Part shown: in pieces, positions 1-64,000 of the stretch | Numbering within the stretch: the stretch's first letter is position 1 | Layout: the number at the start of each line of letters is the position of its first letter | NCBI GenBank assembly: GCA_964493415.1 | Contig: CAZBND010000005.1 | Span: 39,076 to 103,075 of the forward strand | DNA length: 64,000 nucleotides | DNA from: an uncultured Planctomycetota bacterium | Lineage (GTDB): Bacteria > Planctomycetota > DG-23 > CAZBND01 | Direction: 5' to 3' | The notes under the pieces: model-generated | The model's input: the letters and a program-made list of their open reading frames with translations, nothing else | Database searches by the model: none | Told to the model about the DNA's origin: nothing | Made by a program: the position numbers and the translations under genes

Positions 1-238
1 GTGAAGCCCTAAGATCTCGTTCCTGAGCGTCGGCAAGAAGGTCCCCGTGGGCAGAAGGCGAGGCCAGGCCAAGCGCTGCGGACAGCCCGACCACGAGCAG
101 GGCGGCGCGTCGCATGCTCCACACAGGCGAGCCAAATCCATGGTATTCTCCCGCCCCTGTACGGTGTAATCCCATCATTCACCTCAACTCCGCAGCGGCT
201 TTGTCAAGCATATCGCATTTCTCACACGCGGGCCGCCG

Positions 239-1600
239 CTATGCTTGCGAGACCAGCTCGTCTTCGAACCGTCGCAGGCGAAGCTCCAGCTCCCCGGCGA
301 CGTCCGGGTATTCCGCCACGACGTTTTCCTGCTCGGCCGGGTCGGTGCTTCGGCGATAGAGTTCAGTCGCGCGCGGCGCTACGTCCTTCGACGGCGGCGC
401 GGCCGGCTTTCCTCTGGGCCAGTACACGAAAGTCCACTCGTCCGTTCTTATGCTGCGCGAAGCGCCTATGCCGGACTTCAAGCTGTGGCAGGCGACGGCG
501 AAGTCGCGCAATGACTCCTCTTCCCCCTCGATGACGGGAAGAATGGAACGGCCGTGCATTTTCTCGGTCGGGCGCACACCGAAGGCGTCCAGCACTGTAG
601 CCGTCAGATCGCATGACTGGAAGAAGCTCGAAAAACGTCGCCCCGCTCCGTGCCCTTCCGGGTGCCTTATCAACAGCGGCACGTGCGCAAGCTCGTCGTA
701 AGGCCATGGGGCGAATTTGCGCCACAGACCGTGCCCCCACGTGCCCTCCCCCAACGGCTCGCCGTGGTCGGACGTGAATATCACCAGTGTGTCTTCCAGC
801 AGGCCGCCGTCTCTGAGATGGTCGATGAAGATGCCTACCCACTTGTCAACCATCGTGCACTCCCCTGCGTAAAGGGCGCGCACGACCTTGGCCTCTCTCT
901 CCGTTATCGAGAATCCGTCCTGGCGGGGAAACGGGCAGATGGGCATGAGCTCGCCGTGATAGTCAGCATCGTACTTCCGCCAGAATTCCTCGGGCGGATT
1001 CCACGGCTCATGGGGGTCGAAAGTGTCGAGCCACAACATGAAAGGCTGAGGCCGGTCGTACTTGTCAATCCACTTGATCGCTGCTTTTATGACCTGCGCC
1101 GCGAGATGGTCCTCGTCCGACCGCCACACCGAGAACTGCTGGACCCATTTGTGAAGGCCGGGGTGATTCACCACACGCCCGGCGGGGTAAATAGGGCCCA
1201 TGTCCACCTCTGCATCGAGCATTTCGTCGGTGAATGCCCAGCCGCTCTGTCCGCGAATGAACTCCACGTGGTCGAACCACTGAGTATACCCATGCCCCAT
1301 CGTGAACATCGGCATGGAGTCGCTGATCAACGACGTATAAACGTTGGCGTCGAAAAGGCTGCGGGCCAGCCGCCCATCCTCCGGACGCATGTCCTCCCAA
1401 CCGCGCCACGGGAAAGTGAACCGCCCCGTGAAGGCGGCGGTGCGTTGAGGAAGGGTAGGAAGACCTTCGGTGTAGGCGTTGTCTATGACGGCGCATTCTT
1501 TGCCGAACGCATCCAGCCTGGGAGTCTCGATCCAATCGTTGCCGTTGAAGCCGAAGTGGTCCCAACGCCAACTATCGCAAAGAATCACTATTACATTCAA
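239..1600 (-). CDS. Alkaline-phosphatase-superfamily hydrolase (sulfatase/NPP-like), paralog A; no signal peptide
   Basis: N-terminal metal-binding block VIVILCDSWRWDHFG aligns with the sulfatase ADDLGYGDLG block. FTSDHGE motif present. The nucleophile position reads T-L-P-Q-R (LPTLPQRTAAFTGR), not C/S-x-P-x-R. The GKxHxG block is absent. Confidence 0.7.
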   Translation of the reverse strand: MNVIVILCDSWRWDHFGFNGNDWIETPRLDAFGKECAVIDNAYTEGLPTLPQRTAAFTGRFTFPWRGWEDMRPEDGRLARSLFDANVYTSLISDSMPMFTMGHGYTQWFDHVEFIRGQSGWAFTDEMLDAEVDMGPIYPAGRVVNHPGLHKWVQQFSVWRSDEDHLAAQVIKAAIKWIDKYDRPQPFMLWLDTFDPHEPWNPPEEFWRKYDADYHGELMPICPFPRQDGFSITEREAKVVRALYAGECTMVDKWVGIFIDHLRDGGLLEDTLVIFTSDHGEPLGEGTWGHGLWRKFAPWPYDELAHVPLLIRHPEGHGAGRRFSSFFQSCDLTATVLDAFGVRPTEKMHGRSILPVIEGEEESLRDFAVACHSLKSGIGASRSIRTDEWTFVYWPRGKPAAPPSKDVAPRATELYRRSTDPAEQENVVAEYPDVAGELELRLRRFEDELVSQA

Positions 1601-1639
1601 TCATGCCTCCCTGAACGCAGCTGCACGAAGCCAGCGACA

Positions 1640-4600
1640 CTACGGACCAACCAACGCGCCGGCCGAATTGTTCACCTCCGTGATCTCGTCAATCGCGCCT
1701 TCCGGGTCCACCACTGCGTAGATCGTGTGCTCCCGCCCCTCCATATCGTACGGGAACCCCAGCCGAACCGTCTTCGGGTCGAGGTCTATCGGGGCCGCGA
1801 TATGGGGAATGGTCTGCCTGCCTATCTCCTTTCCCCCGGCGGCAGGGTCGCCATCATAGACGATCACGTCCACGTCGCGAGCCGGCTGAGAGCCCACGTT
1901 ATGTACTTTCACTATGAGCTGCTCGCTGGAGGCTGAGAATATGACGTCCTCTCGCGAGATGCCCAAATCCGGCAGCAGCTTCGTGTGCGCGCCGCGGCTG
2001 AGGCGGCTCACCTCCACAACAAACTGCCGTCGCGGCGGAAGCGTGAAGCTGATCGGCACGCCGCGCTGTGGCAGCGTCCACTCATCCACGGACGCTTCGA
2101 CGTCAATCGTCCCGTCTCCCGTTTGGTCGAAGCCCGTCCGCACCAAATAGACGCTACCGGGAGCAAGAACCCAGGGTCTGATGCCAAGCTCCGCAGGCGT
2201 TTCCGTCATGCTGTAGAGCACGACTCTCAGGTTTCGCTCATCACTCACGAGGCACGCGGCAACGCAGTCGCGCGTAAGCCCGGTGTAGGTAACCGCAGCG
2301 TGCTGGGTGCCTCCCGCGCCGTAGCCCGTCAGGGCCCTGAACGGATCGAGCATTCCCGGGATGTATATGCGGTCGGTGGCAAGCGAATCAGCGGTGACGA
2401 CCGGCCAACGCCTTCGCGCTTCGCGGTTGAGAATGGCGCATCCACGCTCTACCGCGTCGAGCGTGGTGACGGGCTCGGGGGTTGCGTCTGCCTTGAGCAT
2501 GTGCTCGATCCGCTGCCAGCCCGTGATCGCAGACCGCCCCGGCTGCTCAGCACTACCCAAAAGCATCCTGCCTGCCCACGCTGGGGAGCCCGGCTCGGGA
2601 TCCTCGATCGGATTGTCCAGGTAGGACTGAGCAAGTTCCGCCTCGCGTCGCATCGGCTCCAGATACTTCTCCTGCCCGGTGCGTTCGTAGGCCCCGATCA
2701 GCAGATCGACAACCGCCTCCCTATACCCTCCCATGCCCTCCCAGTCGTAGTTCACCGTCCCTGGAGCATGGTTCGCCTTGTACCACGCGGGTGAATCCAG
2801 GCCGCCGATTTCCATGGTCTGGAACGCGAATTCGGCCGGCATCACTCCCTCCGGCTTGCCCTTATCAGTGGACATCGAAGCAGCAAGCCATGCATCGGCC
2901 CACAGGTTGAACAGCCTAGCGAGGGTCGGGCTGCCGTTGTACCAGAGCACACTTCGCGCAGGAAGCGCCGGCCTATAGTTAATGCGAGAATCATTTGCTT
3001 GGTATCCGGTTCCCACGCCGACGGCTCCCAGGAAGTTGGCTCGCATTGCGAAGAAGCCCTTGTCGTTGAAGTCCATCCACAGGTCGCGCATCAGCTTTCC
3101 GGTCTTCATCGACCTTTCAATCCAGACGGGGTTCCCGTAATCCAACAGCATCATAACCGGCAGAGGATCGCCGGTGAACTCACCCGTATGTTCCGTATCG
3201 CCGACTCGGGGGAAGAACCCGCTTTCGGTGTCGACCTCTCCCAAGAACCACGCGCCGTCGCTTAAAAGCCGACAGCCTTCAAGCGTCACAGGCGATGCCT
3301 GCGGAGAGATCGCGCCGAAATTGCCGAAGAATCGCAGGGCCTCGACATCGTCCCCCCAGCCGCCGCCAAGCGATCCGTCGGGGAATTGCTTGTTTTCGAA
3401 CCACCATTCGCACAAGTCGAGCATGCGATTGTAGGCTTCCCACAACTGCGCGGCCCACCCTGGAGCTTGCTCGGCGGGCACATGGTATTCGGGGAACGCC
3501 CAATCAGCCCCCGGGGTCCAATCGTCGTAGAGATACAGCCGCACGTATCGGTTTTCGGGAAATTTCTTCTCCACTTCCCGAAGCATGGCAAAGGCCATCC
3601 CGCCGCCCATCATCCACCGGTGGGGCTCGATCATGAAAAGAGCCCGCGCGGCATATACGTTGGCCTTATAGTAATATGGACCCTCACTCATCATCTGGTG
3701 GCACCACGTTACGGCCCGATACAGGCGGAAGTAGGCGTTCTGCCAGTTCGATGCCCTGAACTGGATAGATTTGCTCATGACTTCGGCCGATACGGTGCGG
3801 TTGTTGACCAGGTCGGCGGCTCTTGCAAATATCTCGGTCAACCTCCGCAGCTCCACGGCACGGTAGTCATTCGGGTGCTCCGCCACGTATGAATCCAGCT
3901 CAGTCCCCAGCGTGGGCAGAAGCTCTGCTTCCCTATCGTTCTCAGGATGTCCCGCCAGCCAGGCGTAGCCCTGTGCGCGCGCGTACGCCAGAGCACCGCC
4001 CTCGACGGCGTGGAGCAACTCTTCGGCCTGAGCGAATTCTTGGTGGTTGAAGTGTTCCGCCACCTTCGCCAGCGCTCTGATTTCGGTCTCTTGGGTCCCT
4101 GCCGGAACGCCCGCCGGGTCGAAGCTCAACCCGCTGTCCGTCATCGAAAAAGGCTCCGGGCGGTGCTCATACACTTCAACGCCCATGACGCTGTTCCGCG
4201 TAAACGGCAACCAAAGGTGCCCCGGGCCCTGACTTCGCTTGCCCTTGACCCTCCCCGGCACCAGCCACGAGTCCTGCGGAACGAGAGGGTTTGCCCCAAG
4301 CCACGCGTCGTATTCGCTCTGATCCCCACGGAAGGAGAGGAGTAGACCGCCTTCGGGGAAATCGACATCGAATCGCAGCGGAAGGTAGAAGCCGTAGAAT
4401 AGGATGTCTTCGGGATTACGTCCCTTGATGGCGTATGGAGCGAGGTTCTTCGCTATCAACCGGTCGTTGGCGTAGATGGAAATGGAGCCGAGCGGGTCGA
4501 GCATATTCCCGATCGTCGCCACAACGTGATACCTGCCGGGCGGAAGGTCGATTCGGAACTCCATCACCTTACCACCCTGGACGCCGTCGCGATTCAGAGG

Positions 4601-4891
4601 GGTGACGTTCCTGTCGTAGAGAATGTCCCTGAAGATATGCCAGTGAGCCTCGCGTTCGGGAGTGTCCGTCGTAAATCCCGTGAGACCCGTACCAATCCAA
4701 CCGTACCCAACCTCGGCCGAGTACGTGTTTTCGGACGTAACGCGGACATAACCTGGAGCCACGGGCGAGCCTTCGGTCCCCATGTCGAACCTTAAGGGTA
4801 CGAAGTCCCCGGTAGCTCCAGCAAAGACACCCCCTCCCACAAACAAGAAAAGCAAAAGCGCCAGTCCTACGATACGCGATTCAGCAAACAC
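1640..4891 (-). CDS. Large secreted protein, paralog 1 of 3 (~1083 aa); N-terminal beta-sandwich-like region, central conserved core, C-terminal CARDB-like domain; candidate glycan-active enzyme
   Basis: GTG start preceded by GGGAGG. Signal peptide MFAESRIVGLALLLFLFVGGGVFAGA. Blocks shared with the ORFs at 17090-20305 and 22074-25310 include FDMGT..SPVAPGY, WW.ENKQFPDGSLGGGWGDDVE, ANDSRINYR and LWYN.SPTLA. The C-terminus (VHNVG...VVDP.GEIDEITE.NN) is CARDB-like. Confidence 0.75.
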   Translation of the reverse strand: MFAESRIVGLALLLFLFVGGGVFAGATGDFVPLRFDMGTEGSPVAPGYVRVTSENTYSAEVGYGWIGTGLTGFTTDTPEREAHWHIFRDILYDRNVTPLNRDGVQGGKVMEFRIDLPPGRYHVVATIGNMLDPLGSISIYANDRLIAKNLAPYAIKGRNPEDILFYGFYLPLRFDVDFPEGGLLLSFRGDQSEYDAWLGANPLVPQDSWLVPGRVKGKRSQGPGHLWLPFTRNSVMGVEVYEHRPEPFSMTDSGLSFDPAGVPAGTQETEIRALAKVAEHFNHQEFAQAEELLHAVEGGALAYARAQGYAWLAGHPENDREAELLPTLGTELDSYVAEHPNDYRAVELRRLTEIFARAADLVNNRTVSAEVMSKSIQFRASNWQNAYFRLYRAVTWCHQMMSEGPYYYKANVYAARALFMIEPHRWMMGGGMAFAMLREVEKKFPENRYVRLYLYDDWTPGADWAFPEYHVPAEQAPGWAAQLWEAYNRMLDLCEWWFENKQFPDGSLGGGWGDDVEALRFFGNFGAISPQASPVTLEGCRLLSDGAWFLGEVDTESGFFPRVGDTEHTGEFTGDPLPVMMLLDYGNPVWIERSMKTGKLMRDLWMDFNDKGFFAMRANFLGAVGVGTGYQANDSRINYRPALPARSVLWYNGSPTLARLFNLWADAWLAASMSTDKGKPEGVMPAEFAFQTMEIGGLDSPAWYKANHAPGTVNYDWEGMGGYREAVVDLLIGAYERTGQEKYLEPMRREAELAQSYLDNPIEDPEPGSPAWAGRMLLGSAEQPGRSAITGWQRIEHMLKADATPEPVTTLDAVERGCAILNREARRRWPVVTADSLATDRIYIPGMLDPFRALTGYGAGGTQHAAVTYTGLTRDCVAACLVSDERNLRVVLYSMTETPAELGIRPWVLAPGSVYLVRTGFDQTGDGTIDVEASVDEWTLPQRGVPISFTLPPRRQFVVEVSRLSRGAHTKLLPDLGISREDVIFSASSEQLIVKVHNVGSQPARDVDVIVYDGDPAAGGKEIGRQTIPHIAAPIDLDPKTVRLGFPYDMEGREHTIYAVVDPEGAIDEITEVNNSAGALVGP

Positions 4892-5114
4892 TGCAAAGCC
4901 TCCCTGGAAGATGTCCCACTTGCTCTGAGCCAGGCCGGAATCCAGATCCGGCGTTCGGTCAACGCCGTAAACTTAATTTCTGCGGGGGCTGTTGTCAACA
5001 AGCCTGCCGCTGCAATACCTCCCGCGTCCCGCAGGCCAGCCGCTCATACGAGTAGCTTGACGCCTATGAAACCAGCGACTATGCTGCACGGGCCAGCAGT
5101 CCGTCAGCACAGAT

Positions 5115-7076
5115 GTGGAGAAGCTTATGCGCGGCCGGGAAACACAGGCCCACGAGTTCCCATTGTGGGTGAAGGCAGAAGGGATATACGCAGCTAGTTC
5201 CCACGAGCCGCTGAAGTTCTATCGACGCATCGGCAATAACCCCGAATGGCGCGAGCAATGGTACTACGCGCATCGCACTGAAGAGTTCGCCAGGGAGATG
5301 GCGGATGCCGGGTTCAACCACGTCAACTTCGCCTTCTTCAAAGGGTTCGGTCTGGAGGAGGAACGCGAAGAGATCGACGATCTCGCAAAGCGAATCCCGG
5401 TCTTCCACAAACACGGCATCAAGGTGCGCGCGTACATCCAGTTCGGTTCACTGATGTACGAGACGTTCCTGAAGGAAGTGCCTGAGGCGAGAGACTGGTG
5501 CAGGCGAGATCCCCAGGGCCGCATAATCACTTACCGCTGGGGCAACTTGTATTGGAGATGGCGTCCTTGTCACAGCAAGCCGGGGTTCCGCGCCTATCTC
5601 AAGAAGTGCGTTGACCGCGCCATCGAAATCGGCGTCGACGCCATCGGCTTCGACAACGTCAAGCAAGGATGGGGAGGAGACTACCACGACTTCTGCTATT
5701 GCGAAACCTGCCGGTCGCTGTTTCGAAGCTACCTGGTCAACAACTTAGCCGGCCGCGCGGACCTCATCGGGATAAGTACATTCGAGAATGTGGAACCTCC
5801 TTTGCAGCATCACGTCAACGACGTCATCTGCCAGGCATGGGCGCGATTCCAGGACGAGCGCCTTCGCGACAACGTGCGCGAGATGTACGAATACGCCAAG
5901 AGCAAGAAGCCGGACGTGCTGATCAACACTAACGGCTTGCCGGCCCACGTATCAGGTGACTCCACGGACACAAGCACATGGGAAGGCCACTACTCGCCGC
6001 GAATCGAAAACGATGAAATCATCTGCGGAGCCCATGCTTATAAGCACGGGAACGACCGGGACATCTATGTTTACGCGTCGGTTGTCGCTCCTGAATTCAG
6101 TGAAGAAGACCTGAATTCGCCGGAGAGTGCAGGGCTGCGAACGATGAAGCTCGGCGTTGCTTGCGCCACGGCATTCGGCGGTCACGGCGTTTTCGTCCCC
6201 GCGATTATGTCGAAGATGCGTGGCGCGAAGTTCCCACTGGACGCGCCGGCGTTCGCAGAGACCTGCCGCCGCTACTTCGGCTTCCTGAGACAGCACCGGC
6301 GGCTCTTTTATCCTCTCGAATCCGCGGCCAACGTGGCTATCTATCTCAACTGGCCGTCCTGGACTCTGGACCGGGAACGTGTGACACCTGTCCACAACCT
6401 CGTGGAGCAGCTCTTCATAAGACACCATGTTCTTTTCGACATTTTCTATCTGAGGCCGCCGGAAAGCCTGCGAAAATATGACCTGTTGGTTTTTCCCGAG
6501 ATCAGATGCATGTCTGACCGCGAGTTGGGTGACATCACCAAGTTCATCCAAGCAGGGGGCGCGGTGCTGTCGTTGGGCCAGACTTGTCAGTGCGACGAGC
6601 ACTTCAGAGAGCGGCGGGCGGCCGGGTTGACGAAAGCTCTGAGCCACGGAGGGCAGAAAGTAAAATCTCTGCGAATCCCGCATGAGGCGTTGGAGCCGGG
6701 AGGCTGGAGGACGTTTGGCAGCCTTATCGAGGTAGCGCGCGACCTGTTGGGCGAAAAAGGTCTGCCGATCGAATTCGACGCGCCTGACACTTTAGCAGTC
6801 GATGCGTACAGGATACGAGGAACCGGCAAATCGACCGTTAGCCTGCTCAACTTCGATCCCGATCAGAAGGCGAAGGCCGTCGTGCTGCGGCTTTCAGGCA
6901 AGCGGTTCGGAGATGTCAAGCGCGCCTGGTGCGCGAGCCCCGACAGTCACTCGGCGGAACTTTCCCCACTGCCTGTCAAATCAGACCTGGAGGTTGCCGC
7001 ATTCACTGTCCCCGAAGTGGATATCTTCTCGATCGTAGTCACAGAAGGTTCCGCGTCTCGGCATGGAGCCGATTAG
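5115..7076 (+). CDS. GH42-like glycoside hydrolase (TIM barrel, beta-galactosidase-like) with a CxCxxC zinc-site-like motif
   Basis: 653 aa, matching GH42 length and architecture. N-terminal region (NPEW..W..EEFAREMADAGFNHVNF) resembles the GH42 catalytic barrel. A CHSKPG...CYCETC Cys cluster is present. Transcribed divergently from paralog 1. Confidence 0.5.
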   Translation: MEKLMRGRETQAHEFPLWVKAEGIYAASSHEPLKFYRRIGNNPEWREQWYYAHRTEEFAREMADAGFNHVNFAFFKGFGLEEEREEIDDLAKRIPVFHKHGIKVRAYIQFGSLMYETFLKEVPEARDWCRRDPQGRIITYRWGNLYWRWRPCHSKPGFRAYLKKCVDRAIEIGVDAIGFDNVKQGWGGDYHDFCYCETCRSLFRSYLVNNLAGRADLIGISTFENVEPPLQHHVNDVICQAWARFQDERLRDNVREMYEYAKSKKPDVLINTNGLPAHVSGDSTDTSTWEGHYSPRIENDEIICGAHAYKHGNDRDIYVYASVVAPEFSEEDLNSPESAGLRTMKLGVACATAFGGHGVFVPAIMSKMRGAKFPLDAPAFAETCRRYFGFLRQHRRLFYPLESAANVAIYLNWPSWTLDRERVTPVHNLVEQLFIRHHVLFDIFYLRPPESLRKYDLLVFPEIRCMSDRELGDITKFIQAGGAVLSLGQTCQCDEHFRERRAAGLTKALSHGGQKVKSLRIPHEALEPGGWRTFGSLIEVARDLLGEKGLPIEFDAPDTLAVDAYRIRGTGKSTVSLLNFDPDQKAKAVVLRLSGKRFGDVKRAWCASPDSHSAELSPLPVKSDLEVAAFTVPEVDIFSIVVTEGSASRHGAD

Positions 7077-7705
7077 AAAAGCGTATAGATGAACGGCGCC
7101 AGGGCGGAACTTTGGACGAAGAAGAGAAGAAGGCCCAAGATGACCAGGACCACCAACACCGGCACCAATACAAAGTGCCTGCGTCTGATAAAGAACCCAA
7201 GGACGATCATGGGCAATACCATCATCCGCAACGCTCGCCGCGACCCGGAAAGGTCTGCCAACATGACGATCGTCTCTTTGGGAGTCCATCCCTCCATTCC
7301 ATCAGGTGGGTCGCTCTTCCAGGCGTAGATCGGGTGGGAACCCTTGCTCACGCGCATCAACTTCCCCACCGGCCAGAAGAGAACAAAGTAGATCAAGGTA
7401 AGGAGAATCACAAAGACGAAGTTTCCGATAGCTCTGGACAGCCTGCGCACGGTCCTCTCGGGCAGGGACCACGCGGAGGGGAACACGACGGTGAGAATGA
7501 CGCCGCCCGCACCGAATATCATAATTCCCTTCCAAAGCACATCCTTCGCCCCGACTACGAGGAAGTAGTTGACGGAGCCGACGAGAAGCATCAAGCTGCT
7601 GACAAGCAGTCCGAACACTATCTGACTTCTCAGTAGGTGCCTGGCCCGCCGGCCGGCCAAGCGCTCCAAGTACCCTTGCGCCTCAGTCAAGGTCGAACCT
7701 CCCAA
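7073..7705 (-). CDS. Small polytopic membrane protein of unknown function, co-operonic with the carbamoyltransferase (possibly SxtJ/SxtK-like)
   Basis: Four or more hydrophobic helices. Its start overlaps the carbamoyltransferase stop by about 20 nt. Confidence 0.55.
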   Translation of the reverse strand: MGGSTLTEAQGYLERLAGRRARHLLRSQIVFGLLVSSLMLLVGSVNYFLVVGAKDVLWKGIMIFGAGGVILTVVFPSAWSLPERTVRRLSRAIGNFVFVILLTLIYFVLFWPVGKLMRVSKGSHPIYAWKSDPPDGMEGWTPKETIVMLADLSGSRRALRMMVLPMIVLGFFIRRRHFVLVPVLVVLVILGLLLFFVQSSALAPFIYTLF

Positions 7706-9524
7706 GCCACTCGGCTCGCTCCCTTTCGTTCATGGGCCGTCTTTTCTGCTCCTCTCTAAGGAGTAAACGGTCGCCCACCACGAGACGGTCGATCTCTGTC
7801 GCCATGAAACAGCGATAGGCATCCCCCACGGTGTTCACAATGGGTTCACCCCGGACGTTGAAGGACGTGTTGATGACGACGGAACACCCCGTCAGTTCCT
7901 TGAAGGCCCGCAAGACTCCGTGGATGAAGGGGTTGCGCTCTCTGTCGACAGTCTGAATACGCGCGGAGTAGTCGACGTGAGTGACCGCCGGCACGTCGGA
8001 GCGAGGCACCTTCAGAAGATCGATCCCCCATAGTTCTTTTTCTTCCTCCGTGAGCGCTCGCCACCTCCCCTCGACAACGGGGTAAGCCAGCAGCATGTAG
8101 GGGCTCTCCTGGCGGGCGTCGAAGTAGTCCCCAGTATCTTCGAGCAACACCATGGGGGCGAACGGTCGAAAACTTTCCCGGAACTTGATCTTCATGTTCA
8201 TGTGCGACTGCATTTTCGGAGAACGTGCATCCCCCAGGATGGATCGTGCTCCAAGGGCACGCGGCCCCCACTCCATCCGCCCGCGCGCGATGGCCACCAC
8301 CTTACCGTCCGCGATCATGCGGGCCATCTCGCGCTGAAGCTCGACCTCCGGAAGTGTCCGCCACACTCCCCCCAGGCTGCGCAAAATCCTGTCGTGTTCA
8401 TCGCATGCCGGCGGTATGTCCGGTCCCAAGAACGACCCCTCCATGCTGTCTTGCGAAGCGGGCGCTCGTCCGTTCCCCAGAACGCTGTGCCACATCCACA
8501 ACGCCGCTCCCAAGGCTCCGCCGGCGTCCCCGGCGGCAGGCTGTATCCACAATTTGTCGAAAGGATTGTTCACAGAAAGCCGGCCGCAAGAGACCACGTT
8601 CAGCGCGACTCCGCCTGCAAGCACGAGATCCTTCATGCCCGTTTCATCGTGCACATGCCGAGCCATCTTCTCCACGACCTCGTTGAGCACCTCCTGTACA
8701 CTTGCCGCCAAGTCCATCTCGCGCTGGGTGATGAGAGTCTCGGGCTTCCGAGGCGGGCCGCCGAATACCCTCTCGAATGCCTTGCCGGTCATGGTGAGCC
8801 CACCCAGGTAATTGAAATACTTCTGGTTAAGCCGGACAGAACCATCGTCCTCGACTGAGACGAGCTCGTTCCGAATAGTGTCCGCGTAGATAGGCCTCCC
8901 GTACGGGGCCAAGCCCATGAGCTTGTACTCGCCGCTATTGATCTTGAAGCCCGTGAAGTATGTGAAGGCCGAGTACAACAATCCAAGGGAATTGGGAAAG
9001 CGAAAGTGCCTCTTCAGCTCAACCTTATTTCCTCGCCCGATACCGTAGGTTGCGGTCGACCACTCCCCCACGCCGTCAATGGTGAGAATCGCCGCTTCCT
9101 CGAAAGGGGAAGGGAAGAAGGCGCTGGCGGCGTGAGAGAGGTGGTGATCGCAGAACGACACCCTCTTGCCAATGCCCATCTCGCCGGCTATGTTGCGCTC
9201 CATCCAGATGTTCTTGGTCAGCCAGGGCGGCATGGCCGCGAGGTAGCTCCTGATGCTGCGTGGGGCTGTGAGATGGTATGTCGTCAGGAGCCTCTCGAAC
9301 TTGACCAGCGGGTTCTCGTAAAAAATGACATGGTACAGATCGTTCTCATGCACTCCCGCCTCGTCCAGGCAATAGGCTATAGCCTTGTGGGGGAAAGAGG
9401 AATCGCCCTTTACACGGGAGAAGCGCTCTTCCTGGGCGGCCGCCACGATACGCCCGTCCCTCAACAACGCCGCCGCCGAATCGTGATAATAGGCCGATAT
9501 GCCAAGAATCAAGCAGCTCTTCAT
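7683..9524 (-). CDS. NodU/CmcH-family O-carbamoyltransferase
   Basis: N-terminus MKSCLILGISAYYHDSAAALLRDGRIVAAAQEERFSRVKGDSSFP is the hallmark of carbamoyltransferases (YrdC/Kae1-like N-terminal domain plus HypF-like C-terminal domain). 613 aa. Confidence 0.85.
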   Translation of the reverse strand: MKSCLILGISAYYHDSAAALLRDGRIVAAAQEERFSRVKGDSSFPHKAIAYCLDEAGVHENDLYHVIFYENPLVKFERLLTTYHLTAPRSIRSYLAAMPPWLTKNIWMERNIAGEMGIGKRVSFCDHHLSHAASAFFPSPFEEAAILTIDGVGEWSTATYGIGRGNKVELKRHFRFPNSLGLLYSAFTYFTGFKINSGEYKLMGLAPYGRPIYADTIRNELVSVEDDGSVRLNQKYFNYLGGLTMTGKAFERVFGGPPRKPETLITQREMDLAASVQEVLNEVVEKMARHVHDETGMKDLVLAGGVALNVVSCGRLSVNNPFDKLWIQPAAGDAGGALGAALWMWHSVLGNGRAPASQDSMEGSFLGPDIPPACDEHDRILRSLGGVWRTLPEVELQREMARMIADGKVVAIARGRMEWGPRALGARSILGDARSPKMQSHMNMKIKFRESFRPFAPMVLLEDTGDYFDARQESPYMLLAYPVVEGRWRALTEEEKELWGIDLLKVPRSDVPAVTHVDYSARIQTVDRERNPFIHGVLRAFKELTGCSVVINTSFNVRGEPIVNTVGDAYRCFMATEIDRLVVGDRLLLREEQKRRPMNERERAEWLGRFDLD

Positions 9525-11041
9525 GGACGGACGGCCTCCTCGTGGAAGGTCACTTCGAGCGCGACATAGCCATCTGCGCTTGCGTCCTTTCGCGCCAGCA
9601 CAAACCGCAAGGTATTAACGTTCATGGCAAACGCCTCAGTGCCCAACGGCCAACGGATATTTTCCCCCTCGCGTCGCCCAAGGTGATAAAGCTTACCTGG
9701 GTCATATCCCAGCGACCTGTCGACAGCGCTCAGGTACGCTTCTGCGGCCTCGAGGTCGGGCCCTAACAAGCTCAGCTCCTTCACGGCAACGGGAAGTTCA
9801 AAACTCACGAGAACGTGCTTCCTCCCCACGGGAAGGCTCGGGGTGTACGCAGGGTCCGTCGGACACGTAACCCGCCATCGTCCCTCACGCATGGGGACAA
9901 CTTGAATCGAAGAAGGCATCCAGTCATTTATCGCCGGCGACAGGGTCGGCGGCGGCGAAGAACGCTTCCCCAACACCGAAGGGTAGTAGCTTTCAAGAAC
10001 ATTCGCCGCCTTCTGCGCATAGAAATGGGTACAGATGGGTCCGGGGTGCCCATTTGCCGGGTTGATTCCCCATTTCAAAGGAGTGGCGGGACCGTAAGAG
10101 GTCGGGGAGTACTTGTCAATGAAGTCGCCAAGGATGTCGTGGAACGGGATCGCAGCCCTTTCGAAGAGCTGCCCCACTTTCTCGTAGCGTGAACTCAAAC
10201 CGGGATCCGGCGCATTCGGCAGAGTAATTGCGAACATCGGCACGCCGAGAGCTTCTTGCTCCTCTCCCAGCCGGCGGACGACCTCCTTGTAGGCGTCGAA
10301 GTTCTCCCCTTCGAGAAGCGCATGCTCCCAGATATCCATGGGGTTCTTTCCGGCAGTGTCTCCCGCGAAATGCGCGGCCATTCGCTTCGCGAAAAGCCGC
10401 TTTTCGACAAGATAGCTAATGTTTGGAAAGAGCCTCGATAGAGCTTTGTCGACAGGGCCGGGAGTGAATCGTTTGTAGTTGTGGGGGATTACGCCCATGT
10501 CTGGGTCGTTGCTCACATACCCGACGATTATTAGGTCCGGGTCGAGCCCTCTCAGGTTCTCATCGTTGCGCAACCACCACAACTGATCCTTGGTGCCGGC
10601 GCCGGACGCGCCCGCGGCCGCCACTTCGACATCCCAGTACCCTCGACGCTTGAGTTCCCTATCGAGTTGACGCCACCATATATCGTTTGCATTCGCGTAC
10701 CCGTCGCCCCAAACATAGGAATCCCCCAGGACGACAATCCTTCGGCGATGCCCCTTCCCTTCCGGGTAGGGCATCCCCGCTGACGTCCATACCGAGCCCT
10801 GCATTTTGACTTTCGCAAGATTGTTCCGTTCGATTATGGAGTTCTCCTGTTCCCAGGCCCTCGTGTCCAGCAGGCCCAGTCCCTGCGTTGCGCCGATGAC
10901 GACTTCCAAGCCCACCAAAATAACGACCAGCCCCGCGCACAGCAGTCCCAGGTAGCCCAGCGCCATAAGAGGCAGGACTGCATAGGATTTCCGCTTGATT
11001 GTAATAGAGAACGCAGCTTTGCAGTATGTGATGTCGTTCAC
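9521..11041 (-). CDS. Membrane-anchored SGNH/GDSL-family hydrolase (esterase/acyl-transfer)
   Basis: N-terminal TM helix followed by a GDS block (IVVLGDSYVWGDG). A later DPD.. block is typical of SGNH hydrolases. 4-nt overlap with the downstream carbamoyltransferase. Confidence 0.7.
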   Translation of the reverse strand: MNDITYCKAAFSITIKRKSYAVLPLMALGYLGLLCAGLVVILVGLEVVIGATQGLGLLDTRAWEQENSIIERNNLAKVKMQGSVWTSAGMPYPEGKGHRRRIVVLGDSYVWGDGYANANDIWWRQLDRELKRRGYWDVEVAAAGASGAGTKDQLWWLRNDENLRGLDPDLIIVGYVSNDPDMGVIPHNYKRFTPGPVDKALSRLFPNISYLVEKRLFAKRMAAHFAGDTAGKNPMDIWEHALLEGENFDAYKEVVRRLGEEQEALGVPMFAITLPNAPDPGLSSRYEKVGQLFERAAIPFHDILGDFIDKYSPTSYGPATPLKWGINPANGHPGPICTHFYAQKAANVLESYYPSVLGKRSSPPPTLSPAINDWMPSSIQVVPMREGRWRVTCPTDPAYTPSLPVGRKHVLVSFELPVAVKELSLLGPDLEAAEAYLSAVDRSLGYDPGKLYHLGRREGENIRWPLGTEAFAMNVNTLRFVLARKDASADGYVALEVTFHEEAVRP

Positions 11042-11212
11042 CAGCCCCTCTTCCTAATGTGGACAAGGCCCCTGGCAAACACGACTAAACTGACGGAATA
11101 AGGCGATTTTCGGTCGCAATTTGGCGGCGGTTCCAGGTTGGTGGGTTCTAGGAATTTTGGAAACCCACGAACGGCGTCTGCCCATAAACGATTGCGCCGT
11201 AAGGAGAAAGGT

Positions 11213-11301
11213 TGGTGCCGAAGGGGGGATTCGAACCCCCAAGGGCATGAATGCCCACTAGGTCCTGAACCTAGCGCGTCTGCCAGTTCCGCCACTTCGG
11301 C
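11213..11301 (-). tRNA. tRNA-Leu (anticodon CAG), class II with long variable arm
   Basis: Reverse complement is GCCGAAGTGGCGGAACTGGCAGACGCGCTAGGTTCAGGACCTAGTGGGCATTCATGCCCTTGGGGGTTCGAATCCCCCCTTCGGCACCA. A 7-bp acceptor stem pairs with CTTCGGC. Anticodon loop is TTCAGGA. T-loop is GGTTCGAATCC. CCA is encoded. Confidence 0.85.
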
Positions 11302-11445
11302 TGTTGAACAGATATTATAGTGCCCTTCCCCCGTTGGTCAAGTGCGTCGCCCACACCCGGTTTCTTCTCGTGCGTCGGGTGTTGCTTGACTTGGGTTCCC
11401 TCTCGACTAATATGTGAGTGTACGATGCTTTCAAGGAGGCTGACA

Positions 11446-12750
11446 ATGATTGCTGGTAAGACGCTGGTTCCGCTCGTATTGGCGTTCGCTGCCTTACAGC
11501 CCACGATCATCCTGCCCGCGGAGGATGTGACCATTCAGTTCTGGACGACCGAGGTGGAGCAGGATCGCATGGAAACCCAAAACGCCGTGGCGCGAGAGTT
11601 CGAGAAGTCGCACCCGGGAATCAGCGTCAAGGTCGTTCCGGTGACGGAGGACCGCCTCAACGAGAAGGTGGCCAGTGCGAAGGCAGCGGGACTGCTCCCG
11701 GACGTCATTCGGCTGGGTCTGGAGTACGTTCGAGGTTACATGGATGACGGCCTTCTCGACCCCGCGGCGGCGACAACCGTGATTGACGAACTCGGAGAGG
11801 AAACATTCTATCGTGGACCTCTGGAGTTGGTGAGTCTGCCATCGGGAGGATTTGCGGCCGTGCCCATAGACGGCTGGGCCCAGGGAATCTGGTACAGAAA
11901 GGACTGGTTCGCCCGAAGGGGACTGCTCGAACCCAACACGTGGGACGATATCCTAAAAGGTGCGGCCGCTTTCTATTCCCCAAAGGAGCTCCAATACGGC
12001 ATCGTTGTGGGAACTGATCCCGGACAGCCGTACACGCAGCAGACTTTCGAGCACGTCGCCCTGAGCAACGGCGCAAGATTGTTCGATTCCGAGGGCGGTC
12101 TGAACATAGATGATGCGAGGATGAAGGAGGCGTTCGCGTTCTACAAGAAGCTCGCTGACCTGGGACCCCCCGGCCACAACTTCTGGCAGCAGGCCAGGCA
12201 GAACTACCTGACCGGCCGCGTTGCCATGATCTTCTATTCGCCGTACATAATCGACGACATAGCGGGACTCGTTGAAGACCAGGACGTCGCCGTAGAGGAG
12301 CTGCCCCAGAAGACGGGGTTCGTCTCTACCATAACAGGGCCGCACGGGGACAAGGCGAGCTACGGCCAAGTGGTCAGCTTGGGAATACTCAAGGGCGCAC
12401 ACACGAAGGCCTCGCAGGAATGGGTCAAGTTCCTTCTCACCGATGCCTACGCCCGGTGGTGCTTCATGACCCCTGGGGGTAAAACCCCCGTCCGGAACAC
12501 GATCTCCGAAGACTGGCGGAAACACGAAATCTTTTCGTATTACGCCCCGGGCATGGCGGAAAGGCTCAGCGCCGGGATGGACGAGATGAAAAGATGGGGA
12601 TACGTCGGCTCCAATTGGTTTCCCCTCATGAAAGACATTTACGGGATGAAGGTGGTGCCGGAGCTTGTGGGGTCTTTGGCGCGGGGCAAGGTGACTCCAA
12701 TGGAAGCGGTGGAGCTGCTGCGAATCCGCATCGACGAACTCCGGGACTAG
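11446..12750 (+). CDS. Sugar ABC transporter substrate-binding protein (family 1 extracellular solute-binding protein)
   Basis: ATG at 11446 preceded by AAGGAGG, with a signal peptide (MIAGKTLVPLVLAFAALQ). Overall SBP_bac_1-like composition. The upstream in-frame extension from 11320 is rejected because it lacks an RBS and is Cys-rich. Confidence 0.85.
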   Translation: MIAGKTLVPLVLAFAALQPTIILPAEDVTIQFWTTEVEQDRMETQNAVAREFEKSHPGISVKVVPVTEDRLNEKVASAKAAGLLPDVIRLGLEYVRGYMDDGLLDPAAATTVIDELGEETFYRGPLELVSLPSGGFAAVPIDGWAQGIWYRKDWFARRGLLEPNTWDDILKGAAAFYSPKELQYGIVVGTDPGQPYTQQTFEHVALSNGARLFDSEGGLNIDDARMKEAFAFYKKLADLGPPGHNFWQQARQNYLTGRVAMIFYSPYIIDDIAGLVEDQDVAVEELPQKTGFVSTITGPHGDKASYGQVVSLGILKGAHTKASQEWVKFLLTDAYARWCFMTPGGKTPVRNTISEDWRKHEIFSYYAPGMAERLSAGMDEMKRWGYVGSNWFPLMKDIYGMKVVPELVGSLARGKVTPMEAVELLRIRIDELRD

Positions 12751-12754
12751 GGAT

Positions 12755-13648
12755 ATGGGTGTCCGCCTGGGAACGCTTAGACAACGCGAGGAGGCGTTGG
12801 CTTACCTTCTGGTGTTTCCCGGCCTCCTCGTAGTCCTCGGGGTGGTTCTATTCCCTGTCATCTACAATATCTGGATGAGCTTCCATGACCTTACGCTGGC
12901 CAATTTGGGCGAGCGCGCTCCTTTTGCCGGACTGGACAACTATCTCAAGGTCATACGCGACCCGGACTTCCTCTCGTCGCTCCTCATAACGGGAGGATAT
13001 GCCGTCGCTGCGGGCCTGATGTCCATCTTGGTCGGGCTGGCGGCGGCTTTGCTGCTGAATGTTCGAATGCCGATGCGTAATGTGTTCCGGGCCAGCTTCC
13101 TTTTCCCCTACGTGGCGCCGTTGATCTCGGTCGTCTACATCTGGAAATGGATTCTCGACCCCCAGGCAGGCGTGGCCAACTGGCTGCTTATGAAGGGCGG
13201 GATAATCTCCGCGCCGATGGACTGGCTGACCAATAGCAGCACCGCCCTTCTCTCGGTCATCCTGTTTCAAGGGTGGCGCTACTTCCCCTTTGCCATGCTC
13301 CTGATCCTCGCCAGGCTCCAGGCTATACCGACGGACTTGCACGAGGCCGCAGCCGTCGACGGCGCAAATAGATTCCAGCAGTTTATTAACATCACCCTGC
13401 CCGAATTGCGATACGTCCTGGGGATTGTGTTCCTCTTGAGGTTCGTGTGGACCTTCAACAAATTCGACGATGTCTTCCTTCTCACCAGCGGAGCCGCCAA
13501 CACCAAAGTGCTCCCCATATTAACGTACCGCTATGCAATCGGGACCGGACAGCTCGGCGTAGGCGCCGCCTGCTCCATGTTCTTGTTCATCGTCCTCGTC
13601 GCATTCATCCTCGTATATCATCTGAAGGTTTTCCAATGGGGAAAGTAG
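12755..13648 (+). CDS. Sugar ABC transporter permease (MalF/UgpA-type)
   Basis: Six TM helices. The EAA-like loop is AAAVDGANRFQQFINITLPELR. Confidence 0.85.
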   Translation: MGVRLGTLRQREEALAYLLVFPGLLVVLGVVLFPVIYNIWMSFHDLTLANLGERAPFAGLDNYLKVIRDPDFLSSLLITGGYAVAAGLMSILVGLAAALLLNVRMPMRNVFRASFLFPYVAPLISVVYIWKWILDPQAGVANWLLMKGGIISAPMDWLTNSSTALLSVILFQGWRYFPFAMLLILARLQAIPTDLHEAAAVDGANRFQQFINITLPELRYVLGIVFLLRFVWTFNKFDDVFLLTSGAANTKVLPILTYRYAIGTGQLGVGAACSMFLFIVLVAFILVYHLKVFQWGK

Positions 13649-14478
13649 CCCGAAGAGTCCTAGTCCTGGTGGCGCTGCTCGCTTTTCTCTTTGTGGTCCT
13701 CTTCCCGCTCTATTGGATGGTCATCTCATCAACGAAGAGCTTCAGAGAGCTCTTCAGCACAACCCCTGTGTTCTGGCCCAGCACTTTCACGGCAAAGGCG
13801 TACAAGGCGGTGCTGACCAGCCCCGGCGAGGACATCCCCGACCTCCTGGACGCGCTGCGAAACAGTCTGATGGTCGCGGGCGGCACGGTCTTCTGCTCTC
13901 TACTCCTCGGAACTCTGGCCGCGTACGCCATAGCGAGGCTCAGATTTCGGGGAAAGGCCCTGATAACAGGCCTGGTGCTCGTGGTCTATCTCTTTCCGGC
14001 CATTTTGCTGATGGTTCCGCTTTTCGCGATGTTCGCGAAGGCGGGATTGCACAACAAGCTGAGCGGCCTGATCGTGGCCTATGTGGCGCAGACGTTGCCG
14101 GTCAGTTTGCTGATGCTCGGAAATTACTTCAGAAGCATCCCGGCGGAGATAGAGGACGCCGCGCTGGTCGACGGGTGCAGCAGGCTGGGGGTGATCTGGA
14201 GGGTCACCATTCCTCTTTCCGTCCCCGCCATCGCATCGGTTGCACTCTATGTGTTTGTGATCGCGTGGAACGAATTCCTCTTTGCGTACATTCTGCTGAC
14301 CGACACGAAGAAGTTCACTGCCCCCGTCTGGATTTCTTATCTCTACTCCCAGCTTCATACCCCCTGGAATCAGGTCATGGCCGCCAGCGTCCTGGTCACG
14401 GTCCCCGTGATCGTACTCTTCGTCTGGTTCGAGAAGTACATGGAACAGGGACTTACGGCGGGTGGTGTCAAGGGGTGA
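13636..14478 (+). CDS. Sugar ABC transporter permease (MalG/UgpE-type)
   Basis: Starts at the internal ATG 13636 (MGKVARRVLVLVALLAF), overlapping the upstream stop codon. The EAA loop is DAALVDGCSRLGVIWRVTIP. No ATPase gene is present locally. Confidence 0.85.
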   Translation: MGKVARRVLVLVALLAFLFVVLFPLYWMVISSTKSFRELFSTTPVFWPSTFTAKAYKAVLTSPGEDIPDLLDALRNSLMVAGGTVFCSLLLGTLAAYAIARLRFRGKALITGLVLVVYLFPAILLMVPLFAMFAKAGLHNKLSGLIVAYVAQTLPVSLLMLGNYFRSIPAEIEDAALVDGCSRLGVIWRVTIPLSVPAIASVALYVFVIAWNEFLFAYILLTDTKKFTAPVWISYLYSQLHTPWNQVMAASVLVTVPVIVLFVWFEKYMEQGLTAGGVKG

Positions 14479-14513
14479 CTACTGGGCGCATGTGGTAAGC
14501 AAGAGTCCGCAGT

Positions 14514-16952
14514 TCAGATGTATCCCATCGCTCTAAACTGCTGCATCTTTCTTTCGACCTCTTCCCTCGGCACGATGTCGCGCGCGCCACTTTCGTAACC
14601 CTCCCGACGCGGAGGCTCTGTCTCGCCGCCGAGGCGATAAAGATACAGCTCGGGCTCAAGCGCATACAGCAGAGAAGGAATCCTTACGTTGAATCCGGTG
14701 AACTCGCGGGCGTTCGCAGGAAGACCAAAGAGAAGCGAACCCGCTTTCAGCTCCCACGAGCCGAGCCGCAGCCGCTTCGGCCCCCTGACGCCGGTCACGG
14801 TTGAATCCAAAAAGAGCCTTGCGTCATCAGGTTCCACGCGGAAGAAAACCGTGTCCTCCCAATACTCCTCGGCCAGGGCGAATTTGATACGCTGCCGATT
14901 GGCGCTGACCGTCACGGCATCCTCATGCTCAAGCGTCATCGGCATGACATCACGAAACTCGCCGTCCGTTGTAATCATCCCCCGCACAGACAGCCTTTGG
15001 TGGGTGGGGGAAACAAACCGCAAGTAGAATCCTCTTCGCAAGTACCGGTCTTCGATTTCGGTCCTGAATCTGGCAGCGAGCCAGGGATTCTCCTCAGCGA
15101 GATTCACCTCTTCTCTTGGGTCGCTCCCCAGGTCGAAGAGCATCTGCTCGACCCGGGGCGAGACCCGCAGTATGTACTTGTATCCTCCATCCCTCACCGC
15201 GTAAATCCTGTGGAGAAAGCCTGCCTTGTCTGTTGAGACGTAGTTTTCGAGATGGTGGAAAAGCTTCGTGCCGCTCTCGTCATTTTCAAGATCGGCAAAA
15301 GCCGTTCCGGGTAAATCGCCCGGCGCGGTCAAGCCCAGCGCGTCAGCAATCGAGGGAAACAGATCGATCTGGCTCACGGGTGACGCGATGCGCGTCCCCG
15401 CAAATCGTCCGTCCGGGTATTTGACGATCAGGGGGATACGAAGAACCTCATCGTAGAGCGTCTTGCCGTGGTCCCACCCTAGCGCTATATCGGCATCCCC
15501 GGGATGGTCCCACATGGCCTCACCGTGGTCAGCAAGGAATACCACCATCGTGTTATCGTACAGCCCCAACTCCTCGAGCTTCGTCAGCACTTTGCCGAAC
15601 TCGGTGTCGGTAAACCGAATCAGCCCGTCGTAGAGGGACTTCACGTGCTCGATGTCCCTATCCGGCAGATTGCTCCATCCGTCTCCGAAATACGGGATGT
15701 CACCTGTTATTGGTCCACTGTAGTCCGGGTCAAACATCGTTGCATATTCTCCCGGAGGCTTGTATGGCGAATGGACGTCGTTGGTGTGAACGTAGAGGAA
15801 GAAAGGCTCAGTCTTGTGCGCCTCTATCCAGGGGAAGATGCTTTCGTTGAGATCGGCGGCAGTAGCCACGGCAGCCGGCCTCCCCCAGTCCAGATACGCG
15901 CCGCCGTCAAAGCCCTGCGTCAGGTTCGATTCGGGCATAAATGCAAAAGGATGCGCCACTATCTGCCATGTCGTCCAGCCGTTCTCTTGAAGCAACTCGG
16001 CCAACGTCGTGAACTTGTCCTCGAGCATGGACGAGAAATGTATCACCTGGTGAACATCCGGCTCGAGTCCGGTAAAGATCGAGCTCAGGGCAGGCAGTGT
16101 CCAACTCGAAGTCGAGTACGCTTTCTCGAACACAACCGCCTCTTGGGAGAACGCATCTATCATGGGACTCGTGGCCCGACCATAGCCGTAGCAACCCAAG
16201 TGGTCCGCCCGAAGGGCATCGACAAGGTAAACGATCACGTTGGGCTTGCCCGCGCGACGCTCCCTGGGCGCGATGGCGGGGACAGAAACCAAGCAGCTCC
16301 CGGTTGCGCCGGGACCGTCGTCAGGCTTAAAGCGAAACGATATTTCAACCTGGTCGCCGCCCGTGGCTTCCACCGGCATTCTGACGGGCAGCCAGCCTGC
16401 CGCGTGATGCTCGGCGGTAAGCACTTTGGCGAGAGAGGCTTTCTCAACGCCGCCGGGCGAGCTGATCGTCGCTGTGAACAGAACCGTCTCCCCGAAGTCC
16501 CACGGTTCGGGGTCGTCCCCCAGCGACAAAGAGAACAAGATGTCGTGACCGTCCGGGACCCGCCCAGTCAGGACCAGTTCCCCGGGATTCGGCACCTCGA
16601 AGGCGTTCCTCATCGCCCCTCCAAGGTAAACCCTGCGGTAGTCGGTTCCCGACGATTGCCGGAGAATCGCCCACCCTCGCGACCGGATGTCGTCCGCGGT
16701 GGGAGGTCGAGCGTGACCCCACCGATTCATCCACGCCGCATTCTTCCGCACGCGGTCGCTGTCATCACTCGGAAGGCTCAACGGCTTCCTATGCGCATTT
16801 CCCTCAGGTCGGACTCGACTTATCGACTGAATCAGGATGACAGCCAATAGAAGTGCCGCAAGCACACAAGCCCCGATGGCAACGACAACAATCTTCGTCC
16901 GACCGAAAGCACTACTTTGGCTATGCTTGATTGGCAGACTCTCCTCGATCAT
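14514..16952 (-). CDS. Membrane-anchored alkaline-phosphatase-superfamily enzyme, type I phosphodiesterase/nucleotide pyrophosphatase (NPP)-like, with long N- and C-terminal extensions
   Basis: N-terminal TM helix. VIVYLVDALRADHLGCYG matches the NPP D-x-x-R-x-D block. SSWTLPALSSIFTGLEPDVH parallels the NPP Thr-nucleophile block T-F-P-N-H-Y-S-I-V-T-G-L-Y-P-E-S-H. FLADHGE is present. 812 aa. Confidence 0.7.
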   Translation of the reverse strand: MIEESLPIKHSQSSAFGRTKIVVVAIGACVLAALLLAVILIQSISRVRPEGNAHRKPLSLPSDDSDRVRKNAAWMNRWGHARPPTADDIRSRGWAILRQSSGTDYRRVYLGGAMRNAFEVPNPGELVLTGRVPDGHDILFSLSLGDDPEPWDFGETVLFTATISSPGGVEKASLAKVLTAEHHAAGWLPVRMPVEATGGDQVEISFRFKPDDGPGATGSCLVSVPAIAPRERRAGKPNVIVYLVDALRADHLGCYGYGRATSPMIDAFSQEAVVFEKAYSTSSWTLPALSSIFTGLEPDVHQVIHFSSMLEDKFTTLAELLQENGWTTWQIVAHPFAFMPESNLTQGFDGGAYLDWGRPAAVATAADLNESIFPWIEAHKTEPFFLYVHTNDVHSPYKPPGEYATMFDPDYSGPITGDIPYFGDGWSNLPDRDIEHVKSLYDGLIRFTDTEFGKVLTKLEELGLYDNTMVVFLADHGEAMWDHPGDADIALGWDHGKTLYDEVLRIPLIVKYPDGRFAGTRIASPVSQIDLFPSIADALGLTAPGDLPGTAFADLENDESGTKLFHHLENYVSTDKAGFLHRIYAVRDGGYKYILRVSPRVEQMLFDLGSDPREEVNLAEENPWLAARFRTEIEDRYLRRGFYLRFVSPTHQRLSVRGMITTDGEFRDVMPMTLEHEDAVTVSANRQRIKFALAEEYWEDTVFFRVEPDDARLFLDSTVTGVRGPKRLRLGSWELKAGSLLFGLPANAREFTGFNVRIPSLLYALEPELYLYRLGGETEPPRREGYESGARDIVPREEVERKMQQFRAMGYI

Positions 16953-17089
16953 ACGGCATTCCGCCCGCCGGTACGTAGCTCAGAGCACCGCAGCTCCGTG
17001 GTGATCGCCCTCGGTTCGACTCGGCAGCAAGTTCAACGCGCATCCGGCCACCGGGCTCCTGCACACAGCCGTCTCTGCCGGCTCCGCCG

Positions 17090-20000
17090 CTACATCCCGA
17101 CCGCCAGTGCGGACTTGTTGTTCGATTCTGTTATCTCGTCTATCTCCCCGTCCGGGTCGACGACAACTAGGATATCACGGGGAGGCGATTCCAGAGTCCA
17201 CGGAATGCCGACGCGCAGAGTTTGTGGCAAAAGGTCCAGCGGAGCAGGCAGCTTGATCCCCACACCCCTGCCCACTTCGGTCATGCCGCTCTCGCCCACA
17301 TCGTACACAGCTACCGAGAATCGTGTCGCCTCCGCCGAACCGATGTTGTGGACTCTCACCTTCACGAGTCTGCTGAGTTGCTCGTACTCGACGTCCTCAG
17401 GACTGATGGCGAGGTCCGGCAGCAGCGAGGGCGCATCGCCCGAAGCTATCTGCTTAAGCTCAACGATGTAGGGCGTTCGCGGAGGCAGCGTCACGGGAAC
17501 GGGCTGGCCGCGGAACCTTATGCGCTGCTGCCCCGTCCCTGCGATCTCGTCGGGCTCGCCGTTCTCGTCCAAGTCGGGCCCGTACATCAGCTCATACGAA
17601 GCCCCCGGCTCCAGCAGCCACGGCCGAATGCCGCACTCCCGTTCCTTCGCCCGGAAATTGTACAGTGCAACCTTGAGCTGCTTTGTCCCGGATGTCAGCA
17701 CGACAGCAGCGAACTGGCGTCCTGGACCCACGTAGGTCACTTGAGGGTCCAGCCCGCCGGACGCACCCGCCGCGGTCATTGCCGTGTACGCCGCGTGAAG
17801 CCCCGGCCAGCCTATGCGGTCGGTGGCCAACGCGTCCGTGGTGGAAATCGGCCAGCGCTCCCGCGCACCTCTGATGCAGGTCTCGTTACGGCGACGCGCA
17901 TCGGGCAAGGACGTCACGCTCGGCTCGCCCCCCTCCCCCAATCCGAGGGTCCGCTGCAAACGCGCCCACAACTGCACGGCTCCCCCAAGTTGCCTCCCCG
18001 CCCATTCGGGGGACCCCGCTTCCGCCTCACCTTCCGACTGCCGTGCCCGCGCGGCCAGTTCCGCTTCGAGCCTCAGCGGCTCGAGGAACGCCCTGTCCCC
18101 GCTGCGCTCGTAAGCGCCCACCAAGAGGTCCGTAATGTAGTCGTGATATCGGCTGTCCCAATCATAGTTGACGGTTCCTCCGGCATGGTTCGCGATGAAC
18201 CACGAGGGTGACTCGGTGCCGCCGATCTCACCGGTTTCGAATCCGATTTCGGAGGGGATTACGCCGCTGGGTTTCCCCTTCTCAGCGGACATTGACGCTT
18301 CCAGCCAAGCTTTCGCCCACCCGTCGAACAGCGCCGCGACCGAGGGATTGCCGCTGTACCACAGGACCGACCGAGCCGGAAGGGCGCATCGGTAGTTTAT
18401 CCGCGAGTCATTCGCCTGGAGCCCCGTGCCCACCCGGGTTGCCCCGACCATGTTGGAGCGGAATAGATATTGACCGCGGTCGTTATGGTCCATCCAGAGA
18501 TCGCGCATGAGCTTCGCCACCTTGAGGCCAAGCTCCGTCCACGTCGGGTTGCCGTAGTCCAGGATCACCATGGTGGGAATAGTGTCGCCCGTCCATTCGC
18601 CCGTGTGCTCGGCGTCGCCCATCCCGCCGAAGAACCCCGCCTCGGGATCCATGTTGGGGGACGCGAGAGCCCCGTTGACTATCCCAGCGCAGAGCTCGAC
18701 CATCTTCTCCGAGGCGTCCGGGCAGATGGAGCCGTATGTGCCGAACAGCCGGAGGATCTCCACGTCGTCTCCCCACCCGCCGCCCACCGATCCATCCGGG
18801 AATTGCTTGTTCTCGTACCACCATTCGCCCAGGTCGAGGCAGCGATTGTACGCCTCGTACACGGCTGCGGCCCACTCGGGCGCCCCCTCCGTGGCCGGAG
18901 AATAGTCGGGATAGTTGGGCCACTCGGGGCCGGGCGACCAGTCATCGTACAGGTACAGCCGGACGAAGCGGTTGTTCGGGAACTTGGTTTCGACCTCTCT
19001 AAGCAGATCGGCGGCCTTGCCGGATGCCATGACCCACCGGTGCGGGTCGAACATGTATAGCCCGCGGGCCTCATGAATCTTGGCCTTGAGGTAAACGGGC
19101 TCTCCGCGATGAATGAGGTCCAACTTCCCTATGCCCCTGAAAACCCGCCAGTAACCGTTCTCCCACGACGTATCCGCATGCCGCAAATCCGGGGGCAGGG
19201 CCATCTGATCCGAGAATGAGACCGCTCTATGCAGTATCGAATCTATGCCCTGATTGAAATTGACAAGAACCTCCAACAGATGCTCCGCCCGTTCATCTCC
19301 CGGATTCGCCTTGTTGTAGGCCTCAACCGCGGCGATCGCCTTCGGCGCAAGTTCCAGCTCCCGCTCGTAGTCGGGATTGCCTGCCAGGAACGCGTAGGCC
19401 CTGGCTTTCGCATATCCAAGCAGCGCGTCGCTTATGCCGTCCAGCTTCCGCTCCGCCTCAACGAATCGCTGGACGTTATACGCCTGCAGTGCTTGCTCAA
19501 TCGTGCCAACCTGCGGAACGCTGGCAGAGGCGGGAATCGCAGTGCGATCCAGCACCAGCGCGCCGTCAGCTTCAACTATCGGCTCGGGCGCGTAACGATA
19601 GACCTCTACTCCGAGAACGCTGTTTGTCGTAAACGGCAGGCCGATATCCCTGTAGGGCGCATGGGGCTTCAGCCGTCTTCCCTGTCTGACGAGCCAGGAT
19701 TCGGGCGAGGGCTTCTGCTCCTCCTCCGCCAACCACTTGTCATAGTCTGATTGGTCCCCCGCGAAGTTCAGCGCAAGCCCCTCGTTCCCCACGCTCACCG
19801 GGAAACGCACGCGCTGGTAGTAGCCGTACCAGTCCCCTTGGGCCGAGCCGCCCCGCGAAGCCCAGTGCTTGGCGTTGACGTTCTTCACCATCAACTCGCC
19901 GTTGGCGTAAACCGACATGGAGCCCAGGCCCCGCGTCAAATCCCCCAGCGTAACAACCACCACGTAGTCACCCTCACGGAGATCTACCTTGAAGGTCATG

Positions 20001-20305
20001 TCTTCCGTATCGCGAACTCCATCCCGATTCAGGGCGGTCGCGGTCTTATCGAACAAGGTATCCCTGAAGACGAACCAATGCGCCAGTCGGGCGGGTCTTT
20101 CCGACTCGAATGATTCGTGTCCCGTCTCGAGCCACCCGTAGCCGAGTTCAGGGGAATAGAGGGTCCTCCCCTCTACCTTGATAAAGCCGTCTAACACGCG
20201 CGATGTGCCCGTACCCATGTCAAACTTGGCTGGGGCGGAAACGACCGCCCACGCTGAGCCCGCCACAAGCACGGCCACAATCAATATCGCCACTTTCGAC
20301 CTCAT
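17090..20305 (-). CDS. Large secreted protein, paralog 2 of 3; CARDB-like C-terminus
   Basis: The likely start is the second ATG (MRSKVAILIVAVLVAGSAWA), because GGGAGGGGG lies just upstream of it. Same conserved blocks as paralogs 1 and 3. Confidence 0.75.
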   Translation of the reverse strand: MRSKVAILIVAVLVAGSAWAVVSAPAKFDMGTGTSRVLDGFIKVEGRTLYSPELGYGWLETGHESFESERPARLAHWFVFRDTLFDKTATALNRDGVRDTEDMTFKVDLREGDYVVVVTLGDLTRGLGSMSVYANGELMVKNVNAKHWASRGGSAQGDWYGYYQRVRFPVSVGNEGLALNFAGDQSDYDKWLAEEEQKPSPESWLVRQGRRLKPHAPYRDIGLPFTTNSVLGVEVYRYAPEPIVEADGALVLDRTAIPASASVPQVGTIEQALQAYNVQRFVEAERKLDGISDALLGYAKARAYAFLAGNPDYERELELAPKAIAAVEAYNKANPGDERAEHLLEVLVNFNQGIDSILHRAVSFSDQMALPPDLRHADTSWENGYWRVFRGIGKLDLIHRGEPVYLKAKIHEARGLYMFDPHRWVMASGKAADLLREVETKFPNNRFVRLYLYDDWSPGPEWPNYPDYSPATEGAPEWAAAVYEAYNRCLDLGEWWYENKQFPDGSVGGGWGDDVEILRLFGTYGSICPDASEKMVELCAGIVNGALASPNMDPEAGFFGGMGDAEHTGEWTGDTIPTMVILDYGNPTWTELGLKVAKLMRDLWMDHNDRGQYLFRSNMVGATRVGTGLQANDSRINYRCALPARSVLWYSGNPSVAALFDGWAKAWLEASMSAEKGKPSGVIPSEIGFETGEIGGTESPSWFIANHAGGTVNYDWDSRYHDYITDLLVGAYERSGDRAFLEPLRLEAELAARARQSEGEAEAGSPEWAGRQLGGAVQLWARLQRTLGLGEGGEPSVTSLPDARRRNETCIRGARERWPISTTDALATDRIGWPGLHAAYTAMTAAGASGGLDPQVTYVGPGRQFAAVVLTSGTKQLKVALYNFRAKERECGIRPWLLEPGASYELMYGPDLDENGEPDEIAGTGQQRIRFRGQPVPVTLPPRTPYIVELKQIASGDAPSLLPDLAISPEDVEYEQLSRLVKVRVHNIGSAEATRFSVAVYDVGESGMTEVGRGVGIKLPAPLDLLPQTLRVGIPWTLESPPRDILVVVDPDGEIDEITESNNKSALAVGM

Positions 20306-20377
20306 ATGTCCCCCTCCCTTCAAACCTGAAATCCCTTAGCGGCCGGAATCCGACAACACTGCGCGCAACGTCAGCAA

Positions 20378-21814
20378 CTAATCCACGAGCGCCTTCCTCG
20401 ATGCGAGGAACTCCTCAGGCGTGCCGATCTCCCGCAGATACGAGATTAACTTCTCGTTGATATTTCCGGCGACGTCCTTGTGCTCGTCATAAATGTTGCT
20501 GTTCTGCAGGGGATCGTTCCGGTTGTTGAAGAGCATGGGCTTGAGTTCCTGGTCTATAAGCTTCGTGTGCTTCCTCGGAATCCCGTCGACGACCCGGTCC
20601 TCGTAGTCCTCGGTCTGCACGTCCGGAGCCCCGCCGTATATGAAGGTCCATTCGTCCGTGGTCACCGTGCTTCGGGCGTAAGGATTCGCCCCCCTCCATA
20701 GAGAAGGAGATGACACCGCGAGTTCCCGAATCCTCTCGGCCTTCCCGTTCATCAGAGGCACCATCGACTTGCCGTGAACCTCGTCCGGCGCTTCCAGTCC
20801 GCACACGTCCATAATGGTTGCCGTAATGTCCACCGGCTGCACGAGAGCATGAGAGCGCACCTGCTCTTCCTGCCCGGGCATCTTCACGACCAGCGGTATG
20901 TGCGCGATCTCATCAAACAGGGGTATGTACTGCTGGTACTGCGACCGGATCACGGACTTCCCTATGTATCCCCGCTCTCCGATGCAGAACCCATGGTCGG
21001 TCGTAAATATGATCATAGCCTCGTCGTATATCCCGAGCACCTCCAACTTGCGGAGGATATGGCCCACCCAGTGGTCTACCAGCGAGACCTCCCCCCGATA
21101 TCGCGCGCGGCAGTGATTCAGCTCCTCCGGCGTAAGGAAATCGATCTTATCGTACAGCGGGTACTCGATCACCTCGCCTTGGTAGCCCGGGTCGTACATA
21201 TCAACGTACCACTGTGGCGGATCCCACGGCTCGTGCGGATCGAACATGCCCACCCACAGGAAGAAGTCGTCCAGCTTGTAGTTCCTCTCCAGCCAGTGCA
21301 TGGCGCTTGTGGCAACTTTGGCGGGAAGCCAGTCTTCCTCGAATTGACGAAGGGCGTTATTGCGAACGTGCTGGCTGGCGGTGGTGTCGGCGCTGCGCAC
21401 CTTCTCGCGCTTGCAGGGGAAATCCACATGGCGCGGGTCCGTCCGCCACTTGTCCACAGTCTGCCCTCGAATATAGTCCCAGCCGCTGAAGTCGCGGTCG
21501 AAATTGAATCCATGCTGAAATATGTGCGGCGTATCGGAAATCAGCATGGTCGTGTACCCGGCTTCGTTGAGCAGCGACGGCATGGTTTTCGCGTCTCTCG
21601 GCAGCGCCTGCCAGCCGCCACAGGTGAAAGTGTACCGGCCTGTGATGACGTCGGTTCGATGCGGCACTGTCGGAAACGACCCGCAGTACGCGCGGTCGAA
21701 AACGGTCGCCCCCGCACCCAACCCGTCGACATTGGGCGTCTTGACCTCTCTGCTGCCGTACAGGCCCAAATGGTCTCGCCTTAACGTGTCCGAAATGATG
21801 AGCACCACCTTCAA
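20378..21814 (-). CDS. Alkaline-phosphatase-superfamily hydrolase (sulfatase/NPP-like), paralog C; no signal peptide
   Basis: KVVLIISDTLRRDHLG metal-binding block. The nucleophile position reads FPTVPHRTDVITGR (T-x-P-x-R). TTDHGF is present. 478 aa. Confidence 0.7.
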   Translation of the reverse strand: MKVVLIISDTLRRDHLGLYGSREVKTPNVDGLGAGATVFDRAYCGSFPTVPHRTDVITGRYTFTCGGWQALPRDAKTMPSLLNEAGYTTMLISDTPHIFQHGFNFDRDFSGWDYIRGQTVDKWRTDPRHVDFPCKREKVRSADTTASQHVRNNALRQFEEDWLPAKVATSAMHWLERNYKLDDFFLWVGMFDPHEPWDPPQWYVDMYDPGYQGEVIEYPLYDKIDFLTPEELNHCRARYRGEVSLVDHWVGHILRKLEVLGIYDEAMIIFTTDHGFCIGERGYIGKSVIRSQYQQYIPLFDEIAHIPLVVKMPGQEEQVRSHALVQPVDITATIMDVCGLEAPDEVHGKSMVPLMNGKAERIRELAVSSPSLWRGANPYARSTVTTDEWTFIYGGAPDVQTEDYEDRVVDGIPRKHTKLIDQELKPMLFNNRNDPLQNSNIYDEHKDVAGNINEKLISYLREIGTPEEFLASRKALVD

Positions 21815-22073
21815 TCGATTCTCCCTTTCCAGGCTGGTTGCCTACAGAGCCTGATCAAGTCGCTGCGTTCGGAAAACGCCGCGGCGACCAGGCAGCTATT
21901 CTAGCCCTTAGAGGACTGCCTGCCAACCGTGGATTCGCTCGCTGCCGCCACATCCGCTCATCGGACGATTGTGAGTTGACACCCCCGACACTTGCGCTAT
22001 ACTCATGGAGTATTTCCCGTCCTGCGCGCGGATCAGTCGTAACCGGCTTTCAGCAGCAAGGGAGGTTACAGAC

Positions 22074-25000
22074 ATGCGGAAGGTGGACCGTAGGAAGATG
22101 CTCGTTTGTTTGGCGGCATTCTTGGCTGCGTTTACAGCCGCCCGAAGCTGGGCCGCGCCGCTGAAGTTGGACATGGGTACGGCCGATTCGCCCGTGGCCC
22201 CCGGCTTCGTCCGCGTCACAGCGGACCAGCGTTACGATGCCGCAAAGGGCTTTGGCTTCGTCGAAGGACCCTACACTTCGTTCAACACCACAGGTCCGTC
22301 GCCGCATGTCAACTTCGTGAGCCCCAGTTCGGCGACGGTGTACGAAGAGGGCGTGACGGATTTGAACCGCGATGGGCTGTGGTCGGATGGGGATTTGGTG
22401 TTCCGCGCCGACCTTCCCAACGGCAAGTACAGGGTATGGCTCACAATCGGCCACATGAACAAAGTCCTGGGCTCGATACAGGTCTACGCCAATGGGAAGC
22501 TGATAGCCAAAGACATCCAGGTGAGGCACATACGCTGGAGGTCTGGCCAAGATCAGGGCTACGGCTGGTTTCTTCCTATTCGGTTCACTGCGGATATCGA
22601 GCAAGGCTACCTTGAGATAAGGCTGCGCGGAGACGACACAGAGTATCAGAGACTTCTAGCGATTGAAAACGAGAAGCCCAGGCCCGTATCCTACGGAACC
22701 TATCCGGATCACCCTGAGAAAAAGCCCCGCGAGTACACGCTGCTGACAGACATTGGACTCCCCTTCGCCGGGAACTCCATCCTCGGACTGGAGATATACC
22801 CGTATCAGCAGCCGCCGGTGTTGGTGGCGGAAGATTCGCTGAACATCGCCATGACGGGAAGGCTCCCTTCCCCGGAGCTTCAGCAGGCAGTAAGGCTCTT
22901 CAACGCCGGTCGGTATGCCGAAGCTTGCGCCGCCGCCGAGAAGATCGAAGACTCGCATAAGTACGAGCGCGGAATCATATACCTGGCCCTGGCCGGGCGT
23001 CCCGAACTTGATAACGAAAGAGAAATGGTGAAAAAGGCCGAGGCCGATCTCGCCGCCGTTGTGACGGAAAGCCCCGAGGACCATGCAGCCAAGGAGCTGC
23101 TCTACCTGGCGAGGCAGCTCAGAGACGGCGTCGAGCGCTTCCATCACAGAGGGGACGCCGGCGTGAACGGCTACTCCATGGTGAACATGGGTTCCATGTC
23201 CCTCGCCGCCCTCCAGCCGGAGGACCCTGTTTACTGGAAGGGGCAAATATACCGGGCCCGGATATTCTACATGGTTCAGCCGCACCGTTGGAGCTGGGTC
23301 TCGGGTGCCGGGATGGACATCCTCCTCGAGGTCGAGAAGAAGTGGCCCAACAACCGCTTCGTCAAGCTCTACCTCGACGGGGAATGGGAGGAAACGGAGG
23401 ACTGGAAAATCGGAGACTACGTCACGGGCACCGAAGGCGCGCCTGATTGGGCCGTGGCCTGCCGCGATGCGTGGAACCTCAACCTCGACCATGCGGAGTG
23501 GTGGATCGATAACAAGCAGCGCCCGGACGGCTCGCTCGGCGGAGGCTGGGGAGACGACGTGGAATTGATCGTCGATTTCGCGAATTACGTCTTTGTCAGC
23601 GAAGGCGTCCGACCCATCGTGCTCGAAGGGGTGAAGAATCTCGTCGAAGGCAACTGGAAATACTCCGGGATAGACCAGGAGGCGGGCTTCTACTGGGGGA
23701 TTGCCGACGTGGGCCACTCGGCCGAGCCGACCGCCGATACCCTCCCGATGATGATCTTCCTCGATTACGGCAGCCCCGTGTACGTGGAGCGCTGCATGAA
23801 GAGCGGAAAGCTCATGCGGGACCTGTGGACTGCAATCAATCCGAACGGCCATCGGCATTTCCGGTCGGATTACCTGGGCGCGTTCGGCGTAAAAGGAGGA
23901 GCCGTGGCAAACGACGGCTGGCTTAACTACCGTGCCGTCGTGGCTGCGGAGAAAGTGCTCTGGTACAACAGCAGCCCCACACTGGCGAAGCTCTTTGACG
24001 AGTGGGCGACCGCACTGCTTGAAGACACTATGAAGAGCGGGAGAGGCAAACCGGCAGGCGTCATGCCGTCCGTAGTTTCCTTCGCCGATTGCACTTTGGG
24101 AGGTGTGGACTCCCCTACATGGTACACTCCGAACAACGCCGACGGGTTTAACCCCGGGTGGGGACACAACTACTCCAATCCGGCAGGCTACCCGCTGAGC
24201 CTTCTAGGCGGCGCATATGACCGTACCGGCGACGCCCGCTTCCTCGAGCCGTTCCGCATCCAGGCCGAACTCGCCCTCAAGGCCAAGGCAAGCCCCGTCG
24301 AGAAGCCCGAAGAGGGCTCCTTCGAATGGGTGTGTGCGGGCCTTCTCGAATCCGGAGCGCCCGAATTGTGGGAGTTCATCCAGGATAGGCACCTGGGCTC
24401 AGACCCGGCGGGAGCGCGGTTCATGACCCGCGAAGATGCAAGGGAGGAAGCCGACTGGGTACGCCTTAGAATCAAAATGCGCTGGCCCATCGACACGACG
24501 GAGGCCCTCGTGACCGACAGAGTGGGATTCGGGGGGATCACCAATGCCGTGAGGGTTTACACCGGCGGCGGCGTCTTCGTCCGCCAACCCATTGTCAATT
24601 ACGTGGACATCGGCAAGGACTTCGCAGCTTTCCCCCTCCGCGCCGACCGCTCCCATCTGCGCGTGCTGCTCTACAGCTTCTACGACGAAGAGAGGGAAGT
24701 CGGCATCAGGCCGTGGCAACTCGCACGCGGCACCAAGTACAGGATGGCGGCCGGCCCGGACAAGGATGGAGACGAAATTCCCGACGAAGTTATCCAATCC
24801 TCGACCTTTGATTTCGAGCATAGAGGCCAGACCGTCCGCTTCCGGCTTCCCCCAAGAACGGAGACGGTGGTAGTCATCGAGCCGGCCGCAGAGGTTGCCC
24901 TCGGGCATGATACGCTCTCGCCGGACCCGGCCATCGGCGTCGGAGATACAGAGTACTGGAGTGACAGAAATTCCCTGATCGTGCGAGTGCACAACATTGG

Positions 25001-25310
25001 CGCTGCTCCCGTCAAGGACCTCTCCTTGCAGGCGTGGGAGGGCACGCCGGAGGACGGCAGGCTCATCGGCACATCATTCATACCGTACATCGAAGCGCCG
25101 AACGACCTCACCGCACAAACCGTCAGGGTGGCCTTCGGATGGAAGCCGGCGGAGGAGAGCTCGAACACGGTCTGCGTGGTGCTCGATCCGGACGACGAAA
25201 TAGACGAAATCACCACGAAGAATAACCGTTTCGTCTACGAACTCGACCTTCAGTCGGTCTCCCCTGCGGCAGCCAAGCCTAACGAGCAGCAGGCGCAACC
25301 ATCGTCATAG
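22074..25310 (+). CDS. Large secreted protein, paralog 3 of 3; CARDB-like C-terminus
   Basis: ATG 22074 preceded by AGGGAGG. Signal peptide MRKVDRRKMLVCLAAFLAAFTAARSWA. Same conserved blocks as paralogs 1 and 2. Divergent from paralog C. Confidence 0.75.
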   Translation: MRKVDRRKMLVCLAAFLAAFTAARSWAAPLKLDMGTADSPVAPGFVRVTADQRYDAAKGFGFVEGPYTSFNTTGPSPHVNFVSPSSATVYEEGVTDLNRDGLWSDGDLVFRADLPNGKYRVWLTIGHMNKVLGSIQVYANGKLIAKDIQVRHIRWRSGQDQGYGWFLPIRFTADIEQGYLEIRLRGDDTEYQRLLAIENEKPRPVSYGTYPDHPEKKPREYTLLTDIGLPFAGNSILGLEIYPYQQPPVLVAEDSLNIAMTGRLPSPELQQAVRLFNAGRYAEACAAAEKIEDSHKYERGIIYLALAGRPELDNEREMVKKAEADLAAVVTESPEDHAAKELLYLARQLRDGVERFHHRGDAGVNGYSMVNMGSMSLAALQPEDPVYWKGQIYRARIFYMVQPHRWSWVSGAGMDILLEVEKKWPNNRFVKLYLDGEWEETEDWKIGDYVTGTEGAPDWAVACRDAWNLNLDHAEWWIDNKQRPDGSLGGGWGDDVELIVDFANYVFVSEGVRPIVLEGVKNLVEGNWKYSGIDQEAGFYWGIADVGHSAEPTADTLPMMIFLDYGSPVYVERCMKSGKLMRDLWTAINPNGHRHFRSDYLGAFGVKGGAVANDGWLNYRAVVAAEKVLWYNSSPTLAKLFDEWATALLEDTMKSGRGKPAGVMPSVVSFADCTLGGVDSPTWYTPNNADGFNPGWGHNYSNPAGYPLSLLGGAYDRTGDARFLEPFRIQAELALKAKASPVEKPEEGSFEWVCAGLLESGAPELWEFIQDRHLGSDPAGARFMTREDAREEADWVRLRIKMRWPIDTTEALVTDRVGFGGITNAVRVYTGGGVFVRQPIVNYVDIGKDFAAFPLRADRSHLRVLLYSFYDEEREVGIRPWQLARGTKYRMAAGPDKDGDEIPDEVIQSSTFDFEHRGQTVRFRLPPRTETVVVIEPAAEVALGHDTLSPDPAIGVGDTEYWSDRNSLIVRVHNIGAAPVKDLSLQAWEGTPEDGRLIGTSFIPYIEAPNDLTAQTVRVAFGWKPAEESSNTVCVVLDPDDEIDEITTKNNRFVYELDLQSVSPAAAKPNEQQAQPSS

Positions 25311-25343
25311 CCTGCCCGAAGCCCCATTCGGATAACACGACAC

Positions 25344-25378
25344 GAGGCGGACCGGACGGAACTCATCCGGTCCGCCTC
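25344..25378. terminator. GC-rich hairpin between convergent genes (candidate bidirectional terminator)
   Basis: GAGGCGGACCGGA-cggaactca-TCCGGTCCGCCTC is a perfect 13-bp stem. The flanking T-tract is weak. Confidence 0.45.
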
Positions 25379-25449
25379 TGTCGTCGTGAATCCTGGAAAT
25401 GCCCGCGACGCAGCTCGAGTTGCCTGCAAGGACAGGCTTGGCAGGGCGC

Positions 25450-26820
25450 TCAAGGCGTAGCGTTGTTGTCCTGGCCGAACCTTCGGGCAAATGCTCGGTA
25501 CATACCAGTGAGGGGCCGGATTCCCGGAAGCGCGTATATCAACTGGTTCACTCCCAGGTGGCTCACAGGCTTGACCTCGCGCAAACGTCCCAATGTCAAC
25601 ATTCCAGCAAACAGCCTGAGCCCAGCGGAGACCGCAAAGAGCGTTCGAATCTCGTATCCGCCCAAGGGCGGCAGGTGCGACAGCAGCAGCCCCCCCAAGA
25701 ACGGGCTGACTGCGCCGGCGACCCCTCTCAAAACAAGCGAATACGAAATGTAGCGCCCGCGCGTCTCGGGCACGGCGGCATCCAGGATGTAGTTCCACGA
25801 AGCAAGAAAAAACGCCGACCAGCAAATCCCCGCGATGAACTGAAGTAGAGCCAAATAATAAAAGTTGCCGCTTATCGTCCAGAGCGCCGGGATGGCGACG
25901 ATTCCCGGCCACACCACCCTCAGCACCTTTGCATTGCCGAATCGGTCTCCCAGGTGTCCCCAGAAGCGTATGAAAACCAGGTGCGTAACCGAAGCCACGA
26001 GCCCCAGTACGGTGAGACGCGTGTACGACATGCCAAGGTCCCGCAGCATGTACACCTGAAAGAACGGTGCGCAGATACGGGTCGCGAAGATTATCGCGGC
26101 GAAGTATAGCCCGGCGGTCAGCGCGTCGCGGTTCCCGCCCCCGGATAAGTAACGGAGGAAGCTCACCTGCTCCGAAGTGGGCTCTTCGCTCATAGGCGGC
26201 TCGTATTGCACCCAGACGGCTAAGCCTGAAATTGCCCTGAATCCCGCCGCCATGCCGAACACGATCGCGAATCCCATGAATCTTCCGGCGGGATAAGCGT
26301 CCAGCAGCACCGCACAGAAGTATGCGAAGGGCATCGCGAAGAAGCCCGTCACCTGGTCACGCCAGCCGAAGTACCGCGACCGGCTCCCGTCGGGCAGCAG
26401 GTCCGCCATCCAGCTCCCCCACGCACCCATCTGAATCTGCCCGAACGTCGCGTACATGGTAAAAACTATCAGCGCCGCGTAAAACCTTGGCCCGGGGCGA
26501 AGCCCCGAAATCGACAAAAGGCATATCAGCCAAAAGACTTGAAAGAAGACCGCCGCGAGGCAAAGCGGCTTCCTCCGCCCCGTCCTCGCGACAATCCCCG
26601 GCGACACGAGATTCGATAACGACGCCATCACGTAAGGAATCCCGGCAAAGAGGCCGATCTGCTGGTCGCTGAATCCGAGCCTGATGGCGTACGGAACGGC
26701 GAAGCGCTCGACGACGCCGATGGACGCGTAGGCCGCCAGTCCGTCCACCAACGAGAAGAAAAGGGCGCGGTGAATCGGCCGCGATGCCGACCAAGGGGCG
26801 CGCCATCCACGGGGTACCAT
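25450..26820 (-). CDS. MFS transporter
   Basis: Twelve predicted TM segments with an MFS-like loop pattern (e.g. PGIVARTGRRKP after TM2). The start is uncertain; Met at 26820 or 26928. Confidence 0.7.
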   Translation of the reverse strand: MVPRGWRAPWSASRPIHRALFFSLVDGLAAYASIGVVERFAVPYAIRLGFSDQQIGLFAGIPYVMASLSNLVSPGIVARTGRRKPLCLAAVFFQVFWLICLLSISGLRPGPRFYAALIVFTMYATFGQIQMGAWGSWMADLLPDGSRSRYFGWRDQVTGFFAMPFAYFCAVLLDAYPAGRFMGFAIVFGMAAGFRAISGLAVWVQYEPPMSEEPTSEQVSFLRYLSGGGNRDALTAGLYFAAIIFATRICAPFFQVYMLRDLGMSYTRLTVLGLVASVTHLVFIRFWGHLGDRFGNAKVLRVVWPGIVAIPALWTISGNFYYLALLQFIAGICWSAFFLASWNYILDAAVPETRGRYISYSLVLRGVAGAVSPFLGGLLLSHLPPLGGYEIRTLFAVSAGLRLFAGMLTLGRLREVKPVSHLGVNQLIYALPGIRPLTGMYRAFARRFGQDNNATP

Positions 26821-26991
26821 TCTAAGAAGTCTCCGGAACTCATCAGTCGGTCGTGAACCTTCAGGATAACCTAAACCGCAACGATGACAACCTTTCTCGA
26901 CCCGATCATTCAAAACGACCCGCATCACGGCTAACGTTGGCGAACGCGCCCGCGTCGGCCGGAGCCCAGCGCGATTAACTCACTCGCGGGC

Positions 26992-27020
26992 TTGACTACT
27001 ATACCTCTGTATAGTATACT
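26992..27020 (+). promoter_or_regulatory. sigma70-like promoter (TTGACT-17-TATACT) with an embedded palindromic candidate LexA operator, CTATAC-ctct-GTATAG overlapping GTATA-g-TATAC
   Basis: Read directly from the sequence. The -35 is at 26992-26997 and the -10 at 27015-27020. The inverted repeats occupy the spacer and the -10. GGAG lies 6 nt before the lexA ATG at 27037. Confidence 0.55.
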
Positions 27021-27036
27021 CCTGCCGGAGACACGA

Positions 27037-27624
27037 ATGGCCTTGACCGATAGACAGCGAGAGATTCTGGATTTTATCACGGCATACGGTGCGGAGAACG
27101 GCTTCGCGCCCACTGTCCGAGAGGTCGCTGCGGCTTTCGGATACCGATCACCGAAGGCTGCGCACGATCATATGAGGGCCCTGGAGCGAAAGGGGGCCGT
27201 TCGGCGGACGCGCGGCATTGCGAGAGGGCTGGAGTTGCGCGACCGGCAGCCGGCCGGCGTACCCGTGCTGGGGGTGGCTCCAGCCGGGCGGCCACTCCTC
27301 GCCGAGGAGGTCCCCGGAGACATGCTCCCCTCGCCTCTCGGTTTCGGTAACGGCGGAAAGCTCTTCGCGGTGAAGGTCGTCGGTGACAGCATGGAGCCTT
27401 TACTCAGCTCCGGCGATCACGCGGTCATCAGAGCCGAACAGACCGCACAACCCGGGGAGATGGTGGCCGCACGTGTCGAGGGCGAGGTGACGCTGAAGCG
27501 TCTCGCGCGGCGCAAGAATAGGCTGGTGTTGAAGCCCGAGAATCCGTCCTACCCCGTGATTCCCGTCACCCGCGACACCCGGATCATCGGCAAGGTCGTG
27601 GGAATGTACAGGCGCTTCGAGTGA
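27037..27624 (+). CDS. lexA: LexA repressor (S24 peptidase), copy 1
   Basis: N-terminal winged HTH (LTDRQREILDFITAY..NGFAPTVREVA). C-terminal S24 domain (VKVVGDSMEPLL...GEVTLKRL). Ala-Gly cleavage-site context is present. Confidence 0.9.
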   Translation: MALTDRQREILDFITAYGAENGFAPTVREVAAAFGYRSPKAAHDHMRALERKGAVRRTRGIARGLELRDRQPAGVPVLGVAPAGRPLLAEEVPGDMLPSPLGFGNGGKLFAVKVVGDSMEPLLSSGDHAVIRAEQTAQPGEMVAARVEGEVTLKRLARRKNRLVLKPENPSYPVIPVTRDTRIIGKVVGMYRRFE

Positions 27625-28202
27625 GGTCGACGGTGGCCGCCGGGTTCATGCTTGTCGAAACCGAAGGCGCAAGTGCGGAGGTCTCTTCGCGCCTTGCCGC
27701 GCGGCTGGCTGCCGGCGACGACCGCGTGTTCTACCTTGACGGGGAAAACGGATTCCGCGTCTATGCAGCCGCAGAAGAGGCGGAAGCGCAAGGCACGCCC
27801 GCCTTGGATGCGCTGGAGAGAATCCAGGTAGCGCGGGCGTTCACGTGCTTCCAGATGGTGGAGCTTCTGCGCAACGCGGCACGCAAACTTGCCGCAGAAG
27901 ACATAGCCATCCTTGCGGGCCCATGCACCGCGTTCGCCGACGAGAACGTTACAGACCGCGAGGTCAGCTTTTTTCTCGGAAAGGCTCTGGACTCGGCGAA
28001 GCAGCTCTCTTCTCGGACGACCTTGACCTTCCAATCGGGAGAAGACTTAGGCCGCAGACCCTGGCTTCTCTCGCGGCTTCGCGCAGCCGCTGCTGCCTGC
28101 GTCGTCCTTCCGCAGACGGCAAACGTGGGCGAGCTGCTGAGAAAACTGAACAAACGGAGGATTCTCAAGTGGGGCGCACCGCACCCTCTTTCAGCCGAGT
28201 GA
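27621..28202 (+). CDS. Hypothetical protein co-translated with lexA (SulA/ImuA-like by position only)
   Basis: GTG start overlaps the lexA stop (GTGA). 193 aa. No motif recognised. Annotation is by synteny only. Confidence 0.5.
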   Translation: MRSTVAAGFMLVETEGASAEVSSRLAARLAAGDDRVFYLDGENGFRVYAAAEEAEAQGTPALDALERIQVARAFTCFQMVELLRNAARKLAAEDIAILAGPCTAFADENVTDREVSFFLGKALDSAKQLSSRTTLTFQSGEDLGRRPWLLSRLRAAAAACVVLPQTANVGELLRKLNKRRILKWGAPHPLSAE

Positions 28203-28261
28203 TTGATGCAGAGGCCGAACGATGGAGAAAATTCCGCCGCGCCCTGCGCAAGGAGGACCAG

Positions 28262-28420
28262 ATGTTGTTCGACCGCATCTTCCACAGAGCGAGGCGCAAC
28301 GTCCAGGCATGGGCCTACGCCGCGATGCCTCATCCCTTCGAAGCGCTGGTCATGAGTGTGCTGCTGGATCAGGAGAGAGAACTTCGCGAGCTTCGAACAC
28401 GCAGTCAGGCGACCACGTGA
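28262..28420 (+). CDS. Small ORF (52 aa; or 73 aa from GTG 28199), in an alternative frame, coupled to the polymerase gene
   Basis: AAGGAGG lies 5 nt upstream of ATG 28262. Product MLFDRIFHRARRNVQAWAYAAMPHPFEALVMSVLLDQERELRELR is helix-rich and not low-complexity. Its TGA overlaps the polymerase GTG start (GTGA). Confidence 0.45.
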   Translation: MLFDRIFHRARRNVQAWAYAAMPHPFEALVMSVLLDQERELRELRTRSQATT

Positions 28421-30597
28421 CGCGGACGATTCGAGGGCTACTTCTTGACGTGTACCCTACGCCCGAAGGCATGGTGCTGTGGATACGCGTCAGCCGCGAC
28501 GTGCTCAGGCTGGAGGACCGCATCCCCCTCCCCTTCTACCTTGGCGGAAGAGCTTCGGTAAGGACGAGGGCGCTACTGCGGCTTGCAAAGCGCGGGCTCG
28601 TCGGGCGATCACGTCAGACCCGCATGACCGATTTCTGGTCCGGCGAGAAAATAGCCGTCACCGAAGTCATCTGCCCGGGGTACGGTCACCGCAAGGAGGT
28701 CGCCTCGGCGTTGCTCCCGCTCGAGGGCGAACTCGATGTCTACAACTCCGACATCCCGGAGGACCAATACCACCTGTACCTTCGAGGCCTGTTCCCCCTT
28801 GCCGAGGTCGAGGTCGAGGCGTCCGGCTCGACGGTGACCTCCATCGCGCCGACTTCATCTCCCTGGGAAAAGAGGTACGAGTCCCCGGAACTTCCGTGGC
28901 TGGAGCTGGCCGTCGAAGGAGATCGAGGAAGAGGGCTCCGGGCAGGGACCCTTCGACTGCGCACGTGGGCCGGAACCGACATGGAACTGAGCCCCTCTCC
29001 GTCGGCCGAGGCGCTGGAGGCGCTGGCCGCCGTCATGGAGCAAACCGACCCGGACCTGGTGCTGACCGACCGGGGCGACTCGTACCTCCTACCCGAGCTG
29101 GAGACGATGGCGCGACGTAAGGGAATCAATCTTGGGTTGGACCGAGAGCCTCTTCGCGTGGGGGTTCGTCGAGGCGCGCCGGCGCGCAGTTACTTCAGCT
29201 ACGGACGAATTGTCCACAAGGACGCGAGCTTCGAACTCGCGGGCCGCATCCACGTGGACCGCAGCAACTCCTTCATCTACCGGCAGTGCGGGCTCGACGG
29301 TCTGGTGGAGTTCGCGCGAATCAGCAAGCTGCCGCTCCAGCGGGCGGCGCGCGGCTCACCGGGAACCGCCATAAGTTCCATGCAACTGGATCAGGCGGTG
29401 CGCGACGGTATCTTGGTCCCCTATCGCAAGTCGCGGGTAGAGGACTTCAAGTCCGCCGCGCGACTATTGGCAGGCGACAAGGGCGGCTTGATATTCATGC
29501 CGCCTCCGGGACTGCACGCGCGCGTCGCGGAGATCGACTTCCAGTCCATGTATCCCAGTCTCATGGCGCTTCACAATATATCTCCCGAGACAGTAGGATG
29601 TGAATGCTGCACCGGCTCCGACGTTCCGGAACTGGGCTATCACATCTGCAAGCGCAGGAGGGGCTTGGTTCCCCGCGTCCTCGCGCCCCTTCTCGAGAGG
29701 AGAGCCTTGTATAAAGCCAGGGCCACATCCGGCGACGGGAGCCCGAGAGAGCCGTACGCCAGCCGGCAAGCCGCGCTGAAATGGATGCTGGTAACCTGTT
29801 TTGGCTATCTGGGATACAAGAACGCGCGCTTTGGGAAGATCGAGTCGCACGAGGCCGTGACAGCGTTCGGGCGAGAGGCCCTGCTCGCTGCGAAGGAAAT
29901 CTGCGAGTCGCGCGGATACGAAGTGCTCCACGCCATGACCGACTCGCTCTGGATCAAGCCCCTGGGGCAGGACGCGGAGAATCTCAATTCCCTCTGCGCG
30001 CGGATAACCAGCATGACGGGCGTGAGCATGCGCGTGGAAGCGCGCTACAGGTGGGTGGTCTTCCTCCCGTCGCGAGCGGACCCCGGGAGACCCGTCCCCA
30101 ACCGCTTCTTCGCCGCCACTGAGGACGGTCGGCTGAAGGCACGAGGCCTCACGTTGCGTAGGGGCGACACCCCGGAGTTCATAAGGGATGCGCAACATAA
30201 GCTTCTCGATCTTCTCGCTCGCGCAGCCGATCCCCTGCAACTGCGCGAAATCGCCGCGACCGAGGGGGCCGCCTTGGCCGAAGCCTTTCACTTCGCGCTC
30301 ACCTCGGGTGAGGTCCACCCGGACAGCCTCCTGATCGAGCGAAGGATGTCCAAAGAGTTGAGCGATTACGCGAACGAGACCATGGCTCAATCCGCGGCCC
30401 TGCAGCTTGAGAAGGCCGGAAGGCGCGTGAGACCAGGACAGAGCGTCCGGTACTTGATTTGTCGAGACTCTCCAGGTAGCCGCGAAGCACACGCAAAACC
30501 GTACGAGTTAGTGGGCCCTGATGACGGCTACGACGCAGCCAAATACCGCGAGATGCTCCGGCAAGCTGTCAAGGAGGCCCTGCTTTACGAACGATAA
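28417..30597 (+). CDS. Family-B DNA polymerase (PolB/Pol II-like) lacking recognisable 3'-5' exonuclease motifs
   Basis: Motif A is IDFQSMYPS. Motif B-like is KWMLVTCFGYLGYKNARFG. Motif C-like is LHAMTDSLW. The N-terminus LLDVYPTPEGMVLWIR is PolB-like. No Exo I (DIE), II or III motifs were found. I favour the GTG start at 28417, but the ATG at 28222 is possible. Confidence 0.7.
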   Translation: MTRTIRGLLLDVYPTPEGMVLWIRVSRDVLRLEDRIPLPFYLGGRASVRTRALLRLAKRGLVGRSRQTRMTDFWSGEKIAVTEVICPGYGHRKEVASALLPLEGELDVYNSDIPEDQYHLYLRGLFPLAEVEVEASGSTVTSIAPTSSPWEKRYESPELPWLELAVEGDRGRGLRAGTLRLRTWAGTDMELSPSPSAEALEALAAVMEQTDPDLVLTDRGDSYLLPELETMARRKGINLGLDREPLRVGVRRGAPARSYFSYGRIVHKDASFELAGRIHVDRSNSFIYRQCGLDGLVEFARISKLPLQRAARGSPGTAISSMQLDQAVRDGILVPYRKSRVEDFKSAARLLAGDKGGLIFMPPPGLHARVAEIDFQSMYPSLMALHNISPETVGCECCTGSDVPELGYHICKRRRGLVPRVLAPLLERRALYKARATSGDGSPREPYASRQAALKWMLVTCFGYLGYKNARFGKIESHEAVTAFGREALLAAKEICESRGYEVLHAMTDSLWIKPLGQDAENLNSLCARITSMTGVSMRVEARYRWVVFLPSRADPGRPVPNRFFAATEDGRLKARGLTLRRGDTPEFIRDAQHKLLDLLARAADPLQLREIAATEGAALAEAFHFALTSGEVHPDSLLIERRMSKELSDYANETMAQSAALQLEKAGRRVRPGQSVRYLICRDSPGSREAHAKPYELVGPDDGYDAAKYREMLRQAVKEALLYER

Positions 30598-30669
30598 GTA
30601 TTAGATAGTGCCCGAGGGTTGCCCGGGCGCTTGAGGCAGGCGGGCGACCGCAGACGACGACAGCAAGCG

Positions 30670-30697
30670 TTGACGCGAGCCGGAAAGAGGGTATAAT
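30670..30697 (+). promoter_or_regulatory. sigma70-like promoter TTGACG-16-TATAAT upstream of the HD-GYP gene
   Basis: Read directly from the sequence. Followed by an out-of-frame ATG (30715) with AAGGAGAGG, then the real start at 30750 with AGGGAGG. Confidence 0.5.
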
Positions 30698-30749
30698 AAT
30701 CCTGCAAGGAGAGGATGGCGGGCAGCGGCGCTTCCGACAGGGAGGCCGT

Positions 30750-32471
30750 ATGCCGCAAGCGGAAGAAGTCGAGGACCCCGCAGGTTACAACACTCTCGCA
30801 AAGGTCCACGAGCAATTGGCAGACGCTCATAGGGACCTGCGTGAGGCGTATAGCCAGCTTGAGTGCTCCAATTTCAGTCTCGCCGAGAAGGCCCGCCGGC
30901 TCAAAGCCCTTTTCGAGCTTGCGAAGTCCGTGACGTCCGACCTGGAGCTCGGAAAGACCCTGGAGCACACCATCAACATCACCTGCCACCTTCTCGGCAC
31001 TGACTGCTGCTCAATCCGCATCCTCAACGAGCAGCGCACCGAGCTGCTCATGCGCGCCTCGACCGGCCTCTCAAGGGCTTACCTGCAAAAGGGAAGCGTC
31101 AAGGTGGGCGAGAGCGTCGCAGGCATCGTCGTGCGGGAGGGAAAGCCCCGCATCGTTCGTGACATGCAGTACAACTCCAATTACCGATACCCCGAATACG
31201 CCGCTTCAGAAGGCTTGCGTTCCCTCTTATGCGTCCCGCTCTTGGCCAAGGGAAGCGTCATCGGCGTGTTGACCGTGTACTGGAAACAGCTACACGAGTT
31301 CAGCGACGAAGAAGTCGCGATGATGGAGGCGGTCGCCGATCTCAGCGGCGTCGCCATCGCGGCGGCCAACACGCACGAAAGTCTGGAGAGAGCCCATAAG
31401 CAGCTATCCTCGCTGTATTCCCTCACGCGCGACATCTGCTCTCCGCTGACGCTCGACAGGGTCCTCGATATAGTTAAAGAGGTCATTGCCGCGGAGCTGA
31501 GCGTCGAGCGTGTCGCCATATTGCTGAGGGAACGCGCAAGCGAGCTCGTCGTCAGAGCGGTGTCGGGCCCTGAGGATGGGCTTAAATTGGGCCGCGTGGT
31601 CCGAATCGGAGAGGGGGTCTCCGGCTGGGTCGCACGCGACGGGAGGTCCGTGCTGATCAACGATGTTTCCTCCATGGAACAGAGACCGCACGGCTGGAGA
31701 CGACTCAGGTCCGTCCTCTCGGTCGCCTTAAAGGCCCGGGGCGAGGTCCTCGGGGTCATCACCGTGGCGAATCGGCTTAGCAGGGAGGGGTTCACCGAAG
31801 CAGATAAGGATTTCCTGGAAGCGCTGGCCGGCGGCGCGGCGATGTCCATCCATGCCGCAGGCCTATACTCGCAGTTGCAGCGAAACTACGTGGATATCGT
31901 CACCAGCCTGGCGGTCGCACTGGAGACCCGCGACCATTACACCAAGGGGCATTCCGAGAGGGTAAGCTGGCTCGCCAGCGAAACCGCGCTTGCCATGGGG
32001 CTCGACGACGATACGGTCAGATTCCTCGAACAGGCCGGCAGGTTGCACGACATTGGCAAGATAGGCTGGACCGACATCATCCTGGGCAAGAACGGCCCAC
32101 TTACAGAAGCGGAATGGGATCAGGTGAGGCAGCATCCTGTCGTCGGCAGCCAGATCGTGGGAGCCGCAGACATCATCTCCGGCGTCGCGCCTCTGGTCCT
32201 TGCCCACCACGAACGTATTGACGGCTCAGGCTATCCGAACAAGCTCAAAGGAGACGACATCCCCGTAGGCGCGCGGATTGTGGCAGTCGCCGACTCCTAC
32301 GACGCGATGCGTTCAGAAAGGCCGTACAGGGCCGCACCAAAGACCGAGAGAGAAACGAGGGCGGAGTTGATAAGAAGCGCGGATGTCCTCTTCGACCCAG
32401 TGATCGTGGAGGCGTTCCTGAGGACCCTGAGAAAAGTCCCCGCGGAGCAATGGGAACGCGAATCGAGGTAG
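30750..32471 (+). CDS. GAF-GAF-HD-GYP domain protein (putative c-di-GMP phosphodiesterase or signal transducer)
   Basis: C-terminal HD-GYP hallmarks include HSERVSWLA, RLHDIGKIG, LAHHERIDGSGYP and VADSYDAMRSERPYR. Two GAF-like regions lie N-terminal. Confidence 0.85.
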   Translation: MPQAEEVEDPAGYNTLAKVHEQLADAHRDLREAYSQLECSNFSLAEKARRLKALFELAKSVTSDLELGKTLEHTINITCHLLGTDCCSIRILNEQRTELLMRASTGLSRAYLQKGSVKVGESVAGIVVREGKPRIVRDMQYNSNYRYPEYAASEGLRSLLCVPLLAKGSVIGVLTVYWKQLHEFSDEEVAMMEAVADLSGVAIAAANTHESLERAHKQLSSLYSLTRDICSPLTLDRVLDIVKEVIAAELSVERVAILLRERASELVVRAVSGPEDGLKLGRVVRIGEGVSGWVARDGRSVLINDVSSMEQRPHGWRRLRSVLSVALKARGEVLGVITVANRLSREGFTEADKDFLEALAGGAAMSIHAAGLYSQLQRNYVDIVTSLAVALETRDHYTKGHSERVSWLASETALAMGLDDDTVRFLEQAGRLHDIGKIGWTDIILGKNGPLTEAEWDQVRQHPVVGSQIVGAADIISGVAPLVLAHHERIDGSGYPNKLKGDDIPVGARIVAVADSYDAMRSERPYRAAPKTERETRAELIRSADVLFDPVIVEAFLRTLRKVPAEQWERESR

Positions 32472-32571
32472 CCGCTTCGCGATCGGCTCTGCACGTGCTC
32501 GGGCAACCGTTTGTTTGGGGCGCAAGCCGTTGGATGCTTCAGCGGCTTGCGCCTCGGCGGGGGGAGGAGAG

Positions 32572-33597
32572 ATGATATTCCGCTCTCGTGCGCCGGTCAG
32601 GATCGACTTCGCAGGAGGCTGGACGGATGTGGCCCTCTTCGCGAAAGAGCCTCCCGGCGCCGTGGTCAATGCCGCCATCAACGCTTTCTCTTACGCAACG
32701 CTCATCCCCGACCGCCAGGGAATGCGCGGTGAATCCGGCGTGCAGATATATTCGAGCGACTACGACACCTACGTCGAGGCCGAGGACATCAGAAAGCTCG
32801 AGTACGACGGCAACCTCGACCTCGTCAAGGCGGCGATAAGACGCCTGGGCGTGGAGGGCGGGTTCAGAATAATTACCCAATCAACCGCGCCTGCCGGGAG
32901 CGGGCTCGGGACTTCCGCATCCATGGGCGTCGCGCTCATTGGCGTCTTGAGCAAGTATGCGGGGAAGGCACTGCTGCCGTACGAAGTCGCCGAAATGGCA
33001 AGCGCGATAGAACGCGAGGAACTCGGCATCCGAGGCGGCAAGCAGGACCATTACTCAAGTGCTCTGGGTAACTTCAGGTTCCTGGAATTCGTGGAAGAGA
33101 ACGTGCAACAGTCCCCTCTCGACATCTCTTCGGACACGCTTCTGGAACTCGAGAAGAACATGGTGTTGTGCTACACGGGCAAATCCCGTCTGTCGGGAGA
33201 CATTCACAAGAACGTAGCGGAGGCGTACATTTCCGGCGACGGGCAAACCACACAGGCTATAGACGGCCTCAAGCGGGCCGCAATGGAGATGAAGACGGCT
33301 CTGCTTCGCGGGGACCTCCGGGAATACGCCACGTTGATGGAGGAAAACTGGAGGCTCCAGAAACTCCTCCACCCTTCGGTCACCAACGACCACATCCAGA
33401 AGCTCATGTCGCTGGCGCATCAGCAAGGGGCGCTTGCCGGCAAAGCGTGCGGGGCGGGAGGGGGAGGATGCCTCCTCTTCTATTGCAGCTACGACACACA
33501 GCACCAGGTCAGAAAGGCCCTCGAGGCTCAAGGCGTCCGCATAATTGACTTCCAGTTCGAGCCTCAAGGACTGAGGACGTGGTCCGTTCCGCGATAG
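32572..33597 (+). CDS. GHMP-family sugar kinase (HddA/fucokinase-like)
   Basis: RIDFAGGWTD is the N-terminal motif. PAGSGLGTSAS is the GHMP ATP-binding motif. GGKQDHYSSALGNFRFLEF is HddA-like. ATG 32572 is preceded by GGGGAGGAG. Confidence 0.8.
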   Translation: MIFRSRAPVRIDFAGGWTDVALFAKEPPGAVVNAAINAFSYATLIPDRQGMRGESGVQIYSSDYDTYVEAEDIRKLEYDGNLDLVKAAIRRLGVEGGFRIITQSTAPAGSGLGTSASMGVALIGVLSKYAGKALLPYEVAEMASAIEREELGIRGGKQDHYSSALGNFRFLEFVEENVQQSPLDISSDTLLELEKNMVLCYTGKSRLSGDIHKNVAEAYISGDGQTTQAIDGLKRAAMEMKTALLRGDLREYATLMEENWRLQKLLHPSVTNDHIQKLMSLAHQQGALAGKACGAGGGGCLLFYCSYDTQHQVRKALEAQGVRIIDFQFEPQGLRTWSVPR

Positions 33598-33609
33598 GCG
33601 TTGCCGCGG

Positions 33610-34590
33610 TCACGACCCGCGAGCCGCCTGTGCCGAGGTGTCCGCCGCGAACAACATGAGCGCGGAGCCGCCGTTATCCTCCAGCTCTGCCGCGAAGCCC
33701 GAGACGTCCGGCTTCCATGCGAGTGTAGGACATCCGCGCCTTACTATCTCGGGCACGTCCACGACGGGCTTCGTCGCGCCCTTCTCCAAGTCGATGAGCC
33801 ATACCCGCCCCCCCTCTTCTGTGAGCAGGCTCGTCAGGCCAAGCCAGGCAAGGGGATTGAAGCTAAGGCTGTGAACACCTTCGAGCGGCGCTATCGGCCC
33901 CGAATCCTGCTCCCACGCTCCTTCTCGGAGGGCGCGAACGTCGATCGCCCCCACATTCTTGTAGGCAATTCGTTTAGAATCCGGCGAGAACGCCGCGCAG
34001 AGCCCGTGAAACCGCGCTTCCCGCTCGCCCGTAATTCTGATAACGAACAGGCGTGCCCCGCCTTCGTAGTTGCAGACGGCCAGCTTGCTGGAATCGGGCG
34101 ACCAGACCGCGCTGCCCCCCAGTGCCTCAACAGCCAGGTTCAACGGCGACCCGCCATCCGAGTCGCACGCCCAAAAGTGCGCGCGCTTCCTCCTTAGCTC
34201 AGCGTCCTCTACCCGCATGCACTGGAAAGCCACCTTGTTGCCATCGGGAGATTCCAGGGGCGAATGCTTGGGCGCACGGGCGACAAGCCGGTCTCGCACG
34301 ACGATTTCTCGTTCCTCACCTCTCTCCAGATCGTGCCGGAGCAGCATGCCTCCGCGCGAGAAAAGGAGTGACCGCCCGTCGTGAGAGACAGAAGGGGTCG
34401 CCCCTTCACTTACGGTACGTTCTTTGGCGGATCGGACGTCTAGAACACAGATGTTCTTACCCGCCCTGACGTAGCAGAGCCGTTGCCCTTCCGGAAACCA
34501 GCAGAGATTCGTTATTCCGACGGGGTCCGACGCGATCCGTACAGGTGAGCGAAAGCGAATCATTCCCTCTTTGCCATCCATAAGAAGCAC
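33610..34590 (-). CDS. WD40-like beta-propeller repeat protein (TolB-like blades), no obvious signal peptide
   Basis: Repeated SPDG/SPDS blade motifs (SPDGNKVAF, SPDSSKLAV, SPDSKRIAY). Confidence 0.65.
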   Translation of the reverse strand: MLLMDGKEGMIRFRSPVRIASDPVGITNLCWFPEGQRLCYVRAGKNICVLDVRSAKERTVSEGATPSVSHDGRSLLFSRGGMLLRHDLERGEEREIVVRDRLVARAPKHSPLESPDGNKVAFQCMRVEDAELRRKRAHFWACDSDGGSPLNLAVEALGGSAVWSPDSSKLAVCNYEGGARLFVIRITGEREARFHGLCAAFSPDSKRIAYKNVGAIDVRALREGAWEQDSGPIAPLEGVHSLSFNPLAWLGLTSLLTEEGGRVWLIDLEKGATKPVVDVPEIVRRGCPTLAWKPDVSGFAAELEDNGGSALMLFAADTSAQAARGS

Positions 34591-34674
34591 CTAATCGCGC
34601 ACTGAATACGACGGCGGTTCCGCCGCGAGGTGGGAGTATAGCAGACTGCAAACCACCCGATCAAGGCGAGCCGG

Positions 34675-35943
34675 TTACTCGTACCTGAGCGCCTCGATCG
34701 GGTCGAGGTTGGCCGCCTTCCAGGCAGGATAGAGCCCGAACACGATTCCCACAAGCGCGGATATCCCGAAGGCGGTCATAACGGACCATGCCGTCACTAT
34801 CGTCTTCCAAGCCGCAGCGACGGAGACCACTCCGGCACCTGCGACTCCCAGCAAGACGCCGGTCCCTCCCCCGATGCAGGCCAGCACGACCGTCTCGATG
34901 AGGAATTGAGACACGATGTCTCCTCGCGTGGCTCCTATCGCTCGTCGAATGCCGATGTCTCTGGTACGCTCAGTAACGGTGGCGAGCATGATGTTCATGA
35001 TCCCGATCCCCCCGACGAGCAGAGATATGCTGGCAATTGAGCCCATTACAACGTTGAAGATGTTCTGCGTTTGTTGGCTCTGTCGGAGAAGCTCTTGCGG
35101 CACAACTATCTCGTAGTCGGGCTCGGGATGGCTACGTTGGAGGATCTTCCTGATAACGTCGGAAGTCGGTTCCACAAGATCGGTATCAGCCAGTTTGACG
35201 AGGAACTCATCGGCTTCAATCTTCGCGAACTCCGCCGATCCGGAGCTCCGCTGGTACGAGAATACCCCGAACCGCTTCAACGCGGTCGAGAGCGGCACGT
35301 AGACATCTCGGTTGACGTCACGGCCGGCGAGTAGCGCGCCGCCGCCCGTGGCGCCCCGTGGCGCCAGCACACCGACGATTATGTAATCTTCACTGCCGAT
35401 CCGCAGCCCTTCCCCCAAGGGATTCTTATATGGGAACAATTGTCTTCTGATCGAATCACCTAGGATGCACACGCGATTGAAGTGCTCTATGTCCGAATCC
35501 GTGATGAAGCGCCCACGTTCGAGTCCGGCTTGGCCGGCTTGCCGGTACAAGGGAACCGTTCCCAAGGCGCGCCCGTCAACCCGCTTACCCCTGTACCATA
35601 TATCCTTCCGGCAGTCGCGAACCGGCACCAGCATCTCGATGCCGGGCAGGACCGTCTTCAGGTGCTCGGCATCATCGAAAGTCAGCCCGTACTCTATCAC
35701 CCAGCTATCCTGCGCCTGCGGCGTGACCCCCACAGGGGGCTTCACGCTGCGCACGATGATGGTATCGGTGCCGAGGAGCTTCAACTGGTTCATCGCTTCC
35801 CAGCGCGCGCCCTCCCCAATCGAAAGCATCGAAACCACCGCCCCGACGCCAAATATAATTCCGAGCCCCGTCAGGCCCGAGCGCATCTTGTGCAGCGACA
35901 GGCTTCTTAAGGCCAGCTTGATCATCTCGACGAAACGAAACAT
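34675..35943 (-). CDS. ABC transporter permease, FtsX/MacB/DevC-type
   Basis: N-terminal TM helix, large periplasmic domain, then a C-terminal 3-TM bundle with MNIMLATVTERTRDIGIRRAIGATRGDI. Confidence 0.85.
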   Translation of the reverse strand: MFRFVEMIKLALRSLSLHKMRSGLTGLGIIFGVGAVVSMLSIGEGARWEAMNQLKLLGTDTIIVRSVKPPVGVTPQAQDSWVIEYGLTFDDAEHLKTVLPGIEMLVPVRDCRKDIWYRGKRVDGRALGTVPLYRQAGQAGLERGRFITDSDIEHFNRVCILGDSIRRQLFPYKNPLGEGLRIGSEDYIIVGVLAPRGATGGGALLAGRDVNRDVYVPLSTALKRFGVFSYQRSSGSAEFAKIEADEFLVKLADTDLVEPTSDVIRKILQRSHPEPDYEIVVPQELLRQSQQTQNIFNVVMGSIASISLLVGGIGIMNIMLATVTERTRDIGIRRAIGATRGDIVSQFLIETVVLACIGGGTGVLLGVAGAGVVSVAAAWKTIVTAWSVMTAFGISALVGIVFGLYPAWKAANLDPIEALRYE

Positions 35944-35945
35944 TG

Positions 35946-36674
35946 CTACGCTCCCCGCTCGAAGCGGGATTCGTTCTCAGCCTGAGCGGAAGAACCATTC
36001 ACTATCATCCCGTCGCTTATGCGGATCACCCTGTCCGCCCGGCTTCCTATGGCCGGGTCATGGGTCACCGTCACGATTGACCTCCCACGGGAATGGAGCT
36101 CGGCAAAGACCGCGAGAATCTCCTCGCCCGTCTTACTGTCCAGGTTGCCGGTCGGCTCGTCGGCAAGGATGAGCACCGGATCGTTGACGAGCGCTCTTGC
36201 TATGGCGGTGCGTTGGGCCTCGCCACCCGACAGTTGTGTCGGCCTGTGCTGCGCCCTCCCCCCCAGCCCCACCATGTCAACCAACTCCATACTGCGCTTG
36301 TATCGTTCCCTCGGAGGTACACCCATGTAGAAAAGAGGCATCTCAACATTCTCGCGTACGGTCAGGTGGGAAATCAGATTGTAAGCCTGGAACACAAACC
36401 CCAGCTTCTGATTCCTCACGGAAGAGAGTTCGCGATCTGACAGGCGGCTCACATCCCTCCCGTCCAGGAAGTATCTCCCGGCAGTGGGCTTATCGAGGCA
36501 TCCGAGAATGTGCAAAAGAGTAGACTTCCCCGATCCGGAGGGCCCCATGATCGCAGCGTACTCTCCGGGAACGACGGAGACGTCCACGCCCCGCAACGCG
36601 TGAACCGGTACGCCGCTGCGGGCGTAGGTTTTCTTCACGCTTCGTAATCGGGCAATTGGCTCTGTCACTCGCAT
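35946..36674 (-). CDS. ABC transporter ATP-binding protein (MacB/LolD/DevA-type)
   Basis: Walker A GPSGSGKST, signature LSGGEAQRTAIARAL and Walker B ILADEPTGNLD. Confidence 0.9.
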   Translation of the reverse strand: MRVTEPIARLRSVKKTYARSGVPVHALRGVDVSVVPGEYAAIMGPSGSGKSTLLHILGCLDKPTAGRYFLDGRDVSRLSDRELSSVRNQKLGFVFQAYNLISHLTVRENVEMPLFYMGVPPRERYKRSMELVDMVGLGGRAQHRPTQLSGGEAQRTAIARALVNDPVLILADEPTGNLDSKTGEEILAVFAELHSRGRSIVTVTHDPAIGSRADRVIRISDGMIVNGSSAQAENESRFERGA

Positions 36675-36745
36675 CGCCTTCGACTCAGCTGCGGCAAGGG
36701 TCTTCGGCTCGCACGAAGATAGGGCTATCTGCCGGCATGGCGCAT

Positions 36746-38527
36746 TCAGCGCCTTCCGCCGCCGGCTGGACCACCTACATTCGCCTCTGCAACCGCACTC
36801 TCCGGCTCCGCCGTCTGCTCCCGGTCGCCGACTTCGGGGAGCAAGCCGAGCTGCTTAAGGTCCGGAACAAGAGCTATCATCTCCCCTTCCTCAAGCCCCT
36901 CCTTTATCTCCACGAAGCTCTCACTGGAAACACCTGTTTCGACCTGCCGCGGCTCCGCCGCGCCGTTCTTGTACACCACGCAGACCTTTGCGCCGCCCTG
37001 TTCTTGGACCGCGTCGATGGGAACGTAGGTCACGTCGGTCGCCTCTCCTACGTGTATCTCCACTTTGGCGGTCATTCCGGGCTTCAGCCGTTCGTCCTCT
37101 TCGTCGACGGTGATCTCCACGGGAAACACCTTGACCTCCGTACTGGAGTACCAGCTTGCCTCCTTCGCCAGCTTAGCGATATCGCTGACTTTCCCGTGGA
37201 ATTTCGCATCGGGGTACGCGTCGAGTGTTATTGTCGCTTCTTGGCCCTTTTGTACGCGGTTTATGTCCACCTCGTGCACCTGAACCGAAGCCTGCATGAC
37301 GGAGAAATCCGGCAAAGTGATCAGAGTTCTGCCGGGATAGGCGGTGGCCCCGACCTTGATGTCCTCATCGCTCGAGGAACGATAGCGGCTGCTTCGCTGC
37401 TCCCCAATTATGACTAAGCCCGGGCCTGGCGCTCGTATCGTCATCTTGTCCATCTCTTTGCGGAAGTCGTCAAGCGTTCTGTTCGCCCTGTCCAGCCTGA
37501 CCTTGGCTTCGCTCACCGCCACCTGCCTCTGGGTCAGTTGCGAGGCGGCCTTGCTCCTTTCGGCCTCCAGGTCATTTCGCGCCTTCACCAGATCGTTCAC
37601 CTTCTTTCGGACATCCTGCAGGAGCGTATACTTCTTGGTAAGGTCCCTGGCAAGCATGGCGGTCGCGAGCGCGTTTTCCCGCTCCTCGACTTCGAATGCG
37701 GCTTCCTCCCGCTCCTTCTGCGTGGCGAAGTCCTTCTTCGTCAGTTCTTCTGTCGCAGCCAGGTCCTCTCTGGCCCATCCCAGCTCCTTCTCCGCTCTCC
37801 TCACGGCCAACTCGGCTTCCCGAATTTTCTGAAATGCCTCACCGGTCTGGCTGAAGTAGCTTATTAACCCGTCGCCAACCTGCGCCGACCCGGCCGTCGC
37901 CAGCAGGGGAGTGAAGTCCAGCATTTCAAAATCCTCAGCGCTGGCCTTCGACAGGGCAGTGATCGCGTCTTCGCTTAGCGACGTGCCCAGGTACCGCTCC
38001 AGCTCGATGGCGCTCAGCTCCAGCTTCAGTTGGGCGTCGTTTAACGCCGTCTGGTTGTTCAGCGTCTGGATGTTGTAGTTCTCATTCGCCATGGCAAGCG
38101 CGGCCTTTTCAGATTCCACCTTCATCTCTTGGTCGGCTATTTTCGGCTCCAGGTCGGACGAATCCAACTCCACGAGCACGTCGCCCGCCTTCACCAATAC
38201 TCCCGCTTCGACTATCGACTTGATCTTGTAAGAGGAGTTCGTCTCCGGAGCGACCTTAATGGGGTTCTTCGAGGTGATCTCGCCCATCTCGGTGAGCCGG
38301 ATGGGGATGTTGCCACGCCTCACCCTGACAAGTGTGGGGGCGGCCCGCCCGCCTTGGCCGGACCCGAATTGGGTCTTGACGACGAGGGCCAGAATGGCCG
38401 CCGCGAGCACGGCCGCGCCTATAAGGAGAGCCTGCGGCTTGCCGAACCTTCGCCTCTCGGCCGGCCGTTCTTCTTCAGGCTCCTCCGCTCTCGCTCTTCG
38501 GCGATTCAGCACGATCCGGTCTTCCAT
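36746..38527 (-). CDS. HlyD-family membrane-fusion/periplasmic adaptor protein, unusually long (593 aa) with extended coiled coils
   Basis: N-terminal TM anchor, long heptad-rich region, then a C-terminal beta-barrel/lipoyl-like MFP region. Confidence 0.75.
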   Translation of the reverse strand: MEDRIVLNRRRARAEEPEEERPAERRRFGKPQALLIGAAVLAAAILALVVKTQFGSGQGGRAAPTLVRVRRGNIPIRLTEMGEITSKNPIKVAPETNSSYKIKSIVEAGVLVKAGDVLVELDSSDLEPKIADQEMKVESEKAALAMANENYNIQTLNNQTALNDAQLKLELSAIELERYLGTSLSEDAITALSKASAEDFEMLDFTPLLATAGSAQVGDGLISYFSQTGEAFQKIREAELAVRRAEKELGWAREDLAATEELTKKDFATQKEREEAAFEVEERENALATAMLARDLTKKYTLLQDVRKKVNDLVKARNDLEAERSKAASQLTQRQVAVSEAKVRLDRANRTLDDFRKEMDKMTIRAPGPGLVIIGEQRSSRYRSSSDEDIKVGATAYPGRTLITLPDFSVMQASVQVHEVDINRVQKGQEATITLDAYPDAKFHGKVSDIAKLAKEASWYSSTEVKVFPVEITVDEEDERLKPGMTAKVEIHVGEATDVTYVPIDAVQEQGGAKVCVVYKNGAAEPRQVETGVSSESFVEIKEGLEEGEMIALVPDLKQLGLLPEVGDREQTAEPESAVAEANVGGPAGGGRR

Positions 38528-38542
38528 TTGAGTTCACACTCC

Positions 38543-40039
38543 TCACCAGCTGATTTCCGTATCGACGTAGAGAGTGCCGACGACACGCCTGAGTTGAAGC
38601 TTGGCGATGAGAAAATCGACCAATGCCGCATTGTAGGCGTCTTCGGCACTGATGAAATCATTCCGGGCGTCGTCAAAATCACGTTGTGTTATCTCTCCCT
38701 GTTCCAGGCTAAGCTCGGCAAGCTCCAGCAGACTGGCGGCGCGTTTCCTGTTAAGCTCTTGGATCTTCAAGCTGTAGTCGGCTCTCTCCGAGTCACGCAC
38801 CGCGCTCCTTACCTCCAGCACTATCTCGTCCGCCAGCCGCTTGACGCTTCGCTCGCGCTGAACGTACGACAGTACCGAAAGCGACACATTCGCTCGCTCC
38901 ACAGTGCGATCAAGCGGCAATTCGAGGGTCAAGCCGCTGGAGAAATAAGGGCTGCCCGCAGCCTGCTCGGTGAAACTTTCCGCCGAGGTACTCGGAACCG
39001 TGTATGAGGCGTCGAAATCAAGCCTTGTCCGAAGGGAGTCCCTCGTGATCGCCAGTCGCCGCTTCTCATCTTCGAGCCTGTCTCTTGCGGTGATCAAGTC
39101 CAACCTACGCACAAGAGCGGTCTCGATGCTCTTCTTCGTATCAACCTCGAGAGGCGCGTACTCCAGCCTTTCCTCCACAAGCTCAACGGGCGTCTGAATG
39201 TCGATGCCGAGGTCCAGTTTGAATTGATCGAGAGTCAGGCGGTAGCCCTGCTCGGTGGCGTTAAGGTCATCCTGAGCATTGTAGAAATTCACCTCTGCCG
39301 TGAGGGCGTCTATCTTGCCCTTTCCCTGGGTCTTTCCCAGGCCGAGGTCAAAGCGCTCGCGCATCATGTTCATCGAGAACTGCGCACTCTCCAGCGCCTT
39401 CTTTCGGCTCTCGACTCGGCGCTTCCGTTCAAGCAGCCGCCAGTAGCGGCTTGCGATCTCGATGGCGAAGTCCTGCTTGAAAAGCTCAAAGTCTCTTTCA
39501 GCATATGTCACCTGGCGTTCAGCGTCGGTCAGCGACTCTCTCCCCACAAGAATTCCCGCGCCCTGCAACAGCGGCTGAGTGAAGTTGAGCCTGAAAGATG
39601 ACTGGAAGGAATCGGAACTCTCGGGTTCGCCCAGGTACAGGTGCGAAGTGTCCGCAGAGCCGCTGACGCTTCCCCCGCGGCCGAGGTTCTTGCTCAAGCC
39701 GAGTTCCGCGCTTGTGCTCACTTGGTCATCCATCCCCGGCCCCCCTGTGAACCTGCTCGATATGAGATTGGAGGGATTTGTGGTGAAGAAGTGGCGAGTC
39801 TTGGTGAGCGCAAGAACTGACTGCTCGATCCCTTCCTTCTCTCGCAAGAAGAACGGGTTGTTCTGCGTCGCAAGGCGCAGGCAGTCTTCGAGAGAAAGCA
39901 TGACCGGCTCTTCTGCTTGGCTTGGGTCAACGTCCGCAGGCCCCGCCGCCGGTGCACTCGGCAGGAATGGAAACGCGACGCACCCCATGATCAGGGTCAG
40001 CACGATGCTCTTTTTTTGGAACCTCAACTCTACCCCCAA
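38543..40039 (-). CDS. TolC-like outer-membrane efflux protein
   Basis: Signal peptide, two OEP-type repeats, and coiled-coil/beta-strand alternation. Heads the MFP-ATPase-permease operon. Confidence 0.75.
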   Translation of the reverse strand: MGVELRFQKKSIVLTLIMGCVAFPFLPSAPAAGPADVDPSQAEEPVMLSLEDCLRLATQNNPFFLREKEGIEQSVLALTKTRHFFTTNPSNLISSRFTGGPGMDDQVSTSAELGLSKNLGRGGSVSGSADTSHLYLGEPESSDSFQSSFRLNFTQPLLQGAGILVGRESLTDAERQVTYAERDFELFKQDFAIEIASRYWRLLERKRRVESRKKALESAQFSMNMMRERFDLGLGKTQGKGKIDALTAEVNFYNAQDDLNATEQGYRLTLDQFKLDLGIDIQTPVELVEERLEYAPLEVDTKKSIETALVRRLDLITARDRLEDEKRRLAITRDSLRTRLDFDASYTVPSTSAESFTEQAAGSPYFSSGLTLELPLDRTVERANVSLSVLSYVQRERSVKRLADEIVLEVRSAVRDSERADYSLKIQELNRKRAASLLELAELSLEQGEITQRDFDDARNDFISAEDAYNAALVDFLIAKLQLRRVVGTLYVDTEISW

Positions 40040-40160
40040 TGTGTCTTATGCCGCCGCTGCCCGTCAAATCTCTCCCTACTCGAAATTATACGTCAGGCAG
40101 CGTGCTACATGCGGAGGAATGGTGTAAAAATTTGTAAGTCGGCCTGCCTTCTTTCCCCTG

Positions 40161-40547
40161 TCAAAGCTTCCCAATGAATCCTTCGTCCGGCTCGAATCCG
40201 ACAACCGAGCCTTCCGGCCCGTACCTCAGCACGAATCTCCCCAAGCCAGGCAGGAAAGCCTCACCCTTGCGGCGGAGAATCGCCGCGATCTTGTCAGGCA
40301 CCGCTTCCATGACTTTCTTGATCACTTCTTGCGAGACATGGCTCGGACTACCATTCCCGCTCTCAGACGCGGCGCGAAGCCGTTCCAACTCCTCTTCAAT
40401 TGATTCTCGCAGAGCCCGTTCCTTGCCGCGCGTGAGCTGCTCGGCCTCCATGCGCTCGCGCAGAGTGGTGACCTCTGATTTCAGCGCAAGAATCCGGTCG
40501 ATTGCAACTTTGACCTTTGCAGGGTCAATTCGTTCCTGCTCAGCCAC
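40161..40547 (-). CDS. Hypothetical coiled-coil protein
   Basis: ORF with a charged heptad-rich N-terminus. The C-terminus is FLPGLGRFVLRYGPEG. Confidence 0.4.
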   Translation of the reverse strand: MAEQERIDPAKVKVAIDRILALKSEVTTLRERMEAEQLTRGKERALRESIEEELERLRAASESGNGSPSHVSQEVIKKVMEAVPDKIAAILRRKGEAFLPGLGRFVLRYGPEGSVVGFEPDEGFIGKL

Positions 40548-40556
40548 CTCTCCACC

Positions 40557-40895
40557 CTAAGAAAGGGCCTCCATGATCTCGTCGAAAGCCTCGCGGGCTT
40601 CCTGTACGCTGTTGGCAAGCTCTTCCTTCGCGCCCACAGCTTCCTCGGCGGCGGCCTTCGATTCCGCCAATTGTTTAGACAGATCCTCGATTCGCTCTGA
40701 AGCCTCCTCCAGACGCCCTTTCAACTCCTCCCTTTCCTGCTCCAGCTCTTTCACGCGCCCCCTGAGCCGGGTCGCAGCGTCCAGCAGTCGCTGCTTCTGC
40801 CCGACCATCTCCCGCAATTTCCCAATGCTTTCCTCCAAGGCTTCCGCCGTGAGATTCCTCCCGCCAACGTTGTCGCTCATCGTCTTCTCCTCCAC
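40557..40895 (-). CDS. Hypothetical coiled-coil protein (E/K/R-rich)
   Basis: ORF adjacent to and co-directional with the previous one. Confidence 0.4.
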   Translation of the reverse strand: MEEKTMSDNVGGRNLTAEALEESIGKLREMVGQKQRLLDAATRLRGRVKELEQEREELKGRLEEASERIEDLSKQLAESKAAAEEAVGAKEELANSVQEAREAFDEIMEALS

Positions 40896-41001
40896 CGTAG
40901 CGCAGCTCTACCGTCCGGAGGTATTTTACATCGTGTGACGCCGTTGACTCAAGGAGGAGTTGCCGGTAGCATGGTAGTTTGGCTGGGCGTCAGGCAGGAG
41001 G

Positions 41002-41670
41002 TTGAGATTGCAGGATTACACGCAAACAGACCCGTGGCGAGTCTTCCGGATCATGGCCGAATTCGTGGAGGGCTTTGAGGAACTCGTCAACGTGGGGCCG
41101 GCCGTCAGCGTCTTTGGGTCGGCCAGGTCAACGCCCGAGGACAAGTATTACGAGCGCGCCGTGAAGCTTGGCCGCCTGCTGGCCAAGAACAAATTCGCCG
41201 TCGTCACCGGCGGAGGCCCCGGAATTATGGAGGCCGCGAACAAAGGGGCGAAGGAAGCGGGTGGAACCTCGGTCGGATTGAACATCGAGCTACCTGAAGT
41301 TCAAACGCCGAATCAGTACGTGACCAAGCTGCTCAGCTTTCGGTATTTCTTCGTCAGAAAGCTGATGTTCTCGAAGCACTCTATCGCCTTTGTCGTCTTT
41401 CCCGGCGGCCTCGGGACGCTCGACGAGATGTTCGAGGCGCTTACCTTGGTTCAAACGCACCGCATCGGTAAGGCTTCGTTTCCCGTCTGTCTTTTTGGGA
41501 GCGAGTTCTGGACGCCTCTGCTGGATTGGCTGAAGGATAGCCTGCTGGCACGCGGCTACCTCTCGAACAGCGATCTCCTGCTCTTCTCCGTCACGGATTC
41601 GGAGGAAGAGGTGCTGGAGATTATAAAGACCCAATACGATCGTCAAGCCGCCGGCGGGCTCGAGACCTAG
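41002..41670 (+). CDS. LOG-family protein (cytokinin riboside 5'-monophosphate phosphoribohydrolase / TIGR00730)
   Basis: VFGSAR...VVTGGGPGIMEAANKGA...PGGLGTLDEMFE are LOG hallmarks. Confidence 0.85.
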   Translation: MRLQDYTQTDPWRVFRIMAEFVEGFEELVNVGPAVSVFGSARSTPEDKYYERAVKLGRLLAKNKFAVVTGGGPGIMEAANKGAKEAGGTSVGLNIELPEVQTPNQYVTKLLSFRYFFVRKLMFSKHSIAFVVFPGGLGTLDEMFEALTLVQTHRIGKASFPVCLFGSEFWTPLLDWLKDSLLARGYLSNSDLLLFSVTDSEEEVLEIIKTQYDRQAAGGLET

Positions 41671-41701
41671 CCTCCTTCCGGCGGCGATTTTGTAGGAGAA
41701 G

Positions 41702-42733
41702 ATGATGGGCGCAGTTATCGTCGTGGATGCCTTCTGGGGTGACTCGGGGAAGGGAAAGATAGCCGCCCACCTGGCAAGACGGCTCGGCGTGACCTATAGC
41801 GCCAGGGCGGGAACGGGCACCAACGCCGGGCACAGCGTTTACATGGAGAACGGCAAGCTGCTCAAACTGAACCAGCTCCCTGCCGCACTGGTGCAAAAGG
41901 ACTCCCAGGTTCGCGTGGGCAGCGGGGTAGCGGTCGATCCCGAGATATTCCTGCGCGAGCTCGAGGAGTACGAATCGGATTTCGATCTCAAGGGCCGCAC
42001 CAAAGTCGATTACCGCTGTCCCGTCATAACTCCCGAGTTCAGGAAGGCGGAAGCCGAGGACAACGGCCTGGCGCATAAGATAGGTTCCACCAAGAGCGGA
42101 ACGGGGTTCGCCCTCTCGCAGTTCGTCCTCCGAAAGGCAAAGCAGGCGAAAGACATGCCGGAGCTTGAGGGGTTCACGACCGACGTCGCAGCCGAAATGA
42201 ACGAGGCCTGCGATCGAGGCGAGACTGTACTCATCGAAAGCAGCCAGGGGACGTGGCTCTCTCTCGCTCTTACTCCCGACTATCCCTACTGCACTTCGGA
42301 CAACTGCACGGCAGCCGCCAGCGCCGACGATGTGGGACTTAACTGGAAGCACATTGAAGAGGTTGTGATGCTCGTAAAGGCGGTGCCGAGCCGGGTCGGC
42401 GAAGGACCTCTACCTTTCGAGATATCAAAGGAGGAGATAGAGGATCGAGGAATAGCAGAGTACGGCGTCACCACCGGGCGGCCGAGGAGAAAGGCGAGCC
42501 AGATATCGTGGCCTCACCTCCGATACTCGGTAATGTTAAACGGCCCCACGCAGATAGCGCTCACATTCTGCGACCACCTCGACCCCGACGTGGTTGGAAT
42601 CCGGGATCAGGGCAAGCTCACAAGGAAAGTCATGAGTCTTGTGGAGCGCATCGAGGACGAGTGCGGCGTTCCGGTCACCCTGGTGGAAACAGGCAAGACC
42701 CTTGACTGCATAGTCAAACTCGACCGCCGCTAG
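41702..42733 (+). CDS. purA: Adenylosuccinate synthetase, short (archaeal-type, 343 aa) form
   Basis: The P-loop VVDAFWGDSGKGKIAAHLA matches the PurA QWGDEGKGK motif. Its length matches the short archaeal clade. Confidence 0.7.
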   Translation: MMGAVIVVDAFWGDSGKGKIAAHLARRLGVTYSARAGTGTNAGHSVYMENGKLLKLNQLPAALVQKDSQVRVGSGVAVDPEIFLRELEEYESDFDLKGRTKVDYRCPVITPEFRKAEAEDNGLAHKIGSTKSGTGFALSQFVLRKAKQAKDMPELEGFTTDVAAEMNEACDRGETVLIESSQGTWLSLALTPDYPYCTSDNCTAAASADDVGLNWKHIEEVVMLVKAVPSRVGEGPLPFEISKEEIEDRGIAEYGVTTGRPRRKASQISWPHLRYSVMLNGPTQIALTFCDHLDPDVVGIRDQGKLTRKVMSLVERIEDECGVPVTLVETGKTLDCIVKLDRR

Positions 42734-42736
42734 CCC

Positions 42737-43795
42737 CTACACTTCGCCAAGCCTGTTGCGTATCAGAGTCGCTCGGGCCAAATCCCTCTTTTCCTCTTCG
42801 AGCTTCTTGCCCTCCAGCTTCTGAAGGTGAGCGGGCTGGGTGAGAATGAACAGCTCGTTGAGGCTGTTAATGTGCACGTCCTTAACGAGGCCGAGGTTTA
42901 CGCCCAGGCGTAACTGCGAAAGATACACCATCGCCTCCTGAGAGGAGATCGTCCTGGCGCTCCTGAGCATGCCGTACGCGCGCCACACCCTGTCCTCTAC
43001 GGCGGTGCGGCCGTGCTCCAGCAGGTATTCCCGGGCATTGCGCTCGAACTTTATCAACTGAGGGATCACGCTCTTCAACGACTGGATGATTTCCTCCTCG
43101 GATTTGCCCAGCGATACCTGGTTGGATAGCTGGTAGAGATCGCTGGACGCCTCGGTCCCCTCCCCGTACATCCCCCTGACCGCAAGATTCAGCTTCGCCA
43201 TGGCGGCGAAGACTTTTTTCATCTGTTTTGTCATAACCAGGCCGGGCAAATGGAGCATCACGGACGCTCGCATCCCCGTGCCCACATTGGTCGGGCACGC
43301 TGTCAGGTACCCCAGTTTCGGTGAGAATGCGTAACGAATCCGTTCCTCGAGGAGATTATCGGACCGATTCGCAAGCTCCCAGCACTCGTCCAGCTCGAAG
43401 CCGGAATGGATAACCTGAAGTCGAACGTGGTCCTCTTCGTTCACCATCACGCTGGTCCGCTCGGTTTTTCCGACGGCTACGCCGCGTTTCCCCTTGCCCT
43501 CGGCCAACTCACGGCTTATAAGCTGTCGCTCCTGGAGGTACTGCTTCTCCAGCTCGCCCGCTTGGTCGATGTCTATGTAACGCAGATCGGGTTCGAGACC
43601 GGCTCCAAGAATCCCTTGCTCCAGGAACTTGGCTAGAGCCGCCTGCTGTTCCGGCTTCATGCGGGCGGCAAAAGGGAAATCGGCCACGTTTCGCGCCAGG
43701 CGAATCCGGCTCGACAGCACGATGTCCGCCTCGCTTCCCGAGCCTCTAAGCCATTCGGCTCCGTTGCCGCCCGCCTCACTCGCCGCCACTGCCAA
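42737..43795 (-). CDS. mcsB: Protein-arginine kinase McsB
   Basis: DIVLSSRIRLARNVADFPF, MVNEEDHVRLQ, YLTACPTNVGTGMRASVMLHLPGL, RGMYGEGTEA and ILTQPAHLQ are near-identical to McsB blocks. Confidence 0.9.
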   Translation of the reverse strand: MAVAASEAGGNGAEWLRGSGSEADIVLSSRIRLARNVADFPFAARMKPEQQAALAKFLEQGILGAGLEPDLRYIDIDQAGELEKQYLQERQLISRELAEGKGKRGVAVGKTERTSVMVNEEDHVRLQVIHSGFELDECWELANRSDNLLEERIRYAFSPKLGYLTACPTNVGTGMRASVMLHLPGLVMTKQMKKVFAAMAKLNLAVRGMYGEGTEASSDLYQLSNQVSLGKSEEEIIQSLKSVIPQLIKFERNAREYLLEHGRTAVEDRVWRAYGMLRSARTISSQEAMVYLSQLRLGVNLGLVKDVHINSLNELFILTQPAHLQKLEGKKLEEEKRDLARATLIRNRLGEV

Positions 43796-44288
43796 TCTCC
43801 TTTTCGAGGAGGGATATCTTGTCGCGAAGCTCCGCAGCCTCCTCGTAGTGCTCTTCCGATACCGCGTCCTGAAGGCTCCTGCGCAACTTTATCAGCTCGC
43901 TCAGCCGCGCGGCGGAAGTTCCCGCCTGCGCAGGAGTTTTTCCCGTGTGCTGCGTCGAATGGTGAATCTGCTCGATGATCGGCATAAGCCCCTTCTTGAA
44001 AACCTCGTAGTCATTGGGGCATCCCAGCCTACCCTTGCTCTTGAACTGCCGGAACGTTATTCCGCACCGGGGACATTTGAGCGCAGCCAGCTCCTCGTCG
44101 ATCTCCTGACCCTTCGTTCCTATGAGCCCGCTCAGCACCTCCCCGATATCGATTTTCGGCGCGGAGCTTATCCCCTTGCCGCTGGCGCACTGCTCGCAGA
44201 AGTGATGCTCCTTCTTCTCTCCCACCAGATTGGTAATGTGCACCGTCGCGAGTCGCTTCTTGCATATCTCACAAATCTTGTTGGCCAT
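43776..44288 (-). CDS. mcsA: McsA (zinc-finger plus UVR-domain activator of McsB)
   Basis: Two CxxC pairs (CEICKKR...CEQC; CPRCG...CPNDY). C-terminal UVR motif EEHYEEAAELRDKISLLEKE. Confidence 0.85.
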   Translation of the reverse strand: MANKICEICKKRLATVHITNLVGEKKEHHFCEQCASGKGISSAPKIDIGEVLSGLIGTKGQEIDEELAALKCPRCGITFRQFKSKGRLGCPNDYEVFKKGLMPIIEQIHHSTQHTGKTPAQAGTSAARLSELIKLRRSLQDAVSEEHYEEAAELRDKISLLEKEIGSGGE

Positions 44289-44323
44289 TCCTCACACCTT
44301 TCAGCCGAAAGCGGGTCCCGCCG

Positions 44324-45118
44324 TTAGCCCAGCTTGCCGGCCCGCGAGGCCGTTATGTAGTTAAGGCAGAACTCGTCTTTTCCTAAAAGCGCCTCCATCG
44401 CAATCACCGTCTGCATAACGCTGCGCTCCAATGCATCCATTATAGCCGCATCGAGGCCTGCTCTCATCATCAATGCGAGAAACGTCGCGTTCAACAGCGC
44501 CCGGTTAGGCATCCCGAAGGAGACGTTGCTCAAGCCGCAAACAACATGTATTCCGGGATGAGCCCTTTTGGCGGCCCGAACCGTGTCCAACACCGCTACC
44601 ACGTCGTCCGGCACGGTGCACACCGGCTGGATGAGCGGGTCCACGTAGATATGTTCGACCGGGATCGAAAGCCGCGTCGCTGCTGAGACTGTTCTCTCGA
44701 GTATCTCAAGTCGCCTCTGGACCCCTGTGGGTACACCCTCGTCGTCCATTAGGAGGGCGACGACGGGGGCGGAATTGCCGGCGGCGAGGGCAAGAGTCGG
44801 TTCAAGCCGTGACTCCTCCGCGGTCGCAGAATTGACGAGAGGGGTCTTCTCAGACGCGGCGACGGCTTCCTCCAGCGCCTTCAGGTTCGCGCTGTCCACG
44901 CACAAGGGCAAGTCAACCGCTTTCTGAACGGTCTGGACAAGCCAGACGAGATTCTCCGCTTCTCTCTTCGGATCGCCGCCGGCGTTGACGTCTATCATAT
45001 GAGCGCCCGCGGCGGCCTGTCGCTTCGCCACGCCGCTTATGAACTCCGCATCGCGCGCCTCAATCGCTCGCCTGATTCGGCTCCTCGTCGCGTTAATCCT
45101 CTCCCCGATAACAAGCAT
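44324..45118 (-). CDS. Pterin-binding methyltransferase, methyltetrahydrofolate:corrinoid protein methyltransferase (AcsE/MtrH-like)
   Basis: MLVIGERINAT start. Blocks LCVDSANL, LVNSAT, YVDPLIQP and GLSNVSFG match the MeTr/AcsE pterin-binding TIM barrel. Its length (264 aa) matches AcsE. Confidence 0.6.
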   Translation of the reverse strand: MLVIGERINATRSRIRRAIEARDAEFISGVAKRQAAAGAHMIDVNAGGDPKREAENLVWLVQTVQKAVDLPLCVDSANLKALEEAVAASEKTPLVNSATAEESRLEPTLALAAGNSAPVVALLMDDEGVPTGVQRRLEILERTVSAATRLSIPVEHIYVDPLIQPVCTVPDDVVAVLDTVRAAKRAHPGIHVVCGLSNVSFGMPNRALLNATFLALMMRAGLDAAIMDALERSVMQTVIAMEALLGKDEFCLNYITASRAGKLG

Positions 45119-45121
45119 TCC

Positions 45122-46492
45122 TCACTCCGGTTTGCTCTCGTACCTCTTTTCCCATCTCAGCAAGTCCATCACCGCCGCGAGAGTCGATTTTCCCGACCTT
45201 ATCTCCTCCATGATCCGGTCTTCCTTTTCGAGGCATTCCATCCCTCGATTTGCAAGCTCAACAGCGTCCCCTTTCGGTATGATCATCACTCCGTCGTCGT
45301 CACCTACGACCCAGTCGCCCGGGAATACCCTCACGCCGGAGATCAGCAGAGGGACATTCAGCTCTCCCATACCCCTGGGCTCTCCCGCGTGTGATGTCAC
45401 CAGCCGCGCGAACGCCGGAAACCCCAGCTTCCGGACTGTGTGCGTATCCCGAATCGCTCCGTTTATCACCACGCCCGATATTTTGCGCTCGATTGCGCTG
45501 AGCGTCGCCATCTCGCCCCAGATTGCCGGCGCGACCCCTCCGGCATCGATCACTATCACGTCTCCTTCGCCGGCTTCGTCGATCGCCTCGACCGGTTTGG
45601 CCCAATCGCCGGGATAGGTCCGAACGGTAAAGGCCTTGCCGACCACACGCGCTCCTTGGACGACCGGCTTTATGCCCTCCAGACACGGCGTACGATGCAT
45701 GCCGTCGGATATGTTGGCCGTTGAGACCCGGGAGAAAACTTCCCTGATCTCCTCTCCCGTCACCCGCTTGAAAAGCACCGTCGCTCGCTTCTCTCCGGTT
45801 GCCATGGCCTGCTTGATGGCCCTGGTCGCCTCGGCCGCATCCCTGGCTTTACATATGGCCCCGCCGACGATGACGATATCCGCTCCCGCGGCGACCGCAT
45901 CTGCGGCGCTCTCGGAGTTCATGCCGCCTGCCACCGCGATCGGTATAGTCACCTTCTGTCGAATCTCCCGCAGGACGTCAAAGGGGTCCCCGCCGAGCAT
46001 CTGTTCGTCAATCGCGGTATGCACGCCCACGTGGCCGGCCCCCCACTCCTGCGCCTGCTGTGCCCTCATCACGGGGTCTGAGACCGCCAAGAGGTCCACC
46101 CCTACCTGTATGCCGTAGTTCGCTCCGGCGCGGATGCACTCCTTCACGGTGGAGTCGGTCGCGGCGCCCATGACGGTGGCGTGATGCGCCCCGGCCTTCG
46201 CCGCCGCTTCCACCTCGATTCGCCCCGCATCCATGACTTTAAGGTCCGCGACCAGCGGCACCTTGGGGAAACGCGAACGCAGCTCCCGCACGCACTTCAT
46301 CCCCTCGCTCTTTATCAGCGGCGTGCCCGCCTCCAGCCAGTCCGCGCCGCCGGCCACTGCTTCCTCCGCGGCCCTCAAGGCTCGGTGCAAATCCACATAA
46401 TCCAGTGCAACTTGAAGAATCGGAGCCATGGCCAAATCAACCCCGTACGCTATGACGGAGAATACCTTGCGCAACTGCCGGGCGTCTCCCAT
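45122..46492 (-). CDS. Fusion protein: N-terminal 3-hexulose-6-phosphate synthase-like (OMPDC/KGPDC family), C-terminal RraA-like (RNase E regulator / 4-hydroxy-2-oxoglutarate aldolase-like)
   Basis: ILQVALD...ADLKVMD...VAGGM... is the HPS pattern. The C-terminal half carries RraA-family GD/GA-rich blocks (VVINGAIRD, GDWVVGDDDGV). Confidence 0.6.
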   Translation of the reverse strand: MGDARQLRKVFSVIAYGVDLAMAPILQVALDYVDLHRALRAAEEAVAGGADWLEAGTPLIKSEGMKCVRELRSRFPKVPLVADLKVMDAGRIEVEAAAKAGAHHATVMGAATDSTVKECIRAGANYGIQVGVDLLAVSDPVMRAQQAQEWGAGHVGVHTAIDEQMLGGDPFDVLREIRQKVTIPIAVAGGMNSESAADAVAAGADIVIVGGAICKARDAAEATRAIKQAMATGEKRATVLFKRVTGEEIREVFSRVSTANISDGMHRTPCLEGIKPVVQGARVVGKAFTVRTYPGDWAKPVEAIDEAGEGDVIVIDAGGVAPAIWGEMATLSAIERKISGVVINGAIRDTHTVRKLGFPAFARLVTSHAGEPRGMGELNVPLLISGVRVFPGDWVVGDDDGVMIIPKGDAVELANRGMECLEKEDRIMEEIRSGKSTLAAVMDLLRWEKRYESKPE

Positions 46493-46824
46493 ACGGTGAC
46501 GGCCCGCACGGCAATCGCGGGAGGGAGTTCCGCAGCAATTCGCTCGCAGACGATTCCGGCGATGTTTTCGGTCGTCGGATTCAACACCTCAAATTGCTCC
46601 AGCTCGTTCAGGTTCGCGTGGTCCCACTCGGCGATCGCGCGAGAAAGCAGCGCCCGCGCGTCGTGGAAATCCATCAGCATCCCCTGCCCATTCAAAGCAT
46701 CTCCGCCGAGAGTCAGCCGCACCAGCCAGTTGTGTCCGTGCAGCTTCTCGCACTTGCCTTTGTAGTCCCGCAGGCTGTGCGCCGCCGAAAAATGATCCTC
46801 AACTTCCAGCTCAAACATGCCCAT
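46450..46824 (-). CDS. 6-pyruvoyl-tetrahydropterin synthase / QueD-family protein
   Basis: CEKLHGHNW zinc/catalytic motif. 124 aa. Overlaps the start of the downstream fusion gene by about 40 nt. Confidence 0.75.
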   Translation of the reverse strand: MGMFELEVEDHFSAAHSLRDYKGKCEKLHGHNWLVRLTLGGDALNGQGMLMDFHDARALLSRAIAEWDHANLNELEQFEVLNPTTENIAGIVCERIAAELPPAIAVRAVTVWETPGSCARYSPS

Positions 46825-46990
46825 GCGCCCCCTCTCATTCCATTATCTCAGCGACCCCGTCGCGCTGTCAAGCTCGCACGGCTGCGGCGCATCAGCCTCT
46901 GCCCGCCAAACGTCCTTGACACCGTCGGACGGCACGGATATAACTCCACAGATCGGCGTTGCGGAGCGCCGGTGCCGGGAGCGCTCCTCG

Positions 46991-48487
46991 ATGTATCATC
47001 CTTCCTTTGAAGAATTCAGAAAGCTTGCGCGCACCGAGGGGACGGTTCTAGTCCATCGCCAGCTCCTCGCCGATACCCTTACGCCCGTCTCGGCGTTTCT
47101 CCGTTTGAGCGAAGGGGCGCGCTACGCGTTCCTCCTGGAAAGTGCTTCAGGCGGCGAGACTGTGGGGCGATTCTCGTTCGTCGGCGCCGATCCCCTCCAG
47201 GTTTTCGCTTCACGAGGCAACGACGTCCAATTGCTCCACTCCTCCGGAGAGAAGGAGGAATGGACCGGAGAACCTTTCGCCCAACTGAAGCAGGTCCTGT
47301 CGAGATTCTCCTGCAAGGAGCCCGAGCATCCTGACATGTTCACCGGCGGCGCTGTAGGGTACATATCTTACGATGCGGTTCGCCATATAGAGGACCTCCC
47401 AAATCTTAAGCCCGACAAACTGGGGCTGCCGGAGCTGTATTTTGGCATATATGACACCTTGGTCGTCTTCGACCATCTTCACAAAGTGGTACGGGTCTCG
47501 TGCATGGTCCGCACCGACGAAGCTTCCGCCGCGTCGGCGTACGAACTGGCCTTGGACAAGATCGACAGCGCCGTCGAGCGTCTGCGGCACCCCATCGCTC
47601 TGGTCAGCGACGACGTCCAGGTAAGCGGGCCATTGGACCTTGCATACTCGTCCAACTTCCGCAAAGTGGATTTCGAGGATGCCGTCCGCAGGGCGAAGGA
47701 ATACATCCTGGCCGGAGACGTGTTCCAGGTCGTCCCGTCCCAGCGGCTGGCGGCCACGACCTCCGTGGACGGCCTGGCCATCTATCGCACGCTCCGCGTC
47801 GTCAATCCATCCCCTTACATGTTCTACCTGCGGATGCCCGACGTCTCACTTATAGGTGCGTCGCCCGAGGTGATGGTTAAGGTGGAGAACGGCACCGTCA
47901 CGCTCAGGCCCATCGCCGGAACCCGTAAGCGTGGCGAGACGATCGCCGAAGACAAGGCTCTGGAAAAGGAGCTGCTCGCGGACGAAAAGGAGCGCGCCGA
48001 GCATATCATGCTCGTAGACCTTGCGCGAAACGACGTGGGAAAGGTCTGCGACTTCGCCTCAGTCAAGCTCGACGAATTCATGACGGTGGAGCGATACTCC
48101 CACGTAATGCACCTCACGTCCAACGTGTCGGGCAAGCTCCGTCGGGAATGCGACGCTTTCGACGCGCTGCGAGCTTCCATCCCCGCCGGTACCGTCACGG
48201 GTGCGCCTAAAGTCCGCGCCATGGAGATCATCGAGGAGCTGGAGCCCGAGAAGCGGGGGCCGTATGCGGGTGCTGTCGGAATGCTCGGCTTCGGCGGCGA
48301 CCTCAATACGTGCATCACCATCAGGACAATAACACTTGTCGGCGACATTGCTTACGTACAGGCAGGTGCTGGGATAGTCGCCGACTCCGTTCCCGAAAGG
48401 GAGTACGAGGAGACTCTTAACAAGGCTAAGGCCCTGCTGAAGGCCATTGAAATAGCGGAGCGTCAACTCGGCGCCATAAACGTCTAG
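46991..48487 (+). CDS. Anthranilate synthase component I family (TrpE/PabB)
   Basis: LLESASGGETVGRFSFVG, chorismate-binding C-terminal blocks (GAVGYISYD, PKVRAMEIIEELE, GAGIVADS). Promoter TTGACA-17-TATAAC and a leader hairpin lie upstream. Confidence 0.8.
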   Translation: MYHPSFEEFRKLARTEGTVLVHRQLLADTLTPVSAFLRLSEGARYAFLLESASGGETVGRFSFVGADPLQVFASRGNDVQLLHSSGEKEEWTGEPFAQLKQVLSRFSCKEPEHPDMFTGGAVGYISYDAVRHIEDLPNLKPDKLGLPELYFGIYDTLVVFDHLHKVVRVSCMVRTDEASAASAYELALDKIDSAVERLRHPIALVSDDVQVSGPLDLAYSSNFRKVDFEDAVRRAKEYILAGDVFQVVPSQRLAATTSVDGLAIYRTLRVVNPSPYMFYLRMPDVSLIGASPEVMVKVENGTVTLRPIAGTRKRGETIAEDKALEKELLADEKERAEHIMLVDLARNDVGKVCDFASVKLDEFMTVERYSHVMHLTSNVSGKLRRECDAFDALRASIPAGTVTGAPKVRAMEIIEELEPEKRGPYAGAVGMLGFGGDLNTCITIRTITLVGDIAYVQAGAGIVADSVPEREYEETLNKAKALLKAIEIAERQLGAINV

Positions 48488-48529
48488 ACAGGGAACCAGG
48501 GCCCCGGACAGCCGTAGAGAGGAGAGGAT

Positions 48530-49429
48530 ATGAGCGCCCAGACCATCGACGGGGAAGCGACCGCAGCGAAGATCAAGGAGCAGCTCGTGCCCGACATCGA
48601 CGGGTTGAAAGCCAAGGGCAAGCCCCCACATCTCGTCGCCCTTATGGTCGGCGACAATCCCGCCACGAGAATCTACTCCAACAGTCAGAAGAAAAGCTGC
48701 GAGGAACTGGGCATCGAGTACACGCTGGAGCAGCTCCCCGACGACACAACGGGCCAAGGGCTGGAAAAGCGCATCAAGGAGCTTAATCGCGACGGGTCCG
48801 CCAACGGCATCCTGCTTCAGATGCCCCTTCCGCAGGGAGTCGACGCGCGCGAGCTGCAGGCGATGATCGCGCCCAACAAAGACGTCGAAGGGATGAATCC
48901 CGCAAACATGGGGATGGTAGTGTACGGAAGGCCGCGGCTCGCCCCGTGTACCGCAATGGCGGCGGTGGAGCTCATCAAGGCCACAGGCGTGGAACTCGAA
49001 GGGAAAGAGGTCACCGTCGTTGGCCACAGCGAGATCGTCGGAAAGCCGGTGAGCCTCCTCCTGCTCGACCAATTCTGCACCACTACCGTTTGCCACATCG
49101 CCACGCGGGACCTTGCCCACCATACGAAGAATGCAGAAATACTCGTTGTCGCCGTGGGTAAAGCCGGGCTCATCAAGGGGCAGATGATCAGACCCGGAGC
49201 AATCGTGATCGACGTAGGCATTAACCGTATCACCCTTAAGGACGAAAAGGGCAATCCAGTGCTTACGAGCAAAGGCAAGCCCAAGAAGATTACCGTCGGC
49301 GATGTGGTGTTCGACGAGGCTAAGGAGATTGCATCCCACATTACGCCGGTCCCGGGAGGCGTCGGGCCCGTGACCGTCGCGATCCTTCTCCGGAACACCG
49401 TGGAAGCCGCGAAGATGCAGAGCGAATAA
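48530..49429 (+). CDS. folD: Bifunctional methylene-THF dehydrogenase/methenyl-THF cyclohydrolase
   Basis: Carries the FolD blocks LVGDNPATRIY, NGILLQMPLP and VVGHSEIVGKPV. Confidence 0.9.
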   Translation: MSAQTIDGEATAAKIKEQLVPDIDGLKAKGKPPHLVALMVGDNPATRIYSNSQKKSCEELGIEYTLEQLPDDTTGQGLEKRIKELNRDGSANGILLQMPLPQGVDARELQAMIAPNKDVEGMNPANMGMVVYGRPRLAPCTAMAAVELIKATGVELEGKEVTVVGHSEIVGKPVSLLLLDQFCTTTVCHIATRDLAHHTKNAEILVVAVGKAGLIKGQMIRPGAIVIDVGINRITLKDEKGNPVLTSKGKPKKITVGDVVFDEAKEIASHITPVPGGVGPVTVAILLRNTVEAAKMQSE

Positions 49430-49471
49430 GGGTGCCGCAGTTGTGTTAGAATAGATGTAAGGAGGAGCCCG

Positions 49472-49717
49472 ATGGAGCATACGGTAACACTGCCGCAGCT
49501 TGGAGAAGACGCAGGGGACGAAGCGACCGTGTCGTTCTTTCACTTCGAGGAAGGCGACGAGGTGAAGGAGGGAGACGCCCTGGTCGAGATGGTCACCGAC
49601 AAGGCCGCATTTGACGTTCCCTCGCCCGTGAGCGGAGTCCTGAAGAAGATTCTCGCCGATGAAGACCAAGTCGTGCCGGTGGGCGGCCCGTTGGCGGTGA
49701 TCGAAACCAAGGAATAA
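49472..49717 (+). CDS. Stand-alone lipoyl-binding domain protein (81 aa)
   Basis: EMVTDKA is the lipoyl-lysine motif within a biotinyl/lipoyl hybrid-barrel pattern. Confidence 0.7.
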   Translation: MEHTVTLPQLGEDAGDEATVSFFHFEEGDEVKEGDALVEMVTDKAAFDVPSPVSGVLKKILADEDQVVPVGGPLAVIETKE

Positions 49718-49738
49718 CCTGCACACAGGAGCAGCGCC

Positions 49739-50419
49739 GTGATCATACTCAAGCAGAAAGACTTCGACGAGATCATCGAAGCCCTCTCCGGCGAGCGGAA
49801 AGTTTTCATCGCCGGCTGCACCGACTGCGCCACCACATGCAAAGTTGGAGGGGAAGAAGAACTCGAAAAAATGAAGAAGAAGCTCGAAGGCGCCGGGATT
49901 GAAGTGACCGGAACCTGCGTCTTCGACACGGCGTGCCTTTCCGGAGAGGTGCGCCAGAAAGGAAAGGATAACCAGGAGGCCCTCAAGAACGCCGACAGCA
50001 TTCTGGTGCTCGCGTGCGGAACCGGCGTGCAGACGATAGGGGACCAGCTTGGGTACAGGGTTCACCCCGGCCTGGAGTCTCTTTTCATCGGCGAAGTCGT
50101 GCGACTGGGCAAGTACGAGGAGAAATGCCGGGCCTGCGGAGATTGCGTCCTCGAATACACCGAAGGCATATGCCCCGTCACCAGATGTTCGAAGGGGCTT
50201 CTAAACGGCCCCTGCGGAGGCTACAGCAAGGACGGGAAGTGCGAGGTGGACCCCGAAAAAGACTGCGCTTGGCTACTCATATACGAAAGGCTCAAGGAAC
50301 GTGGCCGCTTGGACAAGATGAAGAAGATGCGGGAGCCGAAGGACTACTCGACAATGTTGTCGCCCAGGCGTCTGGTCTGGGAGAAGCCGAAGGTCAAGGT
50401 CGCAGGAGGGAAGAAGTGA
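49739..50419 (+). CDS. metV: MetV-like Cys-rich small subunit associated with acetogen-type MTHFR
   Basis: About 18 Cys arranged in CxxC-type clusters. Lies immediately upstream of, and overlapping, metF. Confidence 0.6.
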   Translation: MIILKQKDFDEIIEALSGERKVFIAGCTDCATTCKVGGEEELEKMKKKLEGAGIEVTGTCVFDTACLSGEVRQKGKDNQEALKNADSILVLACGTGVQTIGDQLGYRVHPGLESLFIGEVVRLGKYEEKCRACGDCVLEYTEGICPVTRCSKGLLNGPCGGYSKDGKCEVDPEKDCAWLLIYERLKERGRLDKMKKMREPKDYSTMLSPRRLVWEKPKVKVAGGKK

Positions 50420-51291
50420 AACTGCAACAGGCGCTTGAATCCGGGGACTTCGTCATCACGGGAGAGATCGGGCCCCCCAAAGGCACCGACCTCGATCACG
50501 CCCTCGCGGAGGCCAAGGAATATTACACCGACAACGTCGTGGCCGTGAATGTGACCGACCTGCAGAGCTCGGTACTGAGGCTCGGCTCCATGGCGGTCTG
50601 CCACAAGCTCCTGGACATCGGAATAGAGCCGGTTTATCAGATGACCTGCCGCGACCGCAACCGGCTTGCCCTCCAGTCCGACCTCCTCAGCGCGTCTGTC
50701 TTGGGCATCGAGAACGTTCTCGCACTGACCGGCGACCATGTCCCTCTCGGAGATCACCCGCAGGCCAAGCCCGTGTTCGACATCGACTCCGTTCAACTGT
50801 TGCAGGTAATCGATACCCTTCAGCAAGGAAAGGACATGGCCGGCAACGAGCTGGCAGGAGTCCCGAAGTTCTATCCGGGGGCCGTGGTCAGCCCGTGCGC
50901 GGAGCCGCTGGAGCCGCAGTTGTTCAAAATGGAGAAGAAGATTCAGGCGGGAGCGAAGTTCTTCCAGACGCAAGCGGTCTACGACCGCGCAGCGTTCGAG
51001 AATTTCATGGATAAGGTTCGCGGCTTCGGCGTGCCGGTGCTTGTGGGGATCGTCCTCCTGAAGTCGGCAGGCATGGCGAAGTTCATGAACGAAAACGTCG
51101 CAGGCGTTTCAGTGCCCGATGAACTGATAAAGGAGCTCGCCTCCGTCGACAAGAAAGACCGAAAGAAAAAGAGCGTCGAGATCGCCGCAAGGCTCCTACG
51201 CGAAATGAAGGACATGGCCCAGGGGGCTCACATCATGCCCCTCGGATGGGATTCGGAAGTCCCGAAAGTCATAGCAGCAGCCACGGCATAA
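50416..51291 (+). CDS. metF: 5,10-methylenetetrahydrofolate reductase (clostridial/acetogen type)
   Basis: GTG 50416 preceded by AGGAGGG. The MTHFR TIM-barrel blocks FVITGEIGPPKG and CRDRNRLALQSDLL are present. The ORF-track start at 50014 is rejected as an antisense-like low-complexity extension. Confidence 0.8.
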   Translation: MKLQQALESGDFVITGEIGPPKGTDLDHALAEAKEYYTDNVVAVNVTDLQSSVLRLGSMAVCHKLLDIGIEPVYQMTCRDRNRLALQSDLLSASVLGIENVLALTGDHVPLGDHPQAKPVFDIDSVQLLQVIDTLQQGKDMAGNELAGVPKFYPGAVVSPCAEPLEPQLFKMEKKIQAGAKFFQTQAVYDRAAFENFMDKVRGFGVPVLVGIVLLKSAGMAKFMNENVAGVSVPDELIKELASVDKKDRKKKSVEIAARLLREMKDMAQGAHIMPLGWDSEVPKVIAAATA

Positions 51292-51302
51292 TGAGGGATA
51301 AG

Positions 51303-52523
51303 ATGGCGAAGAAGAAACTGCGCCGGGTCGTCTTGGCATACTCAGGGGGACTGGACACCTCGGTCATCCTCCCCTGGCTGAAAGAGACATACGGGTGCGA
51401 GGTGATTGCGTATATCGCCGACGTTGGACAGGGAGAGGAGCTCGATTCCGCGAAAAAGCGGGCTGAAGCCTGCGGAGCAGCCAAGGTGTGCGTCGAAGAC
51501 CTCCGCGAGGAGTTCGTGCAGGACTACGTTTTCCCGGCCTTGAAGGCCGGAGCGGTGTACGAAGGCAGCTATCTACTCGGCACCTCGCTCGCCCGATACA
51601 TCATCGCCGGCAAGCAAGTAGATGTCGCTCACAGGGAGGATGCGGATGCCGTCTGCCACGGCGCTACCGGTAAAGGCAACGATCAGGTTCGGTTCGAGTT
51701 GACCTACATGGCGTTGGATCCGAACCTTGTCGTCATCGCGCCGTGGAAAGATGAAAACTGGAAAATCTCCTCGCGCGAGGACGCCATAGCTTACGCGGCG
51801 CAGCACGAAATCCCCCTTGATGTCTCGACCAAGGATATCTACAGCCGCGACCGGAACATATGGCATCTCAGCCATGAGGGTGCCGACCTCGAATCCCCCG
51901 CCAACGAGCCAACTTCGAACCTCTTCAAGATTTCTAAACCTATCGAGCGGACTCCCGCCAAGCCCAAATACGTCGAGATAGATTTCGAGAAGGGAACACC
52001 CGTCGGGCTCGACGGACGGCCGATGAGCGGCTGCGACCTGGTGAACGAGCTTAACTCCGTGGCGGGCAATCACGGGGTCGGGCAAGTGGACCTGGTCGAG
52101 AATCGCGTCACCGGCATGAAGTCGCGGGGCGTCTACGAGACTCCCGGCGGCACGGTTCTCCACTTAGCTCACAAGAGGCTCGAATCGATCACACTCGATA
52201 AGGCAACAGCGCACTACAAGGAGCTCGTGGCCGTAAAGTACGCCGATCTGGTCTATTCCGGTCTGTGGTTCACTCCCCTCCGCCGAGCGCTCGACGCGTT
52301 CGTCAACTCCACCCAGGAATTCGTGACCGGCACCGTGAAGGTCAAGCTTTTCAAGGGGAATTGCACGCCCGCATCGGTCAAGTCCCCCTACTCACTCTAT
52401 CTCGAGGACTTGGCGAGCTTCGAAATGGGCGACTATGAACCGCAGGATGCCAAAGGCTTTATTTCGCTTTACGGTCTGCCTCTCAAAGTCGTGGGAGCGA
52501 TTCAGAAGCAGAGACCCTCGTAG
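51303..52523 (+). CDS. argG: Argininosuccinate synthase
   Basis: VVLAYSGGLDTSV is the PP-loop. Carries the ArgG blocks ADVGQGEE and GNDQVRFE. ATG 51303 follows GAGGGA. Confidence 0.9.
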   Translation: MAKKKLRRVVLAYSGGLDTSVILPWLKETYGCEVIAYIADVGQGEELDSAKKRAEACGAAKVCVEDLREEFVQDYVFPALKAGAVYEGSYLLGTSLARYIIAGKQVDVAHREDADAVCHGATGKGNDQVRFELTYMALDPNLVVIAPWKDENWKISSREDAIAYAAQHEIPLDVSTKDIYSRDRNIWHLSHEGADLESPANEPTSNLFKISKPIERTPAKPKYVEIDFEKGTPVGLDGRPMSGCDLVNELNSVAGNHGVGQVDLVENRVTGMKSRGVYETPGGTVLHLAHKRLESITLDKATAHYKELVAVKYADLVYSGLWFTPLRRALDAFVNSTQEFVTGTVKVKLFKGNCTPASVKSPYSLYLEDLASFEMGDYEPQDAKGFISLYGLPLKVVGAIQKQRPS

Positions 52524-52545
52524 GATGTAACGGGCCTCCAAAAGA

Positions 52546-52602
52546 CGGGCTCTGCCCCCGCTACCGAATGCAGCAGCCCAGGGCAGAGCCCGTTTCTTCT
52601 TC
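52546..52602. terminator. Bidirectional rho-independent terminator between argG and the convergent isomerase gene
   Basis: GGGCTCTGCCC ... GGGCAGAGCCC is an 11-bp stem, followed by GTTTCTTCTT. Confidence 0.6.
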
Positions 52603-52610
52603 CCTGCGGA

Positions 52611-53447
52611 TTAGACCTGGTCCCTCAACTTCTCCAAGAGAGCCTTTGCCCGCATGATGTCGCCTATTCTATCCGCCCCCCCTTCTCTCTCTATCATGAG
52701 GGGACCCTTGTAGCCGATCTCTTTCAGCTTCGCCACGTATCGCTCCATCCCCACCTCGCCCTCTCCCAGCGGCGTTTCGTGGCCCAGCTTCCCTGCCTCC
52801 GTCGGTCGCTTGCCGTCCTTGACGTGTATGTGGACCACATAGTCCCTGAGCGTTTCCAGCGCCCCGATTGGGTCACCGGAGTCGTACAGGATCATGTTCG
52901 CCGGATCGAAATTGATCTTAACGTTGTCGTTCCCGAGGTCCCTCATGAAGGCAACCATAAGATCGGCCTTCTCCTGGCCTGTCTCCATCGCGAACATCAC
53001 CGACTTCGACCTGCAGTAATCGCTTACCAGCCCTATCGTGCCCAGCAACCGGCGGTAGTCTTCCGAATTCCGATCCTCCGGAATAACGCCTATGTGAGTC
53101 GTTAATATGGGAATGCCGAGTTCGGCGGCGAAGTTCGCGAAGCGCTTCGTCTCCTCGATCCTTTCCTCCAACGTGGCCGGATTTGTCAATCCCACCGTCT
53201 CTTTGACAGCCTGAATGTCCCTGTAACTCTCGCCGGCATAGCCAGCGCAAACCGCCGACGCGAGGACCGAATTGTCCTCAAGCGCCGCCCGCACCTCGTC
53301 CGTTCTCCCTTGGTCGTAGTAGTTCCGCCTGACCGCCCCCTGCAACTGCACCACTTCAATCCCTATCTCCCGAGCCTTCTTTATTGCCTCAACTGCGTCC
53401 TTTATTCCCAATGACGCCAGGAATACCCCAACTTCCATCGGTCGCAT
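52611..53447 (-). CDS. Sugar phosphate isomerase/epimerase (xylose-isomerase-like TIM barrel)
   Basis: Pattern typical of the AP-endonuclease-2/Xyl-isomerase TIM family, with Glu/His/Asp metal ligands (HIHVKD, ETGQE, FDPAN). Confidence 0.7.
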   Translation of the reverse strand: MRPMEVGVFLASLGIKDAVEAIKKAREIGIEVVQLQGAVRRNYYDQGRTDEVRAALEDNSVLASAVCAGYAGESYRDIQAVKETVGLTNPATLEERIEETKRFANFAAELGIPILTTHIGVIPEDRNSEDYRRLLGTIGLVSDYCRSKSVMFAMETGQEKADLMVAFMRDLGNDNVKINFDPANMILYDSGDPIGALETLRDYVVHIHVKDGKRPTEAGKLGHETPLGEGEVGMERYVAKLKEIGYKGPLMIEREGGADRIGDIMRAKALLEKLRDQV

Positions 53448-53480
53448 CTATACTGGCCTCCTTCCTGCTGTCATCAAAAG

Positions 53481-54074
53481 CTACCTGTAACTGCGAAGCA
53501 CGCCGACGACGACCCCTTGGATATCAACCCGGTCTGGAAACATCGGCGGGAGCTTGGGATTCGCCGGTTGCAGCCGAATCCTTCCTCCTTCCCTATAGAA
53601 CTTCTTCAGTGTCACATCGCTCCCGTCAACGAGGGCCACCACGGTCTCCCCATTCCCGGCGACGTTGCGCCGTTCCACTATCACGTAGTCACCGTCCTCT
53701 ATGTGTTCGTCGATCATGGAGTCCCCCCGCACCCGCAGGACGAAGTGATCGTCCGGCCGAGGAAGCATCGCCGCAAGGTCCACCGTCTCGTCTTCCTGAA
53801 CCGCTTCGATCGGCCTGCCCGCCGCAATGTAGCCCAGGAACTTGAGCGACAGCCCGCCTTCCCCCTGGCTCGACCTCAGGACTTTGATCGAGCGAGGCTG
53901 ATAACGCTCGCAGGCGACGTACTGCTTTCGTTCCAAGGCACGCCGGTACTGCAGCGCAGTTACCTCACAAACACGCATGTGCTCGGCAATCTCCCTCAAC
54001 GTCGGAGCGTATCCGTTGCTTGCCGTGTACTTTTCGATGAACTCAAGCACCTTCAGCTGTTTCGGTGTCAACAT
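53481..54074 (-). CDS. lexA: LexA repressor, copy 2
   Basis: LTPKQLKVLEFIEKYTASNGYAPTLREIA is the HTH. RVRGDSMIDEHI...VTLKKF is the S24 domain. Start at the internal Met follows GGAGGAA. Promoter TTGATC-17-TATTAT lies on the minus strand. Confidence 0.85.
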   Translation of the reverse strand: MLTPKQLKVLEFIEKYTASNGYAPTLREIAEHMRVCEVTALQYRRALERKQYVACERYQPRSIKVLRSSQGEGGLSLKFLGYIAAGRPIEAVQEDETVDLAAMLPRPDDHFVLRVRGDSMIDEHIEDGDYVIVERRNVAGNGETVVALVDGSDVTLKKFYREGGRIRLQPANPKLPPMFPDRVDIQGVVVGVLRSYR

Positions 54075-54204
54075 CTCATTCCTCCAGCCCGGAAGTATAA
54101 TAGACCTCGAGGGCGCGGAGATCAATCACCGAACCTCGCCGCTTGACTGAAAATGCCGACGGCATTACAGTATGCTCAGTGGCACACGCGCCAAGGGGGG
54201 ACCA

Positions 54205-54756
54205 ATGCCCGGGGAACTCTTGTCCACAGAGGAGATCTTCGACGGAGAACGTATCTCTCTAAGGCGAGACCGCCTCAGGTACGGCAGCAGCGAAACGACC
54301 CGCGAGGTGGTCGTCCACCCCGGTGCGGCCGCCGCGGTGCCTCTTCTCGACGGCGGGGACGTCCTTCTTGTCAAGCAGTACCGCCACTCCATCGGGGCGA
54401 CCCTCTTCGAAATCCCTGCCGGAACTCTGGAGCCGGGCGAAAGCGCTGATGACTGCATCAGGCGTGAACTGACTGAGGAGGTCGGCTTCCTCGCCGACTC
54501 TCTCCAATTGCTGGTTACGATAGTGCCCTCCCCCGGCGTGATGACGGAAAGAATATCCATCTTCCTCGCCCGCGGAAGGCAGACCGGAAGCCAGAGGCTC
54601 GATCTCGGCGAAGAGCTCATCGTGGCAAGGATGAGTATGACCGAGGCACTTGAGGCCGTGGCCACCGGCGAACTCGTCGATGCCAAGAGCTTTATAGGGC
54701 TCGTCGAGGCGGCAGGTCGGATAGCGCGACGGAACGACCAAGTGGGTGCATCGTGA
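54205..54756 (+). CDS. NUDIX hydrolase (ADP-ribose pyrophosphatase-like)
   Basis: Nudix box GTLEPGESADDCIRRELTEEVG. Confidence 0.85.
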   Translation: MPGELLSTEEIFDGERISLRRDRLRYGSSETTREVVVHPGAAAAVPLLDGGDVLLVKQYRHSIGATLFEIPAGTLEPGESADDCIRRELTEEVGFLADSLQLLVTIVPSPGVMTERISIFLARGRQTGSQRLDLGEELIVARMSMTEALEAVATGELVDAKSFIGLVEAAGRIARRNDQVGAS

Positions 54757-55607
54757 GAAAAGCAAGGGAGCCAATTCGAGGTAGATTCGGAGATTTCAGC
54801 CCGACCGTCGTCGCTCTCCAGGCGATCTGGATCGGCTCATACCTGCTCCACGTCCTTCTGAGGGAGCTGCCCTCGTCGTCGGGGGAAGGGCCGTTCTTGG
54901 ACGCTTTCGCCCTCCACTCGCCGGCGCTCATCTGGGGAGACAAGTGGTGGCAGATGGTCACATACGTCTTCGTTCATGACAAGCTCAGCCTCCTCGTCAT
55001 AAATTGCGTCGTACTGTGGCTGCTCGGGCTTAGGTTGGAGCGCAAACTCGGGGCTGCCAACTTCGCCTGGTTCACAATCGCATGCGGGGTCGCGGCGGCC
55101 GGGGGCAGCCTCAGCGTGGGCCTTCTCCCTTACGGCCCGTCGCCAAGCGGAAGCACAACAATCAGCGGAGGTCTGGGGGCGATTTTGGGTATGGCCGCCG
55201 CATTCGCGATACTGGGGGGTCGCAAGACGATCACCATCACGCCCTTCTTGACACTGCGCGGCAGGGAGCTTGCAGCGGTCGCAGGTGGACTCGCCCTTGC
55301 CATCGCCTTTGTGCGCAACGATGGTGGCCAGTCCGCCCTCGTACTCGCGGGACAACTCATGGGCGCCGCGGCAGGCGCAACCATTGCTTTCGCCAGACCG
55401 AGAGTCGCCGTCCTTGTGGCACGACATCAGAGGGCGGCCAAAGCGCGGCAGGCGGGTCCCGAAAAGGAGACTCGCGAGAAGGTCGATTATCTGCTTGAGA
55501 AGGTGCACAGGGTCGGCTTGGACGGCCTTTCGCGAAAGGAACGTACCTTTCTCAGGAGTGCCAGCAAGCTCTACCGCAGAACAATCGGAAAGAATCTGGG
55601 CAATTGA
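54753..55607 (+). CDS. Rhomboid-like polytopic membrane protein with a C-terminal soluble tail
   Basis: Multiple TM helices, WWQMVTYVFVH and GxSG-like segments. Overlaps the Nudix stop codon. Confidence 0.5.
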   Translation: MRKAREPIRGRFGDFSPTVVALQAIWIGSYLLHVLLRELPSSSGEGPFLDAFALHSPALIWGDKWWQMVTYVFVHDKLSLLVINCVVLWLLGLRLERKLGAANFAWFTIACGVAAAGGSLSVGLLPYGPSPSGSTTISGGLGAILGMAAAFAILGGRKTITITPFLTLRGRELAAVAGGLALAIAFVRNDGGQSALVLAGQLMGAAAGATIAFARPRVAVLVARHQRAAKARQAGPEKETREKVDYLLEKVHRVGLDGLSRKERTFLRSASKLYRRTIGKNLGN

Positions 55608-55653
55608 CTTGGGCGACCGGGGTGCGATCTAGTTTGTCTTTCGGAGGAACACT

Positions 55654-57057
55654 GTGTCCGGTGATGTTGCGTTCCAGAAGTGCATAATCCCGACGTGCGG
55701 ATTCGTTGCCGGCGTCAGCGAAGTCCACCAGGCGTGCCCCCGCTGCGCCAACCTTCTCGACGTGTGCTATGACTGGGACGCATTGGCTGTCCCGCCATCA
55801 ATGACCCATTTCGAGAAACGTTGGGCCGACAGGCTCAACCCTCTTGATTTCAGTGGCGTCTGGCGCTTCCGCGAGCTGCTCTCCTTCGCGCCCGCCCAAG
55901 CAGTGATAAGTATCGGCGAGGGACAAACACTTCTTCGCCGGTGCGAACCGGTCGCGGCCTACGCCGGGATGAAACGGGGCAGCCTCTATCTTCAGTACGA
56001 GGGCCTAAATCCTTCGGGCTCGTTCAAAGACAACGGAATGACTGCGACCTTCACGCACGCTCGGATGGTCGGGGCCGAAAAGGCGGCCTGCGCATCAACT
56101 GGAAACACTTCAGCCTCCGTTGCCCTCTACGCCGCCTGCAGCGGCCTTCTAAGAGCGATAATCTTCATCGGCAAAGGGAAGATCGCCCTCGGCAAGCTCG
56201 TCCAGGCGCTCGACAGCGGCGCTTTGACACTTGAAATCCAGGGCGACTTCGACGACGCCATGAAACGGGTCATGGAGGTTTGCCGGCAAGAAGGTATTTA
56301 CCTCATGAACTCGGTCAACCCCTTCCGCCTCGAAGGGCAGAAGGCGATCATGTACCGGGTGCTGGAGGCGCTTTGCTGGGAGCCGCCGGATTGGATCATC
56401 GTCCCCGGCGGAAACCTTGGCAACAGCTCCGCCTTCGGCAAAGCGTTTCTCGAACTCTCCGAACTCGGGCTCATCCGCCGGATACCCCGACTCGCCGTGG
56501 TCAACTCAGCCGGGGCCAGCACTCTTTACACCCTGATGAACGAACGGGGTCTCCGCTGGAACCGAGGCTCCCCGGACGACCGCATCATAGCGTCGTACTA
56601 CGAGGAGCTCGACCGGACCGGCAAGAGGGCTAAGACGATTGCCAGCGCCATCGAGATCAATCGCCCGGTCAACCTGAAGAAATGCCTCAGGGCTCTCGAG
56701 GTCATGAATGGCGTCGTCTGTCAGGTGACCGACGAAGAGATTCTCGATGCCAAAGCGAAGATCGCGGCGTCGAGCATCGGCTGCGAGCCCGCCTCCGCAG
56801 CTTCGGTCGCCGGCGCCAAGAGGCTCGTCGAAGAAGGCACCATCGGCCCGGACGAAAGGGTCGTCTGCATCCTCACGGGGCACCAGTTGAAGGACCAGGG
56901 CGCCGCGATCACGTATCACGCCCTACCCGAGCGAGAAATGCGCCAGAAGCTGAAGGCCTACGGGGTCAGGCGGGCCTCTTTCAAGAACATGCCCGTTCAG
57001 GTGGCCAACGACCTCGACGCCATAAGAAAAGCCATCGCCGCCGCAAGCGGCACGTAG
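55654..57057 (+). CDS. thrC: Threonine synthase
   Basis: PLP-lysine block [11 protein letters not shown] and Gly-rich [10 protein letters not shown]-terminal Cys4 ribbon. Confidence 0.85.
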
Positions 57058-57070
57058 AGGGGGGTACGAG

Positions 57071-57865
57071 ATGACGGAAATAGGCATAAGCGGCGCGGCA
57101 GGAAGGATGGGCCGGAGAGTGCTTGCCCTCGCCCTGGCCGACGAAGCCTTCGCCGTCAAGGCCGCCGTGGAAGCCGACGGCCACGAGGCGCTCGGCAAGG
57201 ACGCAGCGCGGCTTGTGGGAGTCGCGGATACGGGGGTGATGGTCGAATCTCGACTCGCGAGAAAAGTGGACGTGTTGCTCGATTTCTCCTCCCCCGCCGG
57301 AACACTGAAGCGCCTTGAAGAGTGTCGTCGCCTTGGGGTTGCCATAGTCATCGGCACGACCGGGTTGGGAAAAGGGGAGATGGAAGCCGTCGAAAGGGTC
57401 GCTCGCACGATCCCCTGCCTGGTTTCGGCGAACATGAGCCTGGGGGTGAACCTTCTGACCAAGCTCGTCGCCGAGGCCGCGGCGGCTCTGGGTAATTCCT
57501 ACGACGTCGAGATAATCGAGGCCCATCACAGGATGAAAAAGGACGCCCCCAGTGGAACCGCCTTGCTGCTCGCGAGAATGATCGCCGAATCAAAAGGAAC
57601 CACCCTCGACGATGTCGCAGTTTACGGCAGGTGCGGGCACACCGGCGAGCGCCCCAGGGGCGTCATGGGCATTCACGCTATCCGAGGCGGTGACATTGTC
57701 GGCGACCACACCGTTCTATTTGCAGGAGACGGCGAGCGGATAGAGCTCGTCCACCGGGCGCACAGCCGGGACACGTTCGCCAAGGGAGCCCTGAGGGCCG
57801 CTCAGTTCCTCGCGGGGAAGTCTCCGGGCTTCTATACGATGGACGACGTGCTGGGCATCAAGTAG
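57071..57865 (+). CDS. dapB: 4-hydroxy-tetrahydrodipicolinate reductase
   Basis: GAAGRMG NAD(P) motif. EIIEAHHRMKKDAPSGTA is the DapB signature. Confidence 0.9.
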   Translation: MTEIGISGAAGRMGRRVLALALADEAFAVKAAVEADGHEALGKDAARLVGVADTGVMVESRLARKVDVLLDFSSPAGTLKRLEECRRLGVAIVIGTTGLGKGEMEAVERVARTIPCLVSANMSLGVNLLTKLVAEAAAALGNSYDVEIIEAHHRMKKDAPSGTALLLARMIAESKGTTLDDVAVYGRCGHTGERPRGVMGIHAIRGGDIVGDHTVLFAGDGERIELVHRAHSRDTFAKGALRAAQFLAGKSPGFYTMDDVLGIK

Positions 57866-57875
57866 CCGCGGCGGC

Positions 57876-60800
57876 TCACTTATCTGTGCCAATTTCGCAG
57901 ACCCCCAGCTCTCGATGGACGCACTCCGCACAGTGTTCGGACGGAGCGGCGGCGAACTCGCCCTTCGCTATCGTCTCTGCAATCCTCTCGATCCGCGCAC
58001 CCAGTGCCTCGCCATCCTCCACGCTTACCACCCACTCTGCCGTTTCCCCGGGCGAGGTGAAGCATATGATCGCGCGCACATTCGCCAACGGAACCGAAAA
58101 TGCCTTCGACACGCCCATACAGTACGCGTCAAGCTGGAGCTTGTACTCACTCGCCCTCTTCTCCACTTCGTCCGTCTCAATCCGATCCGTCTTGAAATCC
58201 ACGAGAGCATAGAGGTTCCCGGGCATGACGCAGAGCCTGTCTATCGTCCCGTTCAAGATCGCGCGCCCGGTTCTGAAGCTCACGGGGACCTCAGGCAGAA
58301 CTTGCTCGGCGTTTCCGCTCAGCTCTCCTACCCGGCTCAGATTGACGGCTCGAACTGCATCCAGAGCCTCTGCGCGCAGTGTCTTGCGTTCGCCAGGCGT
58401 CAAGCCCCGCACCTGCTGCACCAGCAGTTCACAAAGATTCTGGAGCTCTTTCTCCGTCTTCCCTAAGGATAGCTGAAGTACTTTGTGAATGAAGCTTCCT
58501 CTCTCCTGCGCCGCGGTTCCGGCAGATCCCATGTCCCCGACCCTCGCCTGCTGCGAGAGGTAGTACGCCTGCGGACAGCGAACGTACTCGGCGAGCGCCG
58601 TCACGCTCAGCTCACGCCTTCCCGCCACCGGGATTGGAGCGGCGAGCCATGAGAACGAGTACGACTGGTCATAGAGATCGGCCTCATCTTTCACCTCCGC
58701 CGCATCCTCTGGAGCGATACTCTCCGACGGCTGTTCATCGAGCCCGACGACGCGCAGCCGAAAAGCAGCCGGAGGCTCTTCACCAACCGTCATGCCCCGA
58801 AGCCCGCAGCTTAGCTCCCCTATGCCGAGAAACGCCAGCGTTTTGATCATCCAGTTCGACGCTGAAGCGACGAGCTTCGCTTCAGGTTTCACCTCACCCG
58901 AAAGGACAAGATGGTCGCGAGCCCGTGTCATTGCGACGTAAAGCAGCCGTTTCTCCTCCGCATCTTCCCGCCTCCGCAGGCGCTCCTCAGCCGCCCGGCG
59001 GAGGGAGCACTTCTCCTCAGCGCTCCGAGCTCCCCCCGAAGGGAGCGCCAGCCCGAGGCCGAGGTCTCGCTCGATCAACAGCGCCCTCTGCGGTCGCTGT
59101 GCCTGCCTCCCCAGGTCGGCGAGAATCACGACGGGAAACTCAAGCCCTTTCGCCGCATGAATGGTCATGATCCTCACGGCATCCTCGCTCTCCAGGTGAA
59201 GGGGGGCCTCGGCCTCGGCGGCGGCGCGTTCCATCTGAAGTTCCAGAACGCGAACGAGGTCGGGCAGCGGACGAAACGGCGTATTCAGCCGGTGAAGCAG
59301 GGATGTCAACTTCCGTATGTTGGCAATCGCCTGGTGCCCTCGCGGACCTGCGGCATAGCTTCCGCATGCGCCGGTCTCGTCCAAAAGCTCCTGAATCAGT
59401 TGTCCGGGGCTCGCCCGGCCCGCCTTTTCAAGCAGCCTCTCGCCCAATTCCTTCATCTGCCTGAGGGCGTTCGCATCGCCTTCCTCGAACTCATCCAGGT
59501 CGCGTAACTCGAGGATTTTGCCCCACAGCGGCAGTCGCCGTCCCGCGAGAGCCAGCCGAAGGAGCGCTTCGTCCGTCGTGGAGAAAAGGGGTGACCTGAG
59601 CATCGACGCCACGGCTAAATCGTTCCAGGGGGACACGACGAATCTGAGGAAATTCACCAGGTCAGTGACTTCCGGTTGTCCGAAGAACCCGATGCCGCCC
59701 GTAAGGACATACGGCACCCCCGATGCCCTCAACGCCCGCTCGAGTTGCTCGAGATGGGTTCTCCCCCGGAGCAAAATGGCTATGTCACTGAACGCCACCG
59801 GGCGAAGTTCCCCGACTTCCCTGTCCCAGACTGCCACAGGGTTCACGTCCACCATCTCGCGAATCCGCGCTGCAATGCACTCACCCTCGCGCGCGAAAGG
59901 CGGACTGCCGGGCGCGCGGAGGGCCGCCAGCACCTCGACCGATCCGCACTCTTCAATCCCTTCTCTGTGCGCCCCGAGTGATTGGAAGGCCGGCTCAAAC
60001 CGCTCGCGCACCACCCGCGGCTCCTCCAACAGACGGTCGAAAAGGAAATCGGTGAAACGGATCATGTTGGGATGAGAGCGGAAGTTGGTGGCCATACGGA
60101 TGACCTTTGGATCCCTGCCTCCCGCACGACCTGCGGCTTTCGCCATCTCCTCGCACGCGCCGCTCAGCAACTCGACATGTGCGTGACGGAACCCGTATAT
60201 GGACTGAAGCGGATCGCCCACGATGAAGAGCTTGTCGCGCGCCAAGCGGTCCCCTTTCGACGCCAGCAGTCTCACGATATTCCACTGAAGAGGGTTGATG
60301 TCCTGGAACTCGTCGACCATTAGGTAACGGTAGCGCGCGCGAACCCTTTCGAGTACCTCGCCGTTGCCTTCCAGGAGTTCGAAGGCCTTCCACTGCAGGT
60401 CCGTAAAGTCGAGCGCACCCTCCTCCCTTTTCCTGCTCTCGTATCTGCTCAAAGCCCAGGAGGCGACTCTCGCAAGACCGGCAAGATGCTCAGCCGCCGC
60501 CCGGTCCGTCTCACCGTCCGCACGGATCGAGAGGAGGGCCGCGTGCGGGGCAATGATCCTCCCCACCTCCATCGCCGCTGATTTGTAGGTCTCCATGTCC
60601 GCGGCGCGCAGGCGCTGCTTGCTCCCCGGAAACCTCCGGCGCGCCCCGCCGGCACCCGTGACGAATAGAGGCACCAAGTCGCGTATCGCCCCAGCCACTT
60701 GCTCTCCTGCCTCCAGCCTCACCCTGGTCTCGCGCACGGCGCCCACCAGCACCGCAATGTTTCCATCCCCGCCGCCCTCCGCCGCAGACTCGATCCTCTT

Positions 60801-61523
60801 CAGCAGGCTCAGCAGATTCGTCTGCTCGGACAGTCCACGCACGGTGCATTCCTGGAGCGCGGAGACCTTCTCCGCCCACTCCGAAACCATCTCATCCGGA
60901 GACGCCGCAGCCGCAGCCACGAGGTCCTTTCGCGAGACTTCCAACGCCGACAATAGCCCCCGCAAGACATCTCTCACATTGCCGGCCGACCACCGTCGCA
61001 GGAGGAACTTCAGCTCGGCGTGGAGGTCGCCGTTCAGCGGGTCCGTGGCTTCCGCAATGGTCTCTTCGAGCATCATTCCTGCGCTCGGCTCATCCAGGGT
61101 TTCGAAATCAGGGCTCACTCCCGCCTCAGGAGAGTACATCCGCAGCAAAGCCGCGCAGAAGGCGTGGATCGTCGAAATCGACGCGGTAGCCAGCTCTTCG
61201 TAGACTTCCGCCCACCGACCGGTATCAGCCCCCCGCCGCCTCTCCCTTACCCCTGCCCGGATGCGCTCCAGCATCTCCGCCGCCGCACGCTCAGTGAACG
61301 TAATTGCCAGGATGTTCCTCACTGAAAGGCTGGGATTCGCATCAAGGATGTCCAGGTAGCGTCGCGTCAGCACCAGAGTCTTGCCGGAACCGGCTCCCGC
61401 GAGGAGCGCGACGTTCGACGAATGGTCCAGCGCGCCGGCCTGCTCGTCCGTAAGTGTGACGCCTGCCATCTTAGTTCCCTCTCGAGCCAACATCCCCCAC
61501 ACCGTAGGAATCCAGCGCGACAT
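57876..61523 (-). CDS. addA: AddA-type helicase-nuclease (UvrD/PcrA-like helicase plus C-terminal PD-(D/E)xK nuclease), with four nuclease-domain Cys
   Basis: Walker A AGAGSGKT and UvrD motifs. Nuclease motifs GTIDRL and LVDFKTD. Cys at RCPQAYY plus HCAECVHRELGVC. The start may be the internal Met (MAGVTL) abutting the addB stop. Confidence 0.8.
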   Translation of the reverse strand: MSRWIPTVWGMLAREGTKMAGVTLTDEQAGALDHSSNVALLAGAGSGKTLVLTRRYLDILDANPSLSVRNILAITFTERAAAEMLERIRAGVRERRRGADTGRWAEVYEELATASISTIHAFCAALLRMYSPEAGVSPDFETLDEPSAGMMLEETIAEATDPLNGDLHAELKFLLRRWSAGNVRDVLRGLLSALEVSRKDLVAAAAASPDEMVSEWAEKVSALQECTVRGLSEQTNLLSLLKRIESAAEGGGDGNIAVLVGAVRETRVRLEAGEQVAGAIRDLVPLFVTGAGGARRRFPGSKQRLRAADMETYKSAAMEVGRIIAPHAALLSIRADGETDRAAAEHLAGLARVASWALSRYESRKREEGALDFTDLQWKAFELLEGNGEVLERVRARYRYLMVDEFQDINPLQWNIVRLLASKGDRLARDKLFIVGDPLQSIYGFRHAHVELLSGACEEMAKAAGRAGGRDPKVIRMATNFRSHPNMIRFTDFLFDRLLEEPRVVRERFEPAFQSLGAHREGIEECGSVEVLAALRAPGSPPFAREGECIAARIREMVDVNPVAVWDREVGELRPVAFSDIAILLRGRTHLEQLERALRASGVPYVLTGGIGFFGQPEVTDLVNFLRFVVSPWNDLAVASMLRSPLFSTTDEALLRLALAGRRLPLWGKILELRDLDEFEEGDANALRQMKELGERLLEKAGRASPGQLIQELLDETGACGSYAAGPRGHQAIANIRKLTSLLHRLNTPFRPLPDLVRVLELQMERAAAEAEAPLHLESEDAVRIMTIHAAKGLEFPVVILADLGRQAQRPQRALLIERDLGLGLALPSGGARSAEEKCSLRRAAEERLRRREDAEEKRLLYVAMTRARDHLVLSGEVKPEAKLVASASNWMIKTLAFLGIGELSCGLRGMTVGEEPPAAFRLRVVGLDEQPSESIAPEDAAEVKDEADLYDQSYSFSWLAAPIPVAGRRELSVTALAEYVRCPQAYYLSQQARVGDMGSAGTAAQERGSFIHKVLQLSLGKTEKELQNLCELLVQQVRGLTPGERKTLRAEALDAVRAVNLSRVGELSGNAEQVLPEVPVSFRTGRAILNGTIDRLCVMPGNLYALVDFKTDRIETDEVEKRASEYKLQLDAYCMGVSKAFSVPLANVRAIICFTSPGETAEWVVSVEDGEALGARIERIAETIAKGEFAAAPSEHCAECVHRELGVCEIGTDK

Positions 61524-64000
61524 CTTCCGCCGACACGGGGAACTCCGCTCCGAACAGCTCTACCTCGTCTCTCCTGCAAACCGTCCCGTATATACAGTTG
61601 CGGCACCCCGCATCGCCGCCCTTGGGCACCGGCGGGAAAAGACCGGAAACCATTCCGTGCGCGTACGAGAGGCTAAACCGCAGCGATTCGAGCAGCGACT
61701 CCCGGAAGTCATCCTCCCCCGTCGTTCTCTTGCTTGGCCCATCCCCGGGCAGCGGGCCGCTGCGCACCGCGAACGAAGGGGCGTTATCTCGCGAATCGCG
61801 AACGCGAAGGTAGGCGGCCGCACGCGGTTCCGCGCCCTGCAAGCCCTTCCGGCGAAGCATCTCCACAGCCGCCAGAAGATAGAGGGAAGGCTGCAAAGCC
61901 GTGCCCCCGCGAACCTCCCCCGGACCGGGCGGACGGCTGCCTCCACTCTTGTAGTCGTAGATTACAACCCCTGAACCGTCAACCATGTCGAGGCGATCTA
62001 TCTTGCCCATGATGCCGACCCGCATCCTGTCGCCGGAGACTGACCCACGAAGCAGCAGCGGCGGCCCGTGCAGCAACTTGTCGGCGCTCCTCGGCGCTGC
62101 CGAAGGGCCGAAATATATCTCGAAATGCGCCGGCGCAAACCCCAGCGCTTCTCGATTCGCCTCCTCGCGCATGAAGGCCTCGACGAAACTCCCTTCCTCT
62201 CCGTATCCTTGTGCTCCCAACAGGTTTTCCCTCATCGAAAGGTAGTAAGCGTCATCGGAACGGTGAGGGAGATTCGAAAGCTCCTCCGCGAGAATTTGCG
62301 TCAACTCTTCAACCGCCGCTGCGAAGCCGTCCGCATCCTCCTCCGGACGCGGAACGGCCTTGAACGTCGTCTTCCCCCGGGATCGAATTAGCCTGCCCGA
62401 CATGAACCGCGCGAGCGCTCTATGCACCGCGCTTCCCCAGTTCAAGGGCGAAACAACCTCCTCCGGCTCTGCGGGGGGCAGAAGCTCCAGCACGTTCTCC
62501 GCAAAGAACCGGAACGGGCACTTTGCATAGGCCTCCAGCCGCGTGACCCCAAAGCAATCTCCTGCAAACCTACTCCTGAGCACGCCGAGGAGGTCGGACG
62601 CGGCGATGGTCCCGTCGTAAGGATTCCGGCCGGGCGAAGACACCCTCGCATCCAGCGCCCCGAAAGCCCGAAGCATACCCTCAGCCTGCTTCGGACAATG
62701 TAGGGCAAACGCAAGCATGGGCGGCGACATCTTCATCTTCGCCGACCCTCGCGACGCCAACTCCCCAAGCCACACACACGCATCGGCTAGAGTCCCGTCC
62801 GCCGGCGGCACTTGGGGAGCTCTCGCACGCTGCATCAGCACCTCGGCCGAACTCTCGATCTCCTCGACGAGCGGACTCCTCAGGAAGGTCGCTCTCAGGT
62901 CGGATGCGGGCCACGAGAGCCGTACCCTCTTACCCGCAGAGGCGACGTAGGAGTGGAAGAGAAAACGGCTCTGCGCCTCGTGGCGCGGCTCTGTCAAGAT
63001 CCCCATCTCCCGAAGCTCTTCCGCGGAATGAAGAGCCATGCTGGATTCCCTCCCGGGGAAGCCGGATTCAGTAGCGCCCACCACGAAGACGTACTCCGCC
63101 GGTATCGTAGCCGACTGCGACCCCCAGTGCAGTTCCACCGCGTCATGCTCCGGCTCGGCCTCATCGATGCGCTCGGACGCCGCCGCCGAACGCAGCATCT
63201 GGTAGTATGTAGAAAGCCCTCTCGCAGAAGGGGAATACTCCCCCAACGCCGCGACGAGGTCTTTCAGAAGGGCGCAGAAGCGCGAGAGCGCCAAAGCGGC
63301 TTCCACTTTCAGCCGCTCCGGCTTCCCGTCCGGCTCTTCGACGCCGAACGCGGACTTCACAATTCCGAAATGCTTGAGTTGCTCCATGTACCTCGTGCAG
63401 AATTCCGAGGGAGGCAGCTCTTCGGAAAGTGACTTGAGCCTGGCAAGCATGTCCAGCAGAACGGCCATCACGTCGCCGTAGCCGGCAGGCCCGGGATTTT
63501 TGCGAAGCAGGTCCACCTCCTGGTCCACCGGATCGGGGTAGTCCGGCTCAACCTCCCCCTCGGTCGCCAGCAGGTCTCTCAACTGTCCCAGCCTCGTGCG
63601 CCACTCCTCGTAACCCTCGATGATGCGCGAGGCGCGCGAAATGCGGTCCACCGTTTCGCGATCCAGCCGTTCTCCCCCCGAACGCACTTCGACGAAAGGC
63701 ATTGATAGAATCCGAAGCACGGCTTGCCGCCTGAAGTTCTGGATCGGCGCCTCCAGCAGCGCAAGCGCAGCCGCTACGATGGGTGATTCATCCAAACGCC
63801 GCCCGGCAGGCACCGAAAGGGGAATTTCGTATCGAGAGAATGTCTCGCGCAGCACGGGCGCGTAAGTTTCCATATCGTTAGCCACAATCTTTACCGACGA
63901 CGGTGCGACCGCCGGGTCAGACAGGAGTATCTTTTTCACGCTCCTGGCAATTGAGTTCGCTTCGTCCTGAACGTCGAACGCCTGCTCCAATTCAACGCGA
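61471..64000 (-). CDS. addB: AddB-type nuclease subunit, 5'-truncated by the window edge
   Basis: PD-(D/E)xK motif VVIYDYKSG. Fe-S Cys set KCPFRFF...CRNCIYGTVC (C-x2-C-x5-C). The N-terminal ATPase part lies beyond coordinate 64000. Confidence 0.75.
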   Translation of the reverse strand, partial: RVELEQAFDVQDEANSIARSVKKILLSDPAVAPSSVKIVANDMETYAPVLRETFSRYEIPLSVPAGRRLDESPIVAAALALLEAPIQNFRRQAVLRILSMPFVEVRSGGERLDRETVDRISRASRIIEGYEEWRTRLGQLRDLLATEGEVEPDYPDPVDQEVDLLRKNPGPAGYGDVMAVLLDMLARLKSLSEELPPSEFCTRYMEQLKHFGIVKSAFGVEEPDGKPERLKVEAALALSRFCALLKDLVAALGEYSPSARGLSTYYQMLRSAAASERIDEAEPEHDAVELHWGSQSATIPAEYVFVVGATESGFPGRESSMALHSAEELREMGILTEPRHEAQSRFLFHSYVASAGKRVRLSWPASDLRATFLRSPLVEEIESSAEVLMQRARAPQVPPADGTLADACVWLGELASRGSAKMKMSPPMLAFALHCPKQAEGMLRAFGALDARVSSPGRNPYDGTIAASDLLGVLRSRFAGDCFGVTRLEAYAKCPFRFFAENVLELLPPAEPEEVVSPLNWGSAVHRALARFMSGRLIRSRGKTTFKAVPRPEEDADGFAAAVEELTQILAEELSNLPHRSDDAYYLSMRENLLGAQGYGEEGSFVEAFMREEANREALGFAPAHFEIYFGPSAAPRSADKLLHGPPLLLRGSVSGDRMRVGIMGKIDRLDMVDGSGVVIYDYKSGGSRPPGPGEVRGGTALQPSLYLLAAVEMLRRKGLQGAEPRAAAYLRVRDSRDNAPSFAVRSGPLPGDGPSKRTTGEDDFRESLLESLRFSLSYAHGMVSGLFPPVPKGGDAGCRNCIYGTVCRRDEVELFGAEFPVSAEDVALDSYGVGDVGSRGN

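Follow-up and report, generated by a model that had tools for sequence, protein, structure and literature searches.

The window, a 64-kb stretch of DNA, encoded three proteins of the alkaline phosphatase superfamily (paralogs A, C, and M), all of which were annotated as sulfatases. The question raised by this locus was whether these proteins could be sulfatases of the ordinary formylglycine (FGly) type and, if not, what chemistry and which substrates they were likely to serve. The three genes and their neighbors are listed in Table 1.

Table 1. Positions of the three paralogs and of neighboring genes in the window
Feature	Position	Strand	Description
Paralog A	239-1600	minus	Intact ORF, 453 aa; motif P-T49-L-P-Q-R53-TAAF-TG
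big1	1640-4891	minus	Secreted, 1083 aa; 39 bp directly upstream of A, same orientation
GH42-like protein	5115-7076	plus	Cytoplasmic, 653 aa; PF02449, 32.7 bits; divergent from the big1-A pair
Sugar-type ABC importer	11320-14478	plus	Solute-binding protein and two permeases
Solute-binding protein	11320-12750	plus	SBP_bac_1/8
Two permeases	12755-13648, ~13636-14478	plus	Assigned from hydrophobic translations, not Pfam
Paralog M	14514-16952	minus	Intact ORF, 812 aa; motif W284-T285-L-P-A-L-SSIF-TG, without Arg
big2	17090-20323	minus	big1 paralog, 45% identity; between C and M, one transcriptional direction
Paralog C	20378-21814	minus	Intact ORF, 478 aa; motif P-T-V-P-H-R-TDVI-TG
big3	22005-25310	plus	Secreted paralog, 38% identity to big1 and 39% to big2; divergent from C

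Threonine at the formylglycine position

The initial annotation placed Thr at the FGly position of A, C, and M, and HMMER alignments to solved sulfatases agreed, with a Thr of each protein falling on the FGly Cys/Ser. In the case of A, Thr49 also shared an HMM column with the Cys of canonical neighboring sulfatases. Thr-x-P-x-R was found in all 115 of the parsable top homologs of A and in 167 members of the A/C family from 148 loci, with the Thr invariant; Thr285 of M was likewise invariant in 119 M homologs. Judged from these alignments, Thr in the place of the nucleophile cannot be put down to chance.

The register of the sulfatase residue Lys113 is given by the SulfAtlas signature G-Y-x-T-x3-G-K (PMC5066984). 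In this register, Lys113 corresponded to Asp94 in A and likewise to Asp in C. Of the 167 Thr-type proteins, 159 had Asp in this column; all three Cys-type neighbors that aligned there had Lys, and M had Ala. His115 was lost as well, and the sulfatase Lys/His block was thus absent from the three proteins, as had been claimed. This block serves the gem-diol mechanism of FGly. The invariant Thr and the missing block confirmed the further claim that A, C, and M were not ordinary FGly sulfatases.

Much of the remaining active site was retained in A and C. Arg55 of the catalytic signature was present as R53 in A and as its equivalent in C, and it was invariant in the A/C family. When conservation of R53 and of the ligands, H197, and K295 in A was mapped through the SulfAtlas signatures (Asp13, Asp317, Asn/His318, His211, and Lys375), the sulfatase metal ligands, His211, and Lys375 were found to be kept as D9, D278, H279, H197, and K295, respectively, with equivalents in C. 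The key residues of A were D9, S10, T49, P51, R53, D94, D192, D195, H197, E198, D278, H279, H290, and K295. In M, the Arg55 position was Leu, and Val, Leu, or His occupied it across the M family. At the ligand and His211 positions, M had D245, D475, H476, and H394, with H495 where sulfatases have a conserved Lys, and the residues invariant in the M family were D245, T285, H301, H389, H394, D475, H476, and H495.

A and C were 32% identical over their full length, and A matched the Pfam families PF00884 and SGSH_C (PF16347). The AF2 model of A (pLDDT 92) placed T49 at the N-terminus of helix 50-58, and D94, D192, and D278 at strand C-termini, as in all active sites of the superfamily. Because A and C start 8 residues ahead of the first metal-binding Asp, and an upstream extension of the ORFs is impossible, neither has a signal peptide; their predicted cytoplasmic location therefore stood. 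For M (model pLDDT 84), a single N-terminal membrane helix (residues 17-47) was predicted, followed by a beta-sandwich (94-229), the catalytic domain (238-636), a second beta-sandwich (641-775), and a C-terminal helix. The membrane helix was kept in the orthologs P0122 and P0125, both of which spanned the full length.

Affinity to S1 sulfatases and phosphonate monoester hydrolases

By sequence profile and predicted fold, A, C, and M are closest to the FGly enzymes of the S1 sulfatase group and to phosphonate monoester hydrolases (PMH), not to NPP, EptA, or LtaS. With two sequence profiles, the best solved matches were S1 sulfatases and PMH, at 2e-52 and 1.5e-62. When both high-confidence models (A and M) were searched with Foldseek, all top-50 matches were FGly enzymes, with 4UPH and 7OZ8 first and TM-scores of 0.65-0.77 for the sulfatase/PMH fold matches. 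NPP, LtaS, EptA, and OpgB did not occur among the top-50 fold matches, and LtaS, EptA/MCR-1, and OpgB were also absent from the top-60 profile matches. The NCBIfam models for EptA and LtaS gave A, C, and M 14-30 bits against cut-offs of ~400-1250. Kinship with phosphodiesterases or transferases of these types, as initially proposed, was not upheld by the profiles, Foldseek, and NCBIfam scores.

M had been described as a close match to the NPP nucleophile block. The block T-x-P-x-x-(4)-T-G was, however, common to the whole superfamily and thus unspecific. In the Pfam check, M scored 155 bits with PF00884 versus 33.5 bits with PF01663, the latter above its threshold and covering profile positions 1-222 of 342. 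PF01663 also matched A (26 bits over 36 residues) and C (16.7 bits, under the cut-off), and canonical Cys-type sulfatases reached 31-43 bits too. Membership of A, C, and M in the NPP, EptA, or LtaS groups was rejected on HMM scores and fold neighbors.

The T-x-P-x-R family of A and C

A and C belonged to a family with a nearly fixed signature, D-[ST]…P-T-x-P-x-R…D…D-x-F-D-P-H-E-P-W…S-D-H-G…H…R-K. We defined this Thr-x-P-x-R / D-x-F-D-P-H-E-P-W family by 13 positions, D-[ST]-T-P-R-D-D-D-H-D-H-H-K. Paralog A matched all of them exactly (full signature, DSTPRDDDHDHHK), and C matched 11 of 13, with G at the D192 position and R at the H290 position (variant signature, DTTPRDGDHDHRK); the signature test placed M outside the family. 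The 13 residues were identical in 143 of 167 proteins, and the family ranged from Asgard and Thermoprotei archaea to Desulfovibrionaceae. Near-invariance of these active-site positions across bacteria and archaea speaks for a catalytic site that has been kept and against a pseudoenzyme. The family was also large and had multiplied in some lineages.

A literature search for a characterized Thr-type member found nothing specific, and a solved Thr-type relative was absent from the 60 listed profile matches and from the top-50 Foldseek matches. According to the SulfAtlas paper, many PF00884 seed sequences have Thr and are not callable as sulfatases (PMC5066984). The A/C family is widespread and uncharacterized, a putative threonine-nucleophile variant of the sulfatase scaffold.

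Gene neighborhoods of the paralogs and their orthologs

Canonical Cys-type sulfatases or an anaerobic sulfatase maturase (anSME) were found beside five of the seven closest A orthologs with readable context (loci L174, L172, L088, L006, and L005). Sugar oxidoreductases, epimerases, and parts of sugar ABC systems recurred next to A/C family members, and thioredoxin and thioredoxin reductase adjoined members of the Desulfovibrionaceae branch. Genes of the Pho regulon, of phosphonate catabolism, or of recognizable teichoic acid pathways were not among the top neighbor clusters of the 148 loci. A calcineurin-like phosphoesterase adjoined family members in L088 and L174. Relatives at 40-45% identity (L001-L003 and L007) had heterogeneous neighborhoods that were uninformative alone. 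The 64-kb window itself contained neither a canonical sulfatase nor a maturase gene (FGE or anSME). Since no canonical sulfatase lies in the window, the context argument rests on orthologs that are 53-77% identical.

The gene order of the window was partly conserved elsewhere. In L087, an ortholog of the GH42-like protein (73% identity) was divergent from an A ortholog (83% identity); the order of big1 and then A recurred in L174; and the order C, big2, M was conserved in L091, where a big2 ortholog (74% identity) followed the C ortholog. The big1 protein started with a galactose-binding-like domain and ended with a CARDB domain; the core between them matched no Pfam family, even across 32 homologs. 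An exhaustive search returned 282 clusters of the big1 family at E<=1e-30, and single homologs were fused to GH88, GH2, DUF2961, an FGE-sulfatase domain, or a lambda-carrageenase propeller.

Proposed chemistry and role

The reading that we prefer, at a probability of about 55%, is that A and C are cytoplasmic metal-dependent esterases or transferases that use an unmodified Thr nucleophile, are derived from the S1 sulfatase/PMH branch, and serve the catabolism of anionic, probably sulfated, glycans. In A, a divalent metal on D9, T49, D278, and H279 would activate the Thr49 alkoxide, and R53, H197, and K295, retained from the sulfatase site, would take up an anionic ester of tetrahedral geometry, either sulfate or phosphate. 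A covalent Thr-O-S/P intermediate would then form and be resolved by water or an acceptor. Judging from their place in the sequence, D94 (in place of Lys113), D192, D195, and E198 may assist, either in general base catalysis or by binding a second metal. M would be an extracytoplasmic, membrane-anchored relative in which a His-rich set (H301, H389, H394, H483, and H495) stands for Arg and Lys; this putative set resembles the sites of phosphoryl-transfer enzymes. The genomic context suggests that the enzymes process anionic sugars or oligosaccharides after import, with sulfated ones as the most likely, and that canonical sulfatases, the secreted proteins big1-3 (as glycan-active partners), the GH42-like enzyme, and the ABC importer would take part.

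Thr and Ser nucleophiles form covalent phospho-enzyme intermediates in NPP, LtaS, EptA/MCR-1, alkaline phosphatase, iPGM, and phosphopentomutase. Placed in a sulfatase scaffold, such a nucleophile ends in a trapped, dead-end sulfo-enzyme, as seen with FGly-to-Ser variants, so hydrolysis of a sulfate ester by a Thr route would need new chemistry. Phosphoesterase chemistry is plausible for these proteins, and most of all for M with its His-rich site. A and C might cleave a phosphate ester, somewhat less probably a sulfate ester, or, less probably again, catalyze a group transfer or mutase-type reaction. There is a tension here, in that genomic context favors sulfated over phosphorylated substrates, against the known chemistry of Thr.

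Alternative explanations

The initial annotation took A, C, and M for phosphodiesterases or phosphotransferases of a locus that degrades phosphodiester-linked glycans (teichoic acid-like or phosphoglycan) instead of sulfated ones. We consider this unlikely. To our knowledge, every Thr-nucleophile enzyme of the superfamily that has been characterized works on phosphoryl groups. A second metal site like that of alkaline phosphatase and NPP could be formed in A and C by the extra acidic residues and in M by its His-rich site. The PF01663 score of M above threshold and the calcineurin-like phosphoesterase in L088 and L174 point the same way. The fold and profile neighbors are, however, sulfatases and PMH, and canonical Cys-type sulfatases produce similarly weak PF01663 matches. 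It was the context that spoke against a phosphoglycan target for the locus: sulfatase-system genes adjoined most of the closest orthologs (five of seven), phosphate-scavenging genes did not recur among the top neighbor clusters of the 148 loci, and the domains fused to big1 homologs include GH88, the FGE-sulfatase domain, and the lambda-carrageenase propeller.

Quite improbable, in our judgment, is that the T-x-P-x-R family handles sulfate esters by undescribed chemistry, with either a keto cofactor or a Thr-sulfo-enzyme whose group is passed on. In the first form, suggested by an overlapping gene in the L088 lineage, an anSME-type radical SAM maturase would make the cofactor from Thr. In the second form, the Thr-sulfo intermediate would be handed over rather than hydrolyzed; in the Desulfovibrionaceae branch, the sulfo group might pass to an active-site Cys and leave reductively as sulfite, via the adjacent thioredoxin and thioredoxin reductase. 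If true, this second form would be a "reductive sulfatase" for sulfite-respiring gut bacteria such as Bilophila.

The overlapping gene was found in L088, L089, and L090, where an A ortholog (57% identity) with an identical TLPQRTAAFTGR motif was followed by a radical SAM/SPASM gene that overlapped it by 7 bp. The L088-lineage gene scored above the equivalog cut-off of TIGR03942, the anaerobic sulfatase maturase model (360.8 versus 349.45 bits), and its position in this one ortholog lineage counted against unmodified Thr as the nucleophile of A and C. An anSME as a family-wide partner was rejected by tblastn, which detected it in one lineage only among 171 loci.

More doubtful still is the specific proposal that an anSME-type enzyme oxidizes Thr49 to a beta-keto residue (2-amino-3-oxobutyrate) with an FGly-like hydrate, which would turn A and C into genuine sulfatases or PMH-type enzymes that rely on a new cofactor. 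Besides the overlapping gene, the maturase recognition motif x-P-x-R is invariant in the A/C family and lost in the Thr-type M family. Grove and colleagues reportedly found in 2013 that anSME turns threonyl peptides into a ketone in vitro. Ketones hydrate poorly, however, and Lys113 and His115, the residues of the FGly gem-diol mechanism, are lost, with Lys113 inverted to Asp. No anSME homolog was found in the other 168 loci (about 2 Mb) or in the window. The sister lineage L172 has a Cys-type sulfatase in the position of the maturase, so the L088 maturase may serve Cys-type sulfatases of the same regulon. An oxidized Thr would, in the view of the SulfAtlas authors, yield a ketone (PMC5066984), which favors the proposal. 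Against it, the matches of TIGR03942 extend to peptide maturases such as DarE (PMC10705402).

Finally, A and C are very improbably inactive sulfatase relics that serve to bind, sense, or chaperone sulfated ligands: the nucleophile was replaced, the Lys/His block was lost, and some members are extra copies next to active-looking Cys-type sulfatases, but, unlike in decaying sites, the 13 positions with all metal ligands stayed near-invariant from archaea to Desulfovibrionaceae, new invariant acidic residues arose, and the family expanded.

Implications for sulfatase annotation

Hundreds to thousands of Thr-type proteins were annotated as "sulfatase" or "arylsulfatase A-like". Because such proteins are unable to carry FGly, sulfatase counts used as a measure of sulfated-glycan degradation are inflated, and this concerns Hydrogenedentota, Planctomycetota, Poribacteria, Bathyarchaeia, and gut Desulfovibrionaceae. 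The A/C family kept most of the sulfatase active site, swapped the nucleophile, and inverted one key charge, and it is thus a natural experiment on how chemistry changes in the alkaline phosphatase superfamily. The positions of its genes beside true sulfatases and, in sulfite/sulfate reducers, beside thioredoxin systems suggest an unrecognized cytoplasmic step in sulfated-glycan or organosulfate metabolism. With their small size, solubility, and high-confidence models, the proteins lend themselves to direct tests of function.

Comparison with known systems

A, C, and M share with S1 sulfatases and PMH (e.g., 4UPH, 7OZ8/BT1918, 2VQR, and 1HDH) the two-subdomain fold of PF00884 and SGSH_C and the metal ligands Asp13, Asp317, and Asn/His318; A and C also share the x-P-x-R-x4-T-G helix and the His211 and Lys375 equivalents. 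In contrast to the Cys/Ser of those enzymes, all three paralogs have Thr and hence no FGly. The A/C family differs further in that Lys113 is Asp, His115 is lost, and Asp14 is Ser/Thr, and it has additional invariant residues (D192, D195, E198, W68, and W200). In M, Arg55 is missing too, and the Lys375 region contains His.

LtaS, EptA/MCR-1, and OpgB have in common with A, C, and M a Thr nucleophile, a mono- or bimetal site, and the D/E…T…D-H ligand pattern; the many His residues in the M site are presumably arranged much as in MCR-1/EptA. These enzymes have a multi-helix N-terminal membrane domain, no SGSH_C, and no Arg, whereas A and C are soluble proteins of the cytoplasm and the membrane part of M is a single helix. 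In NPP (PF01663), the Thr nucleophile likewise sits at the start of the equivalent helix, in a T-x-P-x-x-x4-T-G block. At the Zn-binding His position of NPP, A and C retain a Lys (Lys295 in A), and the invariant H389, H394, and H495 of M could form a site similar to the two-zinc site of NPP, whose second metal position is made up of Asp/His/His.

Cofactor-independent phosphoglycerate mutase (iPGM) and phosphopentomutase belong to another subfamily (PF01676) with a two-metal Mn site, and specific similarity was not detected. Both are cytoplasmic sugar enzymes in which Ser or Thr carries the anionic group covalently and returns it to a hydroxyl, and by analogy they may be a model for a transfer or mutase role.

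Three sulfatase-like genes with threonine at the formylglycine position

The three alkaline-phosphatase-superfamily genes designated A, C, and M are annotated as sulfatases, and each was an intact ORF. Pfam searches gave matches to PF00884 (Sulfatase) of 114-155 bits and an SGSH_C subdomain in all three proteins, and their matches to PF01663 were weak or partial. As initially annotated, each protein carried Thr at the formylglycine (FGly) position: in alignments to solved sulfatases, the FGly Cys/Ser aligned with Thr49 in A, Thr285 in M, and the corresponding Thr in C. In A and C, the first metal-binding Asp was located 8 residues after the start and the ORFs could not be extended upstream; therefore, these proteins have no signal peptide, and their proposed cytoplasmic location was confirmed. 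M had a single N-terminal membrane helix, which its full-length orthologues P0122 and P0125 share but which the public gene call (P0121), starting at residue 114, omits.

Coordinates of the genes discussed in the text
Feature	Sequence	Position	Strand	Remarks
A	window	239-1600	minus	intact ORF, 453 aa
big1	window	1640-4891		secreted paralog, ~1,080 aa
DUF5989 small protein	window	within ORF 7073-7705	minus	between the two Thr-type modules
NodU/CmcH-type carbamoyltransferase	window	7683-9524	minus	between the two Thr-type modules
Membrane-anchored SGNH/GDSL hydrolase	window	9521-11041	minus	between the two Thr-type modules
M	window	14514-16952	minus	intact ORF, 812 aa
big2	window	17090-20323		secreted paralog, ~1,080 aa
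C	window	20378-21814	minus	intact ORF, 478 aa
big3	window	22005-25310		secreted paralog, ~1,080 aa
Family-B DNA polymerase, ATP:guanido phosphotransferase (McsB/arginine-kinase-like), OMP-decarboxylase/HUMPS-RraA-like fusion	window	28222-30597, 42737-43795, 45122-46492		interspersed with folate and C1-metabolism genes
Anaerobic-sulfatase-maturase-type radical SAM/SPASM gene	L088	4793-6097		also in L089 and L090
DUF6259 protein	L006	11432-13687		
DUF6259 protein	L174	2339-4660		

Fold and profile comparisons

In the predicted structure of A (pLDDT 92, pTM 0.94), T49 was at the N-terminus of helix 50-58, and D94, D192, and D278 were at C-terminal strand ends, an active-site layout that, as modelled, is normal for the superfamily. 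When the models of A and M (the latter with pLDDT 84 and pTM 0.82) were compared to the PDB with Foldseek, the best 50 matches of each were all formylglycine sulfatases or phosphonate monoester hydrolases (PMHs), including 4UPH, 7OZ8, 9KOQ, 9FO1, 2VQR, and 1HDH; for A, the TM-scores were about 0.65-0.77 and the identities did not exceed 24%. Profile searches gave 2e-52 and 1.5e-62 against 7OZ8, and no NPP, EptA, or LtaS was named among the 60 matches listed for either profile. The best NCBIfam match was an arylsulfatase model, far under its cut-off, and the EptA and LtaS models scored 30 bits or less. Because canonical Cys-type (FGly) sulfatases also scored 31-43 bits on PF01663, the 33.5 bits of M were not diagnostic. 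Thus, the structural comparison that had been suggested with NPP, EptA, and PMH came down on the PMH/sulfatase side, and the NPP-like affinity proposed for M was not supported. Membership in the S1 sulfatases was rejected on the defining nucleophile and Lys/His residues, which agrees with the initial claim that these are not FGly sulfatases; membership in the NPP and LtaS/EptA groups was rejected on architecture and HMM scores.

Two separate Thr-type families

A and C, 32% identical to each other, were members of a single large family. At E<=1e-10, A was matched by more than 2,765 database proteins (8,000 candidates scored). Matches were also found at no fewer than 597 genomic sites in GTDB contigs (one genome per species) and at least 587 sites in JGI metagenomes. 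Among the matches listed, the hosts included bacteria (Hydrogenedentota, Poribacteria, Planctomycetota, Armatimonadota, Chloroflexota, Bacillota, and Desulfovibrionaceae) and archaea (Bathyarchaeia, Thermoprotei, and Asgard), with the closest named relatives of A in Hydrogenedentota. Desulfovibrionaceae, including Bilophila wadsworthia, carried many tandem copies.

Residues of A were mapped via the published SulfAtlas signatures (PMC5066984), with P. aeruginosa arylsulfatase as the reference for numbering. D9 (Asp13), R53 (Arg55), H197 (His211), D278 (Asp317), and K295 (Lys375) were kept, and H279 was a common variant of Asn318. S10 (Asp14) and T49 (Cys51) were changed, D94 inverted the charge of Lys113, and His115 had no conserved counterpart in the family. 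In the D94 column, 159 of the 167 Thr-type proteins had Asp, and the 3 canonical neighbors that aligned there had Lys. Thr-x-P-x-R was found in all 115 parsable top matches of A, and the 13-position signature D-[ST]-T-P-R-D-D-D-H-D-H-H-K was identical in 143 of the 167 Thr-type proteins (148 loci). New invariant residues were D192, D195, E198, W68, and W200. A and C have a strongly conserved metal, Thr, and Arg/His/Lys site on a cytoplasmic sulfatase/PMH scaffold.

M was only 24% identical to A and belonged to a separate Thr-type family with the motif W-T-x-P-[SGA]-[VL], in which the Arg is missing. D245, T285, H301, H389, H394, D475, H476, and H495 were invariant, and each position of L-x-A-L-G-Y at the extreme C-terminus was 86-98% conserved (119 homologues, P0122-P0240). 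Two beta-sandwich domains flanked the catalytic domain. Of the three proteins, M, with its His-rich site and outward orientation, is the likeliest to be a phosphoryl hydrolase or transferase.

Genomic context in the window and in relatives

The three Thr-type genes adjoined genes for secreted paralogs (big1, big2, and big3) that were 38-45% identical to one another. Each had a weak N-terminal galactose-binding-like domain, a C-terminal CARDB domain, and a core of ~700 conserved residues that matched no Pfam family and contained the motifs W-W-x-x-x-Q-x-x-D-G-x-x-G-G-G-W-G-D-D-V-E and T-D-R. The family comprised 282 clusters at E<=1e-30. Single homologues were fused to GH88, GH2, DUF2961, Laminin_G_3, an FGE-sulfatase domain, or a lambda-carrageenase propeller, and one matched alpha/alpha-toroid models. 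These partners suggest a role in glycan degradation and hint at sulfated polysaccharides, and the big proteins are probably an undescribed family of glycan-active enzymes.

In the window, big1 was followed by A at a distance of 39 bp, and C, big2, and M shared one direction. Both arrangements recurred: a big1-like C-terminus preceded the A orthologue in L174, and the C-big2-M gene order was kept among the orthologues in L091. A cytoplasmic GH42-like gene (again paired with an A orthologue in L087), a sugar-type ABC importer, a carbamoyltransferase, and an SGNH hydrolase were also nearby; the cluster between the two modules may serve glycan O-carbamoylation or deacylation. No FGE or anSME was found in the remainder of the window, which is housekeeping.

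Context of the seven closest A orthologues with readable contigs
Locus	Identity to A	Neighboring genes
L087	83%	only GH42-like gene and NMT1/SsuA-like binding protein
L174	77%	TAT-exported Cys-type sulfatase (C-I-P-S-R, G-K-M-H-H) joined to DUF6259
L172	61%	cytoplasmic Cys-type sulfatase (C-S-P-S-R) immediately downstream
L173	60%	short, uninformative contig
L088-L090	57%	radical SAM/SPASM gene overlapping stop codon of A orthologue
L006	55%	four Cys-type sulfatases, DUF6259, MFS transporter
L005	53%	Cys-type sulfatase at 5 kb; GH4, YdjC, sugar ABC system

Cys-type sulfatases adjoined the Thr-type gene in 7 of 148 loci and overlapped it by a few bases in L142, L136, and L135. DUF6259 proteins recurred beside Thr-type genes and canonical sulfatases. 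The L174 sulfatase (with its TAT signal) and DUF6259 domain formed one 773-aa reading frame; either the two are fused or the assembly contains a frameshift. Other recurrent neighbors were sigma-54 regulators, GFO/IDH/MocA oxidoreductases, epimerases, MalK-like ATPases, and TRAP/TTT/anion transporters; Pho-regulon or phosphonate-catabolism genes did not recur among the neighbor clusters of the 148 loci.

The initial annotation had recast the locus as one in which A, C, and M act on phosphodiester-containing glycans. This reading has chemical precedent, but we consider it unlikely because fold, profiles, and, above all, the context of the A relatives gave it no support. Of the earlier interpretation, the non-sulfatase and cytoplasmic assignments stood, and the NPP-like and phosphoglycan assignments did not.

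The maturase-type gene of L088-L090 bears on another reading, in which an anSME oxidizes the Thr to a ketone cofactor. The gene scored 360.8 bits on TIGR03942 (anaerobic sulfatase maturase; cut-off 349.45), and its product in L088 had a SEC-C motif, C-P-C-G-S-G-K-K-F-K-H-C-C, at the C-terminus, which is unusual. The 6-8-kb contigs carried no Cys/Ser sulfatase. In favor of the ketone reading, the maturase gene overlaps the Thr-type gene in this one lineage, the P-x-R recognition motif is invariant, and anSME reportedly converts Thr to a ketone in vitro. However, none of the 168 other loci searched had the maturase, a Cys-type sulfatase took its place in the sister lineage L172, the Lys113/His115 block was gone, and TIGR03942 also retrieves peptide maturases. 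A keto cofactor thus seemed quite improbable.

Outside the window, in Desulfovibrionaceae and Desulfarculia (L032, L042, L045, L053, L059, L061, and others), two genes came after the Thr-type gene, one thioredoxin-like (C-P-H-C, about 104 aa) and one thioredoxin-reductase-like (305 aa); each recurred in 14 of the 148 loci, all Desulfobacterota. These loci also encoded regulators (Crp-like or sigma-54) and transporters (TRAP, TTT, or anion). A Cys directly after the active-site Lys (R-K-C) was found in 14 of 17 Thr-type proteins in thioredoxin loci, compared with 35 of 145 from other loci (p = 4e-6, Fisher test), and T-V-P-C-R was frequent in the former. Redox-coupled chemistry, such as reductive sulfite release, could take place at these loci.

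Proposed mechanism and comparison with known systems

For A and C, we favor a Thr-nucleophile mechanism, with a probability of roughly 0.55. A metal-activated Thr49 alkoxide would attack a sulfate or phosphate ester bound by R53, H197, and K295, and the resulting covalent Thr ester would be resolved by water or an acceptor, with D94, D192, D195, and E198 as putative base or second-metal ligands. Consistent with this mechanism, Lys113 and His115 are lost; they serve FGly gem-diol chemistry and are not required where FGly is absent. That A and C are pseudoenzymes is very unlikely, given that the catalytic positions were near-invariant across domains of life.

To our knowledge, all known Thr/Ser members of the superfamily act on phosphoryl substrates, which are therefore favored chemically; FGly-to-Ser sulfatase variants trap a dead-end sulfo-enzyme. 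In contrast, the genomic context favors sulfated substrates. Because chemistry and context disagree, we commit only to the mechanism and assign the bond to neither ester type.

LtaS, EptA, and similar Thr-nucleophile transferases have been studied in detail. For the soluble T-x-P-x-R family, we found no description in the literature and no solved structure among the matches. The family is large and mis-annotated, poses an intriguing mechanistic question, and is accessible to experiment; the general phenomenon is already recognized, as the SulfAtlas paper (PMC5066984) notes non-sulfatases with Thr in PF00884. Arg55, His211, Lys375, and the C-terminal subdomain are common to the S1 sulfatases and the soluble T-x-P-x-R family, whereas Lys113 of the S1 sulfatases is inverted to Asp in the latter.

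Follow-up and report, generated by a model that had tools for sequence, protein, structure and literature searches.

The proteins A, B and C, encoded by three paralogous genes in the window (the whole 64,000-nucleotide stretch of DNA analysed), are probably multidomain enzymes, secreted or exposed on the cell surface, from a family with no earlier annotation, with a six-hairpin (alpha/alpha)6 barrel as the catalytic core (rough probability 0.6). From the predicted structure, this widespread family is a credible candidate for addition to the carbohydrate-active enzymes as a new family.

Three secreted paralogs and their gene neighbourhood

The genes of the locus are arranged as follows:

239..1600, minus strand: PF00884 gene, 40 nt downstream of A; leaderless, with Thr (LPTLPQR) at the formylglycine position
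1640..4891, minus strand: paralog A, full gene with the stop codon counted in, 1083 aa (ORF list and translation)
5115..7076, plus strand: weakly GH42-like protein, signal peptide lacking (PF02449, E 7e-8, 32.7 bits with the cutoff at 21 bits)
7683..9524, minus strand: carbamoyltransferase (PF02543/PF16861)
9521..11041, minus strand: GDSL-type esterase (PF13472), overlapping the carbamoyltransferase gene by 4 nt
11320..12750, plus strand: ABC solute-binding protein (PF01547)
12755..13648 and 13636..14478, plus strand: two ABC permeases (PF00528)
14514..16952, minus strand: PF00884 gene downstream of B, 812 aa; N-terminal membrane anchor, TLPAL motif with Thr and no Arg
17090..20323, minus strand: paralog B, 1077 aa; architecture as in A, every invariant residue retained
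20378..21814, minus strand: PF00884 gene upstream of B and divergent from C; leaderless, with Thr (FPTVPHR) at the formylglycine position
22005..25310, plus strand: paralog C, 1101 aa; architecture as in A, every invariant residue retained
25450..26928, minus strand: MFS transporter (PF07690), convergent with C and the probable edge of the locus

A preliminary description of this DNA had reported three secreted paralogs of about 1090 aa, and the ORFs indeed encode 1077-1101 aa and are 38-46% identical throughout (full-length identity of 46% for A/B and 38% for A/C), the BLASTP comparison of A with C being far above chance (642 bits, E = 0.0, identities 398/1060). The N-termini of all three look like Sec signal peptides, and in the AlphaFold2 model of A residues 1-25 formed a lone helix of low confidence. 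The start of B is probably an internal Met 6 codons into the ORF, and that of C is likely the Met at 22074. The sequence blocks said to be identical among the paralogs were all present in A, but C carried conserved variants of them, such as LDMGT, ADVGHSAE and ANDGWLNYR, so that strict identity did not hold there.

The paralogs and their neighbours showed an operon-like arrangement, on the same strand with 40-140 nt spacing. PF00884 genes directly flank A, B and C, in accordance with the alkaline-phosphatase-superfamily gene announced beside each paralog; the GH42-like enzyme and the sugar ABC importer mentioned in the same description were also found, the former by its weak PF02449 match, with no match in the PDB sequence search, and the latter as a solute-binding protein and two permeases (11320-14478), with no ATPase gene in the locus. 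The term PUL-like is appropriate in a loose, non-Bacteroidota sense, since import is assigned to ABC and MFS systems and no SusC/SusD-like gene occurs among the ORFs of 1-27 kb.

Domain architecture and predicted fold

The AlphaFold2 model of paralog A (pLDDT 91.2, pTM 0.89) comprised five parts, preceded by the signal peptide:

4817..4891, minus strand: predicted signal peptide (aa 1-25), from the hydrophobic N-terminus in the sequence
4121..4795, minus strand: N-terminal beta-sandwich (aa 33-257), YxiM/malectin/CBM-like, putatively carbohydrate-binding
3527..4090, minus strand: TPR-like helical arm (aa 268-455), from DSSP of the model
2306..3526, minus strand: (alpha/alpha)6 barrel (aa 456-862), putatively catalytic, carrying the ten near-invariant residues
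1997..2293, minus strand: beta-sandwich C-terminal to the barrel (aa 867-965), from DSSP of the model
1643..1969, minus strand: CARDB domain (aa 975-1083)

The CARDB profile PF07705 was matched above its gathering score, bearing out the CARDB-like C-terminus noticed earlier, while the window proteins scored under the gathering threshold (27 bits) of the AGA-YXIM galactose-binding-like domain PF21254, and Pfam matches to TPR were weak and restricted to a few of the 42 diverse members scanned. For the core, of about 400 aa, an (alpha/alpha)6 barrel like that of many sugar-cleaving enzymes is predicted with confidence, the fold that had been put forward as a possibility: about 12 helices form six hairpins in which long and short loops alternate, as in six-hairpin glycosidase-like proteins.

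With the full-length model, Foldseek gave only beta-sandwich and Ig matches together with global alignments devoid of meaning (complement C3b and transglutaminase, for example); these were discarded, and the search was then run with a barrel-only model. The best match of the barrel was an AGE-family glucose-2-epimerase (E 4.5e-4, TM 0.45, 14% identity), and cellobiose 2-epimerases and mannose/sulfoquinovose isomerases were prominent in two fold searches. The resemblance stops at the level of the fold (8-14% identity, TM about 0.45), and the fold neighbours include non-hydrolytic proteins, namely AGE epimerases, LanC-like proteins and prenyltransferases. A class II terpene cyclase or LanC-like protein was rejected because the paralog is secreted and CBM-bearing, the Foldseek probability was low (0.6-0.77), and neither a DxDD nor a Zn-ligand motif was present.

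These epimerase matches would suit a non-degradative six-hairpin enzyme, either an AGE-like epimerase/isomerase or a transglycosylase, that remodels an extracellular glycan, possibly the bacterium's own exopolysaccharide. The invariant His568 of the family and the carbamoyltransferase of the locus, a usually biosynthetic enzyme, point in the same direction, and GH76-fold proteins include transglycosylases, such as the fungal Dfg5/Dcw1. Such a role is nevertheless quite unlikely: AGE enzymes, small and located in the cytoplasm, have a single domain and take free sugars as substrates, whereas the paralogs are secreted, measure about 1100 aa and carry CBM-like and CARDB modules; the several His residues that characterize AGE active sites are not mirrored in a family with one invariant His only; and a GH2/GH172 fusion, together with GH78, GH172, sulfatase and importer neighbours, favours catabolism.

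Searches for a known family

The statement that no catalytic family could be assigned was corroborated by Pfam, NCBIfam and PDB sequence searches, which returned nothing for residues ~250-965, and the proxies used for CAZy (Pfam-A 2025, NCBIfam r20, the source names, and the whole PDB by sequence and by fold) were all negative for a GH or PL family. Even among the 42 diverse members at E <= 10, the central domain had no Pfam family, and the matches in the helical region (TPR, Pectate_lyase_2 once and C5-epim_C once) were not counted as evidence, being isolated and non-recurrent. The GH76 profile PF03663 matched neither A, B and C nor these 42 members (E <= 10), and GH76 chains were absent from the matches in PDB sequence and profile searches; likewise, there was no match to PF07470 or to GH88/GH105 family sequences, and none in Pfam or the PDB sequences to the AGE superfamily (PF07221, GlcNAc 2-epimerase). 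Pfam, NCBIfam, PDB sequence and fold searches returned no peptidase and no other family unrelated to carbohydrates; a confident match of that kind had been named as contrary evidence in the preliminary description. Literature searches found no matching description of a family with such an architecture; GH195, from a sulfated-mannan paper, was dismissed as GH99-like and unrelated.

Near-invariant residues of the barrel

Across 241 sequences, down to ~26% identity, ten barrel residues were at least 97% conserved (D514, D515, E517, D565, H568, E571, R640, K679, D840 and R841), all retained in A, B and C. The mapping of conserved acidic residues, proposed earlier as a check, found the candidate catalytic carboxylates preserved. 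In the N-terminal two-thirds of the barrel the near-invariant residues lie in long inter-helix loops or in the first turn of the next helix, and the order of secondary structures suggests that they share one barrel face, as in six-hairpin glycosidases, and would cluster in a pocket. The parity-based assignment of D840 and R841 to a face was set aside as unreliable, since the hairpin count is interrupted by two short helices, h10 and h11. If the substrate is polyanionic, an active site with seven invariant acidic residues would be unexpected in the absence of a bound metal ion.

This pattern bears on whether the barrel is catalytic at all. The paralogs might be surface glycan-binding or adhesion proteins in which it serves as a scaffold or lectin, as the adhesion-type CARDB and Ig-like modules, the lack of a match to a catalytic family and the heterogeneous contexts of distant members would allow. 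However, around twelve charged residues keep at least 97% conservation down to ~26% identity and are concentrated in the loops of one face, a pattern that marks an active site and not a scaffold, and all three paralogs retain them despite long divergence (38-46% identity), making a non-catalytic role very improbable.

The same residues could be accommodated by a polysaccharide lyase performing beta-elimination on uronate-containing, possibly sulfated glycans, in which case the base/acid would be H568 or a Tyr, neutralization of the carboxylate would fall to R640, K679 or R841, and Ca2+ would be bound by the acidic cluster. This is unlikely, as the top structural neighbours were GH/epimerase barrels and not PL8/12/15/17/21 toroids, no Tyr is invariant (Y639 only ~41% and Y651 ~90% conserved), the Pfam matches were isolated and non-significant, and no GH88/GH105-type unsaturated-uronyl hydrolase, the usual partner of a PL, was seen in the window.

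Size, distribution and genomic context of the family

Homologues numbered only 4 by single-sequence search, because of a word-index limitation, at least 156 by profile search, and 1049 50%-identity clusters by exhaustive HMMER. All the members found came from uncultured bacteria of at least six phyla (Planctomycetota, Acidobacteriota, Verrucomicrobiota, Hydrogenedentota, Armatimonadota and Poribacteria) and were named only "hypothetical" or "CARDB". One MAG contained at least 20 full-length copies; this copy-number expansion resembles that of polysaccharide-degrading gene families. An exact-sequence look-up retrieved no contig for paralog C or for P0005.

In the 2610-aa member P0148, the domain and CARDB are fused to GH2, a lambda-carrageenase-type beta-propeller and GH172, and other long members carry extra PKD, Big and Laminin_G_3 modules, which are typical of secreted glycanases. 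Moreover, relatives in other phyla adjoin signal-peptide-bearing sulfatases with the canonical CxPxR motif, GH172, a GH2-propeller protein, GH78, GDSL and GFO/IDH/MocA oxidoreductases. Sulfatase-family genes were moderately enriched beside family genes (10/142 adjacent genes versus 15/594 other genes; OR 2.9, p = 0.012), an association that was not universal (21/74 loci within 10 kb) and was absent from distant members (26-30% identity), whose neighbours showed no consistent glycan context.

Thr-type PF00884 neighbours

The formylglycine position is occupied by Thr in 3/3 PF00884 genes of the window (T-L-P-Q-R, T-V-P-H-R and T-L-P-A-L) and in at least 111 of the 120 closest homologues, which makes the earlier label "alkaline-phosphatase superfamily" preferable to the database term "sulfatase". 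The best PDB relatives were S1 sulfatases, phosphonate monoester hydrolases and choline sulfatases (E ~1e-22), and the window proteins resemble S1 sulfatases (SulfAtlas S1) in their PF00884 plus SGSH_C architecture and in the retained P-x-R and T-G parts of the motif. In contrast, S1 sulfatases convert the Cys/Ser of (C/S)-x-(P/A)-x-R to formylglycine, whereas the window proteins have Thr and two of the three are leaderless. According to the SulfAtlas authors, Thr cannot yield formylglycine, and such PF00884 proteins are not to be taken as sulfatases without evidence (PMC5066984). Judging from their sequences, none of the proteins adjoining the paralogs is a true formylglycine sulfatase, and two of them are predicted to be cytoplasmic; the substrate may therefore be devoid of sulfate altogether. 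The large leaderless Thr-type PF00884 clade may also inflate "sulfatase" counts in such genomes.

Proposed function and significance

If A, B and C are enzymes with the barrel as catalytic core, the N-terminal YxiM/malectin-like beta-sandwich, perhaps with the CARDB and Ig-like modules, would hold a complex extracellular polysaccharide, probably ester-decorated (sulfated or otherwise anionic), whose glycosidic bonds would be cut by the barrel in a pocket formed by the long loops of one face. The carboxylates of D514-D515-x-E517 and D565-x-x-H568-x-x-E571 could supply the acid/base and the nucleophile or water-activating base, and R640, K679 and R841 may bind the substrate, possibly through its anionic groups. 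The oligosaccharides would then enter through the MFS carrier or through the ABC system whose genes lie between A and B. Their processing in the cytoplasm would fall to further products of the locus, namely the GH42-like protein, the GDSL esterase and the leaderless Thr-type esterases of the alkaline-phosphatase fold.

A bolder proposal, for which the odds fall slightly short of even, is that the locus founds a truly new GH/PL family with a six-hairpin barrel and a D-D-x-E / D-x-x-H-x-x-E site, strongly expanded in uncultured Planctomycetota-like bacteria (at least 20 copies per genome) and found in at least six phyla, directed at a class of complex, ester-decorated environmental polysaccharide without a known depolymerase and paired with unrecognized cytoplasmic Thr-nucleophile "sulfatase-like" esterases. 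If catalytic, the family would bring to light a large set of glycan-processing enzymes, with more than 1000 50%-identity clusters and dozens of copies per individual genome, that CAZyme-based metagenome inventories of carbon cycling would miss because every member is annotated as "hypothetical" or "CARDB". The confident AlphaFold2 model, the small number of invariant positions and the three intact paralogs offer a testable basis for enzyme discovery.

Comparison with known systems

The GH76 alpha-1,6-mannanases (for instance Bacillus circulans Aman6, PDB 4d4a/5m77) share 8-11% identity with the paralog barrel, which is ~70 residues larger, has long beta-hairpin loops and is embedded in an 1100-aa five-domain protein; GH76 enzymes have an adjacent catalytic Asp-Asp pair, and the paralog family has an invariant Asp-Asp pair, D514-D515, that might correspond to it. 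The GH88/GH105 unsaturated glucuronyl/rhamnogalacturonyl hydrolases (PDB 3wiw, 1vd5, 4xuv, 1nc5) show no sequence or profile match to the paralogs; they are single-domain, mostly periplasmic or cytoplasmic proteins of ~370 aa that act on lyase products, whereas no lyase partner was identified in this locus. The AGE superfamily (N-acylglucosamine, cellobiose and glucose 2-epimerases and YihS isomerases; PDB 8h1l, 5zig, 7ag4) comprises cytoplasmic, single-domain enzymes with His-based sites and free-sugar substrates, in contrast to the secreted, multidomain paralog family, in which Asp and Glu dominate the invariant set. CARDB (PF07705; PDB 2kut, 3idu, 2l0d) is an accessory domain, uninformative on catalysis, and the sole basis of the database names of the members. 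Finally, the putative counterparts of the N-terminal beta-sandwich are malectin-like and CBM35/6-type modules and the N-terminal domain of YxiM of B. subtilis (PDB 2o14; PF21254), which in YxiM is attached to an SGNH esterase instead of an (alpha/alpha)6 barrel.

The paralogs and their sequence relatives

Three long ORFs, found exactly where the preliminary description had placed them, encode the CARDB-bearing paralogs A, B, and C, which are predicted to be secreted:

1640-4891, minus strand: paralog A, ORF of 1083 aa
17090-20323, minus strand: paralog B, ORF of 1077 aa
22005-25310, plus strand: paralog C, ORF of 1101 aa

Pairwise alignment gave end-to-end identities of 46% (A/B) and 38% (A/C), and A matched C with 642 bits (E = 0.0) in BLASTP. 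Every shared block quoted in that description was present, those in C being conserved and not strictly identical. The N-termini of all three run from positively charged residues through a hydrophobic core to an A-x-A-type site, directly ahead of the conserved FDMGT block, and were read as predicted Sec signal peptides.

The Pfam search confirmed the CARDB-like C-terminus (E 1.5e-7 to 3.8e-4, with paralog C at 21.1 bits, slightly below the 22.7-bit cutoff) and, apart from a sub-threshold N-terminal match to PF21254 (beta-agarase/YxiM galactose-binding-like), assigned no other family to the paralogs. NCBIfam yielded no match, and searches of PDB sequences with a single query and with an 86-sequence profile retrieved CARDB domains and the YxiM N-domain, and no others. 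The central ~700 residues matched no Pfam family at E <= 10 across 42 diverse members. The central region thus had no assignable catalytic family in Pfam, NCBIfam, or PDB sequences, as had been proposed, and nothing in these searches pointed to a peptidase or another non-carbohydrate family.

A single-sequence word-indexed search retrieved 4 relatives, while a profile of the central region recovered >150 full-length homologues of ~1100 aa each, including members in Hydrogenedentota. When 1.84 billion cluster representatives were searched exhaustively with HMMER, 1049 clusters matched at E <= 1e-3 (390 at E <= 1e-30). The homologues were named in their sources "hypothetical protein", "CARDB domain-containing protein", or "tetratricopeptide repeat protein", with no other names. 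With each GTDB species represented by one genome, 207 loci were detected; the 80 best matches were retained, corresponding to 75 distinct loci, all of them in MAGs and distributed among Planctomycetota, Acidobacteriota (Bryobacterales), Verrucomicrobiota, Poribacteria, Armatimonadota, and Latescibacterota. The MAG most closely related to the window, at 66% identity, was the Planctomycetota-labelled CAZUUK01, which carries at least 20 full-length family copies, one tandem triple included, located at L027:5831-16060 and 13 other loci (L004-L049).

Predicted fold and candidate catalytic residues

The full-length AlphaFold2 model of paralog A, built from an 86-sequence alignment, reached a mean pLDDT of 91.2 and a pTM of 0.89, and was composed of the following parts:

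first part of A: signal helix
aa 33-257: N-terminal beta-sandwich
aa 268-455: helical arm
aa ~460-860: helical barrel
aa 867-965: second beta-sandwich
aa 975-1083: CARDB

Foldseek results for the full-length model were swamped by Ig-like domains, and a barrel-only model (aa 456-862; pLDDT 92.9, pTM 0.91) was used instead. Its top match was an AGE-type glucose-2-epimerase (E 4.5e-4, TM 0.45), followed by GH76, cellobiose 2-epimerase, GH8, GH88, LanCL, and GH9. By virtue of these matches, an (alpha/alpha)6 fold, previously suggested as a possibility, is well supported for the modelled core of paralog A. The likeness lies at the fold or superfamily level, and the barrel search supported no specific family. 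The epimerases in this list bear on the alternative that the barrel is a non-degradative epimerase or transglycosylase, which is considered distinctly unlikely.

The conservation of the barrel was assessed in 241 family sequences covering this domain, with identities down to ~26%. Twelve positions were conserved at 97-100%, comprising D514, D515, and E517 in the GGGWGDDVE block, D565, H568, and E571 in the GDxEHTGE block, and R640, K679, P685, W703, and the D840 and R841 of a T-D-R motif, while E592 and D634 were conserved at 92-93%; all of them are kept in A, B, and C. Candidate catalytic carboxylates, whose absence would have spoken against an enzyme, are therefore present, and a non-catalytic binding role of A, B, and C appears most improbable. 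The loops of the domain model are by turns long (10-50 residues) and short (2-5 residues), and along helices 1-8 the conserved charged residues are confined to the long loops and to the opening turn of the helix after each. This secondary-structure order suggests that the conserved charged residues of these eight helices would lie on the active-site face, as in the geometry of six-hairpin glycosidases.

Gene neighbourhood in the window

Three genes of the alkaline-phosphatase superfamily (PF00884) accompany the paralogs, as had been claimed for each of them:

239-1600, minus strand: PF00884 gene, 40 nt after A
14514-16952, minus strand: PF00884 gene, following B
20378-21814, minus strand: PF00884 gene, preceding B and divergent from C

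The GH42-like enzyme and sugar ABC importer described nearby were likewise located between A and B, as a weak GH42-like protein and a solute-binding protein with two permeases, together with a carbamoyltransferase and a GDSL esterase. An MFS transporter closes the locus, and housekeeping genes lie past ~27 kb. Since the GH42-like protein (5115-7076, plus strand) gave a weak match to PF02449 (32.7 bits, residues 47-290) and none among PDB sequences or in NCBIfam, it may represent another poorly characterised TIM-barrel glycosidase family. The NodU/CmcH-type carbamoyltransferase (7683-9524, minus strand) overlaps by 4 nt the gene of the 506-aa GDSL esterase (9521-11041, minus strand) in a locus that otherwise looks catabolic; this pair may point to an involvement of carbamoylated or acylated sugars, or to a partly biosynthetic locus.

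Elsewhere in the window, a LexA repressor gene (26992-27624, plus strand; PF01726 and PF00717) is followed after ~600 nt by the gene of a family-B DNA polymerase (28222-30597, plus strand), possibly an SOS-controlled PolB, whose best NCBIfam models were archaeal-type PolB (PRK05761 group, E 1e-124) and not E. coli Pol II. An ATP:guanido phosphotransferase resembling McsB/arginine kinase (42737-43795, minus strand; PF00217, E 6e-68), unrelated to A, B, and C, lies amid housekeeping genes.

Thr-type PF00884 neighbours

In S1 sulfatases, a Cys or Ser is converted to formylglycine, whereas Thr occupies this position in each of the three PF00884 proteins of the window (LPTLPQR, FPTVPHR, and TLPAL, the last in the 812-aa protein encoded at 14514-16952); it is Thr49 in the 239-1600 protein and Thr58 in the 20378-21814 protein. 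Two of the three begin right at the metal-binding Asp and are therefore without a leader. The same Thr motifs occur in the orthologous pairs of the related MAG, and T-x-P-x-R was observed in the PF00884 genes L004:12463-13938 and L005:7691-9220; in other lineages, the PF00884 neighbours show the canonical CxPxR motif together with a signal peptide. Among the 120 homologues closest to the 239-1600 protein, at least 111 share T-x-P-x-R and the leaderless N-terminus, with the first Asp at median residue 9, and its Thr-type clade comprises >2000 members at E <= 1e-20. This clade is annotated 'sulfatase' and spans Hydrogenedentota, Armatimonadota, Planctomycetota, and Chloroflexota. The Thr-type proteins are probably not formylglycine sulfatases. 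According to the SulfAtlas authors, formylglycine cannot arise from Thr, and such PF00884 proteins should not be named sulfatases without evidence (PMC5066984). For these reasons, the neutral superfamily label of the preliminary description, and its suggestion of phospho- or sulfo-glycans, were apt.

Neighbourhood and fusions in relatives

In locus L001, a canonical sulfatase and the family gene are accompanied by a GFO/IDH/MocA oxidoreductase, GH172, a LacI-type regulator, and a GH2-propeller protein; L002 has canonical sulfatases flanking both sides, and L003 carries GH78, a sulfatase, GDSL, and two family genes in tandem. The metagenomic representative P0148 (2610 aa) fuses the family domain with CARDB, GH2, a lambda-carrageenase-type beta-propeller, FG-GAP, and GH172, a domain set that corresponds to separate neighbouring genes in L001, and other long members have added PKD, Big, or Laminin_G_3 modules.

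In the systematic scan, counted over 74 loci with L011 omitted as a duplicate of L002, sulfatase-family genes made up 10/142 directly adjacent genes versus 15/594 other flank genes (OR 2.9, Fisher p = 0.012), and one occurred <=10 kb away in 21 loci. The neighbours of distant members were heterogeneous. Therefore, the association with glycan and sulfatase genes is real but moderate, and strongest in the subfamily of A, B, and C. Of the 78 fetched loci (L001-L078), 14 have GFO/IDH/MocA oxidoreductases near family genes, and this recurrence suggests that the pathway may include an oxidative step. They lie within a few kb, some with a Tat-like N-terminus, in loci that include distant members (L001, L014, L019, L032, L052, L056, L061, L067, and others).

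Proposed function and comparison with known systems

The favoured reading, given a probability of about 0.6, is that A, B, and C belong to an unannotated six-hairpin family of multidomain enzymes that are secreted and cleave glycans. The CBM-like N-domain would present a complex, probably ester-decorated polysaccharide to the barrel, whose carboxylate-based active site would act on it; the products would be imported via the ABC or MFS systems, and the Thr-type esterases, the GH42-like protein, and the GDSL esterase would complete their processing in the cytoplasm. That the barrel acts on its substrate by a lyase mechanism is unlikely.

The sequence family is undescribed in Pfam, NCBIfam, PDB, source names, and the literature searched, and may correspond to a CAZy family that neither Pfam nor PDB represents. 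The family expansion in CAZUUK01 is comparable to the sulfatase expansions of Planctomycetota. The invariant D514-D515 pair recalls, by its adjacency in sequence, the catalytic Asp pair of GH76, variants of which (D125N, D136A/D137A) figured in the titles of PDB matches from the structural searches. Both the fold and the general logic, a secreted CBM plus barrel enzyme within a catabolic locus, are of known kinds.

Follow-up and report, generated by a model that had tools for sequence, protein, structure and literature searches.

A four-gene operon joining lexA to an exonuclease-deficient family B DNA polymerase very probably encodes a bacterial PolB2 mutasome

INTRODUCTION

An operon composed of lexA, an inactivated radA, an arCOG07300 gene, and an "inactivated" PolB2 gene was described in Leptospirillum ferriphilum (LFML04_0990-0993) by Makarova, Krupovic, and Koonin in 2014, and the motif substitutions of PolB2 were originally read as inactivation (PMC4104785). 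Bacterial iRadA-PPB2-PolB2 operons were analyzed in depth by Timinskas, Timinskas, and Venclovas in 2025 under the name "PolB2 mutasome" (PMC11791011). According to that study, bacterial operons occur only in the order iRadA-PPB2-PolB2, and lexA is enriched around them, being present in 108 neighborhoods. The features of the family are an MGRT arm, a D(K/R) motif, a Rad51-like motif, and the loss of the first Asp of DxD; a C-terminal clamp-binding motif is found in a fraction of members only and is not treated as defining (PMC11791011). The PolB2 mutasome is predicted from structural models to be a heteropentamer with a 1:1:3 stoichiometry, in which PPB2 would be trimeric with a fold resembling a sigma factor's N-terminal domain (PMC11791011).

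The archaeal counterpart is the PolB2/Dpo2 system of Sulfolobales, which comprises Dpo2, iRadA, and PPB2. As summarized in the introduction of the 2025 study (PMC11791011), Dpo2 of Sulfolobus islandicus is damage inducible, targeted mutagenesis depends on it, and it serves as an extender in error-prone translesion synthesis; the primary studies are available as PMC7390963 and PMC8764526. Here, we compare with these systems a lexA-linked polymerase operon found in a 64-kb stretch of DNA from an uncultured Planctomycetota bacterium, hereafter called the window.

RESULTS

The operon consists of four co-oriented genes on the + strand, which overlap or nearly abut downstream of one sigma-70-like promoter (26992..27020, + strand). 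A -35 element TTGACT (26992-26997), a 17-nt spacer, and a -10 element TATACT (27015-27020) together matched the consensus at 10 of 12 positions in a promoter scan. The same scan yielded 6 promoter-like matches in the 4.1-kb region versus 0.6 expected, with none from the lexA start to the polymerase start, and a terminator scan found no candidate site across 26800-30900. The promoter block was the sole conserved intergenic stretch in an alignment with a relative that has a 70%-identical PolB2. A GTGA overlap contains the lexA stop at 27621-27624, and another, at 28417-28420, joins the stop of the small third ORF to the GTG of the polymerase. An earlier note on this DNA had described both overlaps and four consecutive + strand genes starting from a promoter with an embedded palindrome, and these observations were reproduced. 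A promoter or terminator separating the polymerase from lexA, which that note had named as evidence against a single cassette, did not appear in our scans. Beyond the operon, a separate strong promoter, TTGACG-N16-TATAAT (30670..30697, + strand; 11 of 12 consensus positions), serves the next gene, encoding a GAF-GAF-HD protein (30750-32471), and delimits the cassette at its 3' end.

The first gene, lexA (27037..27624, + strand), is preceded by a GGAG Shine-Dalgarno sequence (27027-27030) and encodes a 195-aa self-cleaving SOS repressor. The product matched the Pfam families LexA_DNA_bind and Peptidase_S24 and scored 167 bits against the LexA equivalog TIGR00498, above the cutoff of 110.95. It combines a winged-helix DNA-binding domain with an S24 peptidase that has an Ala-Gly site and a Ser/Lys dyad; a collinear alignment with Escherichia coli LexA assigns cleavage to A83-G84 and catalysis to S118 and K154. 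A mechanical start at TTG 26992 was rejected, as this TTG is part of the -35 hexamer and the real start is ATG 27037.

The second gene (27633..28202, or from 27621, + strand) encodes iRadA, an ATPase-dead Rad51/RadA core protein of 189 or 193 aa. Residues 17 to 94 matched Pfam Rad51 (PF08423) with 30.5 bits for a cutoff of 22, and the RAD51/RadA matches in the PDB ran collinearly along RAD51 residues 143-220. An N-terminal HhH domain is missing, since the protein begins with the ATPase core. A Walker A motif GK[ST] is also absent, the sequence there being ..ETEGASAEV.., and AILAGP stands at the Walker B position in place of hhhhD, with the Asp replaced. These are the properties published for iRadA, namely, a Rad51/RadA core without N-terminal domain or Walker A and B motifs. 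Two GTG candidates for the start are conserved in the 70% relative. GTG 27633, which has a GAGG 6 nt upstream and was chosen by the JGI gene call, may be the start (189 aa) rather than the GTGA overlap at 27621 (193 aa). For the 193-aa product, which the earlier note had proposed to compare with ImuA, SulA, and RecA-fold proteins, a Rad51/RadA-type core was recovered, and membership in the ImuA family was not.

The third gene (28169..28420, + strand), with a GTG start and a GGAGGA sequence at 28156-28161, encodes PPB2 (arCOG07300/DUF8156), an 83-aa helical protein. Its first 34 nt coincide with the 3' end of the iRadA gene, and its TGA shares bases with the GTG of the polymerase. The N terminus, MGRTAPSFSRVI, contains the conserved MGRT arm, which was present in 59 of 63 full-length PPB2 homologs, the remaining 4 having MGRN, and a start codon was found at this place in all 63. 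The earlier note had assigned 52 to 73 aa to this ORF. The true start lies 30 nt further upstream, as indicated by the MGRT arm, by the relative (ATG at 28169, but GTA at the GTG 28199 of the note), and by the public JGI gene call, which gives the same 83-aa product; PF26485 is on record for an identical product. No match was obtained in the Pfam and NCBIfam model libraries searched, while the PPB2 family profile aligned with PPB2 of S. islandicus with an hhalign probability of 92.6% (E value of 4.5e-7). The AlphaFold model (pLDDT of 75) predicts an all-helical protein with a free N-terminal arm. The published profile of PPB2, a helical protein of ~80 to 100 aa with an MGRT arm and assigned to arCOG07300/PF26485, is thus found here.

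The fourth gene (28417..30597, + strand) encodes PolB2, a 726-aa family B DNA polymerase (PF00136) with a decayed exonuclease domain. Motif A is DFQSMYPS (D374, with Y379 retained), and motif B, KWMLVTCFGYLGY (K455), is intact. Motif C, HAMTDS (M507-T-D509), has MTD instead of DTD and aligns with YSDTDG of KOD and HSIIDS of Dpo2. As published for the family, the first Asp of DxD is replaced, with the second Asp and both motif A and motif B retained; [ILM]-x-D occupies this position in 81 of 81 family members. Upon alignment with KOD, Exo I residues D141 and E143 fell on P and S (A and T in the ungapped register), none of them acidic; in Exo II, D215 aligned to Leu and N210 to Arg; and the Exo III segment was ~50 residues shorter, with no Y-x3-D. 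The exonuclease domain is therefore a remnant without an active site, another published hallmark. The earlier note had read motifs A, B, and C, with MTDS in place of DTDS, and no Exo motifs, and it would have given up the latter point upon finding intact Exo I-III acidic residues; the alignment upheld its description and revealed no such residues.

The Met at the first motif C Asp and the lost exonuclease residues, changes of the kind first taken for inactivation (PMC4104785), could mean that the polymerase is catalytically inactive and that the complex serves stalled forks or replication control in a structural or regulatory capacity, as proposed in 2014. We consider this unlikely. In 81 sequences, there is little or no variation in motif A (DFxSMYP), in motif B (KWxLVxCFGYLGY), or at the second Asp of motif C, which argues for selection on catalysis, and Dpo2, which has a similar substitution (IID), is presented in the introduction of PMC11791011 as active and needed for damage-induced mutagenesis.

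The similarity to S. islandicus Dpo2 amounted to 38% identity over 220 aa of the palm and fingers, and D354-K355 of PolB2 aligned to D253-K254 of Dpo2, as MTD did to IID. The different numbering of DK (residue 253 versus 354 here) reflects an N-terminal/exonuclease region that is much more reduced in Dpo2. The D(K/R) loop lies ~150 residues before motif C and is preceded by a Rad51-oligomerization-like motif, as published for the family; DKGG or DRGG was found in 78 of the 81 sequences, and F-K-[ST]-A was found in 50. In PolB2, this FxxA motif is F344-K-S-A347, which the model places in a low-confidence loop (low pLDDT for residues 339 to 350) followed by a predicted short helix (347 to 353). 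The model as a whole (pLDDT of 85.6) was closest to archaeal PolB structures, on which it superposed over their full length with TM scores of 0.72 to 0.75. Identity to PolB2 of any GTDB species representative was at most 46%.

None of the four products matched a DnaE, ImuB, or ImuA model, the matches obtained being to LexA, Rad51, and DNA_pol_B models. Like the operon, imuA-imuB-dnaE2 (ImuABC) is a LexA-linked multigene cassette with an inactive RecA-superfamily accessory protein and a proofreading-less, error-prone polymerase. However, ImuABC relies on a C-family DnaE2 and a dead Y-family ImuB adaptor, neither of which is encoded here, and has no PPB2 equivalent. An ImuA-ImuB-DnaE2 identity was accordingly rejected, as DnaE2 and ImuB are missing and the 193-aa protein matches Rad51, not ImuA; the comparison with this cassette made in the earlier note holds as an analogy. 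E. coli Pol V (UmuD'2C-RecA) is likewise an SOS-regulated multisubunit mutasome that uses a subunit of the RecA family and a small one carrying an N-terminal arm, but its catalytic subunit belongs to the Y family, unlike the family B PolB2. E. coli Pol II (polB/dinA) is a LexA-regulated family B polymerase but is a one-subunit enzyme whose exonuclease is active. Assignment to E. coli-type DNA polymerase II was rejected, since the NCBIfam Pol II models gave 28 to 60 bits for cutoffs of 570 to 1435 and the Exo I/II residues are absent.

Gene content and order were the same as in group 1a of the bacterial PolB2 operons, with lexA first. The locus and group 1a have in common the MGRT, D(K/R), and FxxA motifs, the substituted DxD Asp (Met here), the dead exonuclease, and an iRadA without ATPase motifs or N-terminal domain. 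No qualitative difference from group 1a emerged; the sequences are divergent, PPB2 and iRadA overlap by 34 nt, and a clamp-binding (QLxLF-like) motif was not detected at the C termini of iRadA (...KWGAPHPLSAE) and PolB2 (...KEALLYER). This absence is common in the family, and QLxLF-like C-terminal motifs were seen in loci L045, L057, L065, L078, and L079. Among 54 loci from GTDB genomes with enough upstream sequence, iRadA and PPB2 were kept in 50 and lexA was directly upstream in 22, so that the conserved synteny by which the earlier note proposed to check its cassette does exist in other genomes. The bacterial arrangement, iRadA-PPB2-PolB2 in one operon with lexA upstream, is that of the window, and the order iRadA-PPB2-PolB2 was also found in Bathyarchaeia loci L055, L061, and L062. 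The Sulfolobales system has homologous PolB2 and PPB2 proteins but the gene order PPB2-PolB2-iRadA, has a regulation that involves Orc1/Cdc6-type factors and not LexA, and has an iRadA barely alignable in sequence (weak match of the iRadA family profile to Sulfolobus iRadA, probability of 24%).

The cassette is flanked by genes for an MFS transporter, the GAF-HD protein, a GHMP kinase, and an ABC transporter. The flanking genes are identical in the relative with only 70% PolB2 identity, and the GC content is continuous with that of the flanks, which argues for a stable chromosomal locus. The same data bear on whether the cassette belongs to a prophage or mobile element, in which case the S24 repressor would act as a lysogeny switch of the CI type, with PolB as the replication enzyme of the element. 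LexA does match phage repressor PHROGs, PolB matches a phage DNA polymerase PHROG, and the PHROG matches of PPB2 and iRadA are to families of unknown function. In addition to the conserved flanks and continuous GC content, however, the repressor scores above the LexA equivalog cutoff and has a LexA-type winged-helix domain, no gene for an integrase, a transposase, or a structural protein appears among the gene calls on record for the 6 kb on each side, and the polymerase lacks proofreading, unlike a replicase. A prophage or mobile-element origin is thus very improbable.

The spacer of the promoter is filled by a palindrome, TACTATACCTCTGTATAGTA (26997-27016), with perfect 8-bp arms. We regard it as a putative LexA operator, TACTATAC-CTCT-GTATAGTA (26997..27016), with the core TATAC-N4-GTATA. 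The palindrome occurs once in the 64-kb window, even with a tolerance of 3 mismatches, whereas the chance expectation is zero. It is retained in the relative with the 70%-identical PolB2, with one arm mismatch in locus L081. Twelve other loci have the core, with at most 1 mismatch, upstream of a cassette-linked lexA, and out of 15 TATAC-N4-GTATA-type sites in 762 kb, 13 to 14 were located at cassette promoters. It precedes cassette-linked lexA in Thermodesulfobacteriota, Desulfobaccales, Nitrospirota, and Bacteroidota, as well as in the present lineage. A point against binding by LexA is that the recognition helices were not uniform among the LexA proteins sharing the TATAC-type operator. We found no counterpart of TATAC-N4-GTATA among the LexA-binding motifs in the literature searched. 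The recurrence of this operator upstream of cassette-linked lexA in several phyla is a small addition made by the present work. A promoter-operator unit composed of TTGACA, TATAC-N4-GTATA, and TATAxT can also be proposed.

DISCUSSION

We conclude that the locus is very probably a bacterial PolB2 mutasome operon of the lexA-iRadA-PPB2-PolB2 type, belonging to group 1a of Timinskas et al. At the level of sequence, it displays every hallmark tested, the nondefining clamp motif aside. The lack of that motif in iRadA and PolB2 and the weak match of the iRadA family profile to Sulfolobus iRadA count against this reading. Since the cassette was described in 2014 and analyzed in 2025, the operon adds another case to a known system. 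The earlier note had correctly observed lexA, two small genes, and an exonuclease-dead PolB, apart from start sites that we corrected, and its interpretation as an SOS-linked error-prone polymerase with two accessory proteins agrees with the literature. Its claim of novelty does not: it held the cassette to be undescribed. All components indeed differ from those of imuA-imuB-dnaE2 and umuDC, but the same four-gene operon is present in PMC4104785 and PMC11791011, with each published sequence hallmark recurring here, and we give almost no credence to a new SOS mutasome distinct from all known cassettes.

As a PolB2 mutasome, the operon would function as follows. LexA, the product of the first gene, would bind the palindrome at 26997-27016, in the spacer of its own promoter, and repress the whole operon. 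Upon DNA damage, RecA-single-stranded DNA filaments would trigger LexA self-cleavage at A83-G84 via S118 and K154; the presence of lexA and of the operator lends indirect support to such an induction of the four genes. A single transcript would then be produced, on which overlapping or nearly abutting frames would couple the translation of iRadA, PPB2, and PolB2. PolB2, with the motif A Asp, motif B Lys, and second motif C Asp kept, would be the catalytic subunit, devoid of proofreading. It may bind one iRadA through the Rad51-oligomerization-like FxxA loop F344-A347 and a PPB2 trimer, one MGRT arm of which would insert beside the D354-K355 loop near the active site; complex formation and stoichiometry are predicted from published AlphaFold models. 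By analogy with Sulfolobus Dpo2, the complex would carry out error-prone translesion synthesis, probably by extending primer ends that are mismatched or distorted by a lesion.

We also put forward, tentatively, that the cassette lexA is not simply the host SOS repressor and that repressor, operator, and mutasome form a self-contained module, which might have spread between bacterial phyla with its own promoter-operator unit. Bacteroidota are otherwise reported to use noncanonical SOS regulators. If the module exists as such, the PolB2 mutasome of bacteria would be a mutagenesis module that is autonomous, inducible by damage, and horizontally mobile.

Organization of the lexA-PolB2 cassette

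The anatomy of the cassette could be read directly at the locus. Region 26992-30597 holds four genes in a single orientation, with lexA in first position, as the earlier note had described. The lexA gene runs on the + strand from ATG 27037 to 27624, and its product carries the Pfam domains LexA_DNA_bind and Peptidase_S24. This protein scored 167 bits against the LexA equivalog TIGR00498 (cut-off, 111), and in its collinear alignment to E. coli LexA cleavage falls at A83-G84, with S118 as nucleophile and K154 as general base.

The second + strand gene, iRadA, encodes a Rad51 core and ends at 28202. Two starts are possible: GTG 27621, which shares a GTGA with the lexA stop codon in agreement with the initial reading, and GTG 27633, the choice of the public gene call, with a GAGG six bases ahead of it. 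Since both GTGs are kept in the locus whose PolB2 is 70% identical to that of the window (hereafter, the 70% relative), either start is retained here. The third gene, PPB2 (28169-28420, + strand), encodes 83 amino acids (aa) with an M-G-R-T N terminus and begins at a GTG seven bases past GGAGGA, within the 3' end of iRadA. This small ORF had been proposed to start at GTG 28199, which proved too short: the 70% relative has an ATG at the position of GTG 28169 and no start codon at that of GTG 28199, and PPB2 homologues begin with MGRT (59 of 63) or MGRN (4 of 63), with a start codon there in each. The true start codon of the small PPB2 gene is thereby established at this locus. The PPB2 TGA overlaps the GTG of the polymerase gene at 28417, the second overlap noticed initially, and the 70% relative has an ATG at the equivalent codon. 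The polymerase gene extends on the + strand to 30597 and encodes 726 aa.

Identity of PolB2, iRadA, and PPB2

The polymerase carries PF00136. When it was aligned to KOD, motif A (D374, Y379) and motif B (K455) were kept and motif C read M507-T-D509 in place of D-T-D, as had been seen from the sequence. The absence of exonuclease motifs was likewise upheld: the residues aligned to D141 and E143 of Exo I lack an acidic side chain, N210 and D215 of Exo II are replaced by Arg and Leu, and the Exo III segment falls about 50 residues short of its KOD counterpart. An AlphaFold model (pLDDT, 85.6) superposed over its full length on archaeal family-B polymerases (TM, 0.72 to 0.75), and in this model the exonuclease domain is a remnant rather than a deletion. 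Using sequences from the supplement of PMC11791011, we found 38% identity to Sulfolobus islandicus Dpo2 over 220 residues (E, 2e-45), with D354-K355 aligned exactly to 253-DK-254 of Dpo2 and HAMTDS to HSIIDS. The first residue of motif C is I, L, or M in 81/81 family members, DKGG or DRGG occurs in 78/81, and the FxxA motif F-K-[ST]-A (residues 344 to 347 in the window protein) occurs in 50/81. In the model, the FxxA/DK stretch is a loop of low confidence that leads into a short helix, as expected of a region whose folding depends on a partner. PADLOC gave no substantial defense-system match; the polymerase matched an "HEase" model that evidently holds a PolB segment.

The product of gene 2 scored 30.5 bits against Pfam Rad51 (gathering cut-off, 22) and matched RAD51, RAD51D, and RadA chains in the PDB. 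The alignment begins at RAD51 residue 143; the protein therefore starts at the ATPase core, without the N-terminal domain. No GK[ST] was found at the expected place of Walker A (..ETEGASAEV..), and the Walker B position reads AILAGP. By sequence, this product fits the published definition of iRadA. BLASTP against S. islandicus iRadA gave no match, and comparison of the family profile with Sulfolobus iRadA gave a weak one (24%), which fits the remark that inactivated RadA-type proteins evolve fast (PMC4104785). No beta-clamp motif was found at the C terminus of the window iRadA or PolB2. Among the compared loci, iRadA of L045, L057, L065, L078, and L079 has QLxLF-like beta-clamp-binding ends (e.g., ..QLRLFG and ..QLNMFS). 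At L067:3707-5092, the iRadA and PPB2 matches lie in a single ORF; fusions of iRadA to PPB2 like this one have been reported (Timinskas et al.; PMC11791011).

Neither the 73-aa nor the 83-aa version of PPB2 matched a model in the Pfam copy searched or in NCBIfam; PF26485 appears solely in precomputed public annotation, for an identical 83-aa product. A word-indexed search returned 7 homologues, so the alignment was shallow and the structure model only moderate (pLDDT, 75). A shallow profile matched Sulfolobus PPB2 at the N terminus alone; a 64-sequence profile then matched it collinearly across 65 residues (hhalign probability, 92.6%). PPB2 (28169-28420) also matched phrog_26583 and phrog_30126 over the full length of both families, and iRadA (27633-28202) matched phrog_16666. 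All three are PHROG families without annotated function, and copies of the cassette partners are therefore also present among sequences classed as viral or proviral.

The cassette is already known, and the suggestion that it was an undescribed type did not hold. Makarova, Krupovic, and Koonin (2014; PMC4104785) reported the linkage of PolB2, inactivated RadA, and arCOG07300 in archaea and several bacteria, with lexA in the same predicted operon in some bacteria, for example, Leptospirillum ferriphilum LFML04_0990-0993. Timinskas, Timinskas, and Venclovas (2025; PMC11791011) introduced the names iRadA and PPB2 for the partners, gave iRadA-PPB2-PolB2 as the sole gene order in bacteria, and found lexA enriched nearby (108 cases in their Table S1). 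Carriers in their supplement that are candidates for cultivation include L. ferriphilum, Ornatilinea apprima, and Sulfurihydrogenibium sp. YO3AOP1.

Distribution and genomic context

In a GTDB scan with one genome per species, PolB2 relatives were encoded in at least 595 species genomes, showing that the system is widespread. The best 80 of these at least 595 loci come from Thermodesulfobacteriota, Acidobacteriota, Nitrospirota, Bacteroidota, Ignavibacteria, Chloroflexota, Armatimonadota, Sumerlaeota, Elusimicrobia, and Bathyarchaeia, and all 80 are at most 46% identical to the window polymerase. The proposed synteny was conserved: iRadA and PPB2 precede PolB2 on the same strand in 50 of the 54 loci that have 2.6 kb or more of upstream sequence, and 22 also have lexA directly upstream.

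The window and the 70% relative share flanking genes for a 1078-aa protein, an MFS transporter, a GAF-HD protein, a GHMP kinase, a PD40 protein, and a MacB/ABC transporter. Because these flanks are shared and GC content is unchanged across the cassette, the sequence speaks against a recent insertion by a mobile element.

Elsewhere in the window, large ORFs of about 1080 to 1100 aa lie at 1640-4891 and 17090-20323 (both - strand), with a C-terminal CARDB domain as the sole Pfam match, and at 22005-25310 (+ strand), for which the public gene call lists no Pfam family. An AddA-like UvrD helicase gene with a PD-(D/E)XK nuclease domain (57876-61523, - strand) is followed by a long ORF (61471-63990, - strand) that may be AddB; no TATAC-type operator was found near this pair. 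ARAGORN and Rfam (gathering thresholds) identified a tRNA-Leu (CAG) at 11213-11301 (- strand) as the sole RNA gene in the window.

Promoter and putative LexA operator

A consensus scan confirmed the promoter with an embedded palindrome: TTGACT-N17-TATACT lies at 26992-27020 (+ strand), and its spacer is filled by the palindrome TACTATAC-CTCT-GTATAGTA at 26997-27016, a putative LexA operator with the full sequence TACTATACCTCTGTATAGTA. The palindrome occurs once in the window, also when three mismatches are tolerated; none is expected by chance, and no further copy was found, for example, near the AddA-like gene. Compared with the 70% relative, the intergenic region has diverged except for the -35/palindrome block and the ribosome-binding site.

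The scan of 26800-30900 found no terminator-like site, and no promoter-like site between the lexA and polymerase starts that would separate the two genes; two 9/12 matches on the + strand both fall deep within the polymerase gene. The next gene downstream, GAF-GAF-HD (30750-32471), has its own strong promoter, TTGACG-N16-TATAAT, at 30670-30697 (11/12 match). On sequence evidence, the four cassette genes therefore make up a single transcription unit. In the 70% relative (L081:8184-10052), the GAF-GAF-HD gene is called 49 aa longer, from a start that overlaps the stop codon of PolB2. The two genomes may differ in how this gene relates to the operon, or the relative's call may extend too far.

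The operator core TATAC-N4-GTATA (at most one mismatch) occurs within 200 nt upstream of the lexA start in 11 of the 22 lexA-linked loci, and a whole-locus scan added L010, giving 12 (L004, L009, L010, L012, L014, L017, L025, L031, L037, L042, L051, and L056). The 762 kb of all 80 loci contain 15 such sites, of which these 12 precede the cassette lexA, a perfect one (L023:3906) lies ahead of iRadA in a cassette without lexA, and another (L071:4940) precedes PolB2. Hence, 13 to 14 of the 15 sites are at PolB2-cassette promoters, in several phyla, and in several loci the operator sits in the spacer of TTGACA-N17-TATAxT, as in the window. This recurrence supports putative LexA control of the operon and offers a lead: the repressor, the operator, and the mutasome might move as a unit. 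TATAC-N4-GTATA was not found among the LexA-binding motifs in the literature searched, nor was a LexA motif written TAC-N4-GTA.

Other cassettes carry GAAC-N4-GTTC (L018, L020) or TTTCG/GTTCG direct repeats (L007, L008, L028). Since LexA recognition helices did not sort cleanly with operator class, we make no claim on specificity determinants. In the Bacteroidota MAGs L042, L051, and L056, the PolB2 cassettes are headed by a canonical LexA (DNA-binding domain plus S24 peptidase) and have perfect GTATAC-N4-GTATAC operators; Bacteroidota are reported to use non-canonical SOS regulators (PMC8565304).

Predicted function of the cassette

The functional part of the first proposal, a LexA-linked translesion or mutagenesis system, agrees with published inference. 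The Sulfolobus PolB2 known as Dpo2 (motif C, IID) is described in the introduction of PMC11791011 (primary reports, PMC7390963 and PMC8764526) as damage-inducible, required for targeted mutagenesis, and acting as an extender. AlphaFold models support a PolB2:iRadA:PPB2 complex of 1:1:3, in which the MGRT arm of PPB2 contacts the conserved D(K/R) loop of PolB2 and the stretch ahead of this loop binds iRadA like a Rad51 oligomerization motif (PMC11791011). Regulation, assembly, and activity at the window locus are inferred from this archaeal homologue and these models: LexA would autoregulate the cassette, which would be induced by damage, and the translationally coupled PolB2, iRadA, and PPB2 would form a translesion complex.

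The bacterial PolB2 mutasome is predicted to be the first prokaryotic translesion polymerase built of several subunits around a family-B enzyme, and it has parallels in Pol V and eukaryotic Pol zeta. With a single promoter, a perfect putative operator, tight coupling of the genes, and a LexA that is intact for self-cleavage, this locus offers a compact and clean example for experiments.
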